Below the pieces are notes generated by a model. The model saw only the letters and a list, made by a program, of their open reading frames with translations. It was not told the DNA's origin and searched no databases. Source: Deltaproteobacteria bacterium (GTDB lineage: Bacteria > Desulfobacterota > Syntrophobacteria > BM002). From it: DNA of 63,698 nucleotides. The stretch spans positions 1,765,503 to 1,829,200 of the forward strand of contig CP070689.1 in NCBI GenBank assembly GCA_020353155.1, read 5' to 3'. The translations under genes and the position numbers were made by a program. Shown one piece after another: positions 1 through 63,698 of this stretch. Position 1 is the stretch's first letter. Every line of letters starts with the position of its first letter.

Positions 1-110
1 TCATGAGTAAAAGATCAGGTCCCAGAGAAGCAGCTTTCCGATAATCGAAAAAATTTTCTTAGCCCTTCTATTTTCCCTCCGTGGTTTAATCTAGCCCCTA
101 CTCTTTATTC

Positions 111-126
111 TGGTGCGAGTTTTGCA
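111..126 (+). promoter_or_regulatory. sigma-54-type -24/-12 promoter candidate (TGGTGCG-N4-TTGCA)
   Basis: GG and GC are 10 nt apart, with a perfect TTGCA. Lies ~115 nt upstream of ATG 241. Confidence 0.4.
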
Positions 127-240
127 CGTTTGTGTAAATAGCTCCTGAGAACTATGGCGCCGAGTGGTAAGAATCTCCGGTCCGAGTATTAATAAGACCG
201 CAAGATAGTCTAAGTGACTGAGTTAGAAAGGAGGCAGGAA

Positions 241-1068
241 ATGTCGGCAAGAGAATACTTAGTAACTTATTTTATTGTTATAGCAACAATAATCGCGCTT
301 GCTAGTGGTAGCCCCTTAGCAGAAGAAAAAGGAGTGAACCCGGAGGTTTACGGGACTTGGGATTTGCTGGAAATGGAAAATCTCGGACTGAGGATTCGAT
401 CAACTATGACTATTCAGAAGAATCAGGTGATCACCAGTAACACTTGTTATTACGAAGACTACAGTGTTGTAGCCCAAACCTCCTCTCCCGCGGTAATAAC
501 TAGCAATGAGATCCGGATTCTAGAATCGAGCACGGCCATGGAAGATAGCCCCGGTCTTTTTAGATGCAAGGCTTCGATGGAGGCGGCAACCATGCAATAC
601 CAATTGCGTGACGGCAAGCTCTTCCTATATATGCCGGAAGAAGAAGAAACCATTGCCCTTACCAGATCTGGGGGTCAATTTAGAGGAGCTACAAGATATA
701 AGAAGTCGAAGGAGTCAAAGCCAGAGCTGGCCCACACCAACCAAGGAACCACTTATTCAAAAAAGGGCAAGTACAACGAAGCTATCAAAGAGTACGACAA
801 AGCCATTGCAATAAACCCTAATTGCACATTGGCTTACTACAATCGTAGCGTTGCTTATACGAAAACAAGACAGTATGACAAAGCGATCAACGATTGCAAT
901 AAGGTTCTGCAACTGGATCCCAGGCATGCAAACAGCTATTACACTCGTGGGGTGTCATACTGGCATCTTGGATCAAAGAACCAAGCGGTCAAGGATTTGC
1001 AATCTGCCGCCAAACTTAAACACCAGGGAGCGCAAGCCTACTTAACATCATTGGGAATCAAATGGTAG
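241..1068 (+). CDS. TPR-repeat protein with N-terminal hydrophobic anchor
   Basis: ORF 214..1068. ATG at 241 follows GAAAGGAGG. N-terminal hydrophobic stretch YLVTYFIVIATIIALASG. C-terminus has three 34-aa TPR-like units (YNEAIKEYDKAIAINP, AYYNRSVAY, SYYTRGVSY). Confidence 0.7.
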   Translation: MSAREYLVTYFIVIATIIALASGSPLAEEKGVNPEVYGTWDLLEMENLGLRIRSTMTIQKNQVITSNTCYYEDYSVVAQTSSPAVITSNEIRILESSTAMEDSPGLFRCKASMEAATMQYQLRDGKLFLYMPEEEETIALTRSGGQFRGATRYKKSKESKPELAHTNQGTTYSKKGKYNEAIKEYDKAIAINPNCTLAYYNRSVAYTKTRQYDKAINDCNKVLQLDPRHANSYYTRGVSYWHLGSKNQAVKDLQSAAKLKHQGAQAYLTSLGIKW

Positions 1069-1225
1069 TTGGATTTAGCTGATCCCGCCTTGCAGAATAT
1101 CTGATTACAGCCTGCCTACAGGTGTGAAAACATTTGCGTGCGTAGTGACTCAAACGCATGGTATAAAGACTCATTCTCGCCCGGATATTTTACTAATTGC
1201 TGTGGCAGTAAGTCATTCATGAAAT

Positions 1226-1711
1226 ATGCGGGCTTCTATGAGTCTAGAAATGTATCGTACCTTGGATACTTACAACATTAAACCCGCCAGACTCATCCAT
1301 TGGCATATGGTGGAGAAGTTCAATAAACTGCTGGAAGAGCAAAGCTTGCTGGCTGATTATAGAGAGTGTTTTGACGCCCTGTCAGATGGAAAGTTCGAAT
1401 TCACTGCAAGCTGCACCTACAGAAATTATAAAAAATTCTTTCTGGCCTTTTACCAAGCCTTCGGGCCTTTTTCAGTTGAAGTATCATTCAATGAGGATTA
1501 CCACCCAGACGAATGTGGCTATAACACCACGGTGAATTTCGAGGTGGATGAGGACGGTAATTATGTATTTGCCCTGGTAAATATACTAGCTGCTGGAGAA
1601 AGTGAAAAAACATCCCAAGAGTATGAAAAAAGAAGGACTAATCCTCAACCCCCCTTCGAACCTAACTGCAAGAAAGAAGGAAAAATCCACGACTGGCATG
1701 ACTCTAGTTAA
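1226..1711 (+). CDS. hypothetical protein
   Basis: 161-aa ORF with ordinary composition and no recognisable motif. Confidence 0.4.
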   Translation: MRASMSLEMYRTLDTYNIKPARLIHWHMVEKFNKLLEEQSLLADYRECFDALSDGKFEFTASCTYRNYKKFFLAFYQAFGPFSVEVSFNEDYHPDECGYNTTVNFEVDEDGNYVFALVNILAAGESEKTSQEYEKRRTNPQPPFEPNCKKEGKIHDWHDSS

Positions 1712-1735
1712 AATAGCAACCTATCTCAGAATACA

Positions 1736-2707
1736 TTGAAGTTAGTTAGAGAAAACCTGCTTCTGCTTATCATCTGTCTGGGCCTTCTCCTTGCGTGGTT
1801 CTTGCCCGAGCCGGGGAGGATCCTGAAGAACTGGGGGATGTCCAACCCCCTGATACTCGCAATCTTTTTTTGCCAGGGACTTGGGCTCGATGGAAGGGAG
1901 TTGCAAAGGAGATCCCAGCTGGCTAAAGCAATCGGCTGGGGATTTGTGATCTCTCAAATCATTGGGCCGCTACTGGCTTATACTTCCGTCTATTTCCTCA
2001 ATTGGCGGGGCGACAACCAAATAGGCTTCATGGTGATCTGCTGTATGGCCCCAACTCTTGTCTCTGGGGCAGTTCTGGCAGGAAGGGCAGGGGGAGACGG
2101 TGCCACTGCTCTCATTCTGGCGGTGGGACTTAATCTTTTAGGTATTCTGACTATCCCTCTTAATCTAAAATGGTCTTTAGGGGCAGTTGTTCGTTTGGAC
2201 ACGGCGGGGCTTCTCTTAAAACTGGTGCTGCTGGTATTAGTCCCCGCTGTCATAGGCCAAGCCATCAAGAAACTCCAACCTGAATGGGCCCGCCAGCAGG
2301 AACGATTAATCCGCATTGTCCCCGTTGTAGCTCTGGGGATAATAGTTTACCTCTCCTGCTCATCACAAGCAGATCGCTTGCAGGAGCTGACACTCAGCCA
2401 TCTCGGCTCTTTGCTTTTACCGTCAGTGACAGTGCATCTGCTTCTTTTGGCTGCTGGATACGCAGGTGCCAGATACCTTTTACGCCTAGAAGAACCATCC
2501 TGCCGCTCTCTAGCCATTGTTTGTTCTCAGAAAACCCTACCAATCGCCATTGCCGTTTGGTCCATTGCCTTCGCCGAAGCCTATCCGCTGGCGGTCCTTC
2601 CCGCCCTGGTCTTCCACCCAAGCCAGATCTTCTGTGATGGGGTGTTGGCCACTTTCTGGGGAAAAAGGGGAGGACGGCCATCTTCATGGTCTCGCGACAT
2701 CAATTAA
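1736..2707 (+). CDS. bile acid:sodium symporter (SBF-like/YfeH-like) family transporter
   Basis: 323 aa with about 9-10 hydrophobic segments. The N-terminal region (LILAIFFCQGLGLDGRELQR) resembles SBF-like transporters. TTG start. Confidence 0.65.
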   Translation: MKLVRENLLLLIICLGLLLAWFLPEPGRILKNWGMSNPLILAIFFCQGLGLDGRELQRRSQLAKAIGWGFVISQIIGPLLAYTSVYFLNWRGDNQIGFMVICCMAPTLVSGAVLAGRAGGDGATALILAVGLNLLGILTIPLNLKWSLGAVVRLDTAGLLLKLVLLVLVPAVIGQAIKKLQPEWARQQERLIRIVPVVALGIIVYLSCSSQADRLQELTLSHLGSLLLPSVTVHLLLLAAGYAGARYLLRLEEPSCRSLAIVCSQKTLPIAIAVWSIAFAEAYPLAVLPALVFHPSQIFCDGVLATFWGKRGGRPSSWSRDIN

Positions 2708-2755
2708 TGAAACATCCGGGCTAAACACATTTTTAGTTCAATATCGGTCTGTTGT

Positions 2756-2771
2756 CTGCATGATTCTTGCA
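2756..2771 (+). promoter_or_regulatory. near-sigma-54 motif CTGCATG-ATTC-TTGCA (TG in place of GG), copy 1
   Basis: The 17-mer TCTGCATGATTCTTGCA (2755..2771) is identical to 21797..21813. Lies 50 nt upstream of ATG 2821. Confidence 0.3.
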
Positions 2772-2820
2772 CGTGTACTGTGCACCAAGAACAAGACAAG
2801 GGAAATTTGCCTAGGTTGCT

Positions 2821-3267
2821 ATGAAAGTTGACAAGTTCAAAAGACAAGCCACCCTTCGGGTAAGTACAGGCGGCAATTTGGATGTAAACTTCTTTCTCGA
2901 CTATTCCACCGAGGAGCACCTGGGCAGAGAACTCATCATCGACGTTCTCAATTCTAAAAGAAGCTTTATACCCCTGGAGGATGTACTCAAGGACGAGATC
3001 CTCATGATTGGCAAAAACAGATTCATGGATGTGGAGCTAACAGAGCGAGACCTCTTACCTGAAACGTTAGAGGGTCGGGAAATTCCGGTGCAGATAGAGC
3101 TTATAAACGGGGACACCCTGGAAGGCAGTTTTTTCACCGACCTGCCACCAGACAAGTTAAGACTCAGCGATTATTTGAACCACACCCCGCAATTCATCTA
3201 TCTCTGCCGAGAACCGAACGATGTAATCCTGAACAAGGACTACATTCTCTCGTTGAAGCATAAATGA
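2821..3267 (+). CDS. hypothetical protein
   Basis: 148-aa ORF. Its stop overlaps the next ATG (ATGA at 3264), suggesting translational coupling. Confidence 0.5.
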   Translation: MKVDKFKRQATLRVSTGGNLDVNFFLDYSTEEHLGRELIIDVLNSKRSFIPLEDVLKDEILMIGKNRFMDVELTERDLLPETLEGREIPVQIELINGDTLEGSFFTDLPPDKLRLSDYLNHTPQFIYLCREPNDVILNKDYILSLKHK

Positions 3268-3536
3268 AATGGGAAAACAGAATGGGCCAGCTGAACAATG
3301 ATACGGACTCACAAAAAGAGATCCGTGTGCTCTTATCGAAGGCAGGATTTCCAGAAGAGGGCAAAAAAGTTCTTCGAGCCATGAATGAGAGGATTAACGA
3401 TCTAACCAGGGAAAATCAACAACTAAAAAAAGAAAACACCGAACTTCAGGCCTTGAATAGCTCACTCCAGAAGCTGATGAAAACGGTAGAAAATCAGCTC
3501 AATCAATGGAGAGGTAGTTACATGAGGAAGGGTTAG
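3264..3536 (+). CDS. hypothetical coiled-coil protein
   Basis: 90 aa with a heptad-like Leu/Gln/Asn-rich C-terminal half (LTRENQQLKKENTELQALNSSLQKLMKTVENQLNQW). ATGA overlap with the upstream ORF. Confidence 0.45.
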   Translation: MKWENRMGQLNNDTDSQKEIRVLLSKAGFPEEGKKVLRAMNERINDLTRENQQLKKENTELQALNSSLQKLMKTVENQLNQWRGSYMRKG

Positions 3537-3567
3537 AAGCAGACTATTAAAACAGAGGGGATAAGCT

Positions 3568-3852
3568 ATGAACAAAGGGCAACTAATCGAAATGCTCACT
3601 AACAACTTGGGCATTACAAAAACTGATTCCAAGGCATGCGTTGAGTCAGTCTTTGACGCTATGGCTGCTGCCTTGGCCAAGGGGGACCGCATCGAAATCC
3701 GTGGATTTGCCACATTTAAGCTCAAAGAGTACTCACCCTATACGGGAAGGAATCCGAAGTCCGGCGAAGTGATAGGTGTCGACGGCAAAAGACTTCCCTA
3801 TTTCAAGATGTGCAAGGAACTGAAGCACCGGGTGAATAAAAAAGACGGATAG
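3568..3852 (+). CDS. ihfB: HU/IHF family DNA-binding protein, IHF beta-like
   Basis: 94 aa. Motifs GDRIEIRGFATF, GRNPKSGE and PYFKMCKELK align with the IHF-beta pattern ERIEIRGFGSF...GRNPKTG...PHFKPGKELR. Confidence 0.8.
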   Translation: MNKGQLIEMLTNNLGITKTDSKACVESVFDAMAAALAKGDRIEIRGFATFKLKEYSPYTGRNPKSGEVIGVDGKRLPYFKMCKELKHRVNKKDG

Positions 3853-4241
3853 GCATTTAATACAGCCAGGGTCTCAGCAATTTCCACCGGCTTCCGATCG
3901 TGGCTATGGCTTATCGCCCGTGGCTTATAGTCATTTCTTCGCCCTCGCTGGGCTCCGCTCAGGCCCGCAAGCGGGTTCCCAGTTAGCCTTCGGCGTCATT
4001 CATGATCCACAATTGTGGTAATGAGCTTCTGACAATAAGTGACAGCGAAGCAGAACTAAGGACCAGCTTGTCGAAAATTCCGCTTGCGGTGTGGGCCTCA
4101 ACGGAGCAAAGGTAGTGCACTGTAACCACCCACGGCTTAATCTTCTCTCCTTCGAATCAATCACTTCTTGAAATCTTCTTCTGAGTAACGTAGCATTTCT
4201 AAAGTTGCAGAAAGATCCTACTTGCTGAGATGGAGTAACTG

Positions 4242-4667
4242 ATGGACTCAAAGTTTAGGCAAAAGATGTTGATTTTTTTGTTCTGGTTAGTAGCGCTGAT
4301 GTACATCGTAACCTCGTGTGTTTCAGCTGGAAGTTCAAAACTGACCGAAAACAATATGGAAAAAATAATAAATGGTAAGACCACCAAGAACGAGATTGCT
4401 GAGGTGCTTGGGGAGCCGGAAAAAATCTTAAATTTAGATAGGGAGGGATTGGAAAACTATCTGAGCAGAATTGGCCTCAGTAACTCTTCACCGCATGACT
4501 TTGCAGAAGATCATTATGAAGTGTGGATCTACAATAGGTGGGGTCATATCACCGGTTTGGTTCTTACTCCAAGCTATGAAGAGGCAAAGGCATGCATAAT
4601 TGTTATAGACAGCAGGTCCGTCTGCGTTGAAAAGATGTTTGCAAAGGAGAGTAATTTGGGGTTTTAA
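4242..4667 (+). CDS. hypothetical lipoprotein
   Basis: Signal/lipobox-like N-terminus (LFWLVALMYIVTSC). Weak BamE/SmpA-like motif (GKTTKNEIAEVLGEP). Confidence 0.45.
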   Translation: MDSKFRQKMLIFLFWLVALMYIVTSCVSAGSSKLTENNMEKIINGKTTKNEIAEVLGEPEKILNLDREGLENYLSRIGLSNSSPHDFAEDHYEVWIYNRWGHITGLVLTPSYEEAKACIIVIDSRSVCVEKMFAKESNLGF

Positions 4668-5191
4668 CGAGTCTTCTGTTCTATGAGGACAAGGTTATCC
4701 CTTCGATCTAAGTCTTCAACATAACTTACTTTTCCCATGTTGTCATAATGGATAACTCTTTTGTACACACCCAGTTGCGCAGCAGTGGTGTTTTTATTCA
4801 AATAATATCCTCTTTTTTCCAGTCTGTTATCTCTATCGAAATATGAGACCATCCTGTGGAATCCGTACTTTACAGAATCGCTGTCGGTTGAATAGGCCTC
4901 GCTCACCTTTTTTCTTCCCCAGTAATAGATTACTTTCTTGTACCAGCCCTTCTGCTTTGAGTAATTCTCCGTTGCATAAATCTCCATTTTTTTCTTCTTT
5001 CCCTCATTATCGTAGGAAGCAATTATTTTATGCATGCCTTTCTTAAAATCCGAGTCTTTTTCGGAATAGACAATCTGCTTTGTCAGGCCTCCATATTCAT
5101 TATTTTTAGAAATAATCTCTTCTGTTGCAGCTAAAGCCGTTGCGTTTATATAGAAAAACACTCCAACTGTAAGAAGCGCAGTCGTCTTCAT
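4664..5191 (-). CDS. secreted repeat protein (hypothetical)
   Basis: ATG at 5191 gives signal peptide MKTTALLTVGVFFYINATALA. Internal repeats of about 23 aa rich in Y/K/G. The gene is AT-rich. Confidence 0.45.
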   Translation of the reverse strand: MKTTALLTVGVFFYINATALAATEEIISKNNEYGGLTKQIVYSEKDSDFKKGMHKIIASYDNEGKKKKMEIYATENYSKQKGWYKKVIYYWGRKKVSEAYSTDSDSVKYGFHRMVSYFDRDNRLEKRGYYLNKNTTAAQLGVYKRVIHYDNMGKVSYVEDLDRRDNLVLIEQKTR

Positions 5192-5277
5192 CAAGTATCC
5201 CTCTTTTCCAAGCATGAGCTCAAACCATACAGTGAGATAACGGCTTAACTGATAAATATAGCAGGTTAGAGAGTATT

Positions 5278-5757
5278 CTACTGCTTCTTCTCGGCCTTGT
5301 ATTTTTCTATGGCCTCTTTTAAATCGTCATACTCTTCGCAACCCCAGAGACAGGCATTATCGAGCACTGCCAACCGTTCTTCAGCCTTGGCCAGTTGATC
5401 GGTCTCCAGATAGAGCTCGCCCAGGTACTCATTGGCACCGCGATGTTTAGGGTTTATCCTTAGTGCCATGCGGTAATGTTCGAAAGCTTTGTCAGTATTG
5501 CCTAGTTTTCGATAGCTATAGCCGAGCAGGTTGTGGGTGTCGGCGCTATTGGGGTCTTTTTCCAAGGCTTTGGAAAGATGGACTAATGCCGATTCGTAGT
5601 CTTTTGCTTTAACTGCTTTCTGCCCAGCCTTAAACTCTTGAGAAACAGAAGGTTTTCGACTTGGCTGGCTGCTTGTGCCGGCTGCCAATAGATCGCTGTT
5701 GGTGAAGGCCAAGACAAGGGCCAGGGACAGCAAAGCTATTCTTAAGTTAAGTTTCAT
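5278..5757 (-). CDS. secreted TPR-repeat protein
   Basis: Internal ATG at 5757 is preceded by AAGGAG and gives signal peptide MKLNLRIALLSLALVLAF. TPR units present (YESALVHLSKALEKDP, HNLLGYSYRKLGN, EHYRMALRINP). Confidence 0.7.
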   Translation of the reverse strand: MKLNLRIALLSLALVLAFTNSDLLAAGTSSQPSRKPSVSQEFKAGQKAVKAKDYESALVHLSKALEKDPNSADTHNLLGYSYRKLGNTDKAFEHYRMALRINPKHRGANEYLGELYLETDQLAKAEERLAVLDNACLWGCEEYDDLKEAIEKYKAEKKQ

Positions 5758-5880
5758 ATCTAATCTCCTTACGAAACATTTTGTCAATAGCAAACAATTA
5801 TCAAATCTGGTTGCCGGATCCTCAGAAGTTATATAAACACTCAAAAAGAAGAGTCAACCTGACACAAGCAAAGCATTATC

Positions 5881-5896
5881 TGGATCGTATCTTGCA
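5881..5896 (+). promoter_or_regulatory. sigma-54-type promoter candidate (TGGATCG-N4-TTGCA)
   Basis: Correct GG-N10-GC spacing. Lies ~100 nt upstream of the PilZ gene at 5999. Confidence 0.45.
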
Positions 5897-5998
5897 ATAT
5901 GATTTATTATGGCGTAGCATCTGGCGGTAACAGCGGTCAGCTTGACTGTTACCGAGAGACTTCTAGGAACTTACCCCTACTAAAGAAAGAGGTGGCTA

Positions 5999-6424
5999 AT
6001 GTCAGCGGATAGACGAGTGTATCCCAGAGCCAAGCTCAAATGGCCTGTTGCAATAAAGACTGAAGAAGGATCCATTGACGGGGTGACATTGAACATCACC
6101 CCTGACGGCTGCTTTATCAGCTGCCGAAGACCTCTTAGGTTAAATGTCGTTTTTGATTTAGCCATCAAGATTCCTAAGTCTAAGAGTTCTATACAAGCTA
6201 GGGCGGAGGTGGTATGGTCCAACATCTACGGCCCTGATGACGAGATAACGCCTCGCGGTATGGGAGTCCGCTTCGTAAAGATCACCAGTGAGGCGCGAAA
6301 GTTTATTGCTCAAGCCGCTTTAGAACATTTCAAGGGACAAAAGGTCGAAGTGGAGCTTTTACAGACATTGAGCACCCTTGTCATAGATCTAACAGAAGAA
6401 AAAAAGAAAGTCTCGGGTGGATAA
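5999..6424 (+). CDS. PilZ domain protein
   Basis: RRVYPR (RxxxR) followed by NITPDG ([DN]xSxxG-like). Shares RR.YPRAK.KWPV and GMGVRF with the paralogs at 13586, 30899 and 57394. Confidence 0.8.
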   Translation: MSADRRVYPRAKLKWPVAIKTEEGSIDGVTLNITPDGCFISCRRPLRLNVVFDLAIKIPKSKSSIQARAEVVWSNIYGPDDEITPRGMGVRFVKITSEARKFIAQAALEHFKGQKVEVELLQTLSTLVIDLTEEKKKVSGG

Positions 6425-6548
6425 AGAAAAACATCCGGGTCGTTAATTCCGCTAAACCGGTTTTTCTCTCAGTATCAGCATCTATCCTGCTTCAGGTGGA
6501 AAACCAGCTGTAATATCAAAGTATCAGCTGATAAAGCGGAAGTTGGAT

Positions 6549-7154
6549 ATGGCCCACCCTCGCTATATCAAATCAGGCATTCGTATCTACCGCCATCGTA
6601 GCGGAAAGGGCGCGAACCGCATTCGGTTCCTGGCCTGGAAGGACAGTGTGGAGTTCATCAGGAGGCTTTGGACTCACATGGATTTTGGCGCCTGTCTCAT
6701 GAAGAACTGGAATGAACCCTGTCCAATATGTGAAGATGCCAAGAGGAAAGTAAGCAAAGGCAAAAAATACCGAGCGCTTGTAAAGCAAGGGATTCTGCTG
6801 GGCAAGAATCCTAGGATGCTTGCCCAGATCATAGACCGCAACGAGGAAGAGACGGGTGTACAACTCTGGGATGTTGCTGGCAGTGAGGTCGAGAAAGCCC
6901 TTATCAATTTGAGCGTCCACAAGGATACAGGACTCATTGTACCCTGGACTGACCCAGATTATGGTTGCGATCTTATCTACGATTACGATTCCGCTCAGGA
7001 AAATCCCGAACCGAGCAACCTGAGACGGTCTTGGCAGAGCAAACTGAATATTGAGTTGTACGATGGAGCCATGGATTTCGATGAGGATATTATCAACAAA
7101 ATGTCTTATGAGAAGTTGGCAGCGATTTATGCTGAATTTAGTCAGCAGGAGTAA
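6549..7154 (+). CDS. phage T4 gp32-like zinc-finger ssDNA-binding protein (putative)
   Basis: KGANRIRFLA resembles gp32 NGQAVIRFLP. H-x6-C-x8-C-P-I-C resembles the gp32 His-Cys3 zinc site (H-x12-C-x9-C-P-V-C). Downstream, LIVPWTDPDYGCDL resembles VTCPWEGANF. The alternative TTG start at 6543 is possible. Confidence 0.5.
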   Translation: MAHPRYIKSGIRIYRHRSGKGANRIRFLAWKDSVEFIRRLWTHMDFGACLMKNWNEPCPICEDAKRKVSKGKKYRALVKQGILLGKNPRMLAQIIDRNEEETGVQLWDVAGSEVEKALINLSVHKDTGLIVPWTDPDYGCDLIYDYDSAQENPEPSNLRRSWQSKLNIELYDGAMDFDEDIINKMSYEKLAAIYAEFSQQE

Positions 7155-7160
7155 GTGTTA

Positions 7161-7282
7161 AGCAGCCAGTAGGCAGTAGTCAGTAGATAGAATGCAGCAG
7201 CATCTCCGGGCGTCTTGGAAACGCTGGTATATTCTGAACTTACCTTCTAACTGCTGAATCCTGACTCCTAACTCCTGGCTCC
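7161..7282. repeat. intergenic word-array inverted repeat (CAGTAG-type words)
   Basis: The left arm GCCAGTAGGCAGTAGTCAGTAG is roughly complementary to the right arm CTGACTCCTAACTCCTGGC. Confidence 0.6.
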
Positions 7283-7294
7283 TTCCCGCCCCTT

Positions 7295-7606
7295 ATGATT
7301 GACAAGACGAAGACAATCAAGACTGTCACAGAAAAGCTTAAGGAACTCCCCCTGGGCCACTATTTGGACTTGCGAACCTATAAGCGGAACCGTTCTGTGA
7401 TTATCGTCAAACAGGGGCACGAGGACCTATTGGTCATAGAGAACGGTCACTATCAGGAGAGATTTTATCTCAAACAGGAAAAGCTCAAGAAGCTGCTGAA
7501 AACCCTTTTGAGAAAAGAGTTCCCTAGGAGCAATAAAATAAGGCTCTATATTATGGGGAACTTCAAGGAGGATGAGGCCCAGAATCTGAAGCGAAAAGTC
7601 CTCTAG
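7295..7606 (+). CDS. hypothetical protein
   Basis: 103-aa basic ORF downstream of the gp32-like gene. No motif recognised. Confidence 0.4.
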   Translation: MIDKTKTIKTVTEKLKELPLGHYLDLRTYKRNRSVIIVKQGHEDLLVIENGHYQERFYLKQEKLKKLLKTLLRKEFPRSNKIRLYIMGNFKEDEAQNLKRKVL

Positions 7607-7707
7607 CCAATCCTAGCGCGACTTTTGCTATTGACAAATAGCTTGTATCTAATTAAGCGATAGATATCAGCGATAAGGACTACCTGAAGCCGCCGGAGAA
7701 AGAGTGC

Positions 7708-8079
7708 ATGGAAAAAAGAAATTTTGACAGAATCCCCTTCCAAACCAAAGCGATAGTGAGGTCCAAGGAGACCACAGTAATTGGCATAGTAGAAAATTTG
7801 AGTTTGGACGGGATATTTTTGAAAACGCCAGAAAAACTAAATCTCAACAGAATCGTCAAGATTGAGTTACTATTTACCGGAACTTCATCTCAACTTTCCA
7901 TTCTTTTGGACGGAAAAATAATGCGCCATGAAAATATAGGAATGGCAATTCAATTCAAAAATGTCGACATGGACGCGTTTTTTCATCTTAAAAATCTCAT
8001 CTCCTACAATACGAATCAGATGGGAAAGTTAAAAAATGACTTTAAGAAATTTATAAAGACGAAAGGCAAAAAAACCTAA
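7708..8079 (+). CDS. PilZ domain protein
   Basis: RNFDR (RxxxR) and NLSLDG ([DN]xSxxG). More divergent than the other four single-domain PilZ genes. Confidence 0.7.
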   Translation: MEKRNFDRIPFQTKAIVRSKETTVIGIVENLSLDGIFLKTPEKLNLNRIVKIELLFTGTSSQLSILLDGKIMRHENIGMAIQFKNVDMDAFFHLKNLISYNTNQMGKLKNDFKKFIKTKGKKT

Positions 8080-8203
8080 TAGTTTATCGTACGGGCAATC
8101 TCCGCCTAATCCTCTATAGGCCAAAGTATTTTCCCCCTATCTGTTCTCTTCCCACTCTTTCTAGGTAATAATATAATCACTCCCTTTTCAATGCGAAGAG
8201 GTT

Positions 8204-8416
8204 TGAAGCTTAGGGCATGGGGCATAGAGCATAGGGAAAGGAGTCAGAATCCAGAATCCAGAATTCAGTAGTAAAGCGATCAAAACCGGGTTCCTCTCAA
8301 CATTTCGTCCCTAATTAACGCCTGATTCTATACAGTGCCTAGTGCTTAGTGCATGGTGCCTAGTGATTTGATACTAGCTAACGCAGGCCTTGTGCCCTGA
8401 GCCTTGAGCCTTCAGC
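8204..8416. repeat. composite word-array element (GGCATAG / CAGAATC / TAGTGCC / CCTTGAG words)
   Basis: GGGCATGGGGCATAGAGCATAGGG-AAAGG-AGTCAGAATCCAGAATCCAGAATTCAG ... GTGCCTAGTGCTTAGTGCATGGTGCCTAGTG ... CCTTGTGCCCTGAGCCTTGAGCC. Confidence 0.65.
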
Positions 8417-8429
8417 ATGGGGCAACCTC

Positions 8430-9059
8430 ATGGTTGGTGAAACAACAATTCCACTCTTTCCCCTCGAAGTAGTGCTGATGCCCTCAATGCCTTTGCCGCT
8501 GCACATCTTTGAGGAAAGGTACAAGCTGATGATCGGTGAGTGCCTGGAGCAAAAAAGGGAATTTGGAGTGGTTTATCAAAAAGGCAGCGACATGAAAAAG
8601 ATCGGCTGTACGGCCAGGATAGTACAAGTACTGAGACGCTTTGATGATGGGCGTCTAGACATAATGACCCAGGGAGCAGAACGCTTCGTAATAGAGAGTA
8701 TCAACGAAGACAAGCCCTATTTGCAGGCTGAGGTGATCTATTTCGATGACGAAAGGGAAAAAGGAGCTGATAATTTAATCGCTGACGGCATCAAGTTGCT
8801 TGAAGCGTTAGACGGCATGACTGGCAAGAAAAGGGACTACAGGTCATTGTCAAGGATGGATCGCAAAACCATATCTTTTGTGATTTGCTATAACGATGTC
8901 TTTAGCATGGAGGAAAAGCAAAGTTTTCTGGAAATGACGTCAACCAGCGAGCGTATTAGGAAAGGCGTTGATTCTTTAAGAAAAGCGGTTGAGCTTATGC
9001 AGATAACCGAAGAAATCAGGCGAATTGCTGGGGGAAATGGTGATCTCAGAAGTAAGTAA
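8430..9059 (+). CDS. LON substrate-binding (Lon N-terminal) domain protein
   Basis: IPLFPLEVVLMPSMPLPLHIFEERYKLMI is the typical start of the Lon N-terminal domain. No ATPase or protease part is present. Confidence 0.75.
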   Translation: MVGETTIPLFPLEVVLMPSMPLPLHIFEERYKLMIGECLEQKREFGVVYQKGSDMKKIGCTARIVQVLRRFDDGRLDIMTQGAERFVIESINEDKPYLQAEVIYFDDEREKGADNLIADGIKLLEALDGMTGKKRDYRSLSRMDRKTISFVICYNDVFSMEEKQSFLEMTSTSERIRKGVDSLRKAVELMQITEEIRRIAGGNGDLRSK

Positions 9060-9315
9060 TCAAGACAAGATTATAAAAAACAGTATTTATTAAGTATTTA
9101 TTAAAAAACTTCATGTAAGTTCTAAAATATCTTTACATAATAATTTGTAAAAATCTGTCTCATCTATACTTTCTTGTTGCACCATTCTTCACGCCTTTGA
9201 TATTATATCAACAGTTTATTTCCACATTCTCATCTCAAAGACAATTGCGACGGCGCACGTCCCAGTGGTATTCCTCTCTCCTATCTCCTGACTTCTGTCT
9301 CCTGAACTCTAACCA

Positions 9316-9882
9316 TTACTCTTCTATGGATCTCAACAAACCATTTTCGAAGTAGAGATATTGAGTTCTGCTGCCTTGTTTTTTATAGGTCCACTGCTCT
9401 CTTACCCCATTGGAGATTTTCTTTTCTTTTATGAAGTCCGGTTTTCCCCAGGCGTAAAACACCATATGAGTATTCATTCCTACGACTATTTTCCCCTCTA
9501 GAATTAACTTTTGCATGTCCTCAGGCCACCCCGACTCCTTAATGGCGAAATACTTGTCCACCTCATCTAGATCACCCTGAATTACCACACCGAGGCTTCT
9601 GTGCACCCATTTGGTGTAGATCACTTTTTCACCCTTTGATTTGCTGTCTGGTTTCGTCCTGGCATCAATGGCTATCCACTTCGCCTCGTAGTCAATAAAA
9701 GTATCGGGGATCTCTGCTATGGTTTCTTTTGCCAGCTGGCCAATGACTCTGTATTTGGTTCCAGGTCCTGAGCGTATGTTTCCTTTCTTTTTGAAGACAA
9801 AATATGCTGACTCTGTTTCAGCGGCTACTCCAAGCAAAAGTATGATGCAGGCAAAAACGATCATGTGCTTTCTAAATTTCAT
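9316..9882 (-). CDS. secreted SH3b-like domain protein
   Basis: ATG at 9882 follows AAGGAA. Signal peptide present. GNIRSGPGTKYRVIGQL is SH3b-like. The C-terminus (GMNTHMVFYAWGKP...YLYFENGLL) is BamE/SmpA-like. Confidence 0.55.
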   Translation of the reverse strand: MKFRKHMIVFACIILLLGVAAETESAYFVFKKKGNIRSGPGTKYRVIGQLAKETIAEIPDTFIDYEAKWIAIDARTKPDSKSKGEKVIYTKWVHRSLGVVIQGDLDEVDKYFAIKESGWPEDMQKLILEGKIVVGMNTHMVFYAWGKPDFIKEKKISNGVREQWTYKKQGSRTQYLYFENGLLRSIEE

Positions 9883-9941
9883 CAATAATTCCTTTCCGCC
9901 TTGCTTCTTATAGCAATAGAGGATTTTTTACATATTCAGGC

Positions 9942-9957
9942 AGCAAGTAATATGCCA
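9942..9957 (-). promoter_or_regulatory. sigma-54-type promoter (TGGCATA-N4-TTGCT)
   Basis: Read on the minus strand. Lies 60 nt upstream of ATG 9882. Confidence 0.6.
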
Positions 9958-10067
9958 GCGAGGAAGAGGAAAACAGCAAGATGTAATTTTGATACATCGG
10001 TTCCTATATTCCAGAGCATCGATTACTTGCCCGATTTTTATGAAGACAGAGGCATCAGAGCTAAAAA

Positions 10068-10083
10068 CGGTACGACCCTTGCA
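10068..10083 (+). promoter_or_regulatory. sigma-54-type promoter candidate (CGGTACG-N4-TTGCA)
   Basis: Lies 44 nt upstream of ATG 10127. Divergent from the promoter at 9942..9957. Confidence 0.5.
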
Positions 10084-10126
10084 ATTCATTTAAAATTCGT
10101 CATTCCTTTTTACGAAAGGATCTAAG

Positions 10127-10501
10127 ATGAAGAAAACTTTAGCCCCTGTGGCCTTATTAGTAATTGTCTTGGCTCTTCTTGGCCTGCCTCGTGCGGGTTC
10201 TGCCGATAGAAGTTTTAAGATTCACTCGCCTCGTGGTGGCCTCGTAACTATTTTGCTCACCAGTTGTGCACTCAAGAATATCAGAATTCATAATCTTGAT
10301 TTCTCAGAAAGCGGAGACACCTTTTCCATGGTTGCGGCTCCCAATGGCTCCTCCAATTTGATCCAGAGCATTTCAGTTGAATTCCAGGAAGGCTCAACAT
10401 CCGTGCAGAGTGAGTTAATTGACGTAGGCCCTGGTAAGACGGCTCAAGAGCTATATTGCCCTGAGAGTTTTGATAAGATAGTCATCGATTGCTTTGGCTA
10501 A
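10127..10501 (+). CDS. small secreted hypothetical protein
   Basis: Signal peptide MKKTLAPVALLVIVLALLGLPRAGSA. RBS AAAGGA upstream. Confidence 0.5.
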   Translation: MKKTLAPVALLVIVLALLGLPRAGSADRSFKIHSPRGGLVTILLTSCALKNIRIHNLDFSESGDTFSMVAAPNGSSNLIQSISVEFQEGSTSVQSELIDVGPGKTAQELYCPESFDKIVIDCFG

Positions 10502-10571
10502 CGAGAGCGAATTGCAAAAACTGAGTGATGACTCACATTGGGGTTAAGACCTGCATTTGCAGGAGGCGAAG

Positions 10572-11390
10572 ATGATTAAATCTTGCTTTATCCTTGAAAG
10601 CGGCGGCAATGAAAAGAGAGTTTTTCCCTTTTACCAAAAGCTCACTATCGGCAGACATTCTTCCAACGACGTTATCTTAGCGGACCGCATGGTGTCCAAG
10701 CGGCATGCGGCAGTTGGCCGGGTTAAAGGTCGTATTGTGGTAAAAGACTTGGGAAGTCGTAACGGTACTTTTGTTAACGGAGAGAGGGTTGAAAAAACCA
10801 TACTTGCCAGTGGAGACAGACTCAAAGTGGGTAGCGCGGTGCTAAGGTTTTTTAGGGAAGAAGAGCGTGGCAAGACCGACCTTGATGGGAGTGCCACCAC
10901 TTCTGGAGGAGTGCAGAAGTTAGGTGAATATTTGATAGAGGCAGGGATTGTTGATGAATTCACCTTGCTCAGAGTTTTAGGAGAGGAAGAAAAGAGCCAA
11001 ACAATTGACCAGATGCTCCTTGACACAGGGATTCTAGATGATTTGAACATAGCGAAATCCCTGGCCAAACAGTTAAAGGTTCCCTTCGTTCGCCTTAAAG
11101 AACTTGAAATACCACAAGAGGTCACTTCACTAGTGCCTGTGGGGGTGGCAAAGTCCCATTTGCTCATGCCAGTTAGAGTATCCGATGGCAAGCTTGTGGT
11201 AGCAATGGCTAACCCGCTGGACTCAGATGCCATTCAGGCTATAAGGTTAGTTACAAGGATGAAAATTGAAGTGGCTGTAGCTCCGCGGCAAGATATTCTC
11301 GAGGCCTTTGTAAGGGCTTACCCCGTAGAATTCCTGGATCAAGTCCTTCAGGGAGCTCCAGATGAGGATGAGGTCACCATAGATCTTTAA
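10572..11390 (+). CDS. FHA domain protein with C-terminal T2SSE_N/MshEN-type domain
   Basis: ATG at 10572 follows AGGAGG. FHA motifs: LTIGRHSSNDVILADRMVSKRHA and GSRNGTFVNGE. The C-terminal part (KLGEYLIEAGIVDEFTLLRVLGEE, then LLDTGILDDLNIAKSLAKQL, then PLDSDAIQAIR) matches the GspE/MshE N-terminal domain. Confidence 0.8.
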   Translation: MIKSCFILESGGNEKRVFPFYQKLTIGRHSSNDVILADRMVSKRHAAVGRVKGRIVVKDLGSRNGTFVNGERVEKTILASGDRLKVGSAVLRFFREEERGKTDLDGSATTSGGVQKLGEYLIEAGIVDEFTLLRVLGEEEKSQTIDQMLLDTGILDDLNIAKSLAKQLKVPFVRLKELEIPQEVTSLVPVGVAKSHLLMPVRVSDGKLVVAMANPLDSDAIQAIRLVTRMKIEVAVAPRQDILEAFVRAYPVEFLDQVLQGAPDEDEVTIDL

Positions 11391-11480
11391 CTAGATTGCA
11401 AAACAAGGTGGTTTGCAGCGGACAAATAAGGATTTTTCCGTCTAAACCTTTTGATCATATTGATCATAGAGGAGAAAGAA

Positions 11481-12056
11481 ATGAACAGAAGAATATATAG
11501 CCTGATACTTGTGCTAGCTTTGACTGCCGGTATATGTGGTGGCATTCTTGCCAGCCATTTTTTCGCGGCAACTCCTGTGCTGGCAGAAAAACCGTTGGAG
11601 CCGGAAAAAATTGTTTCGGCTGAGGAGTTTCGCTTGCTTGATAAAGAAGGAAGAATCCTCTCTACTTGGGGAATGTATGCAGGCGGTCCCGGGATAGTGC
11701 TGTTTAGCAAAAACGGACAATTCCGTGCGGTCTTCAGTCTGACATCGCCTGAAGAAGGTCCAGTACTAACCTTTGCTGACAAAGATGGCGTCCATAGAGC
11801 AACTGTGGGATTGGGAGCAAAGAGACAACCCTATCTCACTCTACGAGATCAAGTTGGCAAAGAGCGCATATCCTTATCTTTAGACGATAAGGGTGATCCC
11901 TACTTGGTTCTCTATGATCAGGGTGAAAACGAACGTGCAGTACTTGGCACAGTGGAATTAACCAAGATAAAAAGAACAGGCACTATCGAGAAGGGTTCCG
12001 TTTCTTCCATTATTCTTCTCAATAAAGACGGTGCAGTCACTTGGAAAGCACCCTAG
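11481..12056 (+). CDS. membrane-anchored repeat protein (hypothetical), paralog of 20367..20825
   Basis: ATG at 11481 follows GAGGAG. N-terminal TM segment. Repeated L.L.D..G..R-type beta units. The C-terminus (LLNKDGAVTWKAP) resembles the ILNDQEEVIWSAP end of the 20367 gene. Confidence 0.5.
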   Translation: MNRRIYSLILVLALTAGICGGILASHFFAATPVLAEKPLEPEKIVSAEEFRLLDKEGRILSTWGMYAGGPGIVLFSKNGQFRAVFSLTSPEEGPVLTFADKDGVHRATVGLGAKRQPYLTLRDQVGKERISLSLDDKGDPYLVLYDQGENERAVLGTVELTKIKRTGTIEKGSVSSIILLNKDGAVTWKAP

Positions 12057-12060
12057 AAAG

Positions 12061-12214
12061 AGATTGCGGATTTGGGAAGGCATAGAGCATAGGGCATGGG
12101 CATAGAGTAAAAAGTCAGAAGTCAGAATTTATGATTCATGAGAAAAGCAACGAAGAGAGATTCCCTTTCAACTGCTAGCTACTGACTAATGGCTGCTTGA
12201 ATTGCGGATTGATC
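12061..12214. repeat. composite word-array element with the same module order as 8204 and 53474
   Basis: GGCATAGAGCATAGGGCATGGGCATAGAG-TAAAA-AGTCAGAAGTCAGAAT ... CTGCTAGCTACTGAC. Flanked by AGATTGCGGATTTGGG and GAATTGCGGATTG. Confidence 0.65.
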
Positions 12215-13272
12215 TAATTTGCCTCTAGCGTTGCTCCTTCCTCGAAAGTCGGTAAATTTAATAACTTTCCTGCCCTCAAGACTTTCATCTCTAGATTACC
12301 ATGGTTTATTCCCACGACCTTTTGACGAATCTGGCAGGTGTGTTCTAATTCTGCAGAAACTGTTACACCTTTGACTTCAAGCACAATATCGCCGCCCAGG
12401 AGCAGGTGTTTGCCACCAATTTCGACTGGTATAACTCCCGGCCTTAGGCCGAGCCTGTGGCCTGGCGAATCATCAGCCACCCTCTGGATCAAGAGCCCAG
12501 CGTCTTGGGGCAGGTTTAGGGCCTTTGCCAGTGGACCTGAAACCAGATAGGCCTCAAGGCCAGTCCAGGCCGATCCTTGCTCGAGAAGCAAATTCTTGGC
12601 AGTATTAATACTGGCTGCGAAGCCCAAACCCTCTGAGCCCCCGGAGTGGGAAAGAATATGGCTTACGATACCAATAACCTTGCCGTCCATACTGAACATG
12701 GGGCCGCCTGAATTGCCTTTGTTAATGGCAGCATCGGTCTGCAGAAATTCGATGGGAAGCAGGGAATTACAGACAACTTCGGGGTGTCTCCGACCACTCA
12801 TATAGCCAACGGTCAAAGTGTGATCCACCCCGTAAGGAGCTCCAATGACGAAAATCTCATCTCCAATCTTCACGTTATCCGAATTTCCCAACTCCGCCAC
12901 AGCCAGATTATCAGGTACCTGATTGAGTTGAAGCAAGGCCACGTCAGCTTGGGTCGCAGACCCTACGACCTTTGCTCCCACCATACTGCCGTCCATAAAC
13001 CTCACCATCACCGCGTCCGCTACCTGGACTACATGGGCGGCTGTCATAACTAAACCATCTTTAGAAACAACAATGCCGGACCCTAGCCCACCTTTACCGA
13101 AAGTTACCGCTTGTCCGGACTGGAGACTCGCATACCCACGTTCTTTGGTGAGAATCACGACCACTGCAGGATTAACTTTTTCAAACACCTTACTCAGAGA
13201 ACTAGCGTCGGCTAGGGAAAGCAGAAGGCAAAAGTTAACTAAAAGAAAGAAGAAAAGAGGCTTAACTCGCAT
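12214..13272 (-). CDS. HtrA/DegP-family serine protease (trypsin-like plus PDZ)
   Basis: ATG at 13272 follows AGAGGAG and gives a signal peptide. Catalytic motifs TAAHVV, D in ADVALL, and GNSGGPMF. PDZ-like C-terminus. Confidence 0.85.
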   Translation of the reverse strand: MRVKPLFFFLLVNFCLLLSLADASSLSKVFEKVNPAVVVILTKERGYASLQSGQAVTFGKGGLGSGIVVSKDGLVMTAAHVVQVADAVMVRFMDGSMVGAKVVGSATQADVALLQLNQVPDNLAVAELGNSDNVKIGDEIFVIGAPYGVDHTLTVGYMSGRRHPEVVCNSLLPIEFLQTDAAINKGNSGGPMFSMDGKVIGIVSHILSHSGGSEGLGFAASINTAKNLLLEQGSAWTGLEAYLVSGPLAKALNLPQDAGLLIQRVADDSPGHRLGLRPGVIPVEIGGKHLLLGGDIVLEVKGVTVSAELEHTCQIRQKVVGINHGNLEMKVLRAGKLLNLPTFEEGATLEAN

Positions 13273-13585
13273 GATCGCTCCTCTTGCGCTGGTCACAGCT
13301 CCATGAAATGCGCCACTTTTAGTTCTTAAACTAAAAATCTGAGGTTGTAGGTTTTGCGCCGAAATATAAAATAAAGTGTGTCTTAACAGCAAAGAATCTT
13401 AAAGTTAATACCGCAGCCACTGTTTATCAAGGAGGCAAGAAGATAGTCGTGGGCATCGGATTTTTATTACATGGATGTTCAAGGAGCTTTTGGCACTCAT
13501 CTTGGTAAGGGCAAGGCGCATCCTTCGACAAGCTCAGGACAGGTGGCGCACAGGTTGGAATAGTAAGTAGGTCAGATGGGTGAGA

Positions 13586-13942
13586 CTATTTTGTGGAGTC
13601 GAGCTTTGCTTTATAAAGTTGCTCTACCATATTGCGCAAAACCCGATGCTGAGGGGCGGAAGTTTCGGTGAATCGCACACCCATTCCCGAGGGCATGCTT
13701 TCGGGTTTAGAGCTGTGAGGGTTTGACCAGGCAACCTCTGCTGGGATCTCAAAAGGGCGGTGGTTGGGAGCCATAATGAAAAGTCTGAGCTTTTCTTTAG
13801 GACTCAAGGGCAGGTCACAGCTAATGAACGCCCCTTCATTACTTATGTCCCTAGTCTCCGCCACAACGACCCCCCTGCCGGTTATTATAACGACAGGCCA
13901 TTTCACCCTGACCCTAGTGGGGGTTCTGCGTTCAGTTGCCAT
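13586..13942 (-). CDS. PilZ domain protein
   Basis: RRTPTR and DISNEG motifs, plus GMGVRF. Paralog of 5999, 30899 and 57394. Confidence 0.8.
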   Translation of the reverse strand: MATERRTPTRVRVKWPVVIITGRGVVVAETRDISNEGAFISCDLPLSPKEKLRLFIMAPNHRPFEIPAEVAWSNPHSSKPESMPSGMGVRFTETSAPQHRVLRNMVEQLYKAKLDSTK

Positions 13943-13993
13943 AATTGTTTCCAGCTATAGGTATCACCACGAATAGTTCAGTCGGCATAAGGG

Positions 13994-14009
13994 TGCAACC
14001 TCTGTGCCA
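13994..14009 (-). promoter_or_regulatory. sigma-54-type promoter (TGGCACA-N4-TTGCA)
   Basis: Consensus-perfect on the minus strand. Lies 52 nt upstream of the PilZ ATG at 13942. Confidence 0.65.
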
Positions 14010-14037
14010 TAAAAGCCTGAACTCCGTCTTGATCTTA

Positions 14038-14077
14038 ATTAAAAAAACCTCGCTTCGGCCTGACCGAAATGAGGTTT
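14038..14077 (-). terminator. rho-independent terminator after the EF-hand lipoprotein gene
   Basis: The minus strand reads AAACCTCATTTCGGTCAGGCCGAAGCGAGGTTT followed by a T run. Confidence 0.7.
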
Positions 14078-14101
14078 ATAGAGGGGAGTTAGTGTTAGGG
14101 G

Positions 14102-14413
14102 TTAATATGATCCTGAACTATGTTTGTGTTTTGTTCCGTGTGCTTCTTCGAATTTGTGCCATTCGTCGTGGTCAACCACCTTGTCCTTGTTTGTATCCAA
14201 AATCTCAAAAGCTCTGAGTTCCGCCTCGGGGAAATAATCCTCGAACTCTTCCCACGTAACAATACCATCTCCATTGCTGTCGACTTCGTGGAAGTGGGCC
14301 TGGTAGGATTTGGGATCCGGCAGGTCAGCCTGGTGAAATTTTTGCTTTTTGGCACAACCGAGAGAATGTGCCAATATTAGAGTCAAGGCCAAAGCTATCG
14401 CTATTTGTCTCAT
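14102..14413 (-). CDS. EF-hand calcium-binding lipoprotein
   Basis: Lipobox LAHSLGC. Two EF-hand loops (DSNGDGIVTWEE and DTNKDKVVDHDE). Strong RBS AGGAGG. Confidence 0.75.
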   Translation of the reverse strand: MRQIAIALALTLILAHSLGCAKKQKFHQADLPDPKSYQAHFHEVDSNGDGIVTWEEFEDYFPEAELRAFEILDTNKDKVVDHDEWHKFEEAHGTKHKHSSGSY

Positions 14414-14657
14414 CTGATTTACCTCCTACTTACGTTTCGATCTATTTCTCATCTTAGTCCTTTAGGCTATTGTGAAAGCTAATAATAGCTGTGTATTTGT
14501 CAATCTAAGATCTGAAATCCTGAACCAAGAACCCGCCCGAAGGGTTAGAGTCCGAAGGAGAAATCAGAAATCTACAGCTTGAGTTTAGAGTTTTTCTGCA
14601 GTATCGTCTCAATCACGACCCGACCGGGTTGAATCAAGTGGCGGAGGGAAGATTTCT

Positions 14658-15542
14658 ATGGAAACCGTGGCATTTTTCGGATTAGGTCAGATGGGTCAGG
14701 GTATGGCGTTGCGGTTGCTTGAGGGGGGGTACAAGCTGAACGTGTACAACCGCACCCCGGAGAAAGCAAGAGAGGTTATTGGGAAAGGTGCTGAATTTTT
14801 TTTAGATCCGGCGACCGCGGTCAGCAAGACGAAAGTATTGGTAACCATGCTCTCCGATGACCATGCGGTAAATACGGTAACAAATGAACCGGTGTTGCAA
14901 GCCTTAGGTGATGGCGGGATTCATCTGTCTATGAGTACCATCGGTTCTGCTGCAGCTGAAGAACTGGTTCGGTCTCACGCCAAACACGGGATTTCCTATT
15001 TGGCTTGTCCAGTCTTTGGCCGTCCAGATGCGGCGAGAGCTGGCAAACTGTGGCTCTGTCTAGCCGGAGACGAGAGCGCCAAGGTTCGGATCCGTCCTTT
15101 GTTAGAGTTGATAGGGCAGGGGATCTATGACTTCGGCCCCAGTCCATCTGCTGCAAATGTGGCAAAGCTTGCCGGCAATTTCTTGATTGCATCGGCAATA
15201 GAGGCCATGGCCGAGGCTTTTTGCCTGGCAGAAAAAAACGGAGTTGACCCGAACCAAGTCCACGCTGTTTTGAGCCAAACCCTGTTTGCCTGTCCAATCT
15301 ACCAGAATTACGGCAGATTCATTCTGGAGCAAAATTACTCACCTCCAGGATTTACCCTTGCCCTTGGAAGTAAAGACATGCGGCTTGTGCGCGACACCGC
15401 TCGCAATAGTCAAGTTTCTATGCCCCTGGCCTCTTTACTGGAAGACCGTTTTTTGCGATCTCTTTCTAAGGAACGTGGGGATATGGACTGGACCGCCATT
15501 GCCATAGACCAGCGTGAGGCAGCAGGCTTAACTAACACTTAA
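14658..15542 (+). CDS. NAD(P)-dependent beta-hydroxyacid dehydrogenase family oxidoreductase (3-hydroxyisobutyrate dehydrogenase-like)
   Basis: Rossmann N-terminus VAFFGLGQMGQGMALRLL. About 294 aa, typical of the family. Confidence 0.8.
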   Translation: METVAFFGLGQMGQGMALRLLEGGYKLNVYNRTPEKAREVIGKGAEFFLDPATAVSKTKVLVTMLSDDHAVNTVTNEPVLQALGDGGIHLSMSTIGSAAAEELVRSHAKHGISYLACPVFGRPDAARAGKLWLCLAGDESAKVRIRPLLELIGQGIYDFGPSPSAANVAKLAGNFLIASAIEAMAEAFCLAEKNGVDPNQVHAVLSQTLFACPIYQNYGRFILEQNYSPPGFTLALGSKDMRLVRDTARNSQVSMPLASLLEDRFLRSLSKERGDMDWTAIAIDQREAAGLTNT

Positions 15543-15640
15543 TGGAATCATTGATATTTTTAAAACCACATCCCTTGAGAGTGGATACCTTGCTAATGGG
15601 CAGGTGGTTTAAATCGCAATTCGTACAGGTTGTTTAGCCA

Positions 15641-16618
15641 ATGATACCACTTCGAGACACGATTGATTCCAAGGGTTACCCTATAATAAATACTGCGCTA
15701 ATCGTCAGCAATGTATTGGTGTTCCTGCTTCAGCTAGGACAGGGGGAAGCATTACAGCAATTTATTGTTACCTACGGCCTGGTTCCGGCCCGTTATTCGG
15801 TACCAGCGATTTCTAAGCATTTTAGCCTGGGTCAACAGGCTTTTGCCCTCCTGTCCTTCATGTTTCTCCATGGTGGCTTCTGGCATCTCCTCGGTAACAT
15901 GTGGACCCTATATATATTTGGCGATAATGTGGAAGACCGGCTGGGTCCGGTGAGATATCTTCTCTTCTACCTACTATGTGGAGTTGCCTCAGGTCTTACT
16001 CATTTGTTCCTTAACTGGCACTCTCAGCTTCCTACAGTAGGAGCCAGCGGAGCAATTGCTGGAGTCATGGGTGCCTATTTTCTTCTCTATCCCCATGCCA
16101 AAATACTCACCTTTATACCCATTTTCTTTATCCCTTATTTCATAGAGATCCCGGCTTTTTTCTTCCTCGGAATTTGGTTCATCCTACAATTCCTTAGCGC
16201 TGCCGGAACTCCTGGTCACGGCGGAGGGATTGCATGGTGGGCTCACATCGGAGGTTTTGTTTTTGGAATGGTGTTCTTGAAGCTATTCTTGCGCGCTCCG
16301 GAAACGGGTATTGGCAGGCAAATACGTCAAAAAACCAGCAGGAAGAAGAGCAATCGTTTGCAGTTAATCAAGCCCAAAAGGGTGGCCGATGATCCCCGGG
16401 TATACGGCAATCTTGTCATTACCCCATTAGAGGCCCGATTGGGAACCAGAAAAATACTGAATATTCCCTCAGGCGCTAAAAAGCGCCTTCTCAAGGTAAC
16501 TGTGCCACCCGGCTCCCGCGATGGTGGAGTCCTCCGTCTTACCGGCGCGGGTCCAGAGTTGGGAGATGGCACCAGACAAGACATATATCTCAGGATAACA
16601 GTCGCTCAGAGAAATTGA
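15641..16618 (+). CDS. rhomboid-family intramembrane serine protease with C-terminal DnaJ-CTD-like domain
   Basis: Rhomboid motifs HGGFWHLLGNM, GASGAIAG and HIGGF. The last ~75 aa (LVITPLEARLGTRKILNIPSGAKKRLLKVTVPPGSRDGGVLRLTGAGPE...DIYLRITV) follow the DnaJ C-terminal beta-domain pattern. Confidence 0.8.
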   Translation: MIPLRDTIDSKGYPIINTALIVSNVLVFLLQLGQGEALQQFIVTYGLVPARYSVPAISKHFSLGQQAFALLSFMFLHGGFWHLLGNMWTLYIFGDNVEDRLGPVRYLLFYLLCGVASGLTHLFLNWHSQLPTVGASGAIAGVMGAYFLLYPHAKILTFIPIFFIPYFIEIPAFFFLGIWFILQFLSAAGTPGHGGGIAWWAHIGGFVFGMVFLKLFLRAPETGIGRQIRQKTSRKKSNRLQLIKPKRVADDPRVYGNLVITPLEARLGTRKILNIPSGAKKRLLKVTVPPGSRDGGVLRLTGAGPELGDGTRQDIYLRITVAQRN

Positions 16619-16697
16619 GTTATGTACTGAAGAATGCTGATCTCTAAGCCCTCTGCGATAAGCGTTACGCGATCAAACTGAGAGGGGAGGTTGAGTC

Positions 16698-17360
16698 ATG
16701 AAGTTTACCGATTTTTTATGGGATTCCATAGGGGGGATATATAAGAAGATCCTGGAACATCCCTTCATTCAGGGCCTTACAGACGGATCGCTGTCTGAAG
16801 AGGCCTTTGTTTTTTATGCTGTCCAAGATGCTCTCTATCTTCGCGACTTTGCTCGTGGACTCGCCATCATAGGAGCAAAAGCGCCAGAAGACAGATGGCT
16901 GATGATGTTCGCAGAGCATGCCAGAGATACTATTCAGGTAGAACGTGCACTCCATGAGAGTTTCTTCAGGGATTGGAAACTCACGGAAGAGGAGGTCTAC
17001 AAAACCCCTCCGGCACCCAATAATCTTCTCTACACCTCCTATTTATTAAAGGTCGCCTACGAGCGGCCTTTCCATGAGGGAATGGGTGCCTTTCTTCCTT
17101 GCTATTGGATTTATGGCGAGGTGGGGAAAGAACTTGAGAAAAGAGGATCACCAAAAGAACTGTTCCGCCGCTGGATTCAGACTTATGCCAGTGAGGAATT
17201 TGATTCTATCGTGCAGCAGGTATTGAAGGTTATGGATGAGATCTCGCTGAAATTGACAGACAGCGAGAAGGGTATGGTCCGGGAGCATTTTGTAACAACT
17301 TCAAAGATGGAGTATCTGTTCTGGGATATGGGATTTAGCCAGCAGCGCTGGCCAGTATGA
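16698..17360 (+). CDS. tenA: TenA-family thiaminase II / aminopyrimidine aminohydrolase
   Basis: ILEHPFIQGLTDGSLSEEAFVFYAVQDALYL is typical of TenA. 220 aa. Confidence 0.75.
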   Translation: MKFTDFLWDSIGGIYKKILEHPFIQGLTDGSLSEEAFVFYAVQDALYLRDFARGLAIIGAKAPEDRWLMMFAEHARDTIQVERALHESFFRDWKLTEEEVYKTPPAPNNLLYTSYLLKVAYERPFHEGMGAFLPCYWIYGEVGKELEKRGSPKELFRRWIQTYASEEFDSIVQQVLKVMDEISLKLTDSEKGMVREHFVTTSKMEYLFWDMGFSQQRWPV

Positions 17361-17404
17361 GGTTGAGACAGAGTTCATTAGCAAAAGCGACGATTTCCCA
17401 AGGG

Positions 17405-18130
17405 CTAAAATAAATCGAAAAATTCATATGTTACCCGCCCGGATTGCCTCTCCCATACAACAAAAGACGCCTGATTGTTCATTCCGCGCGGATATCCCAC
17501 CGTACCAGGGTTGACGAAAGAGACTAGCATGATGGGGCTTTCTTCTAAAAGCCTTACGTAAACGTCTGAATTTTGGGTTGGCAGTAGATGGCGATAATCA
17601 AATTTTCCTTCGGCTAAAAGGAACTGAAAGACACTGGGCATATGGGTATGCCCGTAGAAAACTAAAGTTGCGGGGAGGCTTTCCAGTTCCTCGAAAAAAT
17701 CTCTTTCTTTAAATAAATATTTGTCTGCATCAGTCCAAGCGCCGTGGACAACACAACAGTCATCTGTCACCATATTTACTGGTAGTTTGGATAGATAGGA
17801 AAAGTTGTCTTTTGTAAGAACTGATTTGGTCCAGTCGATTTTTTTGAGGGCAAATGGGTTCCATCCTTTGGCTTCACTCTGTCCGCACACCAATCGGTCG
17901 TGATTTCCAGAAATGGTGTGAATAATGCTATGGGCACGGAAAAAATCGACCACCTCATTGGGTTCATGTCCGTAACCCACAAGATCACCACAACAGATTA
18001 TTTGCTCTAATCCTAGTGACTTTACTTTCTTATAAGAGAGTTCAAGACCCCGGAGATTGGCATGGGGATCAGAGATGATTGCCACTCTATCTGCTAGCTG
18101 GATAGAGTGGTCAGTGGTTGCGGTAGTCAT
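17405..18130 (-). CDS. metallophosphoesterase (calcineurin-like)
   Basis: Motifs ISDPH, GDLVGYG, GNHD and GHTH in canonical order. Confidence 0.8.
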   Translation of the reverse strand: MTTATTDHSIQLADRVAIISDPHANLRGLELSYKKVKSLGLEQIICCGDLVGYGHEPNEVVDFFRAHSIIHTISGNHDRLVCGQSEAKGWNPFALKKIDWTKSVLTKDNFSYLSKLPVNMVTDDCCVVHGAWTDADKYLFKERDFFEELESLPATLVFYGHTHMPSVFQFLLAEGKFDYRHLLPTQNSDVYVRLLEESPIMLVSFVNPGTVGYPRGMNNQASFVVWERQSGRVTYEFFDLF

Positions 18131-18365
18131 GGGTTAAATATCAGTGCTCAAGCAATGAATCGTTCAGTGGAGATGTTGTCGTGCTTCCCCCTAACTTGAC
18201 TGGCATCTTATCATTTAGGTCGGTGTTTGTGGAGTTTATCTTTATTAATGGTACAATAACAAATCACTCGACTTTATAGCCGAGACTATCTCCGCCATCA
18301 GAGACGCAGTCTTTTTAGAATTGGCAGCCAGTGATTGATTAAATATCCGCGCTAGGGAGGTTAAA

Positions 18366-18674
18366 ATGCAGAACTCAGAAGAAATGAGTCCATCGAGAAA
18401 GGACATCCTTATCCGATTGCTTTACACTTTGCTTTATCTTTTGGTCTTTGAAATTATCAAACTAATTGTCCAGATAGCCGTTGTTTTTCAGTACATCTTT
18501 CTTCTTATAACTCTGGATTACAATAAGCCTGTCAGGCATTTCTCAAATAAACTAGCAACTTATACCTACGACGTAATCCGCTATATTACTTTGAACAAGA
18601 ACCTGCGTCCTTTTCCATTCATCGACTACCCGGAACCGTTAGAGGAGCCGGTAGAGCAGGTCACTTTCCGCTAG
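18366..18674 (+). CDS. small membrane protein, DUF4389-like
   Basis: Two TM helices and a PFPF-type tail (LRPFPFIDYP), as recalled for DUF4389. Confidence 0.5.
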   Translation: MQNSEEMSPSRKDILIRLLYTLLYLLVFEIIKLIVQIAVVFQYIFLLITLDYNKPVRHFSNKLATYTYDVIRYITLNKNLRPFPFIDYPEPLEEPVEQVTFR

Positions 18675-18714
18675 CTAGAACAGGAAAAAAACAGGCGGAG
18701 GGAGGAACAAGTAG

Positions 18715-19700
<986 letters not shown>

Positions 19701-19701
<1 letters not shown>

Positions 19702-19815
19702 ATTTCGGATTTGAGTGATCAGGTTTCAGTGTTTATCACTCGCCTTTCTTTTTTCTGACACCTGAAACCCGAAACCTGACACCTGAATGACGCCTGAAAA
19801 CCTGAGATTTGGCGC
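19701..19815. repeat. TTTCAGG-family hairpin element (minus orientation)
   Basis: CAGGTTTCAGTG ... TTCTTTTTTCTGACACCTGAAACCCGAAACCTGACACCTGAA. Confidence 0.65.
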
Positions 19816-19827
19816 AATACGCATCTC

Positions 19828-20124
19828 TTATATCACCCCCAAAAATTTGCAGTCGCCTTCTATGTCGTAAGCTAAGAGTTCATCTCCATATTCCACAGTT
19901 ATCCTGGCCCCGTCCCATTCGCCCCAAAGGTAATCGTCGCCAAAATCAATAACAGCGTTGCTCTCATCGTAGCGGTTTTCCCACACAATTATCCTGTATC
20001 CCTCACCGCATTCCATTACCGAGATAACGTCATCAATTTCAATCTCATCAACATAGTCGAAATCACCAAGATTCTCCTTCACCTCGTCTATGTTCTTTGC
20101 GGTAACGAGTTCGTCTATATACAT
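19828..20124 (-). CDS. small acidic hypothetical protein
   Basis: ATG at 20124 follows GGGAGGGG. 98 aa, rich in D/E. No motif recognised. Confidence 0.4.
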   Translation of the reverse strand: MYIDELVTAKNIDEVKENLGDFDYVDEIEIDDVISVMECGEGYRIIVWENRYDESNAVIDFGDDYLWGEWDGARITVEYGDELLAYDIEGDCKFLGVI

Positions 20125-20366
20125 AATCGCCCCTCCCGGCAAATACGTTGCCAGACTGATAGGTGAGCGTTCAATACGACAGAGTTACTTTTTCGCCTAT
20201 GTTAGGCCCCATAAATGTAACCTCTACCACTAAACAAACAAACATACCTACGGAAATTTTTCAGAATTGATGAAATAGACCATCCGCATTTCTTTCTCCT
20301 TGACAAAAGGCCTTGATTTGCTAAGCAGAAGAATGATTTTCAAATATTGAAAAACAGGAGGAGTTG

Positions 20367-20825
20367 ATGACCATGAGAAAGGATTGGCCAAAATGGCTAG
20401 CACTAGTGATTTTTTTTATGCTCCTCGGTGGGTATTATGATCGTTTGACTGTGGAGACCAGGACCTTTATTCTGCCTCTGATAATATTTGTCGCTGCAGC
20501 TCTTATTTTTGGTCGGATGAGGCAGCTTCAGCATGAAGTACGCTCATCCAGAGTTACCGCTTTGGAGATAGTAGCCCAACAACTGAGCCTTGCTGACACC
20601 GAAGGGAATGAGCGCTTATCCATGGTGGCCTCTTCAGACCGCACAGTAATGACATTTTATGACAACACTCAGGTGTCGCGCCTTGTTCTGGAGCTGATAG
20701 ATAGCGAACCAGCCTTGAAACTTGTTGGGGAAAAAGGAACTGCCAGGCTGGCAATCAGCTATGATGGTGCAGCGAGTTTTTCAATCCTAAATGATCAAGA
20801 GGAGGTCATCTGGTCGGCACCCTAG
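20367..20825 (+). CDS. membrane-anchored hypothetical protein, paralog of 11481..12056
   Basis: ATG lies 5 nt after AGGAGG. Two N-terminal TM segments. Shares its C-terminal repeat unit and W[SK]AP end with the 11481 gene. Confidence 0.5.
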   Translation: MTMRKDWPKWLALVIFFMLLGGYYDRLTVETRTFILPLIIFVAAALIFGRMRQLQHEVRSSRVTALEIVAQQLSLADTEGNERLSMVASSDRTVMTFYDNTQVSRLVLELIDSEPALKLVGEKGTARLAISYDGAASFSILNDQEEVIWSAP

Positions 20826-20839
20826 TGGAGGCTTTATAA

Positions 20840-21634
20840 ATGGCCGCAAAAGAGACTATACACCCTACTGCAGTTGTAGATCCCAGGGCAGAGATTCACG
20901 AAGGGGTGGAAATCGGTCCCTATGTGATTATCGATGGGGAGGTAAAAATTGGCCGGGGAACCCGAGTGATGGCACATGCCTATCTAACGGGCTGGACCGA
21001 AATCGGTGAAGACAACTCAATCCACATGGGGGCCGTCATAGGCCACGAGCCTCAGGACAGGGAATATACAGGGGGCAAAACATATCTGAGGATAGGTCAC
21101 CGCAACATAATCAGGGAGCACGTTCAGATACACCGGGGAACCAAACCGGAAAGTTCAACCAGCATTGGCAACGACAACTTCATTATGAACCACGCCCACA
21201 TTGCCCACAACTGTGAGGTCGGCGATGGCGTGGTGATAGCCGGCGGTGCCCTTCTCGCAGGCTACGTTCATGTTGGCGATGGGGCTTTTATTTCTGGCAA
21301 TTGTGTAGTTCATCAGTTTGTTCGCATAGGCAAGCTTGCAATGCTTCGTGGGCTTTCCCGCACCAGTCGCGATGTTCCTCCTTTTTGTATAATGGACGAC
21401 ACTCACACTGTTAAAGCCATAAATCAATTGGGTCTGGAGCGCGCAGGTTACAGTGAGGGCGAAATACGGGCGATCAGAGAGGCTTTTGCCCAACTTTTTC
21501 GCCGTAAAAGCAATCTCGCTCTGGCGGTCCAAGAACTAGAGAACAGAGATCTACTGTCCAAAGAAGTGGTTTATCTCTTGGATTTTATCAAAACCTCTGA
21601 AAGGGGCGTCTGTTTCGGACCTCGAGGTAGATAG
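20840..21634 (+). CDS. lpxA: acyl-ACP--UDP-N-acetylglucosamine O-acyltransferase
   Basis: IHPTAVVDPRAEIHEGVEIGPYVIIDG hexapeptide repeats. Length of 264 aa and the C-terminal helical domain are typical of LpxA. Confidence 0.9.
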   Translation: MAAKETIHPTAVVDPRAEIHEGVEIGPYVIIDGEVKIGRGTRVMAHAYLTGWTEIGEDNSIHMGAVIGHEPQDREYTGGKTYLRIGHRNIIREHVQIHRGTKPESSTSIGNDNFIMNHAHIAHNCEVGDGVVIAGGALLAGYVHVGDGAFISGNCVVHQFVRIGKLAMLRGLSRTSRDVPPFCIMDDTHTVKAINQLGLERAGYSEGEIRAIREAFAQLFRRKSNLALAVQELENRDLLSKEVVYLLDFIKTSERGVCFGPRGR

Positions 21635-21797
21635 AACTTGTTCACTTTTTTATATCAAGACTCTTCAGAGACCCCGAAACTCACAGGGACTTTATTCACT
21701 CCTGGATAGTTTGCCGCCCCCAAGAAACAACTAACCGCCTCTTAGGGCGCAAAAAATAATAGCTCATTTGCAGCGCCCTCCCTTAAATTGACCTCAT

Positions 21798-21813
21798 CTG
21801 CATGATTCTTGCA
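21798..21813 (+). promoter_or_regulatory. near-sigma-54 motif CTGCATG-ATTC-TTGCA, copy 2
   Basis: 17-mer identical to 2755..2771. Lies ~155 nt upstream of acpP. Confidence 0.3.
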
Positions 21814-21968
21814 TTCCCAGCAAGGCTGAACATTTCTTCCCAAGTGGCTTAAAAGGAATTTACCTAACTCTATATTGTAAAAATTACCTTGGCCGGACCG
21901 GATATTCATATCCGCAGTTGCAGTTGACGGTTTGTTTAATATCCGGGCGAAAGAGGAGGGAGTAAAAG

Positions 21969-22202
21969 ATGAAAAAGCGAATTGTACAAATTATTGCAAA
22001 ACAGTTGGGAATTGAAGAAGAAGACGTTAGCGCACGGTCTAGTGTTGTTGAAGATCTAGGTGCAGATTCCCTGGACGTAGTAGAGCTGATAATGGCTCTT
22101 GAAGAAGAATTTGATCTCGAGATTCCAGATACAGAAGCAGAGAAGATCGTAAACGTGCAGAACATTTTTGATTACATGGAAAATGCCCTGCAACCCGCAT
22201 AA
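21969..22202 (+). CDS. acpP: acyl carrier protein
   Basis: 77 aa. [25 protein letters not shown] contains the phosphopantetheine Ser motif DSLD. Confidence 0.9.
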
Positions 22203-22214
22203 ATTGAACACACA

Positions 22215-22230
22215 AGGCATGAGTTCTGCC
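22215..22230 (+). promoter_or_regulatory. sigma-54-type promoter candidate (AGGCATG-N4-CTGCC)
   Basis: Correct spacing with a weaker -12 element. Lies 68 nt upstream of ATG 22298 (OmpA-family gene). Confidence 0.4.
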
Positions 22231-22297
22231 ATTTATACAAATTCATTCTTCCTCACTCATGAAAAAATATAAGGAGGTGGGAGAAAGGAGGAAGGCA

Positions 22298-23800
22298 ATG
22301 CTTGGCAAAAAGAATTTTAGAATAATCTTGATCATCACCTTGCTGTCCTTCGCAAGTATTTGGTTCGTGGACATATGTAAAGCTGAGTCTTTTCAGACTC
22401 CGGAAAGTTTAAGCCTGCAGATCGACTGGCTGGAGAATGACCTGCGCAATTCCAGAAATGTCCAAGTGGACATTTTGTCACCAAATGCCTTTGCCGAGGC
22501 GGAAGAACTGCTGAACGACGCAAAAAAAAGACTTGACCGGGGCGACAAGCAATCAAAAATTATAGAAAAGATCGCTGGTGCTCAAAATAAATTGAAGCGG
22601 GCGAAGGAAGTATCTCAAAGGGCTAGAAAGGAACTTTCCCAGGTCATCAAGGCCAGGGAACTTGCTCGAGCTGCTGGAGCTACCAATTATGAAAAGGAAT
22701 ATGCAGCGGTAGAGGAAGAGTTCATTGAACTAACCGAAGCAATCGAGAAAGACAAGATACAAAGGGCACAGAAAAAGGCGCCTGAGGTCATTGAGCAATA
22801 TCGGGAGCTTGAGCTGAGAGCAATCAAGGAGCAGACCTTGGGTGAAGCCCGCAAGCTAATTGCACAAGCAGAAAAAGAAGGAGCCAAGAAATTGGCGCCC
22901 AATACCTATGCAGAGGCACAAAAAAAATTGCTGGAAGTGGATGAGTTTATAACTAAAAACCCTTACCAAAAATTAAAGATCCACAACATGGCAGGCGAAG
23001 CTCTCCTGCAGGCGGGACGCCTTCTTCAGGTAACTCGTCAGAGTGCGACCATTAAGACAATGAAGCCGGAAATGGTTACCCTTTGGGCGGAGGAAATACT
23101 CTTTGAGACTTCCACCAAGCTCGCTACGGTTGATATGCGGGATCAACCCCTGGCCACTCAAAAGGAGAATATTCTTGGCGCCATCGAGGCATTGCAGCAA
23201 GACCATCGCTTTCTCATGGCCAAGGTCAAAAGCCAGCAGGCCGAGATAGAGTCTAAAGACAAGCAGGTTGCATATCTGGAAAAGCAAACCCAAAAGGAAC
23301 AGGCGGCAAAAAAGCGGATAGCTGCTGAAAGGGAAGAAGTTGAAAAAAGATTGGCCGCTGAAAGGCGTTTCAACCAGCTTTTCACTGAGGTGCGAGCCTA
23401 CTTCAGGCCAGACGAAGCAGAAGTTTACAAACAAGGATCCGAATTGGTTATTAGGCTAAAGGCTATTACCTTCCCTGTAGGCAAAGACGTTATAATGCCG
23501 AGCAACTACTCACTGTTGAGTAAGGCACAGAGAGCTATTCGCACTTTCGGTGAGCCCAGCCTTGTTATAGAAGGGCACACTGACAGCACAGGGTCAGAGG
23601 ATCGTAATCAGCATTTGTCACAGCGGAGAGCGGAGTCCGTTCGTGCCTATCTGGTGGCTAATGGAACTCTGCCACAGGAGAAAATCATTGCGGTTGGATA
23701 TGGATCCAAGCGGCCCCTGGCATCCAATAAGACGGCTGAAGGGCGGGCTATCAACCGACGAATCGATGTGATCATCAGGCCCCAGGCCGAATCGGGATAG
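22298..23800 (+). CDS. OmpA-family protein with long N-terminal coiled-coil region
   Basis: ATG at 22298 follows AAGGAGGAAGG and gives a signal/TM segment. The C-terminal OmpA domain has IEGHTDSTGSEDRNQHLSQRRAESV and NRRIDVII. Confidence 0.8.
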   Translation: MLGKKNFRIILIITLLSFASIWFVDICKAESFQTPESLSLQIDWLENDLRNSRNVQVDILSPNAFAEAEELLNDAKKRLDRGDKQSKIIEKIAGAQNKLKRAKEVSQRARKELSQVIKARELARAAGATNYEKEYAAVEEEFIELTEAIEKDKIQRAQKKAPEVIEQYRELELRAIKEQTLGEARKLIAQAEKEGAKKLAPNTYAEAQKKLLEVDEFITKNPYQKLKIHNMAGEALLQAGRLLQVTRQSATIKTMKPEMVTLWAEEILFETSTKLATVDMRDQPLATQKENILGAIEALQQDHRFLMAKVKSQQAEIESKDKQVAYLEKQTQKEQAAKKRIAAEREEVEKRLAAERRFNQLFTEVRAYFRPDEAEVYKQGSELVIRLKAITFPVGKDVIMPSNYSLLSKAQRAIRTFGEPSLVIEGHTDSTGSEDRNQHLSQRRAESVRAYLVANGTLPQEKIIAVGYGSKRPLASNKTAEGRAINRRIDVIIRPQAESG

Positions 23801-23811
23801 TAAGGTTCATT

Positions 23812-23877
23812 CTGGAGTGCTGGAGTGTTGGAGTATTGGAGTACTGGTTACTCCATTACTCCATAACTCCATAACTG
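23812..23877. repeat. 8-nt word hairpin (TGGAGTNN x4 / complementary ACTCCATN x4)
   Basis: CTGGAGTGCTGGAGTGTTGGAGTATTGGAGTACTGG is directly abutted by TTACTCCATTACTCCATAACTCCATAACTG. Confidence 0.7.
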
Positions 23878-24211
23878 AAATTCCTACCTAAAAATCCTCA
23901 ACATGCAGTATGAGAAAAATTCCTGCCGAAGTTTAGATTAAGGGATGTAAAATGAAATTTTGCTGTGATTGAGGTGACGTTTACATTTCTCATCACTAAA
24001 TAAACTATTGCATGGGACAACCTGCCTTGCAATCCTTTCACACATCATTAAGTACATTCCTCTTGTAATTCCAAGGTTTCTCTTGTAAGTTTAGCCTAGC
24101 CTTATTCCTAGTAAATTAATAGCTTACATTGCAGGTTCACCAAAGCTGCGGCTAATTGCAACATGAAGCCACCCCATCCACTAAGATGTATTTTCATGGG
24201 AGACTTACAAG

Positions 24212-26299
24212 ATGGCGGATAAAAGCAAATCGAAGGCAAAATTGATAAGTGAATTGGAGGAACTGCGTCAACGGAGTGCACGGCCAGAAGTATCAGAAGC
24301 CGAACGCAAGCACGCTGAGGAGGCGTTAGGTTCAGCTCACGCAAGGCTGCGAGCTACCTTTGATGCTATCCAGGAGAACATGAATATAGTTGATCTCGAT
24401 TTCTATCTCACGGATGTCAATGAGGTCCTAATCAAGAATTTCGGTCTATCTAACAGGGAATCGGTCCTTGGTCGCAAATGCTTTGAGGTTCTAAAGGGCC
24501 GGAAAGACATTTGCCCGAACTGTGCTGTCGCCGAGGCATATCAAAGTAAAGCTCCCGTCTATAGAACGAGCACTCCTGAAGATGAAGTGCGAACCCCAGG
24601 CAGGAGCTTTGAGATATTTGCCTATCCAATTATGGATGAAAATGGAAACGTCTCTGGGGCAGTCGAGTTTGCCAGAGAAATCACCAGTCGCAAGCAAGCT
24701 GAGAATGAACTAAGGGAAAGCGAAGAGCGTTTTCGCGCCGTGCTAGAAGCCGTTCCCGACCTTATGATTGTTTTGGACGCTGAGGGCCACTACCGGGAGA
24801 TCTTTACAGCGAATTCTGATCTGCTATATGCGCCTGCAGAGGAACTGCCTAACAAGTCGATACATGATGTCTTGCCATCAGAAGATGCTCAGCAAATACA
24901 AGCAGTAATTGACCGGGTTCTGGCCACTGGTGAACTTCAACTATACGAATATAAACTTAAAACCGGTGGTATCGATAGGTGGTTTGCAGGACGAGCTACC
25001 AAATTTAGTTTCCAGAACGCTGATTGCGTGCTTTGGTGTGCCCGTGACGTCACAGCACGCAGGAGGGCAGAAGACGAGCTGCACAAGTCATTGTCTCTAC
25101 TTACCTCAACACTGGAATCAACTGCCGATGGCATACTTGTGGTAGACAGACAAGGTAAGATGGTGAGCTTTAATCAGAAGTTTGTTGACATATGGCGTAT
25201 CCCCGATTCGATTGTTGCTTCGAGGGACGACAACCAAGCATTGGAATTCGTTTTAGAACAATTGAAAGATCCAGAGGCTTTTCTTGCAAAAGTGAAGGAA
25301 TTGTACAGTCAAACCGAAGCGGAGAGTTTCGACATCCTCGAATTTAAAGATGGAAAAATTCTTGAGAGGTATTCTCGACCCCAAAGAATGGAGGAGGATA
25401 TTATCGGCAGAGTTTGGAGCTTTCGTGATGTAACCGACCGCAAGCAAGCTGAAGAGGCTTTGCGCGAGAGCGAAGAACGACACAGGATGTTATTGGAAGC
25501 ATCTCCAGATGCCATTGTGGTCTATGACATGGAAGGAAAAGTGACCTACGTCAACCCTGCTTTTGTAGAAACCTTTGGTTGGTCATCAGCGGAGTTGTTA
25601 GGTAAACGAATAGACTATGTATCTGAAGAGAGTTGGCCAGAAACGAGGACTGCTATAGCCAGCATGTTACGGGGAGAAAGAATCCAATCATTTGAGACCA
25701 GACGCTTGACCAAAGATGGAAGGATTCTTGACATACAACTTAGCTCATCTGTTTTTCATGACCAAGACGGTAACCGCGCTGGCAACATCGTGATTCTGCG
25801 CGATATAACTCTTCGCAAGAGGGCAGAGGACGCTCTTCGTAAAAGGGAAGCTGAGCTCGCAGAACAATCGCGCCATCTCGAGGAAGTGAACGCCGCACTA
25901 AATGTTCTGCTAAAACGGAGAGAGGAAGACAAAGAAGATCTTGCGGAGAGAGTCCTTGCGAATGTAAAAGAACTGGTGCTGCCTTACGTTGAAAAGCTAA
26001 AGAGCAGCAGCTCATATTCCGAGCAAATGACCTTGGTTGGCATCGTGGAATCAAACATCAAAGAGATCGTCTCTCCCTTTGCAAGCAAGATATCATCCAG
26101 ATTCTTGAGCCTCACTCCAACAGAGATTCAGGTTGCCAGTCTCATCAGAGACGGCAAGACTTCGAAAGAGATTGCAACGCTACTAAATGCATCAGAGCAC
26201 ACGGTTCGGTCTCACAGGTTTCACATTAGACGCAAACTCGGGCTCATTAACAAGAAGGTCAATATGATGTCTTACCTCAAATCCCTCCATGATGAGTGA
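24212..26299 (+). CDS. multi-PAS LuxR-family transcriptional regulator
   Basis: Four PAS-like modules are separated by recurring EAL(R)ESEERFR linkers. C-terminal LuxR HTH: [44 protein letters not shown]. Confidence 0.85.
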
Positions 26300-26454
26300 T
26301 TTTTGACCACTTTGTTTGCCTACATTATTAATCCTGAAGTCTGCATTGATCTCCTAGAAATTTGCATTACATGCTTTAATCTACACCCTGCGACTTTCGA
26401 TCCTGCCACTAAATATGGTTATAAATACTAGGGCATCTCCCAAATGCTCTAAGA

Positions 26455-26485
26455 AAATAAGCCACAGGCATAGCCTGTGGCTTTC
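26455..26485. terminator. bidirectional hairpin terminator between the PAS-LuxR gene and mreB
   Basis: GCCACAGGC-ATA-GCCTGTGGC (9-bp perfect stem), with T-rich tracts on both strands. Confidence 0.6.
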
Positions 26486-26574
26486 AATACTGACTGACTA
26501 AAGCGGTTTTAACTTTCTTTGTGGTCCATTTTGCTAAGGCAAATCAATTTAGCTTGCCGATAAATGAGATTGCT

Positions 26575-27645
<1,071 letters not shown>

Positions 27646-27789
27646 TTATAATTTTGCCTTGTCAAACTCCGCCGATTTTCTTTTAAGCGATTTGATGTCC
27701 TCTTCAGCATACCCTCCCGTAGTTTTATTTATGCCTTAAACGGTAGGAAGGGGATAATTTCCACTGATAATAGATTTATAGTTAAGGAC

Positions 27790-27805
27790 AGCAAGATACA
27801 TGCCT
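27790..27805 (-). promoter_or_regulatory. sigma-54-type promoter candidate (AGGCATG-N4-TTGCT)
   Basis: On the minus strand, ~185 nt upstream of the mreB start at 27606. Confidence 0.4.
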
Positions 27806-27890
27806 AAAAAATTACCAAGATCCTCCACTAGCAAAAAACTTGCATTTTTTGTCTTTCGGTTTATTAGGACAGTCTCGACATACAAATCAC

Positions 27891-27919
27891 TTGACAATTA
27901 TTGGTATTTCTTATAAAAA
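27891..27919 (+). promoter_or_regulatory. sigma-70-like promoter candidate (TTGACA-N15/17-TATAAA/TAAAAA)
   Basis: TTGACA at 27891..27896 and TATAAAAA at 27912..27919. Lies upstream of the structured AOR leader. Confidence 0.4.
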
Positions 27920-27942
27920 AAGCGCTTGTTCCTTTAGTTACA

Positions 27943-27962
27943 TATCAAAGTTTCCTTTGATA
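27943..27962 (+). promoter_or_regulatory. perfect 8-4-8 palindrome/hairpin TATCAAAG-TTTC-CTTTGATA in the AOR leader
   Basis: Seen directly in sequence, between the candidate promoter and the terminator-like hairpin. Confidence 0.5.
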
Positions 27963-27966
27963 AGAC

Positions 27967-28010
27967 GGCACCCCAAATGAGTCCGAATCTACTCTGGGGC
28001 CTTTTTTTGT
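27967..28010 (+). terminator. terminator-like hairpin plus T7 run inside the AOR 5' leader (attenuator or sRNA 3' end)
   Basis: CCCCA..GAGT-loop-ACTC-TGGGG followed by CCTTTTTTTGTC. Ends 90 nt before ATG 28101. Confidence 0.4.
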
Positions 28011-28100
28011 CTGAAACCGTTGTGCGCCGTAGTTCTAGTCTTATTTTTCGGTCCACTTCCTCTTTTTCCGGAACCTCAAATAATAGGGCGAAGAGTGCAG

Positions 28101-30263
28101 ATGAAGACATTGGAGTCAATCAGATACGAAGTTGCCCCTGTTCAGGGCGGATACACAGATCAAATTTTAGAGTTGGATCTAACCTCTTTGGCTATCTCGA
28201 CAATCGATGTAGAGCCCGGCTACAGGCGCAAATACGTAGGCGGACGCGGTTATGCCATAAAAATGATCTGGGACAGGACAACTAAAGAAACCCGTTACGA
28301 TAGTCCGGAAAATATCCTAGTGATGGCCAGCGGACCTCTAGGTAACGAACCAAGATTCCCAGGAACCGGTAAGTTTGTCGTGGGAACCATTTCACCCCTG
28401 ACTGATACCTTTATCGATTCGAACATTGGTGGTCATTTTGCGCCCCTCCTAAAGATGTGCGGCTTCGATGCCCTGGCTGTAAAAGGGATTTCCAAAAAAG
28501 AATTGGTATTGATTGTGGATGGTGACGAAGGGACTATTACTATAGCCGAGGCTCCATTATACGGTGAGGAGATAGACTCAGGAGGGCTTTCATATGGGGA
28601 AGCCCTCATAAGAGATTTTACCGGGGGTGAGTTCACAGAAAATGTTGCTGCAGTCACTACGGGCAACGGAGCTCTGAATGCCAGGTTCGGCATCATAAAC
28701 AGCCTGTTTTATGACCGGCGCAGAAAACGAATCAGAAGCAAACAAGCCGGCCGCGGTGGCACAGGCACGGTTATGCGATTCAAGGGTCTAAGGGCGGTGC
28801 TAGTCCGCTCGAGCCTGCCCCGTGTGCAGGCTAATCATCCTGTTGACAAAAAATCCGTCCAGGAAGCGGGAGCCAAACTAAAAAAGGTGATTAGCCAACA
28901 AGATCCTAAACAGCTTAACCTCGGCGCCTGGGGGACCCCTGTTTTGGTTGAATACATGAACAAGTTCCACCTGCTGCCTGTGAATAACTATCAATATGGC
29001 CAACATCCTGACGCTCCCGAGGTATTTGCCGACGTGTTTTTGAATCGCTACTTCGAGAGAAAAGTACCCGACGGCTGCTATATGGGGTGCAATCTGGCTT
29101 GTGCTAAAGGGGCTGAAAACGTGGTGCTGACCAGAGGCCCACGGGCTGGAGAAAAGGTGGGTATTGATGGCCCAGAGTACGAAACATCTGGTGCCGTTAC
29201 TTGCCAGGGCATATTCGATCCCCCCTATATAATGGAATATAATTGGTACTGTGACGAGTACGGTCTGGATACAATTTCTATGGGCGTCACAGCAGGCTTT
29301 CTTATGGAGTGTTTCCAGCGGGGGTATCTAACTGTCCAAGACACTGGCTACGAATTGTCCTGGGGCAATATTGACTCTGCCGACCGTCTTCTGCATGAGA
29401 CTGCAAGGGGAGTGGGAATTGGCAAAATATGCGGTCAAGGCGTGCATAGGGCTAAGCAGTGGGTGGCGGAACGGTGGGCCCTAAGGACAAAAAAATCCAT
29501 AGAAGAAACCATGGACGAGTTGAACAAATTTGCCATGGAGGTCAAGGGACTAGAGTTTTCCATGTACATCTGCAAAGAGTCGCTGGCACAACAGGGCGGT
29601 TACGGCTTTTCCCTCAAGGGTCCCCAGCACGACGAGGCGTGGCTTATTTTTATCGACCAAGTTCATAACGAGATACCAACATTTGAAATGAAAGCGCAAG
29701 CCCTCAAATGGTTTCCCCTCATCCGCACCTGGTTTAATGCCGTGGGTCTGTGTAAATTGCCATGGATAGATGTGCGCCACCCGGAGGCGGCCAAGACAGA
29801 TAATCCTTCACAGAATCAACCAACCCTTGAATATTATGCCAAGTATTATGGTGCTACCATAGGTGAGAAAAAGACAGTCCAAGATATTCTCGATGATTCA
29901 GAGAGGTTACATCTCTTACAGAAAATGATCAACTTGCGTCAAGGTAAGGGAACCAGGGCCTTCGATCAGATTCCCGTAAGAGCCATGGGCCCAGCTTATT
30001 TTAATGAGTACCAATCGCGAAGTGATTACTACGATGAGTGGTTAAAAGAACATCTTGCAAAAGACGAAAACTATCCAACTACGCCCGAGGAAAGGCACCA
30101 AGTCATTCTAAAGCTCAGGAAGGATGCTTACCAAAAGCTTTGCGATTCGGTTTACCAGGCCAAGGGATATAATGCAGACGCGGTGCCCCTGCGGGAGACT
30201 TTGGAAAAATTTGATCTCCTTGACGAAAAGGCTGATTCCTTATTACGAGAATACGGCTTATAA
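28101..30263 (+). CDS. aor: aldehyde:ferredoxin oxidoreductase family (tungstopterin) enzyme
   Basis: ATG at 28101 (ORF opens at 28020). GGYTDQILELDL, GGRGYAIKMIW, GPEYET and the ~720-aa length are typical of the AOR family. Confidence 0.85.
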   Translation: MKTLESIRYEVAPVQGGYTDQILELDLTSLAISTIDVEPGYRRKYVGGRGYAIKMIWDRTTKETRYDSPENILVMASGPLGNEPRFPGTGKFVVGTISPLTDTFIDSNIGGHFAPLLKMCGFDALAVKGISKKELVLIVDGDEGTITIAEAPLYGEEIDSGGLSYGEALIRDFTGGEFTENVAAVTTGNGALNARFGIINSLFYDRRRKRIRSKQAGRGGTGTVMRFKGLRAVLVRSSLPRVQANHPVDKKSVQEAGAKLKKVISQQDPKQLNLGAWGTPVLVEYMNKFHLLPVNNYQYGQHPDAPEVFADVFLNRYFERKVPDGCYMGCNLACAKGAENVVLTRGPRAGEKVGIDGPEYETSGAVTCQGIFDPPYIMEYNWYCDEYGLDTISMGVTAGFLMECFQRGYLTVQDTGYELSWGNIDSADRLLHETARGVGIGKICGQGVHRAKQWVAERWALRTKKSIEETMDELNKFAMEVKGLEFSMYICKESLAQQGGYGFSLKGPQHDEAWLIFIDQVHNEIPTFEMKAQALKWFPLIRTWFNAVGLCKLPWIDVRHPEAAKTDNPSQNQPTLEYYAKYYGATIGEKKTVQDILDDSERLHLLQKMINLRQGKGTRAFDQIPVRAMGPAYFNEYQSRSDYYDEWLKEHLAKDENYPTTPEERHQVILKLRKDAYQKLCDSVYQAKGYNADAVPLRETLEKFDLLDEKADSLLREYGL

Positions 30264-30375
30264 AAAATGGAAAGTACGTTTAGGCGGGCAGCGTCTATAG
30301 ACACGGTTTACTAGGCAGTAGGCACTAAGCACTACAAAGCGAAAGGTTAGAGGAAATAACAACGAGATTAGAACC

Positions 30376-30621
30376 ATGTACGTATCAGTCACATTTCTAG
30401 GATTACAGAGGGCCCGAGCCCAGACCGACCAGATTACGATTGCCCTCTCAAAGGAAACTAGTGTTGCTGACCTTTTAACCTACATAAAAGAACGTTATCC
30501 CACACTGCCCTTTCCGGACGAGGACATTCTTGTGGCGGTGAATAACAAACTTTCCTCCATGGAAAGGGTACTAAGGAACAAAGATAATGTTACCTTTCTT
30601 CCCGCGATAGGTGGAGGGTAG
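30376..30621 (+). CDS. MoaD/ThiS-family ubiquitin-like sulfur-carrier protein
   Basis: 81 aa ending in ...FLPAIGGG (C-terminal Gly-Gly). Lies directly downstream of the AOR gene. Confidence 0.65.
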   Translation: MYVSVTFLGLQRARAQTDQITIALSKETSVADLLTYIKERYPTLPFPDEDILVAVNNKLSSMERVLRNKDNVTFLPAIGGG

Positions 30622-30705
30622 GTCTATTTTCCTCTTGACATTCGACGAAGCTGTGTTGTAGATATTCCAGTCCAACTAGGGAGGGAGATCCCCTCCACTG
30701 GAAGT

Positions 30706-30759
30706 GGCCCCTAAGCACCAAGCTCTCATACTACCTAAATTGCTAAGGGGCCTTTTTTT
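30706..30759 (+). terminator. hairpin plus T7 run downstream of the MoaD-like gene
   Basis: GGCCCCTAAGCA ... TGCTAAGGGGCC (12 bp, 1 mismatch, 23-nt loop) followed by TTTTTTT. Its tail GGGGCCTTTTTTTGTC is identical to the one at 27996..28011. Confidence 0.45.
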
Positions 30760-30898
30760 GTCGAAATAAAATCATTGTTTGATTTTTGCAGTTGTTGTAC
30801 AAGGTATAGGATCAAAAAAGCGCTTTTTTACGACAGATCTAGGATTGCACTACTCCAAACTTGCGAGAGCGACACTTTCGAGATTTGGGGGTGAGTAG

Positions 30899-31237
30899 AT
30901 GGTTCCTGATGAAGATAGACGCACTTATCCAAGAGCCGAAATCAGATGGCCTGTTACCATCGAAAGCGCAAGGGGCACCATAGAGGCTAACTTGAGAAAT
31001 CTCGGGGTCGGTGGTGCCTACATCCACTGCGAGGAGACGGCGGACCCGGGCGAGCGAATCTCCTTAACTATTAGACCTCCAGAGGCTTCAGCCTTTAAAA
31101 TCATCGCTGAAGTGATATGGGCAGGCAAGGTTTTGGCTCTTGGGATGGGAGTCCGTTTCGTTGAGATCTCTGACGAGGATCGACAGTTTATCTCAGATAC
31201 TGTTTCCAAACTTCTCAATGATACAAATCTCCAATGA
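30899..31237 (+). CDS. PilZ domain protein
   Basis: RRTYPR and NLGVGG motifs, plus GMGVRF. Its stop overlaps the ATG of the next gene (ATGA at 31234). Confidence 0.8.
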   Translation: MVPDEDRRTYPRAEIRWPVTIESARGTIEANLRNLGVGGAYIHCEETADPGERISLTIRPPEASAFKIIAEVIWAGKVLALGMGVRFVEISDEDRQFISDTVSKLLNDTNLQ

Positions 31238-31887
31238 CGGATGAAGCCAAAACACCAAAGTCTAAAAGCCTTCAAAGGATCCTGGTCTTCCAACAGAATG
31301 GGAGTGGTGAAAGCAAGATAAGGGGTATCAGAAAATACGGGAAGAATCTTTTTATCATTGAGACTATCTCCATCGACGAATCCCTACCTCCGATCCTTGA
31401 CGATACCGCCGACTACTTGCCCAGTGATATTCAGGCGGATCTTGTTTTGGACTTTTTGAAGCATCCGGACCTCTCCCATGATCTAGCCGCTGCCTGCGTC
31501 AAACGTAAAATACCTGTGGTCGCCTCAGGGAAAAAGTTGAAGGGTAGGAAGGTTTTTGTCCCTCCAACTTGATGCGGTCTGTCCAGGCAGGTCGGTCTGG
31601 GTCAATACGGGGAGCTATTCGGTGCCCCAGAACTTGAAGCGACGACCACCGGGGGTAAAGTCGTCAGCGTGAAGGTGATACGGGGTGCCCCTTGCGGGGC
31701 AACTTGGGACGCAGCTAAGCGGGTGGAAGGTTTACCAGTTGAGGAGGCCATATTTCGCATCGGACTAGAGACACAATACTTCTGCTCAGCCGACCCGTCT
31801 GGTTGGGATCCTATCCACGGAAAGAGTCCAGTTCATTTCGCCGGTGACGTCCACATTGCAGCATTCAAAAGAGCACTTCGGAAATAG
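31234..31887 (+). CDS. DUF166-like protein, candidate selenoprotein (in-frame UGA at 31570..31572)
   Basis: ORFs 31234..31572 and 31669..31887 are in the same frame, with no other stop between them. Read-through gives ...FVPPT-U-CGLSRQVGLGQYGELFGAPELEATTTGGKVVSVKVIRGAPCGATWDAAK... The flanking sequence resembles DUF166 as I recall it. A hairpin lies 10 nt downstream of the UGA. Confidence 0.6.
31583..31600 (+). other. SECIS-like stem-loop downstream of in-frame UGA
   Basis: CCAGGC-AGGTCG-GTCTGG forms a 6-bp stem (one G-U pair) with a GGU-containing apical loop. It starts 11 nt after the UGA. Confidence 0.4.
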
Positions 31888-31911
31888 ACCATAGTCCAGT
31901 ACGCCAATTTT

Positions 31912-31992
31912 CAATACTTCAGTATTCGAACGTCCCATTACTCCAATACTCCACGCCTCCAGTACTCCATTCTGCATTCCGAAATCTCCACC
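31912..31992. repeat. word array (TACTCCA-type) plus small palindrome AATACTTCAGTATT
   Basis: CATTACTCCAATACTCCACGCCTCCAGTACTCCATTCTGCATTCCGAAATCTCCACC. Confidence 0.55.
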
Positions 31993-31994
31993 TC

Positions 31995-32010
31995 AGGCAC
32001 ATCCCTTGCA
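31995..32010 (+). promoter_or_regulatory. sigma-54-type promoter (AGGCACA-N4-TTGCA)
   Basis: Lies 110 nt upstream of ATG 32120. Confidence 0.6.
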
Positions 32011-32119
32011 TTTATTTGATAGGGAAAATCAATTGAGGGCACCTTGGGAGTGAGGATATTTAAGTTTTTTCTTGCTCGTCGGTTTTAAATTAAGGGTAGC
32101 CTTGGATTGAGGTGATAAA

Positions 32120-32338
32120 ATGTCTCGGTGCGAAATATATGGAGATTGTTGGTTTTATAAGAGCACAATAGATCCGCAATCTCAAGCATTTGAATTACTG
32201 CAAAAATATTGTCACGGAGATTACTCGGCTTGCGCGCGCTACCAATTTTCGCAATCCCTCGGGAATTTCTACGTGCCCAAAGGCTTGATGCCAAATGATG
32301 TCAGAAGGATAAAGCCGGTCCTCCGCAGCCTGATCTGA
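32120..32338 (+). CDS. small Cys-rich hypothetical protein
   Basis: 72 aa with four Cys (CEIYGDC ... YCHGDYSAC). RBS GAGGTGA. A sigma-54-type promoter lies 110 nt upstream. Confidence 0.45.
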   Translation: MSRCEIYGDCWFYKSTIDPQSQAFELLQKYCHGDYSACARYQFSQSLGNFYVPKGLMPNDVRRIKPVLRSLI

Positions 32339-32563
32339 CAAACACTTCTCTGTATCCTGCCTTTCACCTAGGGTGGACAAATTCATACCTTTGCTGGGAT
32401 TTCATCATCAACCCATCCGCCCGACCAGTCAAAATATTAGATCACTTTGTCTTACAAAAATGTGTTTTTATTTGCTATGAGCTAGATTCCCCTATTGACT
32501 GAGATTTATCATTTCACTATTTTATCGAACATAAGAATACCTCAATACTAAAAGGGGGAGACC

Positions 32564-33337
32564 ATGTTTAACAAGCGATCACTCTTGATTTTTTGTTCAA
32601 TATCCCTTCTGCTTCCAGCCTGTGTTTCCAAATCGAAGTACTTACAACTTGAATCCGAGCTTGCCCGCACTAATGAGAATCTCAGCCACACTGAGAGTAG
32701 GATTTCCTATACTGAGGAAAGTAGGGAAAAGTGTATGGACAGCCTGGCAGATTTTCAGGGTAGACTTAAAGAAAAGGAAGGTGAAAAGGCTCAACTCTCA
32801 GAAAAGGTTCAAGACTTAAAATATGACATTGAAATGAAAGAATCTACTATTGAAGAGCAAACAAAAGTTATCAGAGGGCTTCATGCAACAAAAGAGAAAA
32901 TAGAGATTAGCCTGCAAGAGCAGATTGAGGCGCAGGAAGTCAAAATTGAGGAGATAGAGGGTAAATTAAAGGTAACTTTTGTGGATAAAATTCTTTTCGA
33001 TACAGGCAAAGTGGAAATTGGTAAAAGAGGTCAAGAGGCACTTCTGAATCTGGCTGACACTTTGAGGGAGAACAAAAATCAGAACATAGTAGTCGAGGGT
33101 CACACGGACGATGTTCCCATAGGGCTGGCCTTAATGGACAAATATCCCACCAATTGGGAACTCTCAGCAGCTAGGGCTTTAGGGGTCGTCCGTTTTCTCC
33201 AAGAGAAAGGCTGGCTGGAGCCAGAAAGACTATCAGCAGTGGCCTTCAGCTATTATAAGCCTGTGGCCTCAATCGACACTGCCAAGGGTAGGCGTCAAAA
33301 TCGGCGCATAGAGATAATCCTAGTACCGAAAAAGTGA
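32564..33337 (+). CDS. OmpA/MotB-domain lipoprotein with coiled-coil N-terminus
   Basis: Lipobox LLLPAC. OmpA domain motifs: VEGHTDDVPIG, NWELSAARALGVVRFL and NRRIEIIL. Confidence 0.85.
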   Translation: MFNKRSLLIFCSISLLLPACVSKSKYLQLESELARTNENLSHTESRISYTEESREKCMDSLADFQGRLKEKEGEKAQLSEKVQDLKYDIEMKESTIEEQTKVIRGLHATKEKIEISLQEQIEAQEVKIEEIEGKLKVTFVDKILFDTGKVEIGKRGQEALLNLADTLRENKNQNIVVEGHTDDVPIGLALMDKYPTNWELSAARALGVVRFLQEKGWLEPERLSAVAFSYYKPVASIDTAKGRRQNRRIEIILVPKK

Positions 33338-33345
33338 ATATCACT

Positions 33346-33966
33346 CTAATTTTTTATTGAACCAACCACCGACAAAATAATCTCTGCTGTTTTTTCGATA
33401 GAAATAAGCCCCGTGTTGACTGTTAGGTGAAACAGAAGGGGGCTGTCGTAGTTATCCCCACAGACTGAGCGGTGAAACCACTGCTGATTTCTATCCCTCC
33501 TTGCTATGACGCTTTGGGCCTGGGCCGGGGATATACCCAGCTTCTCCACCGCATACTTTAGGCGGAACTCCAAGGGAGCCACTAGTCGAAAACGAAAACA
33601 ATTCTTTCTATCTTTCAAGAAATAGTGAGATGCCCGCCCTATTATGACTGAGTTGTCTTCTTCGGCTACGCTGAGAACCAGCTTCTTTAGACTATTTTGA
33701 TACTCTTGTTCCTCCACTACAGATTTGTCGTATCCTACAATTCGTTGGATGTAGCTTTTACTGAAGAGATTGGAAAAGACATTGGAAATTCGGTATTGTC
33801 GGCTCTGTTCAAATGATTCCAGGGTTCCTTCCGATACATGCAAAGCTTCTGCTATTTCTTGAAAAAGAGACTTGTCCACATATTGATAACCAAGATTTTT
33901 CGCTAGAATTCGGCCCAGCTCTCTGCCCCCCGAAGCAAAGCTCTTGTAAACTGAGATTATAGCCAT
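33346..33966 (-). CDS. cytidylate kinase-like family protein
   Basis: ATG at 33966 follows TAGGAGGTGAGG. The N-terminus (FASGGRELGRILAKNLGYQYVD) is typical of the cytidylate-kinase-like (AAA_18-type) family. Confidence 0.65.
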   Translation of the reverse strand: MAIISVYKSFASGGRELGRILAKNLGYQYVDKSLFQEIAEALHVSEGTLESFEQSRQYRISNVFSNLFSKSYIQRIVGYDKSVVEEQEYQNSLKKLVLSVAEEDNSVIIGRASHYFLKDRKNCFRFRLVAPLEFRLKYAVEKLGISPAQAQSVIARRDRNQQWFHRSVCGDNYDSPLLFHLTVNTGLISIEKTAEIILSVVGSIKN

Positions 33967-34333
33967 TGCCTCACCTCCTACCGTGGCCCGGATATTTGAT
34001 GAATTCACTCCTTGGCGTGATTGTAATTGATTAAACATCGGTGCTAGGGATAACCCTCTATCTAAACTTTAGCACAATTTTGTTTTTTCAGAGTGATACA
34101 CATGAAGTTTTATGGTGTGATGGAAAATGTTTATTAAACAATCATTGTTCATAATGTGATGATCTCCTGGCTTATTTTCACGATCGTCTCCTCTCCAGAA
34201 CCGGTCCAAGTCTCGACTTATATGTTTACTGGCTTGTGCAACTGAACATCAACATGTGCAAGCGAAAAGGACGGATGTAAGGGAAAACGACGATAATCCA
34301 ATTAAAGCAGTAGGCACATTTTACTTGGTAAGT

Positions 34334-34349
34334 GGGCATAAAAATTGCA
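34334..34349 (+). promoter_or_regulatory. sigma-54-type promoter (GGGCATA-N4-TTGCA)
   Basis: Lies 84 nt upstream of the PilZ-FHA ATG at 34433. Confidence 0.6.
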
Positions 34350-34432
34350 GATTTTTTCAGTTTAAATCAGAGCTAGCTGTGCTCGCTGAAGGTTCGTAAC
34401 TTAAAAAAGCACCAAGGGAAGACAGGAACTAC

Positions 34433-35335
34433 ATGACCTCTCGTGAACGGAGAAAACACGTTCGCATTCAGCGTCAGTTTGAGGCCAGGCTGTTCAACGC
34501 CAAAGTTAGATACGAAACCGAGGGTTTAACAGAGAACATCAGCCAGGGCGGTGTTTATTTAAGAACAAGAGATTGGCGGGTCTTCCAAGCTGGCGATCAA
34601 ACCGTCGTTACCTTATTCCTACCTCCCAGCTTCACTGATAGAGATAAAATCTTTGGTTTGCGCGGCAATGCAATTGTCAGGCGGGTGGATGAACAGAACG
34701 AAGGAGTCGCTCTGGAGTTCAGCAGGGACTTCCAAGAGTTTGAAAAAGTTGAACACTCTGAGATCGCCGTAAAATACAAGTACAAGGAGATCTCCTATTA
34801 TCTTTGCTCTATTTCAGATCTAGAGTTCGCGGATCTTATTAGGACTAACCGTCATGGCTTTTTGGTGGATAAATCGCAAGGTGGTCTGGAGAATAATGCG
34901 GTTTTCCAGTTCAGTACGCTATCGCTGGACAACGACTATGCAATGCAAGTAATCAAAAGGGATTTCTCCATTGCCAATATTCATGACGCCAGAGTTATAG
35001 AAGTCAGAAAGAGGAAGCTTGACACCTCAAAAAATACTGTAAACATTGGGCGCGCCGCAACCAATGATATAGTCATCTATGACAATCTGGTCTCCAAATC
35101 GCATGCATATCTTTACCTCCATCCCTCTGGAGAAGAATGCTACATCGTGGACTGCGGCTCCAAAAACGGAACATTACTGAATGGAAAGGTTCTAAAACCT
35201 TTTGAGAAATACAAGATTGCGGATTGCGATGAAATCTGCTTTGGACCACAAACAAAGACAGTCTATTTTTCCCCGATATCCTTCGCCAACTTCATCAGTG
35301 AACTGAGGACAGCTCATCCCCCTTCAGACATCTAA
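34433..35335 (+). CDS. PilZ-FHA two-domain protein
   Basis: N-terminal PilZ (RRKHVR, NISQGG). C-terminal FHA (VNIGRAATNDIVIYDNLVSKSHA, GSKNGTLLNGK). Confidence 0.8.
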   Translation: MTSRERRKHVRIQRQFEARLFNAKVRYETEGLTENISQGGVYLRTRDWRVFQAGDQTVVTLFLPPSFTDRDKIFGLRGNAIVRRVDEQNEGVALEFSRDFQEFEKVEHSEIAVKYKYKEISYYLCSISDLEFADLIRTNRHGFLVDKSQGGLENNAVFQFSTLSLDNDYAMQVIKRDFSIANIHDARVIEVRKRKLDTSKNTVNIGRAATNDIVIYDNLVSKSHAYLYLHPSGEECYIVDCGSKNGTLLNGKVLKPFEKYKIADCDEICFGPQTKTVYFSPISFANFISELRTAHPPSDI

Positions 35336-35574
35336 CGTCATTGCACCCCTGACAAGGTTTCAGTGTTAAGGATTAAGTGTTCGGTTTTCATGTCCAGCAG
35401 TATTGCCACCTGGGACCTGCAGGGAAATACCATGGAAAGCAGCTCTGGGAGTGGCAAAGGTCTAAGGAGCCCGAATTATTTATTTTAAGAAGAACCTCTT
35501 ATCTCCTCTTGCTTTCACCCTCAAGAGCCATTACATTCACAATCTAAATAACATAAACTCCACCATATATCCCA

Positions 35575-36735
35575 ATGGCTATAGAAAACGTTCACCATTT
35601 CACCTTTGAGGACAAAGAGATCAACCTCGTCGGCACAGCTCATGTGTCGAGAGAGAGCGTCGACTTGGTGAACCAAGTCATTGAAGAAAAAAAACCAGAC
35701 ACGGTTTGTGTGGAACTGTGTAAATCCAGATATGAATCTCTTACCCAAAAGAAAACCTGGCAAGAAGCAAATGTTTTTAAAGTGATCAGGGATAAAAAGG
35801 CTTTTCTCTTGCTGTCAAATCTCATTCTTGCCTATTTCCAAAAAAAGATTGGCCACAAACTCGGCACCAAGCCTGGTGAAGAAATGATGCGGGCAATCCA
35901 AGCAGCCGAGGGGGTTGGTGCCAGCATTCATCTTGCAGACAGGGACATACGTACCACTCTGGCAAGAACCTGGCGTCTAATGGGACTGTGGACCAAGATA
36001 AAGCTCTTGGCCCAGTTGGTCACCTCAGCAGGGGCGCTGGACTCCATAAGCGAAGAACAGATTGAAGAGATGAAAAAAAGGGATGTGCTCGAGACCTTGC
36101 TTTCAGAGATAGGCGAAGAGCTGCCGGAACTAAAGCACATTCTAATTGACGAAAGAGATCAGTACCTTACCCACAAGATTAGAACCGCACCAGGCAATAA
36201 AATTGTAGCAGTGGTGGGGGCCGGGCATGTTCCTGGAATACAGCACTATTGGAACCTGCCTATAGATATTAAGCCACTCGAGCAGATTCCACCCAGAAGT
36301 AAGCTTATAAATGTATTTAAATGGGTTGTTCCCCTCCTGATAGTGACATTGTTTATCTTAGGATTTTTCTATGCTGGAACTTCTACAACCGCTCACATGC
36401 TCAAGTGGTGGATTTTGGCCAACAGCATACTGGCCGGTCTTGGTGCCACCCTTGCATTTGCTCACCCTTTGACCATTTTCTCCGCTGTTGTCTCCGCCCC
36501 ACTCACCTCGCTCAATCCTATGATCGCTGCCGGATGGGTCTCTGGCCTTGTCGAGGCTTTTGTGGGAAAACCAAAAGTCAGGGACTTCGAAATGTTGCCT
36601 GAGGACATCTCGTCGCTGAAAGGATTTTGGAAGAATAAAATAACCCGAATTCTACTGGTTGTAGTGTTTACAAATATTGGAAGTTCGCTGGGAACCTTTG
36701 TTGCTATTCCCCTAATGGTTAGGGTCTTCACCTGA
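35575..36735 (+). CDS. TraB/GumN family protein
   Basis: INLVGTAHVSRESVDLVNQVIEEKKPDTVCVELCKSRY is the hallmark TraB N-terminus. C-terminal TM helices present. Confidence 0.8.
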   Translation: MAIENVHHFTFEDKEINLVGTAHVSRESVDLVNQVIEEKKPDTVCVELCKSRYESLTQKKTWQEANVFKVIRDKKAFLLLSNLILAYFQKKIGHKLGTKPGEEMMRAIQAAEGVGASIHLADRDIRTTLARTWRLMGLWTKIKLLAQLVTSAGALDSISEEQIEEMKKRDVLETLLSEIGEELPELKHILIDERDQYLTHKIRTAPGNKIVAVVGAGHVPGIQHYWNLPIDIKPLEQIPPRSKLINVFKWVVPLLIVTLFILGFFYAGTSTTAHMLKWWILANSILAGLGATLAFAHPLTIFSAVVSAPLTSLNPMIAAGWVSGLVEAFVGKPKVRDFEMLPEDISSLKGFWKNKITRILLVVVFTNIGSSLGTFVAIPLMVRVFT

Positions 36736-36877
36736 CAGGTGTCGGGGTTCAGGTGTCAGGTTTCAGGAGAAGAAACAAAAAAGTGAAAGCTGGCACCTCG
36801 AGACTGTAAGATTTAATTCCTTAATCTCACATCTCATATCTCAAATCCGCAATCCCAAATCCGAAATCTTAAATCTG
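36736..36877. repeat. TTTCAGG-family array followed by AATCCGC/AAATC word array
   Basis: CAGGTGTCGGGGTTCAGGTGTCAGGTTTCAGG-AGAAGAAACAAAAAAGTGAAAG ... CAAATCCGCAATCCCAAATCCGAAATCTTAAATCTG. Confidence 0.6.
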
Positions 36878-36881
36878 CTTA

Positions 36882-37409
36882 CTATCTTCCCGTGTCATTT
36901 GTCTGAGCATTTGCCAGATCGATGTTTATTGCGCCAATGGACACGACAGGCGAATTTTGCCACTCATCAGGCAGCTTCTTGGAAGCAATTAAGTCGAAGT
37001 TCAAGGTCAAATTAATTGATTTGCTGTAATTCCCTTGCCGATCTCGCACAAAGATTTTTACGTCATATTGATTCTTTAGCACACCTCTATCCGCGGGAGT
37101 TCTTAGGAAAATGTAGCCCAGGAGTTCAGGGCAACTATGTTGGCTTATGGGAGTGAAACTGACCGGGTAGGAGCCAAAACCTGATTGCCACAGCTGCGTT
37201 ATTACGTAAGCCATGTCGCAATCCACATCTCGCAGTTTCAAATAAACCCTCCAGGTATCACCAGGGCGAACTGTCTGCTCAGCCTGAAAGCTTATAATCT
37301 CTGGAGGTCTACTTTCTCTCCTAGGGGGCGGCCCCTCATCTTTCCAACTTAAGCCGCAGCCGAATAAAAGCGAAGCTGTTATAAGTGCTACTAGCATTTT
37401 CCTTATCAT
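36882..37409 (-). CDS. hypothetical lipoprotein
   Basis: Lipobox LLFGC. No other motif recognised. Confidence 0.5.
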   Translation of the reverse strand: MIRKMLVALITASLLFGCGLSWKDEGPPPRRESRPPEIISFQAEQTVRPGDTWRVYLKLRDVDCDMAYVITQLWQSGFGSYPVSFTPISQHSCPELLGYIFLRTPADRGVLKNQYDVKIFVRDRQGNYSKSINLTLNFDLIASKKLPDEWQNSPVVSIGAINIDLANAQTNDTGR

Positions 37410-37482
37410 AACTATTGCTCCATCCTGGTAAGTAACAATGGGAGAGTTTACCGGCAGAAGCAGGGCAATGCAAGCCTTCCTT

Positions 37483-37561
37483 GGAGGTTTCAGGTGTCAG
37501 GTGTCAGGAGAAAAAAAGAAGAGTAAAATCTGAAATCTGAACACTGAAACCTTAAACCTGG
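37483..37561. repeat. TTTCAGG-family hairpin element
   Basis: GGTTTCAGGTGTCAGGTGTCAGG-AGAAAAAAAGAAGAGTAAAAT-CTGAAATCTGAACACTGAAACC. Confidence 0.7.
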
Positions 37562-38057
37562 CATTGTAGTACCCTCGTAAGGATATATCAAATCTGGGTT
37601 CTCTGAACCTCGATTATTATTTTAACTATTTTGGAAACACCTGTTTTTAATCCCACTAATAAATATGTTGCAATGGCAATCTCGGTTTTGTATTCTAGCT
37701 GGGAAAGACAATTCGGGTCTTTACCTCTGAGAGTCTGATAGCGGTAATCTCTTAAAGCCAAATACGGTAAGACCACAATGACCCGTTGAGACCAGGGTTG
37801 ATTCAGGTCTTCTTGGGAGAAAGGTTGCCAACAGATGCAGCGTGCCCTCTGGGTTTGTCGGAACTGTAATTTCAGTTGGTGGACTGATGGAAAATCCTTG
37901 ATCGAAATTATCGATGCTACCCAGAAACAGGGATGTCCCAAGCAATGCTCAGGGGTTAGCAGCCGAATTTATATTGCTGAGTATGAAGTTTACTCAGGTC
38001 AGAGAACGAGTTTCCGCCCTGCACACAATTCCACTTTTAGCCCCTAATCCATACCGC

Positions 38058-39017
38058 CTAGAATTCCCACATTACAGGATTATCGTCCAGATGGTTGGTG
38101 ACACTCCTACCTATGTGGTCTATTTCATCTAAATCGGCAGGAGAGAGTAGGATTCCACCGGCCTTGGCGTTTTGCCTAACTTGCTCTGCATTCCGTGCTC
38201 CGGCTATTGCACAATTTCCGGGCTGGGCAATTATCCAAGCTAGGGCAAGCTGCCCCAGGCTAATGCCGTTGCGTTCGGCAATGGGGCGCAGTCTTCCTAG
38301 TGCCTGCTGAACGCGCTCATAGTTCTCTGGCTTGAACAGTTTGTTTTTTGAGCGATGATCGCCCCTGTCAAATTTGTGATTGGGCCCAAATTTTCCGGTC
38401 AACAGCCCCTGCGCCATGGGAGAATAGGCCAGGATGGTGATGTTGTTTTGTACACAGTAAGGTCGGGCATCCTTTTCTACCTGACGCCAGAAAAGAGAGT
38501 AGGGCGGCTGCAGACTATCAATCCGGCCATACCCGGTTGCTTCTTCCAGTTGCGCCCTGGAGAAATTGGACACACCAATTGCCCTTATTTTACCTTGCGC
38601 CTTAAGGTCATTCAGTGCCCCCATGGTTTCCTCTATAGGTACATGCTCAGTGCCCCAAGAGCCAGCGGGCCAGTGGATCTGGTAGAGATCAATATAGTCT
38701 GTCTTGAGATTCTTGAGGGAGCGGTGGCAGGCTTCCATAACCTGCTCATATTTAAGATGGTTGGAAAAGACCTTGGTCGCGTACACCACCTGTTCTCTAA
38801 CATCAGCAAGGGCTTCACCTATAACGCTCTCTGAATGACCATTGCCATAATACTCGGCGGTATCTATGGTGGTTATCCCGGCCTCAAATGCTGCCCGTAA
38901 GGCCTTAGTCGTTTCAGAGTCATCAATTCCTACCCACATCTCTTTGCCTGCCTGCCAAGTCCCCATAATGATCGGAGAGATCTTTACTTCAGAAGTTCCG
39001 AGAGAGCGAAATTCCAT
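38058..39017 (-). CDS. aldo/keto reductase
   Basis: IDTAEYYG, IDLYQIHWP and GVSNF motifs. RBS GGAGGT. Confidence 0.9.
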   Translation of the reverse strand: MEFRSLGTSEVKISPIIMGTWQAGKEMWVGIDDSETTKALRAAFEAGITTIDTAEYYGNGHSESVIGEALADVREQVVYATKVFSNHLKYEQVMEACHRSLKNLKTDYIDLYQIHWPAGSWGTEHVPIEETMGALNDLKAQGKIRAIGVSNFSRAQLEEATGYGRIDSLQPPYSLFWRQVEKDARPYCVQNNITILAYSPMAQGLLTGKFGPNHKFDRGDHRSKNKLFKPENYERVQQALGRLRPIAERNGISLGQLALAWIIAQPGNCAIAGARNAEQVRQNAKAGGILLSPADLDEIDHIGRSVTNHLDDNPVMWEF

Positions 39018-39146
39018 AGCTACCTCCTAGATTGTCGCTAATTATTCTTTTATGATTTATTAAGCACTAAAGGGAAAAATCACAAGAAAGAGACTAATGA
39101 ATAAACAAATTCACTAGGCGGAATCCTTGACCAGAGTAATATAATA

Positions 39147-39196
39147 TCCAAAATCTAGCATCCAATATCTAGTATCTAGCAACCAGCATCCAGCAC
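39147..39196. repeat. 7-nt word array (TCTAGCA/TCCAATA/TCTAGTA/ACCAGCA/TCCAGCA)
   Basis: Seen directly. Single arm, immediately upstream of the RBS of the 39209 gene. Confidence 0.55.
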
Positions 39197-39208
39197 AAGG
39201 AGCGGGAT

Positions 39209-40000
39209 ATGAATTTAAGCCAACCAAGGGTTCTAGGCAGGACAAATCTTAAAGTGGGAAGATTAGGGGTCGCTTCGTCCTATGGTGCGCCCTGCAAGGC
39301 TTTTGAGGAAGCATTTGATCGAGGATGCAATTATTTCTATTGGGGCTCTATCCGGAAGAGTGGAATGGGTGAAGCAATAAAGAATATCTGCGGGCGGGGT
39401 AAACGCGATGACTTGATTATCGTAATCCAGAGTTATTCACGCTCCGCTTCCCTGATGGAAATCTCTTGCCGAAGGGCGTTAAAAAGTTTGGCTATAGATT
39501 ATGGCGACGTCTTACTCTTGGGTTGCTACAGTAAGAGACCTCCCAGAAGGATACTGGAAAGGGCGAACACCATGAAGAGAAAAGGGATGTTCCGTTTTTT
39601 GGCCATATCGAGCCACAATCGAAACCTCTTTCCGGAATTGGCCAAAGAAAACTTGTTTGATATTTTTCACATTCGCTACAGCGCTGCGCACCCTGGAGCC
39701 GAGTCAACCACTTTCCCCTACTTGCAAGGAGACCAAAGGCCAGGGGTAGTAAGTTACACAGCTACAAGATGGGGCCAACTGCTCCAAGAGAAAAAAATGC
39801 CCCCGGGCGAGTCTGCACCATCAGCTAGTGATTGTTACCGTTTTGTATTATCCCATCCAGCAGTGGATATTTGCATGACGGGACCTAAAAATCTTGAGCA
39901 AATTAGAGAGGCTCTGAGAACCCTTGACCTTGGTCCCATGAGTGAGGTTGAACTTGCGCGGATGAGAAAAATTGGTAATTACATCAGAGGGGCTAGATAG
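39209..40000 (+). CDS. aldo/keto reductase-like oxidoreductase (short form)
   Basis: LGRTNLKVGRLGVASSYG and the general AKR layout. Shorter (263 aa) and divergent. Confidence 0.65.
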   Translation: MNLSQPRVLGRTNLKVGRLGVASSYGAPCKAFEEAFDRGCNYFYWGSIRKSGMGEAIKNICGRGKRDDLIIVIQSYSRSASLMEISCRRALKSLAIDYGDVLLLGCYSKRPPRRILERANTMKRKGMFRFLAISSHNRNLFPELAKENLFDIFHIRYSAAHPGAESTTFPYLQGDQRPGVVSYTATRWGQLLQEKKMPPGESAPSASDCYRFVLSHPAVDICMTGPKNLEQIREALRTLDLGPMSEVELARMRKIGNYIRGAR

Positions 40001-40033
40001 ATGATTTGAAGATAGAAGGTCTGTCGGTTACTT

Positions 40034-40528
40034 TTAACTATTTTTGGCAAGAATCCACAAGTTCTCTGATCTAATCGCAACGGCAGGCCTAAGGCCATAA
40101 GGCTGCGGCAGGACACCCCGACTAAAACTCATGAGTTCAATCCGAATGGGCATGAACTTGACGAGCACGTATTCATCTCCTTCAGGGCCTTGCGGAATGA
40201 ATCCGATCCATTCCTCCCGCCAGTACTTCCGCTTCAAATTAGTGTCCTTCTCTATCTGGGCTGTTCCCAGGAGGGTAACATAGGCGGTACCCTCTTTGTC
40301 GTGGAATGCCAAAGTGACCCTTTGATCTTTTTGAATTTCCTTTACCTTTCGAGATTTTGACCAGGTGCCAACCCAGATTGTCATATCCTCCTCAGGTTCA
40401 AATGGTTGCACCAGTCTGGCATTTGGTTCCCCTTCCTCACCTAAAGTGATGAGCATACAATACTCTGCGGACCTTATGCTGGCTTTGGCAGTCTCAAGTA
40501 TGAGTGCTGCGGTTATTGGTGACATCAT
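40034..40528 (-). CDS. pyridoxamine 5'-phosphate oxidase-like FMN-binding protein
   Basis: Split-barrel pattern (CMLITLGEEGEPNARLV ... RVTLAFHDKEGTAYVTLLGTAQI ... KRKYW) resembles general stress protein 26 / PNPOx family members. Confidence 0.7.
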   Translation of the reverse strand: MMSPITAALILETAKASIRSAEYCMLITLGEEGEPNARLVQPFEPEEDMTIWVGTWSKSRKVKEIQKDQRVTLAFHDKEGTAYVTLLGTAQIEKDTNLKRKYWREEWIGFIPQGPEGDEYVLVKFMPIRIELMSFSRGVLPQPYGLRPAVAIRSENLWILAKNS

Positions 40529-41005
40529 CGGTTCCTTTCCTGTCTGCCTCTATGCATTCGAATACTAAACCCGCCACTTGGCCAAAGGCGGATGAGTTCT
40601 CACCTGACTTAAGTCACCAGGTGATGGGGCTAGAGTGTGAAGATCCAGCAAGAATAACTGTGACATGAAGCAATAGTGCTGTCAAGACAGGTATAGTAGT
40701 TTCAAAAAACCCACCGGCTGTGCTAGTGGTATAGCTTTGCTTTGCTTGCAGAGTGAGTATGCTGCGGTGATTTTATGGAAGACAAACGTGCAGCAAAATC
40801 CCCCTCGATCCCCACATTCGGCGAGACCTGTCGACGAACTCAGGTCGAGTCGCTCATGTCGAGCCCCTTTAGCAAAGGGAGAGGATGACTCGTTTACAAG
40901 AGAGATATCCCATTCAATACCCCCCTTTCGTAAAGAGGGTTTGGGGGGATCTCATTTGTCATAGATGCGTGCTACACCGCTCCGGTCTCGAAGATGCGCT
41001 AGCTA

Positions 41006-41200
41006 CTATTCTTCAATAACTATAGCTTTGGGTGCGCATTCATCTGCTGCTTTTAGAACCAATTTTTCAAGATGCTCGGGGACCTCATCTACGAGAACTC
41101 TGGATATCATCTGATCCTCATCATACTCAAAAACCTCCGGACAGACCTTGTTACAATTTCTGTCGCCCATACATAAGTCGTAATCAATTCTTACCTTCAT
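41006..41200 (-). CDS. small single-cluster ferredoxin
   Basis: 64 aa. CMGDRNC...CP and a distal C in DECAP. Strong RBS GAGGAGG. Confidence 0.8.
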   Translation of the reverse strand: MKVRIDYDLCMGDRNCNKVCPEVFEYDEDQMISRVLVDEVPEHLEKLVLKAADECAPKAIVIEE

Positions 41201-41398
41201 CTGAACCTCCTCATTGAATTTGTTTGTTGGGGGTGTTTCTGAAGCGTCTGAGATAACCTATAGCCTGCTGCTCATAATGATAACAATTGTTGAAGCGCTC
41301 ATCCAGAATCAGCGAGATATTTTCTCAATGCGTCTCGGAAGGATTAAACTGGAAAATTTTTCGCAGAAGGAAACGGGTAAATGGAAGTTTTGATCTAT

Positions 41399-43570
41399 TC
41401 AAACTTTGCTGTGGAGAAATTCTAGTATGCGGGTAAAAACCCGCTGTGAGATTTCGCCTCTAAGGATGCCATGGCGGTCAGAGTTAAACATGACCAACTC
41501 CTTATCCTCTGAACCTAGGTTTTCATATACTTCTTTCGTTCCTTCGGGGTGAACGATGGGGTCTCCGGATGATTGTATCAACAGCGTTGGGATCTTTATC
41601 AGATCAAGCCGAAGTGAGAGCTGCTCCATTAATTCCATTAGCTCCTTTACCCCACTTATTGGATTGCGAAAATAGTTGATATGCGGGTTTTCAGGCTCAT
41701 TGGGAACGAAGTGCCGACGTCCTTCATCCTTAACTAGTTTATCCACCAGTCTGTTCCAGAGAACAACAGCTGGGGCCAGCTTGGCGGTTCGTCTTCTCAG
41801 TCTCATCGCGCAGTTGATGGCAAAAACGGCTTTAACCTTGTACAGCATGTTTGTGGCTGCAAGTAGGGCTAAACCAGCTCCCATACTGAATCCTCCCAAA
41901 ACAACATCCCTGGCACTATTCGCCAGAATCATGTAACCACGTTCCACTGACTGCAACCAATCTTCCCAGGTTCTGAGTGCCAGGTCTTGGGGACTGGTGC
42001 CGTGTCCGCGGAGACGCGGCACAAAAACGGTGTAACCCTGATGGTGGAGATATTCGGCTAGGGGTCTTACCTCTTCAGGTGCAGCCAAATAACCATGAAC
42101 CAGCAGTATACCAGCCCTAGGGCGAAGCTTACGGTAAAAAATCGGGGCACCAATATGTTTAGGTTTCGACTCACCTTCACGCCAATAGGTTTCATAATCG
42201 GAGTCGAATTCCTGCCTAGCTATTCGGAGAAACTTCTGCCGCAACCGCCAACGCAAAGACCAATTAGAATGTTCAGCGATTATCCTGACTTTTCTGGTCA
42301 GCGGTCGAAGGTACTCCACCTCGTTGAGAATAACCTGGTAGGGGTTTTCTCTCCGGATGCTGTGAAAATCGAAAAAGGTTTTCATTGCCAGTCTCTTCAA
42401 GTAAATAACATCGCCTTCTACTCTCACCGCACCGCTTTGTTTTGCCACCTCGAGGAAGTCGGCCAGGACAGTGTGGTAGTTGCGGCAAAGTTGGACGCAT
42501 TGGTCCTGGAGCAATCCAGAATGTAACCTCACGGATTTGAGTTTAGTGACTGTTTCCGCAGCCAAGTAGAGCCGTTGTGCTAGACTGAAGAGACTCAACT
42601 TTTGCCCAGGATAATATTTTAAAATATAGGCAATCAGGTGGTCATAATTGACCATTGTATTCTGGTAAATGGAGGCCATCACCTTTCTGGTAAGTTTGCT
42701 GGCGATTCGCCGCATTACCGGCCTAGAAGGCAGTAAATCGTCGGGCATTATGCGGTGCAAGGTGCGTATGTCTTTTTGGATAACCCGTTTTTTGAGCAAT
42801 GGCCTTATGGCCAGAGGTTTGTCGATGGTTATATCGATATCCACTCCAGAAAGAAGCATGGTTCCTTCGGTTTGCAGTTCTTCCACTATGCGGTCGGGCA
42901 TGTCTTTGACAAGATAAGAGGCAATTTTTTCAATGGCGTTCTGCCTTGATCGAATAGGGTAATAGCTGATGTTAACCGGCACCAAGAAGGTCTCGCCCTT
43001 ACTCACTTGTTCCATGGAAGAAAGATCAAAAACCCCCAACTGCTGATTGAGCAAATCGCCATCAGTTGCCTGTAAGTATTGGAGCCTTAGGCGGTAGAAC
43101 TCCGTGCGCAATGCCAGGGCTGCAGCGCCGGTGTGGGGGGGTCTCCGGGTGCCAGTGGTGCTATAGATGAGGAATTTGCCGCTCTCGATGATCTTTTTGT
43201 CCTTGATCATGGAGCCTTCTGGAAAGATTAGCCAGGGATTGTCTCCCATTAGTAAAGAGCGAATAATAGTTTTGTCACGGTTGGGATCCTTCGTAGATAC
43301 TGCGCCCATGTTGTCCAAATATGTGCCTAGAGCTCCAGTGAACAGACCGTGGTAGGCCAGTGACATAATTGGTTTCCCAGTAAGTCTGTAAAATTCGTAC
43401 GGGAGAATCAAGGTTTCCAGGCGGGTGAAGTGGTTCACTGCGAAGATGATGATACCATCCGGAACATTTTCGGCGCCGTAGACGCGCACCGATGCCTTAA
43501 ACCAACGGGCCAGGGCCTGTATCCCCAGTTTGCTGAGCGACAAAGCCAAGCGGCTGATTTCTGCCATCAC
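41399..43570 (-). CDS. fusion protein: PlsC-type acyltransferase (N-terminal) plus alpha/beta hydrolase (C-terminal)
   Basis: The N-terminus has NHFTRLE (an HX4D-like block) and FPEGSM. The C-terminal ~270 aa have LVHGYLAAPEE, GFSMGAG (nucleophile elbow) and a distal H. Confidence 0.7.
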   Translation of the reverse strand: MMAEISRLALSLSKLGIQALARWFKASVRVYGAENVPDGIIIFAVNHFTRLETLILPYEFYRLTGKPIMSLAYHGLFTGALGTYLDNMGAVSTKDPNRDKTIIRSLLMGDNPWLIFPEGSMIKDKKIIESGKFLIYSTTGTRRPPHTGAAALALRTEFYRLRLQYLQATDGDLLNQQLGVFDLSSMEQVSKGETFLVPVNISYYPIRSRQNAIEKIASYLVKDMPDRIVEELQTEGTMLLSGVDIDITIDKPLAIRPLLKKRVIQKDIRTLHRIMPDDLLPSRPVMRRIASKLTRKVMASIYQNTMVNYDHLIAYILKYYPGQKLSLFSLAQRLYLAAETVTKLKSVRLHSGLLQDQCVQLCRNYHTVLADFLEVAKQSGAVRVEGDVIYLKRLAMKTFFDFHSIRRENPYQVILNEVEYLRPLTRKVRIIAEHSNWSLRWRLRQKFLRIARQEFDSDYETYWREGESKPKHIGAPIFYRKLRPRAGILLVHGYLAAPEEVRPLAEYLHHQGYTVFVPRLRGHGTSPQDLALRTWEDWLQSVERGYMILANSARDVVLGGFSMGAGLALLAATNMLYKVKAVFAINCAMRLRRRTAKLAPAVVLWNRLVDKLVKDEGRRHFVPNEPENPHINYFRNPISGVKELMELMEQLSLRLDLIKIPTLLIQSSGDPIVHPEGTKEVYENLGSEDKELVMFNSDRHGILRGEISQRVFTRILEFLHSKV

Positions 43571-43712
43571 ACCCCTCGTCTAAAAAAGCCGCTTTTACTC
43601 GGTTATATCACCAAGCGGTGTAACGAGACCGTTTCATAAAACATTTAGGCTAATTAAATTTTCCCACCAGACAGCCTTATATGTAAAGTGCTCACAATCG
43701 ACTTTGTGCTTT

Positions 43713-43728
43713 TGCACTTTACGTGCCT
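43713..43728 (-). promoter_or_regulatory. sigma-54-type promoter candidate (AGGCACG-N4-GTGCA)
   Basis: On the minus strand, ~140 nt upstream of ATG 43570. Confidence 0.45.
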
Positions 43729-43748
43729 GACGTAGGTATTTCAAAATG

Positions 43749-43913
43749 AAGATTTTAGCTTGCAGATTTGGAGTTTTAGATTTGAGATTGTAGATTCCAA
43801 TATTCATTTTAGATTTAAGATTTAAGATTACTGATTTAGCAATGAAGCAAATATGAGCAGGCAACTATCAATAGTCATCAATCTACAATCTAGAATCTGA
43901 ATCCACAATCTGA
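43749..43913. repeat. word-array inverted repeat (AGATTTN words)
   Basis: The left arm (CAGATTTGGAGTTTTAGATTTGAGATTGTAGATT...TTTAGATTTAAGATTTAAGATT) is complementary to the right arm (AATCTACAATCTAGAATCTGAATCCACAATCTGA). Confidence 0.65.
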
Positions 43914-43933
43914 GGTGACTATTTGGAGCAGCT

Positions 43934-44491
43934 TCAAACCCGTTCCACATACTCACCCGTGCGGGTGTCAATTTTTACCCTGTCACCTTCATTGATGAAA
44001 AGAGGAACCTGGATAACATACCCAGTTTCAAGAGTGGCTGGCTTAGTGGCACCCGTGGCGGTGTCCCCCCTTAGACCTGGATCCGTCTGAGCGATCAATA
44101 ATTCTACGAAAATGGGGAGATCGATACCAATAGGTTTGTTGTTGAAAAGAAGCACCTTGACGTCGACGTTCTCTTTGAGAAAATCTTTGCTGTCGCCTAA
44201 GTGCTCAGCATCGATGAAAATCTGCTCGTAATTGTTGTTGTCCATGAAACAGTAACCTTCGGCATCCTGATAAAGATACTGCATCTCACGCTCCACAAGA
44301 TCAGGGCGATCGACTTTTTCACCGGATCGAAAGGTTTTTTCCAGAACCTGACCTGTCTCCATATTCTTCAGACGGGTTCGGACGAAGGCACCACCTTTGC
44401 CTGGCTTTACGTGGAGAAAATCAACAATAATAAAAGGCTTGCCCTCCAATTCGATCTTTAAACCTTTACGAAAATCAGTGGTAGAATACAT
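43934..44491 (-). CDS. efp: elongation factor P
   Basis: FRKGLKIELEGKPFIIVDFLHVKPGKGGAFVRTRLKN. 185 aa. Confidence 0.95.
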   Translation of the reverse strand: MYSTTDFRKGLKIELEGKPFIIVDFLHVKPGKGGAFVRTRLKNMETGQVLEKTFRSGEKVDRPDLVEREMQYLYQDAEGYCFMDNNNYEQIFIDAEHLGDSKDFLKENVDVKVLLFNNKPIGIDLPIFVELLIAQTDPGLRGDTATGATKPATLETGYVIQVPLFINEGDRVKIDTRTGEYVERV

Positions 44492-44609
44492 TGTCTCGTC
44501 TTTCTAATTGGAGTCGCTCCTGCCGTACGACAAGTTAAGAAAGGAAAAAACCGTTTTCACGGCTCCGAATTCCGCATTGCTCCATCTGTGGGGTGATCTT
44601 AGTCCGCTT

Positions 44610-45362
44610 TTACGAGGAAGGTGACTCTTTAACATATTTCTTTATAAAAGCGGCCATTTTTTCTGGATCGACTGCTGACTCCCCAAAGGGAGATGATGCC
44701 CTTATTGTATCAATTTGGTCTTTCATGTTCTTTTGCCAAGATTCAAGGATTGACAAAAGATTACGCTTGACCTGAGTTTCACCGACTCGCCTCTCAAGTT
44801 CCGCAATTTTATCTTCCACGCCATCGGTTTCAGGAAAAGCGTCGAAGATTTTGCGATATACTTCAGCAGCTTCCTTTAATTGACCTTGCTCTTCATAGAG
44901 TTGTGCCATGGTAATAGTGGACATCTCGGTCTTTTCGGGCGGGACCTCTGTAGTCGCTGTCTCTCCCTCCTTTTCCTCTCTTTCGCTGCCAATCGCTTTT
45001 TCTTCAATTGGGTGGATGGCTTCAAAGAGTCGCCGGTAGCGCTCAGCCGATTCGGAATCACCCTTTTTATCATAGAGCTCTGCCAAAGCATGATAAGTAA
45101 CCGTATTTATTTCGAGCATCTCTTTGGCCCTTAGCAGTTCACTTTCAGCCCGGTCCAACTCTCCTGTACGGAGGTAGGAAACCCCAAGGATAACTCTGGC
45201 TCTAAGCTCATGGGGGCGGAGGCGCAGGCCATTTACGCAAGTCTCAATGGCCTCCTTGTACATCTCATTTTCCAAGAGTGCCTCGGCCAGATAAACAAAT
45301 ATCTGTGAGGAGGGGTCCTTACTCATCATTTGCTGGTACAGTTCAAGTTCATCCATGGTCAA
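44610..45362 (-). CDS. TPR-repeat protein
   Basis: Several 34-aa TPR-like units (YKEAIETCVNGLRLRP, RVILGVSYLRTGELDRAESEL, MAQLYEEQGQLKEAAEVYRKI). Confidence 0.7.
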   Translation of the reverse strand: MTMDELELYQQMMSKDPSSQIFVYLAEALLENEMYKEAIETCVNGLRLRPHELRARVILGVSYLRTGELDRAESELLRAKEMLEINTVTYHALAELYDKKGDSESAERYRRLFEAIHPIEEKAIGSEREEKEGETATTEVPPEKTEMSTITMAQLYEEQGQLKEAAEVYRKIFDAFPETDGVEDKIAELERRVGETQVKRNLLSILESWQKNMKDQIDTIRASSPFGESAVDPEKMAAFIKKYVKESPSS

Positions 45363-45506
45363 TTTTCCTGCTTCGTAGTTTTTAGATCAGCCATTATTTG
45401 CGCTTGACTATAGATGTTTTACTCGAGAAAAGCAACAGTTACTGGGATTCAGAACCCTCGGTAATTGAAGCGATGATTTACAGCAGCCTGCCATTCTGAG
45501 GGAATT

Positions 45507-45549
45507 AAAAAAGATCCCCACCCCGGCAAAATTGAAAGCAAGGGTGGGG
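45507..45549 (-). terminator. rho-independent terminator downstream of the ftsB-like gene
   Basis: The minus strand reads CCCCACCC-loop-GGGGTGGGG followed by ATCTTTTTT. Confidence 0.6.
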
Positions 45550-45660
45550 CGTGGAAGGAGGTTTTTGGCTTTGGCATAGGGTCCACATAATCAAACCCTA
45601 TCCGATTAGTAGTTTAACCTGAAAATCTGTAAAGGGAAATAGGGGAGGGGAAAAACAGCT

Positions 45661-45972
45661 CTATTCCTGCGCCTGAGGGTCGACAAAGTGAAAAATAAGT
45701 TCACCTTCTTTGACCAGTCCCAATTCCTGTCGGGCTAAGCTCTCTATTGCAGCAGGGTCCTTCTGCAAACGGCTAATTTCTCCATAGAGATGGTGATTTT
45801 GATTCTCTAGGATATGATTCTTTTCCAGAAGTTCTTGATGTTCTACGTGGAGTTGGCGGAGATGAAGTAGTCCGTTGGGACTCCAGATAATTAAGAGTAA
45901 CGAGGCCAGAAGCAGGAATGGCCAGATGAGAAAATACCATCTATTTTGGGTTGGCTTGAGCTTTCTGTTCAT
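45661..45972 (-). CDS. ftsB: septum formation initiator (FtsB/DivIC family)
   Basis: N-terminal TM segment, then a coiled coil, then the conserved tail DPAAIESLARQELGLVKEGELIF. Confidence 0.7.
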   Translation of the reverse strand: MNRKLKPTQNRWYFLIWPFLLLASLLLIIWSPNGLLHLRQLHVEHQELLEKNHILENQNHHLYGEISRLQKDPAAIESLARQELGLVKEGELIFHFVDPQAQE

Positions 45973-46489
45973 GACCGGGCCTATTGAATGAGGCCTTGTG
46001 TGTCAAATTGTGAGCAGAATGAGCTTCCTTCTCTCAATGGAAATCTTCCTACTTTGCCAGTCTAACTTGTCTAATTCTTTATCACAAATTGAACATGGTT
46101 GTAAATGGCTAATTTGAAACATAAAAACTCATCAGGCCTACCTTGTATTGACTGGATCACTCATTGGCATCCCTTTTAGAAGAAGAATGTGTTCTTTTGC
46201 CCCGGGGCCTGTTAAAATACTGACCTTGACCGCTTTTCCTAAAAGAAGGCAAAGGGTTAAAGATCTTCGCACAGGACAACAATGTCTATTTTATTATTAG
46301 AGGACTCGATGAACCGCTGAACATGTCACGGGTCGCAGATTAACACTGACCTGGCCAAAATGCTTCTCCCCCTTGACATTGTGCTTACCCTTTTTGTGCT
46401 GGTGTGTGTTTTTCCCCTAGGCCATGAAGGGTGTTTCAACGGATGAAAGAGAGCAGAGGAGATGGGGAAACTATCGTTGGAGAAAAGCC

Positions 46490-46517
46490 TTGACAAAAGG
46501 GGGTGAGGGGATAGAAT
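46490..46517 (+). promoter_or_regulatory. sigma-70-like promoter candidate (TTGACA-N16-TAGAAT)
   Basis: Lies 70 nt upstream of the carboxyltransferase ATG at 46588. Confidence 0.45.
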
Positions 46518-46587
46518 GACTGGATTTTCAGGGGAATTTCTTATGTATCTCTCTAGATAAAACCTGGAGAAAGCAGGAGCTAAATAG

Positions 46588-48141
46588 ATGGGAATCGTAT
46601 CAGACAAAATCAAGGAGTTGAAGGAAAGGGAAGCCAAGCTTCTTGAAATGGGTGGCGAAGAAGCAGTAAAGAAGCAACATGAACGTGGCAAACTAACCGC
46701 CAGGGAGAGAATCAATCTGCTTTTCGATCCCGGGACTTTTAGGGAAACTGATATCTTCATGAAGCACCGTGGCACCTTGTTCGGCCTGGAAAAAATGGAA
46801 ATTCCAGCCGATGGGGTGATAACAGGTTACGGCAAGGTAAATGGCCGTCCCGTTTGCGCTTTCTCCCAGGACTTCACAGCTCGCGCTGGCACACTGGGAG
46901 AGATGCATTCCAAAAAGATTTGCAAGATTCTTGACATGGCGTTGAAATCGGGAGTTCCGGTTGTGGGATTCAATGACTCAGGGGGAGCGCGCATTCAGGA
47001 AGGAGTGGACTCTCTTTCTGCCTATGGCCAAATTTTCTACCGCAATGCCATCGCCTCAGGTGTAGTACCGCAGATCTCTGCCATCATGGGACCATGTGCT
47101 GGAGGAGCAGTATACTCTCCGGCCATGACCGATTTTGTCTTCATGGTAAAAAACACCAGTCATATGTTTATAACCGGTCCCGATGTTATCAAGGCTGTGC
47201 TGGGCGAAGTGATTACCTTTGAAGATCTTGGCGGAGCCATGGCCCACAATACCAAGAGCGGAGTTGCTCATTTTGCCTGTGAAGATGACGCTAACGCAAT
47301 AGAACGAATCAAGACCCTCCTCGCTTTTCTACCCAACAACAATATGGAGGAGCCACCCAGAATAGACACCGGTGACAGTCCTTTACGAACTGATCCTTCG
47401 CTAGACAGCATCATCCCGGACAACCCTATGGCCTCTTACGACATAAAAACCGTTATCAAGTCCATTGTTGACAACGGTAATTTCTATGAAATTCACGAAT
47501 TCTACGCGCAGAATATCGTTGTGGGCTTTGCCCGACTGGATGGCCGCACTATAGGGATTATTGCCAACCAGCCCAAGGTGCTTGCGGGTTGTCTGGACGT
47601 GAACTCGTCTGACAAAGCAACCCGCTTCATTCGCTTTTGCGACTGTTTCAATATCCCGCTACTCACTATTGCGGACGTGCCCGGTTACCTACCCGGTAGC
47701 GATCAAGAATGGAGCGGGGTTATTCGCCACGGAGCCAAGCTACTCTGGTGCTACTCTGAGGCCACAGTGCCCAAGATTACCCTAATTACCAGAAAGGATT
47801 ATGGCGGATCCTATCTGGCCATGTGTTCCAGGGATCTGGGCTGCGACATGGCTTTGGCCTGGCCCACAGCAGAGATCGCTGTGATGGGCGCCGAAGGAGC
47901 CGCTAACATTATATTCCGCAGAGAGATTCAGGGGGCGAAGGATCCCGAAGAAAAGAGGAAGGAGTTGATCCAGGACTACCAGAATCGCCTTTACAATCCT
48001 TATATAGCTGCTTCGCGAGGGTATATCGACGCGGTAATCGTCCCGAGTGAAACTCGACCTCGTCTCATAGAGGCACTTGAAGTGCTGAGCACAAAGAGAG
48101 AAACCTTGCCACCGAAGAAACATGGTAATATACCCATGTGA
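46588..48141 (+). CDS. methylmalonyl-CoA/propionyl-CoA carboxyltransferase (12S / PccB-type)
   Basis: 517 aa. GKLTARERI, GFNDSGGARIQEG, GPCAGGAVYSPA and ANQP...GCLD motifs of the carboxyl transferase family. Confidence 0.9.
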   Translation: MGIVSDKIKELKEREAKLLEMGGEEAVKKQHERGKLTARERINLLFDPGTFRETDIFMKHRGTLFGLEKMEIPADGVITGYGKVNGRPVCAFSQDFTARAGTLGEMHSKKICKILDMALKSGVPVVGFNDSGGARIQEGVDSLSAYGQIFYRNAIASGVVPQISAIMGPCAGGAVYSPAMTDFVFMVKNTSHMFITGPDVIKAVLGEVITFEDLGGAMAHNTKSGVAHFACEDDANAIERIKTLLAFLPNNNMEEPPRIDTGDSPLRTDPSLDSIIPDNPMASYDIKTVIKSIVDNGNFYEIHEFYAQNIVVGFARLDGRTIGIIANQPKVLAGCLDVNSSDKATRFIRFCDCFNIPLLTIADVPGYLPGSDQEWSGVIRHGAKLLWCYSEATVPKITLITRKDYGGSYLAMCSRDLGCDMALAWPTAEIAVMGAEGAANIIFRREIQGAKDPEEKRKELIQDYQNRLYNPYIAASRGYIDAVIVPSETRPRLIEALEVLSTKRETLPPKKHGNIPM

Positions 48142-48161
48142 GTATGGTTCCTTCGTAAAGC

Positions 48162-48199
48162 AAAAAAGCCCCTACCTGAATCAGTTTAGGGGCTTTTTT
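48162..48199 (+). terminator. rho-independent terminator after the carboxyltransferase gene
   Basis: AAAAAAGCCCCTA-loop-TAGGGGCTTTTTT. Confidence 0.75.
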
Positions 48200-48201
48200 A
48201 C

Positions 48202-48383
48202 GACTAAACACTAGGCACTAAACACTAGGCACTAAAGAATACATAATATTAAATATAAATATTTTAAATTATTAATTAAAAAATAAATTATTTAAGAAAA
48301 AACTTTAAATATAAAATATTCAATTTTGGCCTTGGGACAAATCTCTTATAGTAGTGCTTAGTGCTTACTGCCTAGTGCCTAGT
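48202..48383. repeat. TAGGCAC-word inverted repeat enclosing a 92-nt loop of about 96% A+T
   Basis: Arms: GACTAAACACTAGGCACTAAACACTAGGCACTAAAG and TAGTAGTGCTTAGTGCTTACTGCCTAGTGCCTAGT. The core (48237..48328) has only ~4 G/C. Confidence 0.75.
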
Positions 48384-48424
48384 TCGCAATGCGCTATGTG
48401 CATTGCGTAACTCGCCTTGGCGAG

Positions 48425-48832
48425 TTAGTCTTCCCGCTCACTGAGCTCGATGAGTACTCCATGGGTTGATTTCGGATGGAGAAATGCTATTTTGGCGCCA
48501 CCGGCTCCTTTGCGCGGCTTCTCGTCTATGAGTCTTATACCCTTTTCCTTTAATTCAGCCAGAGCCTCCTCTAAGTTTTCGACCCGAAAAGCAATATGTT
48601 GTATTCCTTCACCTCTTTTCTCGAGGTACCTGGCAATAGGCCCGTCAGGAGCGGTTGACTCCAGGAGTTCAACCTCGCTGTCTCCTACAGGAAAGAAGGC
48701 TGTGGTTACCTTTTGCTCCTGAACAGTCTCAGTCCCTTCGAATTCCAGTCCCAGGATGTGGTGAAACAGCTTTTTTGCTTCCTCGATACTGTTAACTGCA
48801 ATACCCAGATGATCGATCTTCAGTACTTTCAT
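48425..48832 (-). CDS. mce: methylmalonyl-CoA epimerase (VOC family)
   Basis: [20 protein letters not shown] and [14 protein letters not shown]. 135 aa. Confidence 0.85.
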
Positions 48833-48850
48833 CTATCTCTCCTCTCTAAT

Positions 48851-48912
48851 CGCACAGCGAAAGGCGCAAAGCGCATAGCGTTTACTCTTTCTTTCACTAT
48901 GCTCTATGCCCC
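48851..48912. repeat. GCATAGC-word array inside the mutase operon (between meaB and the epimerase gene)
   Basis: CGCACAGCGAAAGGCGCAAAGCGCATAGCG ... CACTATGCTCTATGCCCC. Confidence 0.6.
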
Positions 48913-48924
48913 AAGCTCCATACC

Positions 48925-49878
48925 TTATTCCTCTGGAAAAATTGTGCGGACAATTTCCTGAACGCTGGTGTAGGGGTCCTTCTTGTGGGCAACGATATCA
49001 TCAATTAGAGCGTCAAAACGGCCATTTCCGAGAACTTTTTCTAGGACATTTCGGGAAATCTCGTCTTTCAGTAGAGCCAGGGTTTCCTGTCTGGTTTTTT
49101 CTCTGCGATTTTTTCTTAGTTTTCCACTTTCACGGAGAAAACTCCTGTGTCTTTCGATAGCCTCCACCAAGGACTCTGTTCCTTGATTCTCCACTGCTAT
49201 GGTTTTCAGAACCGGTGCCTGCCAAGCAGTTTTTTTGATCTGGAAGTCTTGTTCGACTCGGACGTTTATTTCGCTCAGCAATTCATCAGCACCTAATCGG
49301 TCGGCTTTGTTAACCACGTAGAGATCAGCAATTTCCATCACTCCCGCTTTCATGCTCTGGATGGTGTCACCCAAACCCGGGGCCAATACCACGATGGTGG
49401 TGTCTGCGGTTTTGGCTATTTCCACTTCATCCTGGCCTACACCCACAGTTTCGACAATCACCCAGTCCTTACCAAAGGCATCCATAATCTTAACTACGTC
49501 AGCTGTGGTACGGGCGAGTCCGCCGAGATTTCCTCGAGTTGCCATTGAACGAATAAAAACTTCGGCATCACCCGAAGAGCGTTGCATGCGAATTCGGTCT
49601 CCCAAAAGGGCACCACCGGTAAAAGGGCTCGAAGGGTCCACCGCAATCACGCCAACCGTCTGTTCCCGCTCGCGTAAGATTGTAGTGATTTTGTCTGTTA
49701 AGGTACTCTTTCCAGTTCCGGGCGAGCCGGTAATGCCTAACACATATGCCTTTCCCGTGTGGGGGTATATGGCTCCCATGATCTGCAAGGCCCTGGAATC
49801 CTCGTTTTCTACCAAGGTGATGAGTCTGGCCATGGCCCTTACTGAACCTTGTAACACTTCTGCAACTAAGTCTTCCAT
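48925..49878 (-). CDS. meaB: methylmalonyl-CoA mutase-associated GTPase MeaB/ArgK
   Basis: ATG at 49878 lies 13 nt after the stop of the upstream gene. P-loop GITGSPGTGKSTL, then DPSSPFTGGALLGDR, ETVGVGQ and NKAD. Confidence 0.9.
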   Translation of the reverse strand: MEDLVAEVLQGSVRAMARLITLVENEDSRALQIMGAIYPHTGKAYVLGITGSPGTGKSTLTDKITTILREREQTVGVIAVDPSSPFTGGALLGDRIRMQRSSGDAEVFIRSMATRGNLGGLARTTADVVKIMDAFGKDWVIVETVGVGQDEVEIAKTADTTIVVLAPGLGDTIQSMKAGVMEIADLYVVNKADRLGADELLSEINVRVEQDFQIKKTAWQAPVLKTIAVENQGTESLVEAIERHRSFLRESGKLRKNRREKTRQETLALLKDEISRNVLEKVLGNGRFDALIDDIVAHKKDPYTSVQEIVRTIFPEE

Positions 49879-49891
49879 GCACCCCTCAGAA

Positions 49892-50296
49892 TTAAGTCCC
49901 GGAAATTTTATCCTCGATGAATTTGATAATATCATCCGTTCTGGTACCCGGCCCAAAGATGGCAGCCACTCCGGCTTTTCTTAACCCCGCAACATCCTCT
50001 TCGGGTATAATGCCGCCGCCAACAACCAGAACATCATCGAGACCTTTTTCCTTGAGCAATTCCACCACCCGAGGAAAGAAATAGTTGTGTACGCCACTCA
50101 AGCTGCTCAACCCAACCACGTCGGCGTCCTCTTGAAGCGCCGCATCAACTATCATCTCCGGAGTCTGACGCAGCCCGGTATATACCACTTCCATTCCAGC
50201 TTCAGCAAAAACGCGCGCCAACAACTTGGCCCCCCGGTCATGACCGTCTAAGCCAGGCTTAGCCATGATGACTTTGATCCTCTTCTTAGTTGTCAT
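49892..50296 (-). CDS. methylmalonyl-CoA mutase, B12-binding small subunit
   Basis: 134 aa. [13 protein letters not shown] (a DxHxxG-type motif) with a Rossmann-like B12-binding domain. Confidence 0.9.
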
Positions 50297-50310
50297 CCTT
50301 AACCTCCTAC

Positions 50311-50404
50311 TTAGCGCATAGCGGTAAGCGCATAGCGCATGGCGAAAAAAATCTTTCTCAGTCCACAGTTTTTACGCTCTGCCCTTGGCGCTATGCGCTC
50401 TGCG
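50311..50404. repeat. GCATAGC-word hairpin inside the mutase operon (between the large and B12-binding subunit genes)
   Basis: TTAGCGCATAGCGGTAAGCGCATAGCGCAT versus CGCTCTGCCCTTGGCGCTATGCGCTCTGCG. About 80% complementary, with a ~30-nt loop. Confidence 0.7.
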
Positions 50405-50405
50405 A

Positions 50406-52085
50406 TTACACAAATTCCTTTGGTCGATACTCGCCCCAAATATTCCGCCACACATCGCATATTTCACCAACGGTTGCCCTGGCCTTAACCGCTTCAATCA
50501 CTGCAGGCATGACATTCTCATCCGTTCTTGAGACTTCATCCAGCCTACCCAGCGCCGCTTTCCAGACCTTTTGATCTCTTTCGGCCCGAAGCTTCTTCAA
50601 CTTCTTCGTCTCTATTTCTTGTTGCTTGGGATCCACCCTGAGCAGGTTTGTTGGTGGCGGCTCTTCCATGGTATACTTGTTGATCCCCACGTAGATCCGC
50701 TCATTGGCCTCGATCTCTTTCTGGAAACGATAGGCACTATCCTGGATTTCTCTCTGAATGTAGCCTTCTTCTATGGCTTTCAGGGTGCCTCCCATAGAGT
50801 CAATCTTTTTCATGTACTCATCGATTTTTTCCTCGATCTGGTCAGTCATGGCCTCGACGTAGTAAGAACCCGCCAGCGGGTCAATGCTGTCCGCTGCCCC
50901 ACTTTCCTCGGCAACAATCTGCTGGGTTCTCAGAGCCACAGTTACCGCTTCCTCAGTGGGCAAACATAAGGCCTCATCAAACGAGTTGGTGTGCAATGAT
51001 TGAGCACCACCGTAAGCCGTTGCCAGGGTCTGCAAGGCAACCCTGACAATATTGTTCAGTGGCTGTTGGGCAGTGAGGGTTACACCCCCGGTCTGCACGT
51101 GATAGCGCATCATCATCGACCTTGGGTTTTTAGCGCCAAATCGCTCCTTCATAACCTTTGCCCAGTAGCGTCTGCCGGCTCTGAACTTGGCCACCTCTTC
51201 CAGCACATTGGTAAAAGCATTATAGAAAAAGGATAGCCGCGGTCCAAAGGAGTCGACATCCATCGCCGCATCGATGCAGGCTTGCACATAGGAAATTCCG
51301 TTTGCGATGGTAAAGGCCATCTCCTGGGCCGCGGTGGAGCCAGCCTCGCGAATGTGATAACCACTGATGCTTATGGTGTTCCAGGTGGGAACATGCTCAT
51401 AGCAGTATTTTATTAGATCCACAGTGAGACGCATGGATGGAAGGGGTGGATAGATGTACTGGCCTCGACAGATAATCTCCTTGAGTATGTCGTTTTGTAC
51501 AGTGCCGCCCACCTTGTTGTAAGGAAGGTTTTGTTCTTCCGCCAGAGCCAAATACATGGCCAGTAAAACAGTTGCCGGAGCATTGATAGTCATAGAGGTG
51601 GTAACCTTGTCGAGAGGAATCTGGTCGAAAAGAACTCGCATGTCATCAATGGAATCTATGGCAACTCCCACTTTGCCCACTTCGCCCATGGAGAGGGGAT
51701 GGTCGGAGTCGTAGCCTGACTGAGTTGGCAGGTCGAAGGCTACACTAAGGCCCGTCTGACCTTGTTTCAATAGATACCTATAGCGTTCATTGGTCTCACG
51801 AGCGGTGCCAAATCCAGCATACTGACGCATAGTCCACAAGCGGCCCCTGTACATTGTGGGCTGTACTCCCCGGGTAAAAGGATATTCGCCGGGAAACCCC
51901 AACTTATTGTCGTAATCAAAGCCGGCAATATCAACCGGGGTGTAGAGACGCTCAACCTCCTCACCTGAAATAGTGGTAAATGTGGGCCTTCTTTCCGGGA
52001 ACTTGGCACAAACTTTTTCTACTGGGCCGCAGTCCCACTCTTCCTTTTTTGTTTTGACAGACTCTAGCTTTTCCTTGTCAAACAT
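50406..52085 (-). CDS. methylmalonyl-CoA mutase, large (catalytic TIM-barrel) subunit
   Basis: ATG at 52085 follows GAGGAGGAA. FPGEYPFTRG, WTMRQYAGFG, GLSVAFDLPT and RTQQI motifs. Confidence 0.95.
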   Translation of the reverse strand: MFDKEKLESVKTKKEEWDCGPVEKVCAKFPERRPTFTTISGEEVERLYTPVDIAGFDYDNKLGFPGEYPFTRGVQPTMYRGRLWTMRQYAGFGTARETNERYRYLLKQGQTGLSVAFDLPTQSGYDSDHPLSMGEVGKVGVAIDSIDDMRVLFDQIPLDKVTTSMTINAPATVLLAMYLALAEEQNLPYNKVGGTVQNDILKEIICRGQYIYPPLPSMRLTVDLIKYCYEHVPTWNTISISGYHIREAGSTAAQEMAFTIANGISYVQACIDAAMDVDSFGPRLSFFYNAFTNVLEEVAKFRAGRRYWAKVMKERFGAKNPRSMMMRYHVQTGGVTLTAQQPLNNIVRVALQTLATAYGGAQSLHTNSFDEALCLPTEEAVTVALRTQQIVAEESGAADSIDPLAGSYYVEAMTDQIEEKIDEYMKKIDSMGGTLKAIEEGYIQREIQDSAYRFQKEIEANERIYVGINKYTMEEPPPTNLLRVDPKQQEIETKKLKKLRAERDQKVWKAALGRLDEVSRTDENVMPAVIEAVKARATVGEICDVWRNIWGEYRPKEFV

Positions 52086-52142
52086 GATTCCTCCTCTCTG
52101 AATCATCGTGCTGGCTCAGCAAAACGTGTATTCTTATCAAAT

Positions 52143-52195
52143 CGTCAGTATCAGTTCAACAACATATAACGCAGAATCCAGTATCCAGTATCGAG
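52143..52195. repeat. word array (CAGTATC/CAGAATC)
   Basis: CGTCAGTATCAGTTCAAC ... CAGAATCCAGTATCCAGTATCGAG. Confidence 0.5.
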
Positions 52196-52196
52196 A

Positions 52197-53252
52197 TTAA
52201 ACTTTAAAGCGAAAAAAGATAACATCACCGTCCTGGACGATATAGTCTTTTCCTTCCAAGCGCACAAGTCCCTGCTTTTGCGCTCCAGCATAGTTGCCGG
52301 CCTTAAATAGGTCATCATAGGCGACCACCTCGGCTCGAATGAAACCGCGCTCCATGTCTGTATGCACAGTGCCAGCTGCTCTTAAGGCAGGGCTACCCTC
52401 TTTTATGGTCCAGGCCCGTGCTTCCTGTTCATTTGCGGTGAAGAAGGTAATCAGGCCGAGAAGTCTGGAGGATGCCTGAATGACCTGCTCCCTGGCGAGC
52501 GTTTCGAGTCCAAGCTCCTCCATAAATTCACCGGCCTCTTCAGGAGAGAGTTGCGCCAGTTCCATCTCCAGTTTGCCTAATATTTCCAGGTAGGGACCCA
52601 TGGTGCCATCAGTGATCTCTTTTGGAAGGGATTGCGCATCTTCCTCCGGTTGATTAACCAGTATCAGCATGGGTTTGGCTGAGAGGAAACTAAACCCCCG
52701 CATAGTGGCCACATCTAGTATGTCCGCCAGGGGACGAAGAGCATTGCTGGACTCGAGGGTTTCCAAGCATTGTTCCAACAGGCGCACTTCTTCCGTACTT
52801 TCCTTCTTACCCTTCTTTCTTTCAGTAGCAATGCGTTCAAGTCGTTTCTCCACAACCAGCAGGTCGGCCAGAATTAGGTCCGTTTCTACCCGCGATATGT
52901 CACCCAGAGGATCTGGAGCACCGTGCAAAGGGTGCTTGAAGTTGCGGACAACATGCACCAGTGCATCCACCGGTCTTATGTGATTAAGAAAAGCCTCTCC
53001 CAATTCCTCACCTCTTAGCGGGGCGCCGGTCAAACCACCCACGTCCACATAGTCCACCGTAGCTTCCGTGACTTTCTTCGGATTGTAAAGCTTTGCAAGA
53101 AATGGTAGTCGAGGCTCCGGCACCTTTACCACCGCCAGATTGGGGCCCCGATCAACCGAGGAAAAATCTGAAACCTGCGCAGAACTACTGGTGAGAGCAT
53201 TAAAAACTGTAGTCTTCCCGCAGCCTGGAAGTCCGATAATGCCCAGTCGCAT
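52197..53252 (-). CDS. ychF: YchF/OLA1-family redox-regulated ATPase
   Basis: N-terminal G1 motif GIIGLPGCGKTT. The C-terminal pattern (RAWTIKEGSPALRAAGTVHTDMERGFIRAEVV ... GKDYIVQDGDVIFFRF) is typical of YchF. Confidence 0.85.
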   Translation of the reverse strand: MRLGIIGLPGCGKTTVFNALTSSSAQVSDFSSVDRGPNLAVVKVPEPRLPFLAKLYNPKKVTEATVDYVDVGGLTGAPLRGEELGEAFLNHIRPVDALVHVVRNFKHPLHGAPDPLGDISRVETDLILADLLVVEKRLERIATERKKGKKESTEEVRLLEQCLETLESSNALRPLADILDVATMRGFSFLSAKPMLILVNQPEEDAQSLPKEITDGTMGPYLEILGKLEMELAQLSPEEAGEFMEELGLETLAREQVIQASSRLLGLITFFTANEQEARAWTIKEGSPALRAAGTVHTDMERGFIRAEVVAYDDLFKAGNYAGAQKQGLVRLEGKDYIVQDGDVIFFRFKV

Positions 53253-53473
53253 AGCCTGATCCTTTAAACATCGATTGATGTACTATTTCGAAATCAAAAA
53301 TGGGGATTGCAGATTTGGGTCACATATCATTAAAAAGCAGATTGTAGAAATTTTCATTAGAAATTTCCGGAGCGGGAGCCCGCATGACGAGCACCGAAAA
53401 CCTTTACTGACCCTCTTCTTTTGTGCTAAGGACTTTACAACAGTGGTGCATGGGTGTCAATGAAATCACGGTA

Positions 53474-53636
53474 CAGGCATAGGGCATGGAGCATAGAGCA
53501 TAGAGTAAGAATTCAGAATTCAGAACCCGGAATCCACAATTTAGGAGAGAAACAATCAAAGCAGAGTTTGTAAACTACTGGCTACTGACTACTGGCTACT
53601 AGACTTTTGCCTTTGGCCTTGAGCCCTAAGCCTTCA
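53474..53636. repeat. composite word-array element (GGCATAG / TTCAGAA ... CTACTGG / CCTTGAG)
   Basis: CAGGCATAGGGCATGGAGCATAGAGCATAGAG-TAAG-AATTCAGAATTCAGAAC ... ACTACTGGCTACTGACTACTGGCTACTAG ... GCCTTTGGCCTTGAGCCCTAAGCC. Confidence 0.7.
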
Positions 53637-53710
53637 ACGTTCTACGGTATGCCCATCTTTTAGCAATGGACAACTGATCCGCTTCAGACGGAGCAACGGA
53701 GCTAAATGAA

Positions 53711-54070
53711 ATGACCCTACAAGAGATGGTAGATGCCATCAAGAAACGTCCGGACTTTGGCGAGGTAGGTATGGTTGCCTGTCACAACGGTGTGGTCAGG
53801 GCCACGTCCAGGGATGGTCGCAATGTCAAGGGATTAGAGATTAAGGCAGATCGAGATCGTCTCGAGACGATTCTCCGAGAAATGAATGGCCGCAAGGGAA
53901 TAATCCAAGTGGCGGTCCATTTGATCGAGGGCTATCGGAAAGTTGGTGAAGATGTGATGTTTATCGCTGTAGCCGGGGATATTCGGGAGCACGTCTTTCC
54001 AGTACTGGAAGAGACGCTGGAGAGGATCAAGAAAGAGGTTACGCGAAAAAAGGAGTTCTTCACAGAATAG
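53711..54070 (+). CDS. MoaE-like (molybdopterin synthase catalytic subunit family) protein, short form
   Basis: GMVACHNGVVR ... VAVHLIEGYRKVGEDVMFIAVAGDIREHVF ... IKKEVTRKKEFF follows the MoaE pattern (F.G.VR ... HR.G.l.vGe..v.v.v ... lK...PiWKKE). Confidence 0.5.
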   Translation: MTLQEMVDAIKKRPDFGEVGMVACHNGVVRATSRDGRNVKGLEIKADRDRLETILREMNGRKGIIQVAVHLIEGYRKVGEDVMFIAVAGDIREHVFPVLEETLERIKKEVTRKKEFFTE

Positions 54071-54134
54071 TGGTTTCAGTGTTCAGTTGTCAGGCTTTAC
54101 CCTCTATTTTGCTCTTTTCTGAAACCTGAAACCC
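54071..54134. repeat. TTTCAGG-family hairpin element (minus orientation)
   Basis: TGGTTTCAGTGTTCAGTTGTCAGG-CTTTACCCTCTATTTTGCTCTTTT-CTGAAACCTGAAACCC. Confidence 0.7.
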
Positions 54135-54151
54135 AAACTAAGATTCTCCTA

Positions 54152-54913
54152 TTATTTGCTTTTGATGTTGTCTATCAGATCCAAAATATTCCCACCTAAG
54201 ACCTTATCTAGATCAGCCTCTGGCAGACTCAGAGCCTCAACCTTGCGCAGCTCATGTCCTGGATGACCAAAGGGGAAATCACTGCCGAACAACAGCCTTT
54301 CAGGCCCGTAATTCTGAACAAAGTGGCGCATGTGGTCGATGGGCGCTAAGGCGGTGTCCGCATAGGTGTTTGAGCGCTGCCAGATTCCTGCCCTCTCCAG
54401 GGCGGAGTAGGTGCCGTTTAGGGCTCCGAGGTGGGGTATGATAATCACAGCTTCGGGTGCAAGACTTTCAACAAATCTGCATGTATTGGTAAAACTCTCC
54501 TCCAGAACAATTGGCAGCCGACGCTCGGTTATTTCCTGAATTATCTGTCCACAGCGGAGGTCTTCATAGTGATAGACAGGCTCGTTATCGTGACGATGCC
54601 ATTTGATCCCGCAATATTCCTGCTGGAGTTCTTCAATGGCGAAGTCATTCCAAACAAAGAGATATGGAAAAATCGACTCGGTTCGAGTTGCCAGATCAAG
54701 TAAATAATGATTGGCATGCCGCCTGGTCTGGATCCATTCCTCATTGTCTTGAAAATTAAAATTGTATCGATCGTAGATGTCTTCTACCGGTGCGTACAGG
54801 CAAGCCCCATCAATGCCGGCATCTTGGAGGAGGGGAGAGATTATTTCATAAGGTAGGTCGACGTTCTGAATGCCACAATGAATATGACTGTCGATTATCT
54901 GCATTTTCGCCAC
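54152..54913 (-). CDS. amidohydrolase-family (TIM-barrel metal-dependent hydrolase) protein
   Basis: IIDSHIHCG at the N-terminus, later IIIPHLG, and GSDFPFGHP near the C-terminus. GTG start at 54913 or ATG at 54904. Confidence 0.7.
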   Translation of the reverse strand: MAKMQIIDSHIHCGIQNVDLPYEIISPLLQDAGIDGACLYAPVEDIYDRYNFNFQDNEEWIQTRRHANHYLLDLATRTESIFPYLFVWNDFAIEELQQEYCGIKWHRHDNEPVYHYEDLRCGQIIQEITERRLPIVLEESFTNTCRFVESLAPEAVIIIPHLGALNGTYSALERAGIWQRSNTYADTALAPIDHMRHFVQNYGPERLLFGSDFPFGHPGHELRKVEALSLPEADLDKVLGGNILDLIDNIKSK

Positions 54914-54968
54914 AGTACCTCCTCACCATTTGTCTTTGCTAGCCATAGGGCGAAATACCAAATCAAAG

Positions 54969-55100
54969 AATCCAGTAGCCAGTAGCATATACTTGAGAGG
55001 GAATCACTCTGGGTTGTCTTTCTCCTGAATTCTGACTTCTGACCCCATGCCCTATGCACTCACAAATCCGCAATCCCCATTCCGCAATCCGAAATCTCCC
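54969..55100. repeat. composite word arrays (CCAGTAG; reverse TCAGAAT and GGCATAG words; AATCCGC words)
   Basis: GAATCCAGTAGCCAGTAGC ... CTCCTGAATTCTGACTTCTGACCCCATGCCCTATGCAC ... CAAATCCGCAATCCCCATTCCGCAATCCGAAATCTCCC. Confidence 0.6.
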
Positions 55101-55104
55101 ATAC

Positions 55105-55593
55105 CTACTCGACCACAACGACGGCACACCCTCGTGCCTCCCTGACCACTTTTGTAGAGACGCTCCCAGAGAAAACCTCGCGGACACGGGAGACTCCGCG
55201 TCTTCCCAAAATCAGAGTGTCGTAATTGCCAAGTTCAGCTTCCTCAAGAATTCCGTCGGCAATCTCTGCCTTTTTTACCCCGAACTTGGACTTGATCTGA
55301 TTAGGTTGAACACCCGCCTTAACAAGCAGATCTTTGGCTTCGCCAAAGAACTTATTCATCTCCTCCTCATCCTCCGCTCGCCAATAGAGACCAGCCAAGT
55401 CGGGACGCTCCGCCTTGCGGGAATCAATTGTTTTAATTTCCTCTTTGTCGAGATTCATACGGGAAATTGCCGGGAGAATCTGAAAGAGCACCAGTCGAGC
55501 TTCTGGATTTGGTGCGAATACTCTCCCCGCGTATTCAACCGCTCGCCGTGAATTTCGACTGCCATCTACGGCAATTAGTACGCTATGAAGCAT
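55105..55593 (-). CDS. universal stress protein (UspA family)
   Basis: VLIAVDGSRNSRRAVEYA ... LILGRRGVSRVREVFSGSVSTKVV. Confidence 0.85.
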   Translation of the reverse strand: MLHSVLIAVDGSRNSRRAVEYAGRVFAPNPEARLVLFQILPAISRMNLDKEEIKTIDSRKAERPDLAGLYWRAEDEEEMNKFFGEAKDLLVKAGVQPNQIKSKFGVKKAEIADGILEEAELGNYDTLILGRRGVSRVREVFSGSVSTKVVREARGCAVVVVE

Positions 55594-55673
55594 GAGGCTA
55601 ATCCTCCAATTCGAAATTTGAAATCTCCGACCACTAATCCATTACTCCAAGACCTCTTGGTTTTCGTCAAAGG

Positions 55674-56510
55674 CTACAAGCTGCTAAAGAACCTTTCAAT
55701 TTTTTTGAAGTAATCCTTACCTCCGACAAAATACGTATCATTATGTCCTGCGCCTGGTAAAACTACAAATTCTTTAGGATTTGGCGCTGCCTCGAAGAGC
55801 TTACGACCAAGTTCAATAGGTACTATTCTATCTTTGTCACCGTGGAAGAAGAGTTTGGGTATCCGCACCTCGATAATCTGATCTACAGCATTCAAGCGAT
55901 GCTTGAGCAAGCTCTCAGCGAAAGGAAGAGGGTAGTGGGCCCTGGCCATGGCTCCCATGTTGGTAAAGGTCGACTCCAAAATGAGACCATCGCAGTGTTT
56001 GGTAGCACCCAAATGAGTAGCCGCAATGCCTCCCAGGGATCTGCCAAAAACAACAAGTTTGGCCCCATTCTGTTCAGCCCATTTTCTGGCCACCTCGTAG
56101 GCTGCCTCTGAATCAAGATAAAAACCCTTCTCATTGATGCGGCCTTGACTGCGCCCGTAACCGCGATAATCAAAGATAAATACGCTGATACCCCTGTTAT
56201 GAAGTAAGCGCACATTGTCAAGGCGGTGTGAAATATTTCCGGCGTTGCCGTGGCAGAAGAGGAGGAGGTAATCGGGAGAAGATGCTGGGATCAACCAGCC
56301 GTGCAAGCGGACGGCGTCACTGCTAGTAAACCAGATATCCTCAAATGGGAGATTCAAGTCAAGCGGCGTCTGTTCTATGGCAGTGTCTGTAAAAAAGACC
56401 TGGCTTTCGACGAACCAATTCCAGCAACCGCTAAGAAAACCCAAGAGAAGTACCCCCAGCAGCAGAGCCCCGATTCTCAGGACCCTGAGTATAACCTTCT
56501 TAATGGCCAT
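55674..56510 (-). CDS. alpha/beta hydrolase
   Basis: N-terminal TM segment. HGNAGN, GRSLGG nucleophile elbow, D in HGDKDRIVP, and GAGHND. Confidence 0.8.
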   Translation of the reverse strand: MAIKKVILRVLRIGALLLGVLLLGFLSGCWNWFVESQVFFTDTAIEQTPLDLNLPFEDIWFTSSDAVRLHGWLIPASSPDYLLLFCHGNAGNISHRLDNVRLLHNRGISVFIFDYRGYGRSQGRINEKGFYLDSEAAYEVARKWAEQNGAKLVVFGRSLGGIAATHLGATKHCDGLILESTFTNMGAMARAHYPLPFAESLLKHRLNAVDQIIEVRIPKLFFHGDKDRIVPIELGRKLFEAAPNPKEFVVLPGAGHNDTYFVGGKDYFKKIERFFSSL

Positions 56511-56527
56511 ATCACCCCATATGTCAA

Positions 56528-56617
56528 CTAGGCACTAAGAACTAGGCACTAAGCACTACAACCCTCTTGCATTTGGCGCCTAGTGCTTACTGCCTAGTGC
56601 GGAGACACAGTCTCCGC
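56528..56617. repeat. TAGGCAC-word hairpin plus 7-bp hairpin GCGGAGA-CACAG-TCTCCGC
   Basis: CTAGGCACTAAGAACTAGGCACTAAGCACTAC versus GCGCCTAGTGCTTACTGCCTAGTGC (16/18 complementary in the core). Confidence 0.7.
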
Positions 56618-57028
56618 TCATATCTCCTTAAAAACCTTGGCCAGTGACTCGCCTGCCACATGGAGTTTCCATTCGTTGAGGTAGCCAAAGGGTGTTACCG
56701 TAACGGAGTATCCTGCTCTCTCCAGGCGAGCGCGAGCCTCCTGAACCAATTCCTCAGCAAAGTCAGCAGGGGCTTTGCTGTTTGAAAGATGATTGAAAGA
56801 ATGTAAGACTACATTTTTAGAGTCAAATTTTCCAGCGAGCCATTTGATGTTTTTAACAAACTTGGTTGTTACCTTTCCCCGCCTGTCAAAATCTTCTGCC
56901 TCAATGTGGTAGAAGACTACCACAGCTTCTTCACAGTTGGCCTCCAACTCCTGGTCCTCCACTTGTTCAAGCACCTTTTGATAGGTTTTGAACCAGAAAG
57001 AGGGAGCGTAGAAAAGAAGAAGTTTCAT
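56618..57028 (-). CDS. free-standing archaeal-type threonyl-tRNA synthetase editing domain (DTD2-like) homolog
   Basis: 136 aa. MKLLLFYA..., VVVFYHIE, NVVLHSFNHLSNSKAPADFA and GYSVTVTPFGYLNEWKLHVAGESLAKVF parallel the archaeal ThrRS N-terminal editing domain (LLIHAD..., [32 protein letters not shown]), as recalled. Confidence 0.55.
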   Translation of the reverse strand: MKLLLFYAPSFWFKTYQKVLEQVEDQELEANCEEAVVVFYHIEAEDFDRRGKVTTKFVKNIKWLAGKFDSKNVVLHSFNHLSNSKAPADFAEELVQEARARLERAGYSVTVTPFGYLNEWKLHVAGESLAKVFKEI

Positions 57029-57098
57029 TTTGACAGCCCTTGAGAATACACTAATTCAAAATCATACAACGGCTGCAAGGCGAGGGTCAACAAAGAGT

Positions 57099-57214
57099 GG
57101 AGATTTCGGATTGAGTATTGCGGATTTCAGTATGTAGGTTTCAGCTTTCAGGTGTCAGAGAAAATCAAATAACGGGTAAAATCTGAAAGCTGAAATTTAA
57201 AGCCCCAGATTCGG
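57099..57214. repeat. AATCCGC-word (reverse) array plus TTTCAGG-family hairpin, copy upstream of PilZ 57394
   Basis: GGAGATTTCGGATTGAGTATTGCGGATTTC ... GGTTTCAGCTTTCAGGTGTCAG-AGAAAATCAAATAACGGGTAAAAT-CTGAAAGCTGAAA. Confidence 0.7.
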
Positions 57215-57325
57215 ATGAAGTCTTTTTCCTATTTGTGGAATATATTACTCCTTTCACCCTGGCTTATTTTTTCTCCTCTCGACTTAACTACCTGAAATAT
57301 ATTTAAATACCCGTGTAGATAATTC

Positions 57326-57341
57326 TGGCATAACCTTTGCT
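57326..57341 (+). promoter_or_regulatory. sigma-54-type promoter (TGGCATA-N4-TTGCT)
   Basis: Lies 53 nt upstream of the PilZ ATG at 57394. Confidence 0.65.
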
Positions 57342-57393
57342 CTAACTGTTTTTTCTCTATTCACACTTTCTTGTCACAAGAAAGGATCAATAG

Positions 57394-57771
57394 ATGTCTA
57401 ACCATGAAGAAAGACGGAATTACCCCAGGGCTAAGATCAAGTTGCCGGTTGTAAAGATGGCTGGAGACGACCTTGTAAACGCCGAAATTCAAGATCTTAG
57501 TCTCGGAGGCGCATTCATTCGCTGCCCAGTAATGGTGAGGACCAAAGACAAGTTCCATATGGTTATAAGCGCCAAGGGAAGGCTGGTGTCAATCATTGGC
57601 GAGGTGGTGTGGCAAGACCTCAACAAGATCAATCACAAGGCCAAGATGCACGGAATGGGAGTGCAGTTTAAACAAATATTTAGTGGAGACCGTCGGTTTC
57701 TTCGGGAGGCGATCGCCAATTACCACCGTAACAGGCTTTGGCTTCCAAGAATACTTAGATCCAACCGTTAA
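57394..57771 (+). CDS. PilZ domain protein
   Basis: RRNYPR and DLSLGG motifs, plus GMGVQF. Paralog of 5999, 13586 and 30899. Confidence 0.8.
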   Translation: MSNHEERRNYPRAKIKLPVVKMAGDDLVNAEIQDLSLGGAFIRCPVMVRTKDKFHMVISAKGRLVSIIGEVVWQDLNKINHKAKMHGMGVQFKQIFSGDRRFLREAIANYHRNRLWLPRILRSNR

Positions 57772-57826
57772 GCAAAGTCAGACTATCCTTCCTACCCATT
57801 TTACTTCAAAAATCTCAATAGATTGT

Positions 57827-57921
57827 GCTAGGTTAGGTTTCAGGTTTCAGGTGTCAGTAAAAAGACAAATACGGGTAAGAGCTGAAAGCTGAAACCTAAG
57901 GCCCTGAAATCCGACACCTGG
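57827..57921. repeat. TTTCAGG-family hairpin, copy downstream of PilZ 57394 (direct repeat of 57135..57200)
   Basis: GGTTTCAGGTTTCAGGTGTCAG-TAAAAAGACAAATACGGGTAAGAG-CTGAAAGCTGAAACC. Confidence 0.7.
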
Positions 57922-57933
57922 AGGGGACGGAGA

Positions 57934-58920
57934 ATGTCTATTTTAGAGGCGAGGAATGAAGTCGTTATCGGTACCGATATCGGCGGGACTAACATAAAAA
58001 TTGTCCTGGTTGATCCGCGGAAGGGGAAAGTGATTGAACGGATCAATCTCAAGACTTCCACCAAATCAGGTGCTGATTCGATAGTCACAGATCTTGGCAC
58101 AACCCTGGCCACAATGATTGACAGAGCAAAAGATGATCGTATCCAAGTTGGATTGGTGGGAGTAGGGTGTGCAGGAGTTATTGATTTACAGAAGGGATCG
58201 GTTACAGTCTCACCTAATCTTCCCGGTTGGGAGAACTTCCCCTTGCAGGAAAAGTTAAGCCGGATATTGCAGATACCAGTTCGGGTCTATAACGATGTAG
58301 ATTGCATAGGTTATGCTGAGTACAGATTGGGAGTAGGTGGTGAATTGGGTGATTTTTTATGCTTAGCCCTTGGAACCGGAGTTGGTGGATCCCTTATTGT
58401 TGGAGGTAAAGTGTGGAGCAGAGAAAGCATTTCCGCAGGCGAAGTAGGCCACATGACCGTTCAGCCTGACGGGGAACAATGCCTTTGCGGCAATAGGGGA
58501 TGTCTTGAAACTCTTGCGTCGGCAAATTGGTTGGTCCGAAGGGCTGAAGAACGGCTAAGGCTAGGATTTGCAAGCACCTTGAGAGATATTTTAGGAAGGA
58601 CAGGAGTCTTGAACTCTGAAGCTATTCAACAGGCGGCACAAGAAGGTGACGTCTTGGCTCAAGAGCTATTCAATTTAGTTGGTACTAGCCTTGCGATAGC
58701 AATCGCCAATGTGGTTCAGTTGCTTGGTATTCGAAACGTTCTTATTGCCGGGGGTCTGGCCAATGCCTGGGATCTTTTCATAGAACCCCTCCGGGAGGAA
58801 TTGGACCGGCGACTTACCCTAATTCCACCAAGTACGGTGAAATTAGTTAGAACAAAAGTGGGACACTATGCTGGCGCTTTGGGCGCAGCTTATCTTGCTG
58901 TGGGACCCGGAGAACTTTGA
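57934..58920 (+). CDS. ROK-family sugar kinase (glucokinase-like)
   Basis: IGTDIGGTNIK, GTGVGGS, GEVGHM and the zinc motif CLCGNRGCLE. Confidence 0.85.
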   Translation: MSILEARNEVVIGTDIGGTNIKIVLVDPRKGKVIERINLKTSTKSGADSIVTDLGTTLATMIDRAKDDRIQVGLVGVGCAGVIDLQKGSVTVSPNLPGWENFPLQEKLSRILQIPVRVYNDVDCIGYAEYRLGVGGELGDFLCLALGTGVGGSLIVGGKVWSRESISAGEVGHMTVQPDGEQCLCGNRGCLETLASANWLVRRAEERLRLGFASTLRDILGRTGVLNSEAIQQAAQEGDVLAQELFNLVGTSLAIAIANVVQLLGIRNVLIAGGLANAWDLFIEPLREELDRRLTLIPPSTVKLVRTKVGHYAGALGAAYLAVGPGEL

Positions 58921-58952
58921 TAATAAGGATCAACAAAGGTGGAGGCATAACC

Positions 58953-60050
58953 TTGGATAATCTCTTCGCCGCTGCACACCAATTTAAACCACAGGGTAAG
59001 GTCGTTGCCATCGAGGAATATGGAAATGGCAATGTCAATGACACCTTTCTGGTAACCCTGGATTCCAAAAAAGAAAAATACTTCATCCTTCAACGGATCA
59101 ACACCCAGGTATTTCGCCAGCCGGAACTTGTCATGCTGAACATGCGTACCTTCACTGAGCATGTTCGCCACCGTCTGCAACGTGCTCCCCTCAGTCCAGA
59201 TCGCCGCTGGGAAATGGTGAGCGTGCTCTTGTCAGAGGACGGACAGGACCACTGGATTGATCCCGGGGGGGCATTCTGGCGCGCCATCAGCTTTATTGAC
59301 GGAGCACAGTCCTTCGACACAATCGAAGATATTGAACACGCCAAAGAGGTGGGCTTTGCCCTCGGCATGTTCCACAATCTCCTAAGCGACCTCCCCAGCG
59401 AAAAACTGACAGACACCCTGGAAGGGTTTCACATCACTCCCGGATACCTTCACCATTACGATCAGGTCCTGGCGCAAAAAGGACCAAGTAAATCCCCGGA
59501 AGTGGATTATGCCTTGCAGTTCATTGTGGAGCGAAGAGATTGGGCGAAAGTCCTCGAAAATGCTAAAAAACAGGGCATTCTGCGCCTTAGACCGATTCAC
59601 GGGGATCCAAAAGTCGATAACGTAATGATTGACAATGCCACTGGTCAGGCCATCAGCATTGTTGACCTGGACACAGTCAAGCCCGGTCTGGTTCACTATG
59701 ATATTGGCGATTGCCTCCGCTCGGGCTGCAATCCTCTAGGTGAAGAAACCGAGCAGTGGGAGGGGGTTCGCTTCGATCCCGAACTCTGCCAGGCCATCAT
59801 GCAAGGCTATCTCTCATTGGCAAGAGACTTCCTCACTGAAAACGACTATAAATATTTGTACGATGCCATTCGGCTAATCTCTTTCGAACTGGGTCTGAGA
59901 TTCTTTACCGATTATTTGGAGGGTAATGTCTACTTCAAGGTCAACCACCAAGAACACAATCTAGCCAGGGCACTCGTCCAATTCAAGCTAACCGAGAGTA
60001 TCGAATCCCAGGCAACAGCCATCTGCTTGATTATCAGGGACATAAGATGA
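58953..60050 (+). CDS. APH-fold sugar kinase (N-acetylhexosamine 1-kinase-like phosphotransferase)
   Basis: YGNGNVNDTFLV (nucleotide loop), IHGDPKVDNVMID (catalytic loop) and VDLDTV. TTG at 58953 lies 7 nt after GGTGGAGG; the ORF opens at 58917. Confidence 0.65.
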   Translation: MDNLFAAAHQFKPQGKVVAIEEYGNGNVNDTFLVTLDSKKEKYFILQRINTQVFRQPELVMLNMRTFTEHVRHRLQRAPLSPDRRWEMVSVLLSEDGQDHWIDPGGAFWRAISFIDGAQSFDTIEDIEHAKEVGFALGMFHNLLSDLPSEKLTDTLEGFHITPGYLHHYDQVLAQKGPSKSPEVDYALQFIVERRDWAKVLENAKKQGILRLRPIHGDPKVDNVMIDNATGQAISIVDLDTVKPGLVHYDIGDCLRSGCNPLGEETEQWEGVRFDPELCQAIMQGYLSLARDFLTENDYKYLYDAIRLISFELGLRFFTDYLEGNVYFKVNHQEHNLARALVQFKLTESIESQATAICLIIRDIR

Positions 60051-60586
60051 AAGGTCCCAGTTTTTCCCTTCAACCATTTTCCCCAACCAGTCCTTTGATC
60101 TCTTTAAAGATCACAGGCAAGATCGCCCGGTGCTCCAATACACTTGCTTTAAGATATAGCCTCCTCGGCCCTCTAGCCGAACTTTTAATTCCAGCGCCAG
60201 CAGACATACCAGCCCGCAAGAACGAGCTATGGAAAGAGACCTGTTTCGAGTGCTTCCTCGCTGTCAGGGGCTCCCCTACATATTGGGAATTCAACCTTTC
60301 TCCGGCCGGGCACTGGAATGTCTATCGCTTTGCAGCTTATCGGCAAGGCATGAGGGAGGAAAAGGTTTTTACATCAATGGACTTTACCGTCCAAAAGCAA
60401 TCGGAGTCATTGCTGCTAGATGTGGAGATCAATTTGGACAAGATCATTCAGGAAAAGCAATCCCTTGAGGTCGGTCTAAGTGCTGTGATCACACTCAGAG
60501 GCGGCGAGTTGACCTACTGGGCATTGACCCATGGCGGAAAGCAAGCAGATTTTCATCGGCGAGACAGTTTCGTGGTCAAACTGTAG
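60047..60586 (+). CDS. hypothetical protein, possibly DOMON/CBM9-like
   Basis: ATGA overlap with the upstream kinase. WKETCFECFLAVRGSPTYWEFNLSPAGHWNVYRF resembles carbohydrate-binding DOMON-like domains. This is a weak call. Confidence 0.4.
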   Translation: MKGPSFSLQPFSPTSPLISLKITGKIARCSNTLALRYSLLGPLAELLIPAPADIPARKNELWKETCFECFLAVRGSPTYWEFNLSPAGHWNVYRFAAYRQGMREEKVFTSMDFTVQKQSESLLLDVEINLDKIIQEKQSLEVGLSAVITLRGGELTYWALTHGGKQADFHRRDSFVVKL

Positions 60587-60631
60587 GGCAGGCCACAGTG
60601 GATGTAAATTTTACAGGATAGCAAGGGGAGA

Positions 60632-63085
60632 TTACTTGATCTTGGCGCGGTAAAGTCGCAAGCTGTTTGAGACAACGGTTATACTGCTCAGTGCCATAGC
60701 CAGGGCTGCCAGGATGGGATGCAGCTGTCTGAGAATGGAAGGTAAGAATTGTAAGGGATAAAGCAGGCCTGCAGCGACTGGGATGAGAACTATATTGTAA
60801 ATAAAGGCCCAGAAGAGGTTTTGTTTCACCGTTCTCATGGTGGCTCGACTCAACTGGATGGCCCGGGACACTCCCAAGAGGTTCCCACTGGCCAAGATGA
60901 CGTCAGCTGTCTCCATTGCCACATCTGTTCCGGTACCAATGGCAATACCCACATCCGCTTGGGCTAGGGCAGGGGCGTCATTGATGCCGTCGCCTACCAT
61001 GCCAACCAGGTGACCCTCCCCTTGGAGTTCCTTCACCTTCATAGATTTCTCTCCAGGGCGGACCTCAGCGACAATATCATCCACCTGTACCTGTTCTCCA
61101 ATGGTTCTGGCCGTCTGAATATTGTCACCAGTGAGCATGACCACTTTTAGACCTTGACCATGAAGCTCAGCCACGGCCTTCTTTGACTCAGGTTTCAAGG
61201 AATCGGCAACCGCAATAAAGCCTGCCAGCTCCTTTTCCACCACAACGGCCATCAAGGTTTTCCCTTGACTCTGAAGGGTTTGAATGTCTTTATTCCCAGC
61301 CACCATATCCACACCCATCTCGATGAACCAGCCCGGCTTGCCCACGTAGACCAACTTCCCATTTATCCTGGCTTGAACCCCGAGTCCACCGGATGCCTTA
61401 AAGTCCTCAGGCTCGAACAGCTCCAAACCTTGCCTTTCCGCCTCCTTGATTATTGCCCGACCCACAGGGTGTTCAGAACCCTTCTCTACTGAAGCGGCAA
61501 TTCGCAGAAGTTCTTCTTTATCCTGAACTGGCGACGAAGTGTTGAAAGCGATGACATCAGCCACTGTCGGCTTGCCAAGGGTAAGAGTTCCAGTCTTGTC
61601 GAGAACAATAGTTTTTAGCTTAGTGGCTTTTTCAAGGGCTTCACTGTCTTTGAACAAGACACCTTTCTCTGCACCTTTGCCGGTCCCAGCCATGATGGCA
61701 GTAGGAGTGGCCAGACCAAGAGCACAGGGACAGGCAATTATGAGAACCGCCACCAACCTGATCATGGCAGGTACGAACTCACCACCAAGACTCCACCAAA
61801 GAACAAAGGTGATCGTGGCAATTCCAATAACACCTGGAACGAAAACAGCTGCCACCCGATCGGCAAGTGCCTGGATGGGGGCTTTGCTCCCCTGAGCTTC
61901 CTGAACTAGCTTAATAATCTGGGCCAGAGCGGTATCCTTTCCTACCTTGGTTGCCCGAAACTTGAGAAAACCTTCTGAATTAATGGTGGCGCCCACAACT
62001 GTGTCTCCGCTGCTCTTGTCCACGGGAATCGGTTCACCCGTTAACATGGACTCGTCAACAGCGGAGTTCCCCTCCAGGACCACACCGTCAACTGGAATCT
62101 TTTCACCGGGACGGACGGCTAACACATCACCGACCTTCACCTCTTTGAGGGAGACCTCCACTTCCTTGCCGTCCCTTATGATAGTCGCGGTTTTTGGGCG
62201 CAAACCGATGAGCTTGCGGATAGCATCTCCCGTCCTCCCCTTGGCTCGTGCCTCCAGCATCTTTCCAAGTTTGATCAAGGTGATGATCACTGCTGAAGTT
62301 TCGAAATAAACGTGGCTACCGAGGGCAGGGTAGAGGAGAACTGTAAGGGAATAGAAGTAAGCAACTGAAGAGCCCATAGCCACCAACACGTCCATGTTGG
62401 CGCTGCGGTTCTTCAGGCTCTTCCAACCACCAGTATAATAGTCCCAACCGGTGTAGAATTGGACGGGTGTTGCCAGGGCCCAGAAAACCCAGTTGACCCA
62501 GAGAGCATGACTCCACCCACCCAAGAGGCCGAAGTCCCGTGCCATGCTCCAGAGGAATAGAGGCAGGGTGAAGAGAAGACCGACGATGAACTTTCTTGTT
62601 TGCTCGGCAATTTCGGCCCGTCGCGCCCTCAGTTCAACGTCCTCATCTTCTCCGGCCTCATCTGGAAGAATGGCGTCAAATCCTGCCATTCTTATGGCCG
62701 CAATTATCTCCTCAACACTTGTCAGATTAGGTAGGTATTCAACAGTTGCTCTCTCGCTAGCAAAATTAACAGAAGCCTGAACCACCCCCGGAACCTTTTT
62801 GTTTAAGGTCCTCTCTATATTCATGGCGCAATTGGCGCAGGTCATTCCAGTTATTGGAAGTTCAATCTTAGCAGTGGCAATCCCGTAACCGGCGTCTTTA
62901 ATCTTTTTTATTAGATCATCTACCTCGATTTGTTCAGGATCAAATGAAACTGATGCCTGCTCTGAGGCGAAATTGACACTTGTATCCTCCACACCCTGAA
63001 GCTTTTTAAGATTCCTTTCAATGTTCAGGGCACAATTGGCACAGGTCATTCCGGTTATGGGTAATGTTACATTCTCACTAGCCAT
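60632..63085 (-). CDS. copA: copper-translocating P1B-type ATPase
   Basis: Two N-terminal HMA domains (GMTCANCA, twice), then TGEP, CPC, DKTGTLT and GDGINDAP. The start may be 63085 (MASENV), or 63109 or 63136; no clear RBS. Confidence 0.95.
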
Positions 63086-63089
63086 TGTA

Positions 63090-63291
63090 GCTCGCTTCGC
63101 TCGCCGCATAACGCTTTGCGCTATGCGACTAGGCACTAGGGACTAGGAAGTGGGCACTACTATTGAGTCCTAGAGCAAAAGTTATTTCGACAATCCACCG
63201 ACAACCCTCCGCTGCGAGTAGCCACATACTAGAACTATAGAAAATTTTCGGACCAAATTTGGAGCCTAGTGCTTAGTGCATAGTGCCTAGT
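63090..63291. repeat. GCATAGC and TAGGCAC word arrays with an inverted partner, between copA and copZ
   Basis: GCGCTATGCGACTAGGCACTAGGGACTAGGAAGTGGGCACTAC ... GCCTAGTGCTTAGTGCATAGTGCCTAGT. Confidence 0.6.
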
Positions 63292-63324
63292 CAATCCCGT
63301 TATTTACTCCCTGGTGCTGGCCAT

Positions 63325-63531
63325 TTACTCTGAGGCAGGGTAGTTGATCTCCGTGAGCACCTCTTTAATTCTCTTGAGCGTAGCCGGCGCATCCCACTCT
63401 AAAGTTATGCTTTTGCCAGCGGGATCTCCTTCGACTTTACTAACACCTGCAACCTCTCCAAGCTCTTTCTTGATGGTCATCACACAGTGACCGCAGGAGA
63501 TGTTCGGTATGGATAATGTCTTTGTTTCCAT
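63325..63531 (-). CDS. copZ: heavy-metal-associated (CopZ-like) copper chaperone
   Basis: 68 aa with a SCGHC metal-binding loop and a ferredoxin-like HMA layout. Confidence 0.8.
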   Translation of the reverse strand: METKTLSIPNISCGHCVMTIKKELGEVAGVSKVEGDPAGKSITLEWDAPATLKRIKEVLTEINYPASE

Positions 63532-63540
63532 GTTAAATCC

Positions 63541-63698
63541 TTTTAAAACGCATAGCGCTAAGCGCAGAGCGCATAGCGCCAGTTGGTCAAATCGTTAAAT
63601 CCGTTGAAATCGTTCAAGTCGAAATCCGCAATTATGTCCTCTGCAAGCTGCCTTCTGTCCCCCAGCTTCTGACCTCTGACTTCTCAATCTGGAGCGAC
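63541..63698. repeat. consecutive word arrays (GCATAGC; AAATCGTT; AATCCGC; reverse TCAGAAG) running to the window edge
   Basis: ACGCATAGCGCTAAGCGCAGAGCGCATAGCGCC ... CAAATCGTTAAATCCGTTGAAATCGTTCAAGTCGAAATCCGC ... CTTCTGACCTCTGACTTCTC. Confidence 0.6.

Follow-up and report, generated by a model that had tools for sequence, protein, structure and literature searches.

Repeat arrays in the window

The stretch of DNA analysed here (the window; 63,698 nt, positions 1,765,503-1,829,200 of contig CP070689.1, forward strand) carries, among others, genes for methylmalonyl-CoA mutase and its B12-binding subunit, meaB, an epimerase gene, ychF, a PilZ gene, copZ and a P-type ATPase gene. Short tandem arrays of 7-nt words lie in about 24 of its 62 intergenic gaps (Table 1), in agreement with the initial annotation, which had put them in more than 20 gaps and all of whose listed word families are present.

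Table 1. Array loci of the window and their state in other contigs (L numbers)
Position	Arrays and structure	Context	Other contigs
7161-7284	CAGTAGG array (7161-7190) and ACTCCTG-type array (7252-7284), imperfect inverted pair	Between two + strand genes; starts 6 nt past stop codon, ends 10 nt ahead of start codon	
8204-8419	Composite cassette: GGCATAG, TCAGAAT, TAGTGCC (8332-8361), GCCTTGA (8387-8419) arrays		Strains: -7 nt (CAGAATC at 8245), -2 nt (at 8215)
9272-9297	CTCCTNT-type array	Convergent gap	+7 nt (CTGTCTC at 9295) in three strain contigs
12061-12132	CGGATTT word, GGCATAG array, A-rich linker, GTCAGAA array	20 nt past stop codon	CGGATTT/GGCATAG junction recurs in swapped cassette of strain contig L212
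19702-19790	AGGTKTC-family hairpin, reverse orientation	Convergent gap; directly 3' of stop codon at 19701	
23809-23880	8-mer hairpin, CTGGAGTR x5 vs ACTCCATA x3-4	8 nt past stop of OmpA-family gene	8-mer family in another gap in L003 and L006
30310-30335	ACTAGGC array, unpaired		
31935-31969	CCAATACT 8-mer array		
36736-36877	CAGGTGT array, A-rich spacer, AATCTCA/AATCCGC array	From stop codon on	Left part: GCATAGR hairpin instead in strain contig L212; right array 90% identical to L004:20114-20154, a non-orthologous gap
37481-37559	AGGTKTC-family hairpin, A-rich loop		
39143-39196	ATCTAGC/ATCCAGC array	Divergent gap; ends 12 nt ahead of start codon	
43750-43911	Long AGATTTN/AATCTNN hairpin; whole gap 43571-43933 z = -4.6		Absent or different in L002, L004
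48203-48383	ACTAGGC hairpin, arms 32 nt, AT-rich loop 117 nt; whole-gap z = -7.5	Adjoins classical bidirectional terminator 48162-48199	Loop inverted in strain contig L191; several contigs end at arms
48851-48910	GCGCAAA array, partial CTATGC words	Between meaB and epimerase gene	Units: 3 in window, 6 in L002
50313-50404	GCGCATA hairpin	Between methylmalonyl-CoA mutase gene and its B12-binding subunit gene; starts 1 nt past stop, ends immediately before ribosome-binding site	Kept in L004, L006, L007; CAGCWGG-type hairpin instead in L002, L003, L005
52168-52198	CAGTATC array	Overlaps ychF stop codon	
53476-53625	Composite cassette: GGCATAG, TCAGAAT, CTACTGG, GCCTTGA arrays	Divergent gap	Strains: +7 nt at 53508, +7 nt at 53623
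54071-54140	AGGTTTC-type hairpin	Convergent gap	
54966-55096	CAGTAGC, CTGAMTT, AATCCGC arrays	Between Usp gene stop and ribosome-binding site of next gene	Orthologous gap: AGGTTTC hairpin in L001 and L002; just 15 nt long in L003
56527-56598	ACTAGGC hairpin; whole-gap z = -7.1		Orthologous gap: different word families in L001, L002, L003
57135-57195	AGGTKTC-family hairpin, copy 1	Two direct copies flank PilZ gene	
57831-57900	AGGTKTC-family hairpin, copy 2	As copy 1	Loop in L001 and L003 inverted relative to window and L002
63127-63292	ACTAGGC hairpin	Between copZ (63325-63531, - strand) and P-type ATPase gene	
63545-63621	GCGCAGA array, then period-9 AAATCGTT array		Period-9 array 95% identical to L001:9447-9485, non-orthologous site

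Between positions 7167 and 63614, TRF reported about 50 arrays with a period of 7 or its multiples 14 and 21, a few with period 8 and one each with periods 9, 11, 12 and 19. A lag scan of periods 3 to 15 under a strict setting (at least 17 matches in a 21-nt window) yielded 14 regions with period 7, two with period 8, six with period 14 and none at the remaining periods, while second-order Markov simulations yielded none. Under a relaxed setting, 24 period-7 regions were found in the window versus 0.0 in the simulations; period 7 is the sole tandem period strongly over-represented.

As claimed initially, coding sequence is free of arrays, since all 24 relaxed period-7 regions are intergenic. 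Three relaxed matches fall beyond the called gaps: one is a weak A-rich run (32890-32910), and for the other two the ORF calls that they overlap (55054-55551 and a GTG start at 63136) are doubtful. Seven of the 24 arrays lie at most 9 nt from a stop codon, every array in the window keeps a distance of at least 10 nt from start codons, and three of the 12 divergent promoter gaps are occupied. No Rfam family was matched and HIP1 is not enriched in the window. The arrays fit none of the following: CRISPR array (as already noted in the initial annotation), canonical terminator, MITE or integron attC site.

Inverted pairing and folding

About half of the array loci form inverted pairs, that is, hairpins with arms built of repeats (48203/48352, 63127/63264, 43768/43880, 56527/56573, 50313/50375 and 57833/57882), and the elements at 23809-23880, 37481-37559, 19702-19790 and 57136-57194 fold as hairpins. 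Pairing had been described as usual; this holds for that half, but the other loci are unpaired or do not exceed shuffles in folding, as with the composite ones (8080-8429, 12057-12213 and 53253-53710; z above +1). Gaps with arrays (mean whole-gap z -1.5) and those without (-0.6) showed no significant difference (p = 0.23). The elements form modular cassettes of 25-160 nt, about half of them inverted pairs that can fold as hairpins or cruciforms.

Distribution

The nearest relatives, MAGs labelled Deltaproteobacteria, Desulfobacterota or Syntrophobacteria, contain the same arrays. Strict period-7 regions number 35 in about 95 kb of these relatives versus 8 in 1.06 Mb from 73 loci of other phyla; the arrays are characteristic of the clade. 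Its distinct canonical words exceed 40, many without a common core; the words are enriched for TCA, CAG and AGG and, both in the clade and in unrelated contigs, for a TCAGG-like core. The words CAGGTKT and CTAGGCA, together with the same hairpin layout, are also found in Rubrobacteraceae MAGs and phage-like contigs of 52-70% GC, and GGGGATT-type arrays in some high-GC phage-like contigs. None of the named published heptamers occurs in tandem in the clade.

Change between strains and copies at unrelated sites

The strain contigs, which come from other samples and match the window at 98.5-100% identity, differ from it by five distinct indels in arrays, four of them exactly 7 nt long (at 8245, 9295, 53508 and 53623); three of these four are seen in at least two contigs. 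Per aligned kb, arrays have 3.7 indels, other intergenic DNA 0.22 and coding sequence 0.08, and a gene of one strain contig contains a new tandem duplication of 7 nt (TTGCCCT). The strain contigs are metagenome assemblies, in which some structural differences could be assembly choices; for the 7-nt indels this is argued against by their occurrence in several independent contigs. Differences of exactly one unit at four array sites between strains at least 98.5% identical favour the slippage-driven generation suggested at the outset, while nothing points to templated synthesis, the other mechanism then proposed.

The loop at 57831-57900 is inverted between flanks that are still collinear, and that at 48203-48383 between flanks 99.2-99.7% identical. 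Whole cassettes are swapped at 54071-54151 in strain contig L199 and at 36736-36853 in L212, in both cases between flanks that have not diverged; the L199 replacement is a 159-nt composite cassette also present in L001, there on the opposite side of moaE. One breakpoint of the whole-cassette replacements lies at or in a stop codon. Orthologous gaps, whose comparison the initial annotation had proposed, show gain and loss of units and word turnover among relatives and strains: unit number varies between orthologues, and gaps stay array-occupied across relatives though the word family changes. At the gap of 54966-55096, comparison of the filled site with the empty one in L003 revealed no target-site duplication.

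Non-orthologous sites share degenerate array order and unit order, and even non-repetitive loops reappear elsewhere, at unrelated sites as well as in further genomes; therefore, the arrays are copied as units, which speaks against the earlier idea that the words simply diversified in place. The chained order of GGCATAG array, linker and TCAGAAT array reported earlier was recovered at 8211-8256 and 53480-53525 (87% over 46 nt) and again at 12080-12127. The earlier statement that no terminal repeats surround a gene calls for one correction: the PilZ gene (57394-57771) is flanked by direct hairpin copies (57135-57195 and 57834-57894) that are 87% identical over 62 nt.

Relation to known repeats

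Mazel et al. 1990 are said to have described cyanobacterial STRR with the units CCCCAGT, TTGGTCA and CAACAGT. Several tandem heptanucleotide families dispersed in non-coding DNA are common to both systems, but the present host, a sediment bacterium, is not a cyanobacterium and those three units are never in tandem here. In chloroplast non-coding DNA, hairpin loops between short inverted repeats undergo flip-flop inversion. Our loops likewise occur in both orientations between close relatives, with arms and flanks collinear, although on a bacterial chromosome and between arms that are heptamer arrays.

Across prokaryotes, no intergenic tandem repeat is commoner than the heptamer, for which polymerase slippage has been put forward as the cause (PMC4679880, PMC4692102, 10.1101/309039). 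With the LSSR class of 5-11 nt, as far as Mrázek et al. 2007 is summarised in PMC4679880 and PMC4692102, and with the intergenic tandem heptamers of the SPADE survey (Mori et al. 2018, 10.1101/309039), our arrays share tandem units of 7 nt, a period strongly in excess of the others, restriction to intergenic DNA, length variation between relatives and a patchy phylogenetic distribution. They belong to this published class, and because the class is already described (PMC4692102, PMC4679880, 10.1101/309039), the initial claim of novelty weakens; what stands of it is that none of the named heptamers is found here. They differ in host clade (Deltaproteobacteria/Desulfobacterota/Syntrophobacteria), which receives no mention in PMC4679880, PMC4692102 and 10.1101/309039, in the shortness (2.5-5 units) and degeneracy of the arrays, in their chaining into cassettes and frequent inverted pairing, and in the slippage, loop inversion and cassette swaps documented at strain level, which are unusually clear evidence of how such arrays change.

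The G-rich GGGAATC repeats of Xanthomonas and GGGGAYT repeats of Nostoc (Rehm et al. 2015, PMC4692102) are also intergenic heptamers, some in inverted pairs, whose length and sequence at a given gene pair vary extensively among closely related species, but neither is in tandem in this clade, and the words here are not G-quadruplex formers. The TAACTGA direct repeats of marine Beggiatoaceae, cyanobacteria and Bacteroidetes (MacGregor 2015, PMC4679880) provide a second case of a heptamer repeat common to distant phyla with no evident transfer mechanism. They consist, however, of one word, forward-oriented and immediately before start codons, whereas here many words, tandem TAACTGA not among them, lie mostly by stop codons and never within 10 nt of a start.

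Origin of the arrays

The arrays are probably short degenerate heptanucleotide microsatellites that slip, recombine as cassettes and are mostly neutral or selfish by-products. Near-identical strains gain and lose whole units by slipped-strand mispairing in a 7-nt register, and the higher-order periods of 14 and 21 nt fit slippage of double and triple units. Inverted arms interact at the DNA level, because the intervening sequence is found flipped between close relatives. Whole cassettes are replaced or copied between intergenic sites, presumably via ectopic recombination, gene conversion or template switching seeded by arrays common to the sites, which would need no transposase. Arrays may survive only where frameshifting 7-nt units are harmless, that is, past or overlapping stop codons and at least 10 nt from starts. 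A lineage-specific bias toward duplicating 7 nt would have produced them, mostly as neutral or selfish by-products, and as a side effect they would place variable hairpins in 3' UTRs and operon intergene spacers.

Slippage alone leaves unexplained both the recurrence of CAGGTKT, CTAGGCA and the hairpin layout in distant taxa and the TCA/CAG/AGG enrichment of the words. Continued occupancy of the same gaps despite word-family change could reflect selection for a hairpin rather than neutrality, and copying may involve a trans-acting enzyme encoded elsewhere in the genome.

Such an enzyme is central to a rather unlikely alternative, in which the elements are non-autonomous mobile hairpins akin to REP, BIME and REPIN elements with their RAYT transposases (PMC3116915, PMC3733652). 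The folded arms would be moved by a single-strand transposase encoded elsewhere (RAYT, IS200/IS605 type or other), the 7-nt periodicity being a secondary property of the arms. Like those elements, ours are dispersed intergenic imperfect palindromes in families, located 3' of genes and within operons, with fast turnover and, at the clean filled-versus-empty site, no target-site duplication; conserved arms and loops at unrelated sites, sharp breakpoints in strain-level cassette swaps and the shared layout in distant taxa and phage-like contigs would also be accommodated. Yet no RAYT or other transposase, integrase or reverse transcriptase gene is encoded in the 64-kb window, and no consistent GTAG or CGTC head was established on inspection by eye. 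Moreover, the arms are themselves 7-nt arrays, roughly one array in two is unpaired or does not exceed shuffles in folding, many word families occur in modular mixtures, not predicted for a sequence-specific enzyme, and breakpoints lie inside shared arrays, as expected for recombination.

More doubtful still is a role as functional RNA hairpins, free to vary in sequence, in 3' exonuclease protection, differential stability within operons or translation insulation. Arrays do lie in transcribed operon spacers (mutase, B12 subunit, meaB and epimerase; copZ and copA), start at or right past stop codons and leave the ribosome-binding site free; the same gaps remain occupied with changing word families, and the 50313-50404 hairpin persists in the more distant relatives L004, L006 and L007. 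However, its four sequences offer little covariation to count, among 11 co-directional gaps the stabler fold belongs to the sense strand in only 7, composite loci do not exceed shuffles in folding, an orthologous gap may be empty (L003), arrays also occur in divergent promoter gaps and phage genomes, and the Rfam result was negative.

It is very improbable that the arrays are binding sites for a protein or ribonucleoprotein reading a 7-nt register, such as a nucleoid-associated or RNA-binding protein, a reading proposed by MacGregor for the TAACTGA repeats (PMC4679880). The strict register and the TCAGG-like core would suit it, but the number of distinct words, many lacking a common core, makes a single factor unlikely, unrelated words freely replace arrays at one site, and no candidate protein was identified. 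Finally, drifted intrinsic terminators, to which the position of many arrays past stop codons or between convergent genes might point, are hardly tenable, as arrays also lie within operons, their hairpins lack a T-run, terminator-like sites occur at chance frequency in the window with none coinciding with an array hairpin on the sense strand, and clear classical terminators are separate (48162-48199 and, on the - strand, about 45525-45565).

Sequence sets and scans

The window was compared with loci from seven relatives of its clade (L001 to L007), with 73 loci from other phyla and with 31 metagenome contigs from other samples, which are 98.5-100% identical to it and cover about 45 kb of its length. 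These strain contigs were retrieved by exact-protein look-ups, in which three window proteins had no match. The coding fraction of the window (79%) was taken from a greedy ORF model. Word scans of IMG/VR were accompanied by scans with two composition-matched control words.

Abundance and placement of the arrays

Tandem Repeats Finder reported about 50 arrays between positions 7167 and 63614 whose period is 7 or a multiple of it (14 or 21), besides a few period-8 arrays and one each of periods 9, 11, 12 and 19. A strict lag-autocorrelation scan of the window returned 14 regions of period 7, two of period 8 and six of period 14, and none for all remaining periods from 3 to 15. Relaxed settings gave 24 period-7 regions, whereas second-order Markov simulations contained no period-7 region at all. 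Both approaches thus confirm the intergenic arrays described in the initial annotation, and every word family listed there was found in the window; a GGCATAG array followed by a linker and a TCAGAAT array is seen three times (at 8211, 12080 and 53480), and two of these copies are 87% identical over 46 nt. Arrays are present in about 24 of the 62 gaps. In agreement with the earlier remark that none lies inside coding sequence, 24 of 24 relaxed regions are intergenic, in a window of which most is coding. Three relaxed matches outside the called gaps correspond to doubtful ORF calls (two) and to a weak A-rich run at 32890-32910. Rfam and tRNA scans gave no match. The nine gaps in the first part of the window (1-7160; 24-213 nt each) carry no heptamer array, and from 7161 onwards roughly every second gap has one; given the small number of gaps, this may be due to chance.

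From the look of the words, a cyanobacterial origin was first guessed. This idea was abandoned, as HIP1 is not enriched and the nearest relatives of the YchF protein (77-93% amino-acid identity; next best, 51%) come from MAGs labelled Deltaproteobacteria, Desulfobacterota, Syntrophobacterales or Syntrophobacteria. The gene content, comprising an operon for methylmalonyl-CoA mutase, the B12 subunit, MeaB and an epimerase, a carboxyltransferase, an aldehyde:ferredoxin oxidoreductase and otherwise housekeeping genes, fits syntrophic propionate-type metabolism. No transposase, integrase, reverse transcriptase or cas gene is encoded in the 64-kb window. Such arrays characterise the clade: strict period-7 regions number 35 in the roughly 95 kb of sequence from the seven relatives, compared with eight in 1.06 Mb for the 73 loci from other phyla.

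Arrays occur in 14 of 32 co-directional, six of 11 convergent and three of 12 divergent gaps, and several of them lie in spacers within operons (mutase/B12 subunit, meaB/epimerase and copZ/copA). In seven of 24 cases the distance to the upstream stop codon is at most 9 nt, and blocks often abut or overlap the stop codon itself. The distance to a start codon is always at least 10 nt, so that the ribosome-binding site stays free.

Change between near-identical strains

Alignment with the strain contigs revealed five distinct indels within arrays. Four of these measure exactly 7 nt (see table), and three of the four occur in at least two contigs, which bears out the slippage that had been put forward in the initial annotation. 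Arrays contain 3.7 indels per aligned kb, against 0.22 for the remaining intergenic DNA and 0.08 for coding sequence.

Larger rearrangements affect the loops between paired arrays and entire cassettes of chained arrays. In strain contig L191, the 117-nt AT-rich loop of the hairpin at 48203-48383 is inverted (alignment score of 30 in inverted versus 1 in collinear orientation; 61 nt matching at 84% when inverted); this gap is highly diverged overall and its adjoining genes are nearly identical. Likewise, the loop at 57831-57900 is inverted in relatives L001 and L003 with respect to the window and L002. Five independent strain contigs (L194-L198) end exactly at the arms of the 48203-48383 element, at 48217 and 48355, indicating that the inverted repeat breaks assemblies. 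Genomes of this clade are likely fragmented at such sites, and the practical consequence is that short-read assemblies break at array hairpins.

In strain contig L199, a 159-nt composite cassette replaces the 82-nt hairpin at 54071-54151, with two stop codons as breakpoints and flanks that have not diverged; in L001 the same cassette is found on the opposite side of moaE (84% over 148 nt). In strain contig L212, a GCATAGR hairpin replaces the left part of 36736-36881. Its left breakpoint is a stop codon (ACC TGA to ACT TAG), its right breakpoint lies in a shared array, and the incoming cassette matches window positions 12061-12100 at 90% over 40 nt. In strain contig L213, the aldo/keto reductase gene (38058-39017, minus strand) is split into two called ORFs by a new tandem duplication of 7 nt (TTGCCCT) at 38571-38577, which is absent from L215, a strain contig covering the same site. 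This may mark the origin of a heptamer repeat in a harmful place. Intergenic cassettes are the main structural difference found between strains that are about 99.5% identical.

Hairpins with repeat-built arms and 7-nt indels in arrays between the window and strain contigs
Feature	Position in window	Detail
Indel	8245	-7 (CAGAATC)
Indel	9295	+7 (CTGTCTC)
Indel	53508	+7 (AGAATTC)
Indel	53623	+7 (GCCTTGC)
Hairpin	19702-19790	
Hairpin	23809-23880	arms built of 8-mers
Hairpin	37481-37559	
Hairpin	43750-43911	
Hairpin	48203-48383	
Hairpin	50313-50404	
Hairpin	56527-56598	
Hairpin	57136-57194	
Hairpin	57831-57900	
Hairpin	63127-63292	

Turnover between species and copying between sites

Gene order between 42.6 and 63 kb is shared with L001-L004, whose nucleotide identity to the window in this region is 74-88%. 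Orthologous gaps usually still carry arrays, often of a different family. In the gap at 56511-56617, for instance, the window has a hairpin of ACTAGGC words, L001 carries GCGAGAC arrays, L002 a chain of five families, and L003 both an AGGTTTC hairpin and a CTATGCT array. At 50297-50405, one of two alternative hairpins is present, distributed independently of relatedness. The gap at 54914-55104 measures 191 nt in the window, where it contains four arrays; L001 and L002 have just one AGGTTTC hairpin there, and in L003 the gap is a mere 15 nt long. The insert is bounded precisely by the stop codon on one side and the ribosome-binding site on the other, and comparison of the filled (L001, L002) with the empty (L003) site revealed no target-site duplication. 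Unit number varies as well, with three GCGCAGA units in the window and six in the orthologous array of L002. A separate difference concerns the gap at 45973-46587, where L002 and L003 have an extra ORF of about 200 codons with a signal-peptide-like start. Since only about 100 nt matching its 3' end (89%) are left in the window, at 46258-46358, this gene seems to have been lost or deleted there.

Arrays also recur at non-orthologous sites. Window positions 36828-36868 and 63583-63621 are 90% and 95% identical to L004:20114-20154 and L001:9447-9485, respectively. A PilZ gene is flanked by two direct copies of one hairpin, its non-repetitive loop included (57135-57195 and 57834-57894; 87% over 62 nt). 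The AGGTKTC hairpin occupies four window loci, which align with each other, and a partial copy at 54100-54150, and is also found in L001, L003 and L006; its pattern gives eight overlapping matches at three window loci and none in shuffled sequences. The ACTAGGC hairpin is located at 48203, 56527 and 63127. The self-diversification in place suggested in the initial annotation is therefore not the whole story: slippage does occur in place, but the same degenerate unit order recurs at sites that are not orthologous. Arrays are both made in place and copied, with the degenerate unit order being inherited.

Folding and relation to terminators

The claim that arrays are usually paired into stem-loops holds for about half of the loci (see table). 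Whole-gap folding energies reach z-scores as low as -7.5 relative to shuffles for some gaps, but shuffled sequences fold at least as well as the composite loci at 8080-8429, 12057-12213 and 53253-53710, and array-bearing and array-free gaps do not differ significantly in whole-gap folding (P = 0.23). Only seven of 11 co-directional gaps have their more stable RNA fold on the sense strand, and any role of the structure may lie at the RNA or the DNA level. Two pairs of the hairpin at 50313-50404 show compensatory changes, among only four sequences.

An explanation of the array hairpins as canonical intrinsic terminators, in which a G+C-rich stem is followed by a T-run on the sense strand, was rejected. 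In a scan confined to loops of 3-8 nt, terminator-like sites were as frequent as expected by chance, and no array hairpin coincided with one on its sense strand. Classical terminators with G+C-rich stems and T-runs are present at 48162-48199 (bidirectional) and around 45525-45565 (minus strand, downstream of a DivIC-family gene), from which it follows that the organism has ordinary intrinsic terminators. Both are kept in relatives and separate from the array hairpins.

Relation to known repeat classes

Heptanucleotide repeats are the most abundant long simple-sequence repeats (LSSRs) in most genomes, and polymerase slippage has been proposed as their origin (Mrázek 2007, as summarised in PMC4679880 and PMC4692102). 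In a survey of 7,006 prokaryotic genomes, tandem heptamers were the most abundant intergenic repeat, with 'no clear clue' as to their function (Mori et al., 10.1101/309039). The window shares with the LSSR class of 5-11 nt its 7-nt tandem units above chance, their concentration in non-coding DNA and whole-unit length change between close relatives, as expected from slippage. The window arrays belong to this known, unexplained kind, to which a record of how arrays change is added here; their sequences were absent from the literature searched.

Dispersed intergenic imperfect palindromes in sequence families are shared with REP/BIME/REPIN elements. The arrays behave like REP/BIME elements, and can be likened to that family rather than assigned to it. 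Inspection by eye found no consistent GTAG or CGTC head of the palindrome, and no RAYT (Y1 transposase) is encoded in the 64-kb window.

Individual heptamer families have been named in cyanobacteria (STRR), Xanthomonas (GGGAATC) and Nostoc (GGGGAYT; PMC4692102), and in Beggiatoaceae, cyanobacteria and Bacteroidetes (TAACTGA; PMC4679880). Tandem copies of the named units are absent from both the window and L001-L007. TAACTGA repeats lie in forward orientation directly upstream of start codons, whereas the window arrays adjoin stop codons. G-quadruplex heptamers have a G-rich unit with a run of three to four G, and neither GGGAATC nor GGGGAYT is found in tandem in the clade. The units of STRR, reportedly described by Mazel in 1990, are CCCCAGT, TTGGTCA and CAACAGT; here these are absent in tandem, and the window host is not cyanobacterial. 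MITEs carry terminal inverted repeats and generate a target-site duplication, which is missing when the filled and the empty site of the gap at 54914-55104 are compared. Integron attC sites are hairpins that follow promoterless cassettes of the same orientation next to intI, in contrast to the housekeeping genes found here, which lie on both strands, are syntenic across relatives and are accompanied by no integrase. CRISPR arrays, which consist of 24-48 nt repeats with unique spacers of like length, usually near cas genes, were dismissed, the present units being 7-8 nt long and head-to-tail and the window containing no cas domains.

Occurrence beyond the clade

An exact scan of IMG/VR found AGGTTTCAGGTGTCAG at 39 loci and CTAGGCACTARGCAC at 43 loci, many of the matches lying inside heptamer arrays; the two control words gave three and 25 matches, almost none of them in arrays. 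Per 10 kb, strict period-7 regions number 2.8 in the 39 AGGTTTCAGGTGTCAG loci, 2.2 in the window and 0.08 in the loci from other phyla. The GC content of the array-rich AGGTTTC contigs ranges from 52 to 70%. Nine of the IMG/VR contigs contain the full hairpin pattern AGGTKTCAG-(8-38 nt)-CTGAMAYCTGA, as opposed to none of the 73 other-phyla loci. Some array-rich contigs encode real phage proteins, such as a gpA-type terminase and a lambda-type portal; for the terminase and portal proteins, all relatives are distant, at 23-29% identity. In the phage-like contig L081 (IMGVR_UViG_3300018080_001996), a 69-nt block of CAGAGGT and CAGGTGT units at 3473-3541 lies in frame within the gpA-type large terminase ORF, in the linker that joins the ATPase domain to the nuclease domain, and the adjacent primase-like ORF (28-1251) has three arrays.

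Rubrobacteraceae MAG loci that had not been selected by word carry CCTGANN arrays, located near ychF in L026, L029, L031, L032 and L037 (62-65% GC; for example, CTGATACCTGAAACCTGAAGCCTGAG). Their word core is also that of the window's commonest family, despite the different phylum. Words are enriched for CAG and AGG in the clade and viral sets and for TCA in the viral set, with z of about 2-4.6. A search of a plasmid database with two elements gave no matches. The IMG/VR and Rubrobacteraceae comparisons hint at a vocabulary shared across phyla and with phages. The idea that the words provide stop codons in all frames was not convincing, as 28 of 42 words contain a stop on at least one strand when about 23 are expected.

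Proposed model

The interpretation in the initial annotation stands as far as slippage and, for about half of the loci, pairing are concerned, but diversification in place only does not. We propose that slippage in steps of 7 nt lengthens and shortens the arrays, that recombination or template switching between arrays flips loops and moves whole cassettes, and that arrays survive only in places where no reading frame can be disrupted by a 7-nt unit. A more far-reaching reading, which we regard as improbable, sees in the cassettes not mere slippage debris but the footprint of a conserved, horizontally spreading 7-nt process, such as a mobile system that recognises hairpins or the activity of a polymerase, primase or recombinase; this process would write the same words (CAGGTKT, CTAGGCA and a TCAGG-like core) and hairpin layout into chromosomes of distant phyla and their phages, inserting at or supplying the upstream stop codon. 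If confirmed on whole genomes, the cross-phylum sharing, phage-like contigs included, would bear on whether a general replication property or a specific transmissible process lies behind the prime-number period. With a new 7-nt duplication, single-unit gain and loss, loop inversion and whole-cassette exchange in one lineage, the window and its strain and species relatives constitute an unusually good natural experiment on the function of tandem heptamers.

Additional features of the window

A free-standing 136-aa protein encoded at 56618-57028 (minus strand) matches the threonyl-tRNA synthetase editing domain PF08915 (E = 2e-42), which is labelled archaea-specific by Pfam and here lies in a bacterial genome. 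Six PilZ-domain proteins are encoded at 5999-6424, 7708-8079, 13586-13942, 30899-31237, 34433-35335 and 57394-57771; one of these proteins also contains an FHA domain, and the other five are small and have the PilZ domain alone. This is a striking density of c-di-GMP-related receptors in 64 kb. A second FHA protein, with an MshEN domain, is encoded at 10557-11390.

Follow-up and report, generated by a model that had tools for sequence, protein, structure and literature searches.

Probable selenocysteine recoding of a deltaproteobacterial DUF166-family gene, dfsP, and the candidate SECIS hairpin behind its UGA codon

The closest described system is the DfsP family of selenoproteins, which was first described in 2007 as the "conserved protein COG1810" selenoprotein with a predicted SECIS, from the metagenome of the delta-1 and delta-4 symbionts of Olavius algarvensis (Zhang & Gladyshev, PMC1976440). 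Two reviews that cover prokaryotic selenoproteomes list the family (PMC9312934, PMC13188914), and NCBIfam models it as the equivalog NF041372, "DUF166 family (seleno)protein DfsP". The literature that we searched offered nothing on the function of DfsP/COG1810, and neither 75Se-labelling nor mass-spectrometry proof for any DfsP. Within the wider Pfam superfamily DUF166, the sole member with genetic data is MMP_RS05055 of Methanococcus maripaludis, a gene next to cooC2 that shows cofitness with CODH/ACS and whose deletion abolishes CODH/ACS-dependent autotrophy (bioRxiv 10.1101/2024.03.05.583561). A first-pass annotation of the locus studied here had called DUF166 a domain of no established function, which is nearly right, the exception being this archaeal DUF166 needed for autotrophy in a 2024 preprint (bioRxiv 10.1101/2024.03.05.583561).

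The locus lies in a stretch of 63,698 nucleotides of a deltaproteobacterial genome, hereafter the window, and its features are collected in Table 1. The gene, dfsP, shares with the described DfsP proteins (NF041372, PMC1976440) the position of Sec followed by Cys, a SECIS immediately downstream, and a deltaproteobacterial (Thermodesulfobacteriota) lineage; the family comprises both Sec and Cys forms. Nothing essential differs, the window protein being 10 codons shorter at its N-terminus than its nearest relatives. On this sequence evidence we regard the window gene as an ordinary member of the known DfsP family, with nothing new to it. The proposal of the first-pass annotation that a DUF166-like gene is recoded by Sec is borne out by the profile matches and homologs described below; novelty of a Sec form of DUF166 is not supported, the family having been known since 2007 (PMC1976440) and modelled as NF041372. 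MMP_RS05055 has the Pfam superfamily in common with DfsP, but it is archaeal and not a selenoprotein, and the window dfsP has no adjoining CODH/ACS genes.

Table 1. Coordinates of dfsP, its recoding elements and its upstream context in the window
Feature	Position	Strand	Basis
Aldehyde:ferredoxin oxidoreductase (AOR) family gene (context)	28020..30263	+	AFOR_N + AFOR_C; syntenic in 8 related loci
ThiS/MoaD-like small protein, Gly-Gly end (context)	30376..30621	+	PF02597, E 1.6e-10
Terminator-like long-loop GC-rich hairpin + UUUUUUU	30705..30760	+	-20.6 kcal/mol, z = -2.0
PilZ-domain gene, 112 aa	30899..31237	+	PF07238, 51.4 bits
dfsP, DUF166-family selenoprotein gene, predicted 217 codons including Sec113	31234..31887	+	PF02593, NF041372
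UGA, predicted to be read as Sec113, then invariant Cys114	31570..31572	+	codon survey + homolog alignment
Candidate SECIS hairpin, 7 bp (31582-31588 with 31595-31601)	31582..31601	+	covariation in 67 TGA loci

Reading frame, family membership and the codon at the Sec position

The ORF 31234..31572 consists of 112 codons and a TGA and is in frame with the ORF 31669..31887; this TGA is the sole stop between the two, the 96 nt that follow it are open, and the joint frame ends with a TAG at 31885-31887. Both this layout and the 217-residue read-through product, which contains ...KVFVPPT-U113-C114-GLSRQ..., APCGATWDAAK and ...GAPCGATWDAAK..., agree with what had been read from the sequence at first pass. 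When the 63.7-kb window was scanned for TGA codons flanked on either side by 60 or more open codons, nine sites emerged, among which 31570 alone lies in a credible coding frame; since the DUF166 HMM alignment moreover crosses this TGA, the recoding signal at 31570 goes beyond chance. The same scan found no further in-frame-TGA selenoprotein candidates in the window. A P-type ATPase of the window was also considered as a selenoprotein candidate and rejected, its HMA motifs being CxxC, not UxxC.

For profile searches, Cys was put in place of Sec in the read-through protein. PF02593 (DUF166) gives a single alignment of residues 18-216 with profile positions 2-220 of 221 (E 1.3e-42), which covers both sides of the TGA. 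NF041372 is matched end to end (model positions 1-203 of 203) with 338.9 bits at a cutoff of 200, placing the gene in a selenoprotein family already curated by NCBI; the Cys-form homologs P0003, P0057 and P0087 match this model too. The part downstream of the TGA, covered by both profiles, thus belongs to the same family and is not a separate one. A search of 5.8 billion proteins yielded 1447 relatives, and the best 120 of these, which were aligned, run full length past the TGA position (58-76% identity, 89-100% coverage). Among these best 120 the Sec column holds Cys in 112 and "W" in eight (P0001, P0002, P0006, P0032, P0051, P0063, P0079 and P0102), and the following column is Cys in 120 of 120.

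At the DNA level, a scan of one genome per species provided 80 loci (L numbers denote loci); at the homologous codon 68 of them have TGA and 12 have TGT or TGC, so that across the DfsP family the position is taken by either Cys or Sec (80 of 80 loci with TGA or TGY). Among the carriers of TGA are cultured organisms such as Desulfonema magnum 4be13 and Desulfacinum infernum DSM 9756, and Desulfopila sp. IMCC35006 carries TGC. Two dfsP paralogs, L019 and L051, occur in the Desulforhopalus sp. MAG MFD12129_ilm_asm_bin8, one of them being a Cys form (TGT) and the other a Sec form (TGA).

An exhaustive HMM search of 1.84 billion cluster representatives (E<=1e-3) found 364 family members, many of them fragments that stop precisely at ...PPT or begin right after the Sec site. 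Half-protein entries of this kind in public collections include P0136, P0138, P0137 and P0142, and some sources label family members "thymidylate synthase", apparently by inherited annotation. Should the TGA be a true stop, the locus would hold two small genes (one of 112 aa, one of 72 aa starting at GTG 31669), a nonsense pseudogene, or a sequencing error in a TGC or TGT codon. Such a reading would account for the way in which standard gene callers split the locus and for the many N-terminal halves ending in ...PPT and C-terminal halves among protein entries; it also accords with the window itself, in which no tRNA genes (selC included) were found in the 63.7 kb and no SelA, SelB or SelD domains in the 20 largest ORFs, while a SelB gene lies 7 kb from dfsP in one relative, L084. 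However, half-length fragments cut at this very point bear the signature of Sec genes truncated by gene callers, and the identical TGA is followed by an intact frame in 68 of the 80 species-level genomes, a stop downstream of the Sec codon being absent in every relative examined. The dN/dS of the 104 codons after the TGA is 0.157, 0.080 and 0.083 in comparisons with L003, L004 and L005, respectively, that is 0.08-0.16, equal to the values of 0.154, 0.073 and 0.063 for the 96 codons before it, which points to purifying selection of the same strength on both halves of dfsP. The 96 nt between the TGA and GTG 31669 encode the conserved family residues CGL..G.YG..FG.PE, and the hairpin behind the TGA is conserved and covarying (see below). 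A genuine stop at 31570 is therefore very improbable.

The eight database homologs deposited with W at the Sec position could instead speak for a UGA reassigned throughout the genome (code 4 or 25, Trp or Gly), in which case the residue would not be Sec. Both W entries checked at the DNA level, P0001/L001 and P0006/L002, carry TGA, and translation under code 11 does not yield the deposited protein, which indicates that their W stems from gene calls made under a code with UGA as Trp. Moreover, the sense codon in homologs is always one for Cys, never for Trp or Gly, and other genes of the window end normally at a TGA, for example the PilZ gene and that of a Pfam-complete carboxyltransferase (48139). 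As TGA ends Pfam-complete genes in the window, a reassigned code can for practical purposes be excluded. We therefore hold to Sec, and the dfsP product is very probably a 217-aa cytoplasmic selenoprotein of the DUF166 family.

The hairpin downstream of the UGA

The SECIS of Escherichia coli fdhF is an experimentally defined bacterial SECIS and serves as the reference for the hairpin of the window. The latter has the core CCAGGC (31583-31588), the apical loop AGGUCG (31589-31594, with GGU at 31590-31592) and the 3' arm GUCUGG (31595-31600), and a U-G pair extends it to 31582-31601, so that it begins 10 nt past the UGA. The hairpin with a GGU loop that had been noted at first pass from 31583 onward is thus present, and, as set out below, it is kept in 67 TGA loci and lost in the Cys forms.

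Folded in isolation, the hairpin has -9.4 kcal/mol and a z of -2.0; the single-sequence fold of 74 nt (31567-31640) is unexceptional, with a z of -0.74. The minimum free energy structure of the latter segment pairs the UGA itself (UUGAU with GUCAA), and it was rejected because the flanking bases vary among the aligned relatives. Its lower stem was not predicted by RNAalifold on the alignment of relatives either, and the conserved apical hairpin was retained in its place. An Rfam search, with gathering thresholds over the whole window and with E<=10 over 31400-31800, returned no SECIS or other credible RNA family. Given the lack of an Rfam match and the unremarkable single-sequence fold, the support for the hairpin is comparative, not thermodynamic.

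This comparative support comes from a gap-free alignment of 60 nt around the TGA in 67 distinct TGA-bearing loci, from which RNAalifold derives one hairpin only, at columns 19-38, equivalent to 31582-31601 of the window. In these loci, 94.7% of the cells of the 7-bp helix are paired, a value reached by none of 500 column shuffles, and with the 3' arm shifted by one column or more no more than 19-64% remain paired. Of the 67 loci, 50 have C-G at pair 21/36 and 15 have A-U, and pair 24/33 is G-C, G-U, A-U or C-G. The switch at 21/36 falls on synonymous third positions, TCC to TCA (Ser) on one side and CTG to CTT (Leu) on the other, and synonymous compensatory changes of this kind are a classic sign of selection on RNA structure within a coding region. 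In the loop, GG (31590-31591; alignment G27 and G28) is invariant, and no fewer than 62 of 71 loci have GGU. Among the 12 Cys-form loci an average of 4.1 of the seven pairs persists and the GGU loop is missing from all, their peptide being more variable here. In this comparison, then, a conserved, covarying and correctly placed hairpin exists only where the codon is TGA.

The fdhF SECIS sequence used for comparison was checked against 5,426 E. coli genomes and matched 5,419 of them, with an identity of at least 99% in almost every case. The window hairpin and the fdhF SECIS are identical in GCAGGUC at the apex, and both lie within the coding sequence, shortly after the UGA; GCAGGUCUGC is common to the fdhF SECIS and 27 dfsP relatives. 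Counted from the U of the UGA, GGU is at +21..23 in the window and at +22..24 in fdhF. They differ in the loop, which has 6 nt (AGGUCG) in the window, whereas GGUC is closed by an A-U pair in fdhF, and in the lower stem and its context. We propose that the hairpin 31582-31601, with GGU in its apical loop, would act as a bacterial SECIS, and that this loop would bring SelB-GTP-Sec-tRNA(Sec) to a ribosome that has halted at the UGA; both SelB binding and Sec insertion at the window hairpin are suggested by analogy with fdhF. Taking codon survey, selection and covariation together, we are highly confident that the UGA at 31570 is decoded as selenocysteine with a recoding hairpin of its own.

Conserved residues and fold of DfsP

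Alignment of the window protein with 27 diverse DUF166 representatives reveals that Cys114, Cys154 (in GAPCG) and Cys184 are invariant in all 27, and that 23 of these retain His201, 20 retain His77 and 20 retain His207. The Sec113 column is occupied by Cys in 13 representatives and by Phe, Thr, Leu, Met, Gly or Ser in the other 14; Sec113, which adjoins the invariant Cys114, is therefore a subfamily-specific residue. Cys88 is present in six of the 27 representatives, largely DfsP and its closest relatives. The pattern suggests a probable three-Cys (plus His) centre beside Sec113, most likely a redox-active or metal-ligating one, in which Sec113 may be an extra ligand of a metal or cluster, or may form a vicinal selenenylsulfide with Cys114.

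An AlphaFold2 model was made for P0003, a Cys homolog with 66% identity to the window protein (pLDDT 93.7, pTM 0.89); its N-terminal half is alpha/beta and its C-terminal half mixed. Foldseek of this model against the PDB gave no match at E<=0.001, and the best similarity (E 0.016, TM<=0.33) is of a generic alpha/beta kind from which no fold-based function follows. A PDB sequence search with the family profile also returned nothing meaningful.

A vicinal Cys-Sec redox pair, in the motif GCUG, is found in mammalian thioredoxin reductase. DfsP resembles it in that Sec and Cys are adjacent and a selenenylsulfide would be possible in both, which we take as an analogy only: the order is U-C at an internal site in DfsP and C-U at a C-terminal site in thioredoxin reductase, and the folds are unrelated. 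The first-pass annotation had likened the Sec next to a Cys to redox selenoproteins with UxxC or UC. The adjacency stands, but membership in the thioredoxin-fold UxxC/CxxU class does not, since the motif is an adjacent U-C, the P0003 model has no PDB match, and a thioredoxin-family Pfam match is absent.

Gene neighbourhood and possible role of DfsP

As had been noted at first pass, AOR and MoaD-like genes precede the PilZ-dfsP pair (Table 1). The AOR ORF opens at TTG 28020 with a non-conserved leader of 27 residues, and tblastn matches to relatives start at residues 2-25; the real start is probably an internal ATG near 28101 (MKTLESIRYEV...). The MoaD-like protein scores under the cutoff of TIGR01682 (moaD). 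Between the MoaD-like and PilZ genes sits the GC-rich hairpin with its U-run, the loop of which is too long for a simple terminator scan; it suggests that PilZ-dfsP is transcribed apart from AOR-MoaD.

Motifs of PilZ c-di-GMP receptors are RxxxR and (D/N)xSxxG. In the PilZ protein of the window RTYPR is present, and the second motif reads NLGVGG, with Gly replacing Ser. The TGA stop of its gene overlaps the ATG of dfsP as ATGA (31234-31237), exactly as first described, and the overlap arises because the window dfsP is 10 codons shorter at its N-terminus; translational coupling of the two genes is plausible in this genome. The order AOR, MoaD-like, PilZ, dfsP, a 72-aa Cys-rich ORF and an OmpA-like gene is shared solely with L001 and L003-L013, which are uncultured Syntrophobacterales-like and "Deltaproteobacteria" MAGs. 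PilZ and dfsP are spaced by -4 nt in the window (as in L005, provided that its first ATG is the start), by 26 nt in L003 and L004, and by 200-714 nt in eight others; in most clade relatives dfsP starts 122 codons before Sec, behind a ribosome-binding site of the GAGG type.

If the coupled pair were a bicistron that fixes the stoichiometry of a PilZ-DfsP complex, DfsP would be tied to c-di-GMP signalling, and the ATGA overlap in the window and possibly L005, the PilZ gene upstream of dfsP in L001 and L003-L013, and the terminator-like hairpin that divides the pair from AOR-MoaD would all be in keeping with this. Against it stand the spacers within the clade, 26 nt in two relatives and far longer in others, with a separate GAGG-type ribosome-binding site, the additional small ORF between PilZ and dfsP in L012, the degenerate (D/N)xSxxG motif, and the remaining, more distant loci (about 68 of 80), which have no PilZ neighbour save two weak, distant matches. 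Such a complex is unlikely, and the PilZ-dfsP arrangement looks, from its distribution, recent and local and not a property of the family. The PilZ operon had been put forward as a new functional clue; with adjacency in the nearest clade only and a spacer of -4 to 714 nt, that clue is weak.

Immediately 3' of dfsP lies the 72-aa Cys-rich ORF 32120..32338 (+), MSRCEIYGDCWFYK...CHGDYSACARYQF..., which has no Pfam or NCBIfam match; its counterparts at this position in 10 related loci are 76-97% identical to it in amino acids, a higher conservation than that of DfsP. Another PilZ-domain protein, in this case a fusion with an FHA domain, is encoded at 34433..35335 (+), 2.5 kb downstream of dfsP. 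Farther away, 46588..52106 holds a cluster for a carboxyltransferase, a MeaB GTPase and methylmalonyl-CoA mutase (methylmalonyl-CoA pathway), which, together with the MAG names of the nearest relatives, fits a propionate-metabolising Syntrophobacterales-like organism.

Clustering of the neighbours within 5 kb in 83 loci revealed no universal or conserved operon partner of dfsP. An ABC-F ATPase forms the most frequent cluster and is present in 20 of the 83 loci, NuoF-like and FdhA formate dehydrogenase proteins in 12-15 (mostly Cys-form Desulfopila-like genomes), and an FeS+DUF3786 protein in 11. Three genomes were inspected individually: L083 has an NAD-formate dehydrogenase beside dfsP, L084, an uncultured Desulfobacterium genome, has dfsP flanked by HdrA/MvhD-like genes, and the third has it in an unrelated signalling context. 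In L083 (4734..7421, with equivalents in L057 and L043) the FdhA upstream of the Cys-form dfsP is called as two ORFs of 348 and 542 aa with a short gap, which looks like the usual FdhA Sec codon cut by the gene caller; a conserved 128-aa protein without Pfam match lies between FdhA and dfsP there.

The formate dehydrogenase, Hdr and AOR neighbourhoods, taken with the archaeal DUF166 genetics, weakly suggest, as a best guess of low confidence, that DfsP serves anaerobic metalloenzymes of C1 and aldehyde metabolism as an accessory protein, in their maturation or in electron transfer. A more specific version, in which DfsP would be a Sec-dependent accessory or maturation factor of metalloenzymes, gated here by c-di-GMP through its PilZ partner, would draw on the position of a tight PilZ-dfsP unit in this clade right behind the AOR and MoaD-like genes, a tungsten/molybdenum-pterin enzyme cassette, and on the Sec-containing formate dehydrogenase or HdrA/MvhD neighbours elsewhere; we consider it quite unlikely.

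For annotation, the ORFs 31234..31572 and 31669..31887 should be joined as one selenoprotein gene, and public protein sets contain numerous truncated DfsP halves as well as some "W"-mistranslated copies. The window adds one more instance of DfsP and opens no new question, and the comparative data assembled around it, namely the 68:12 ratio of Sec to Cys forms, the SECIS covariation, the place of Sec113 beside the invariant Cys triad and the variable redox-enzyme neighbourhoods, may be useful to those who characterise the family.
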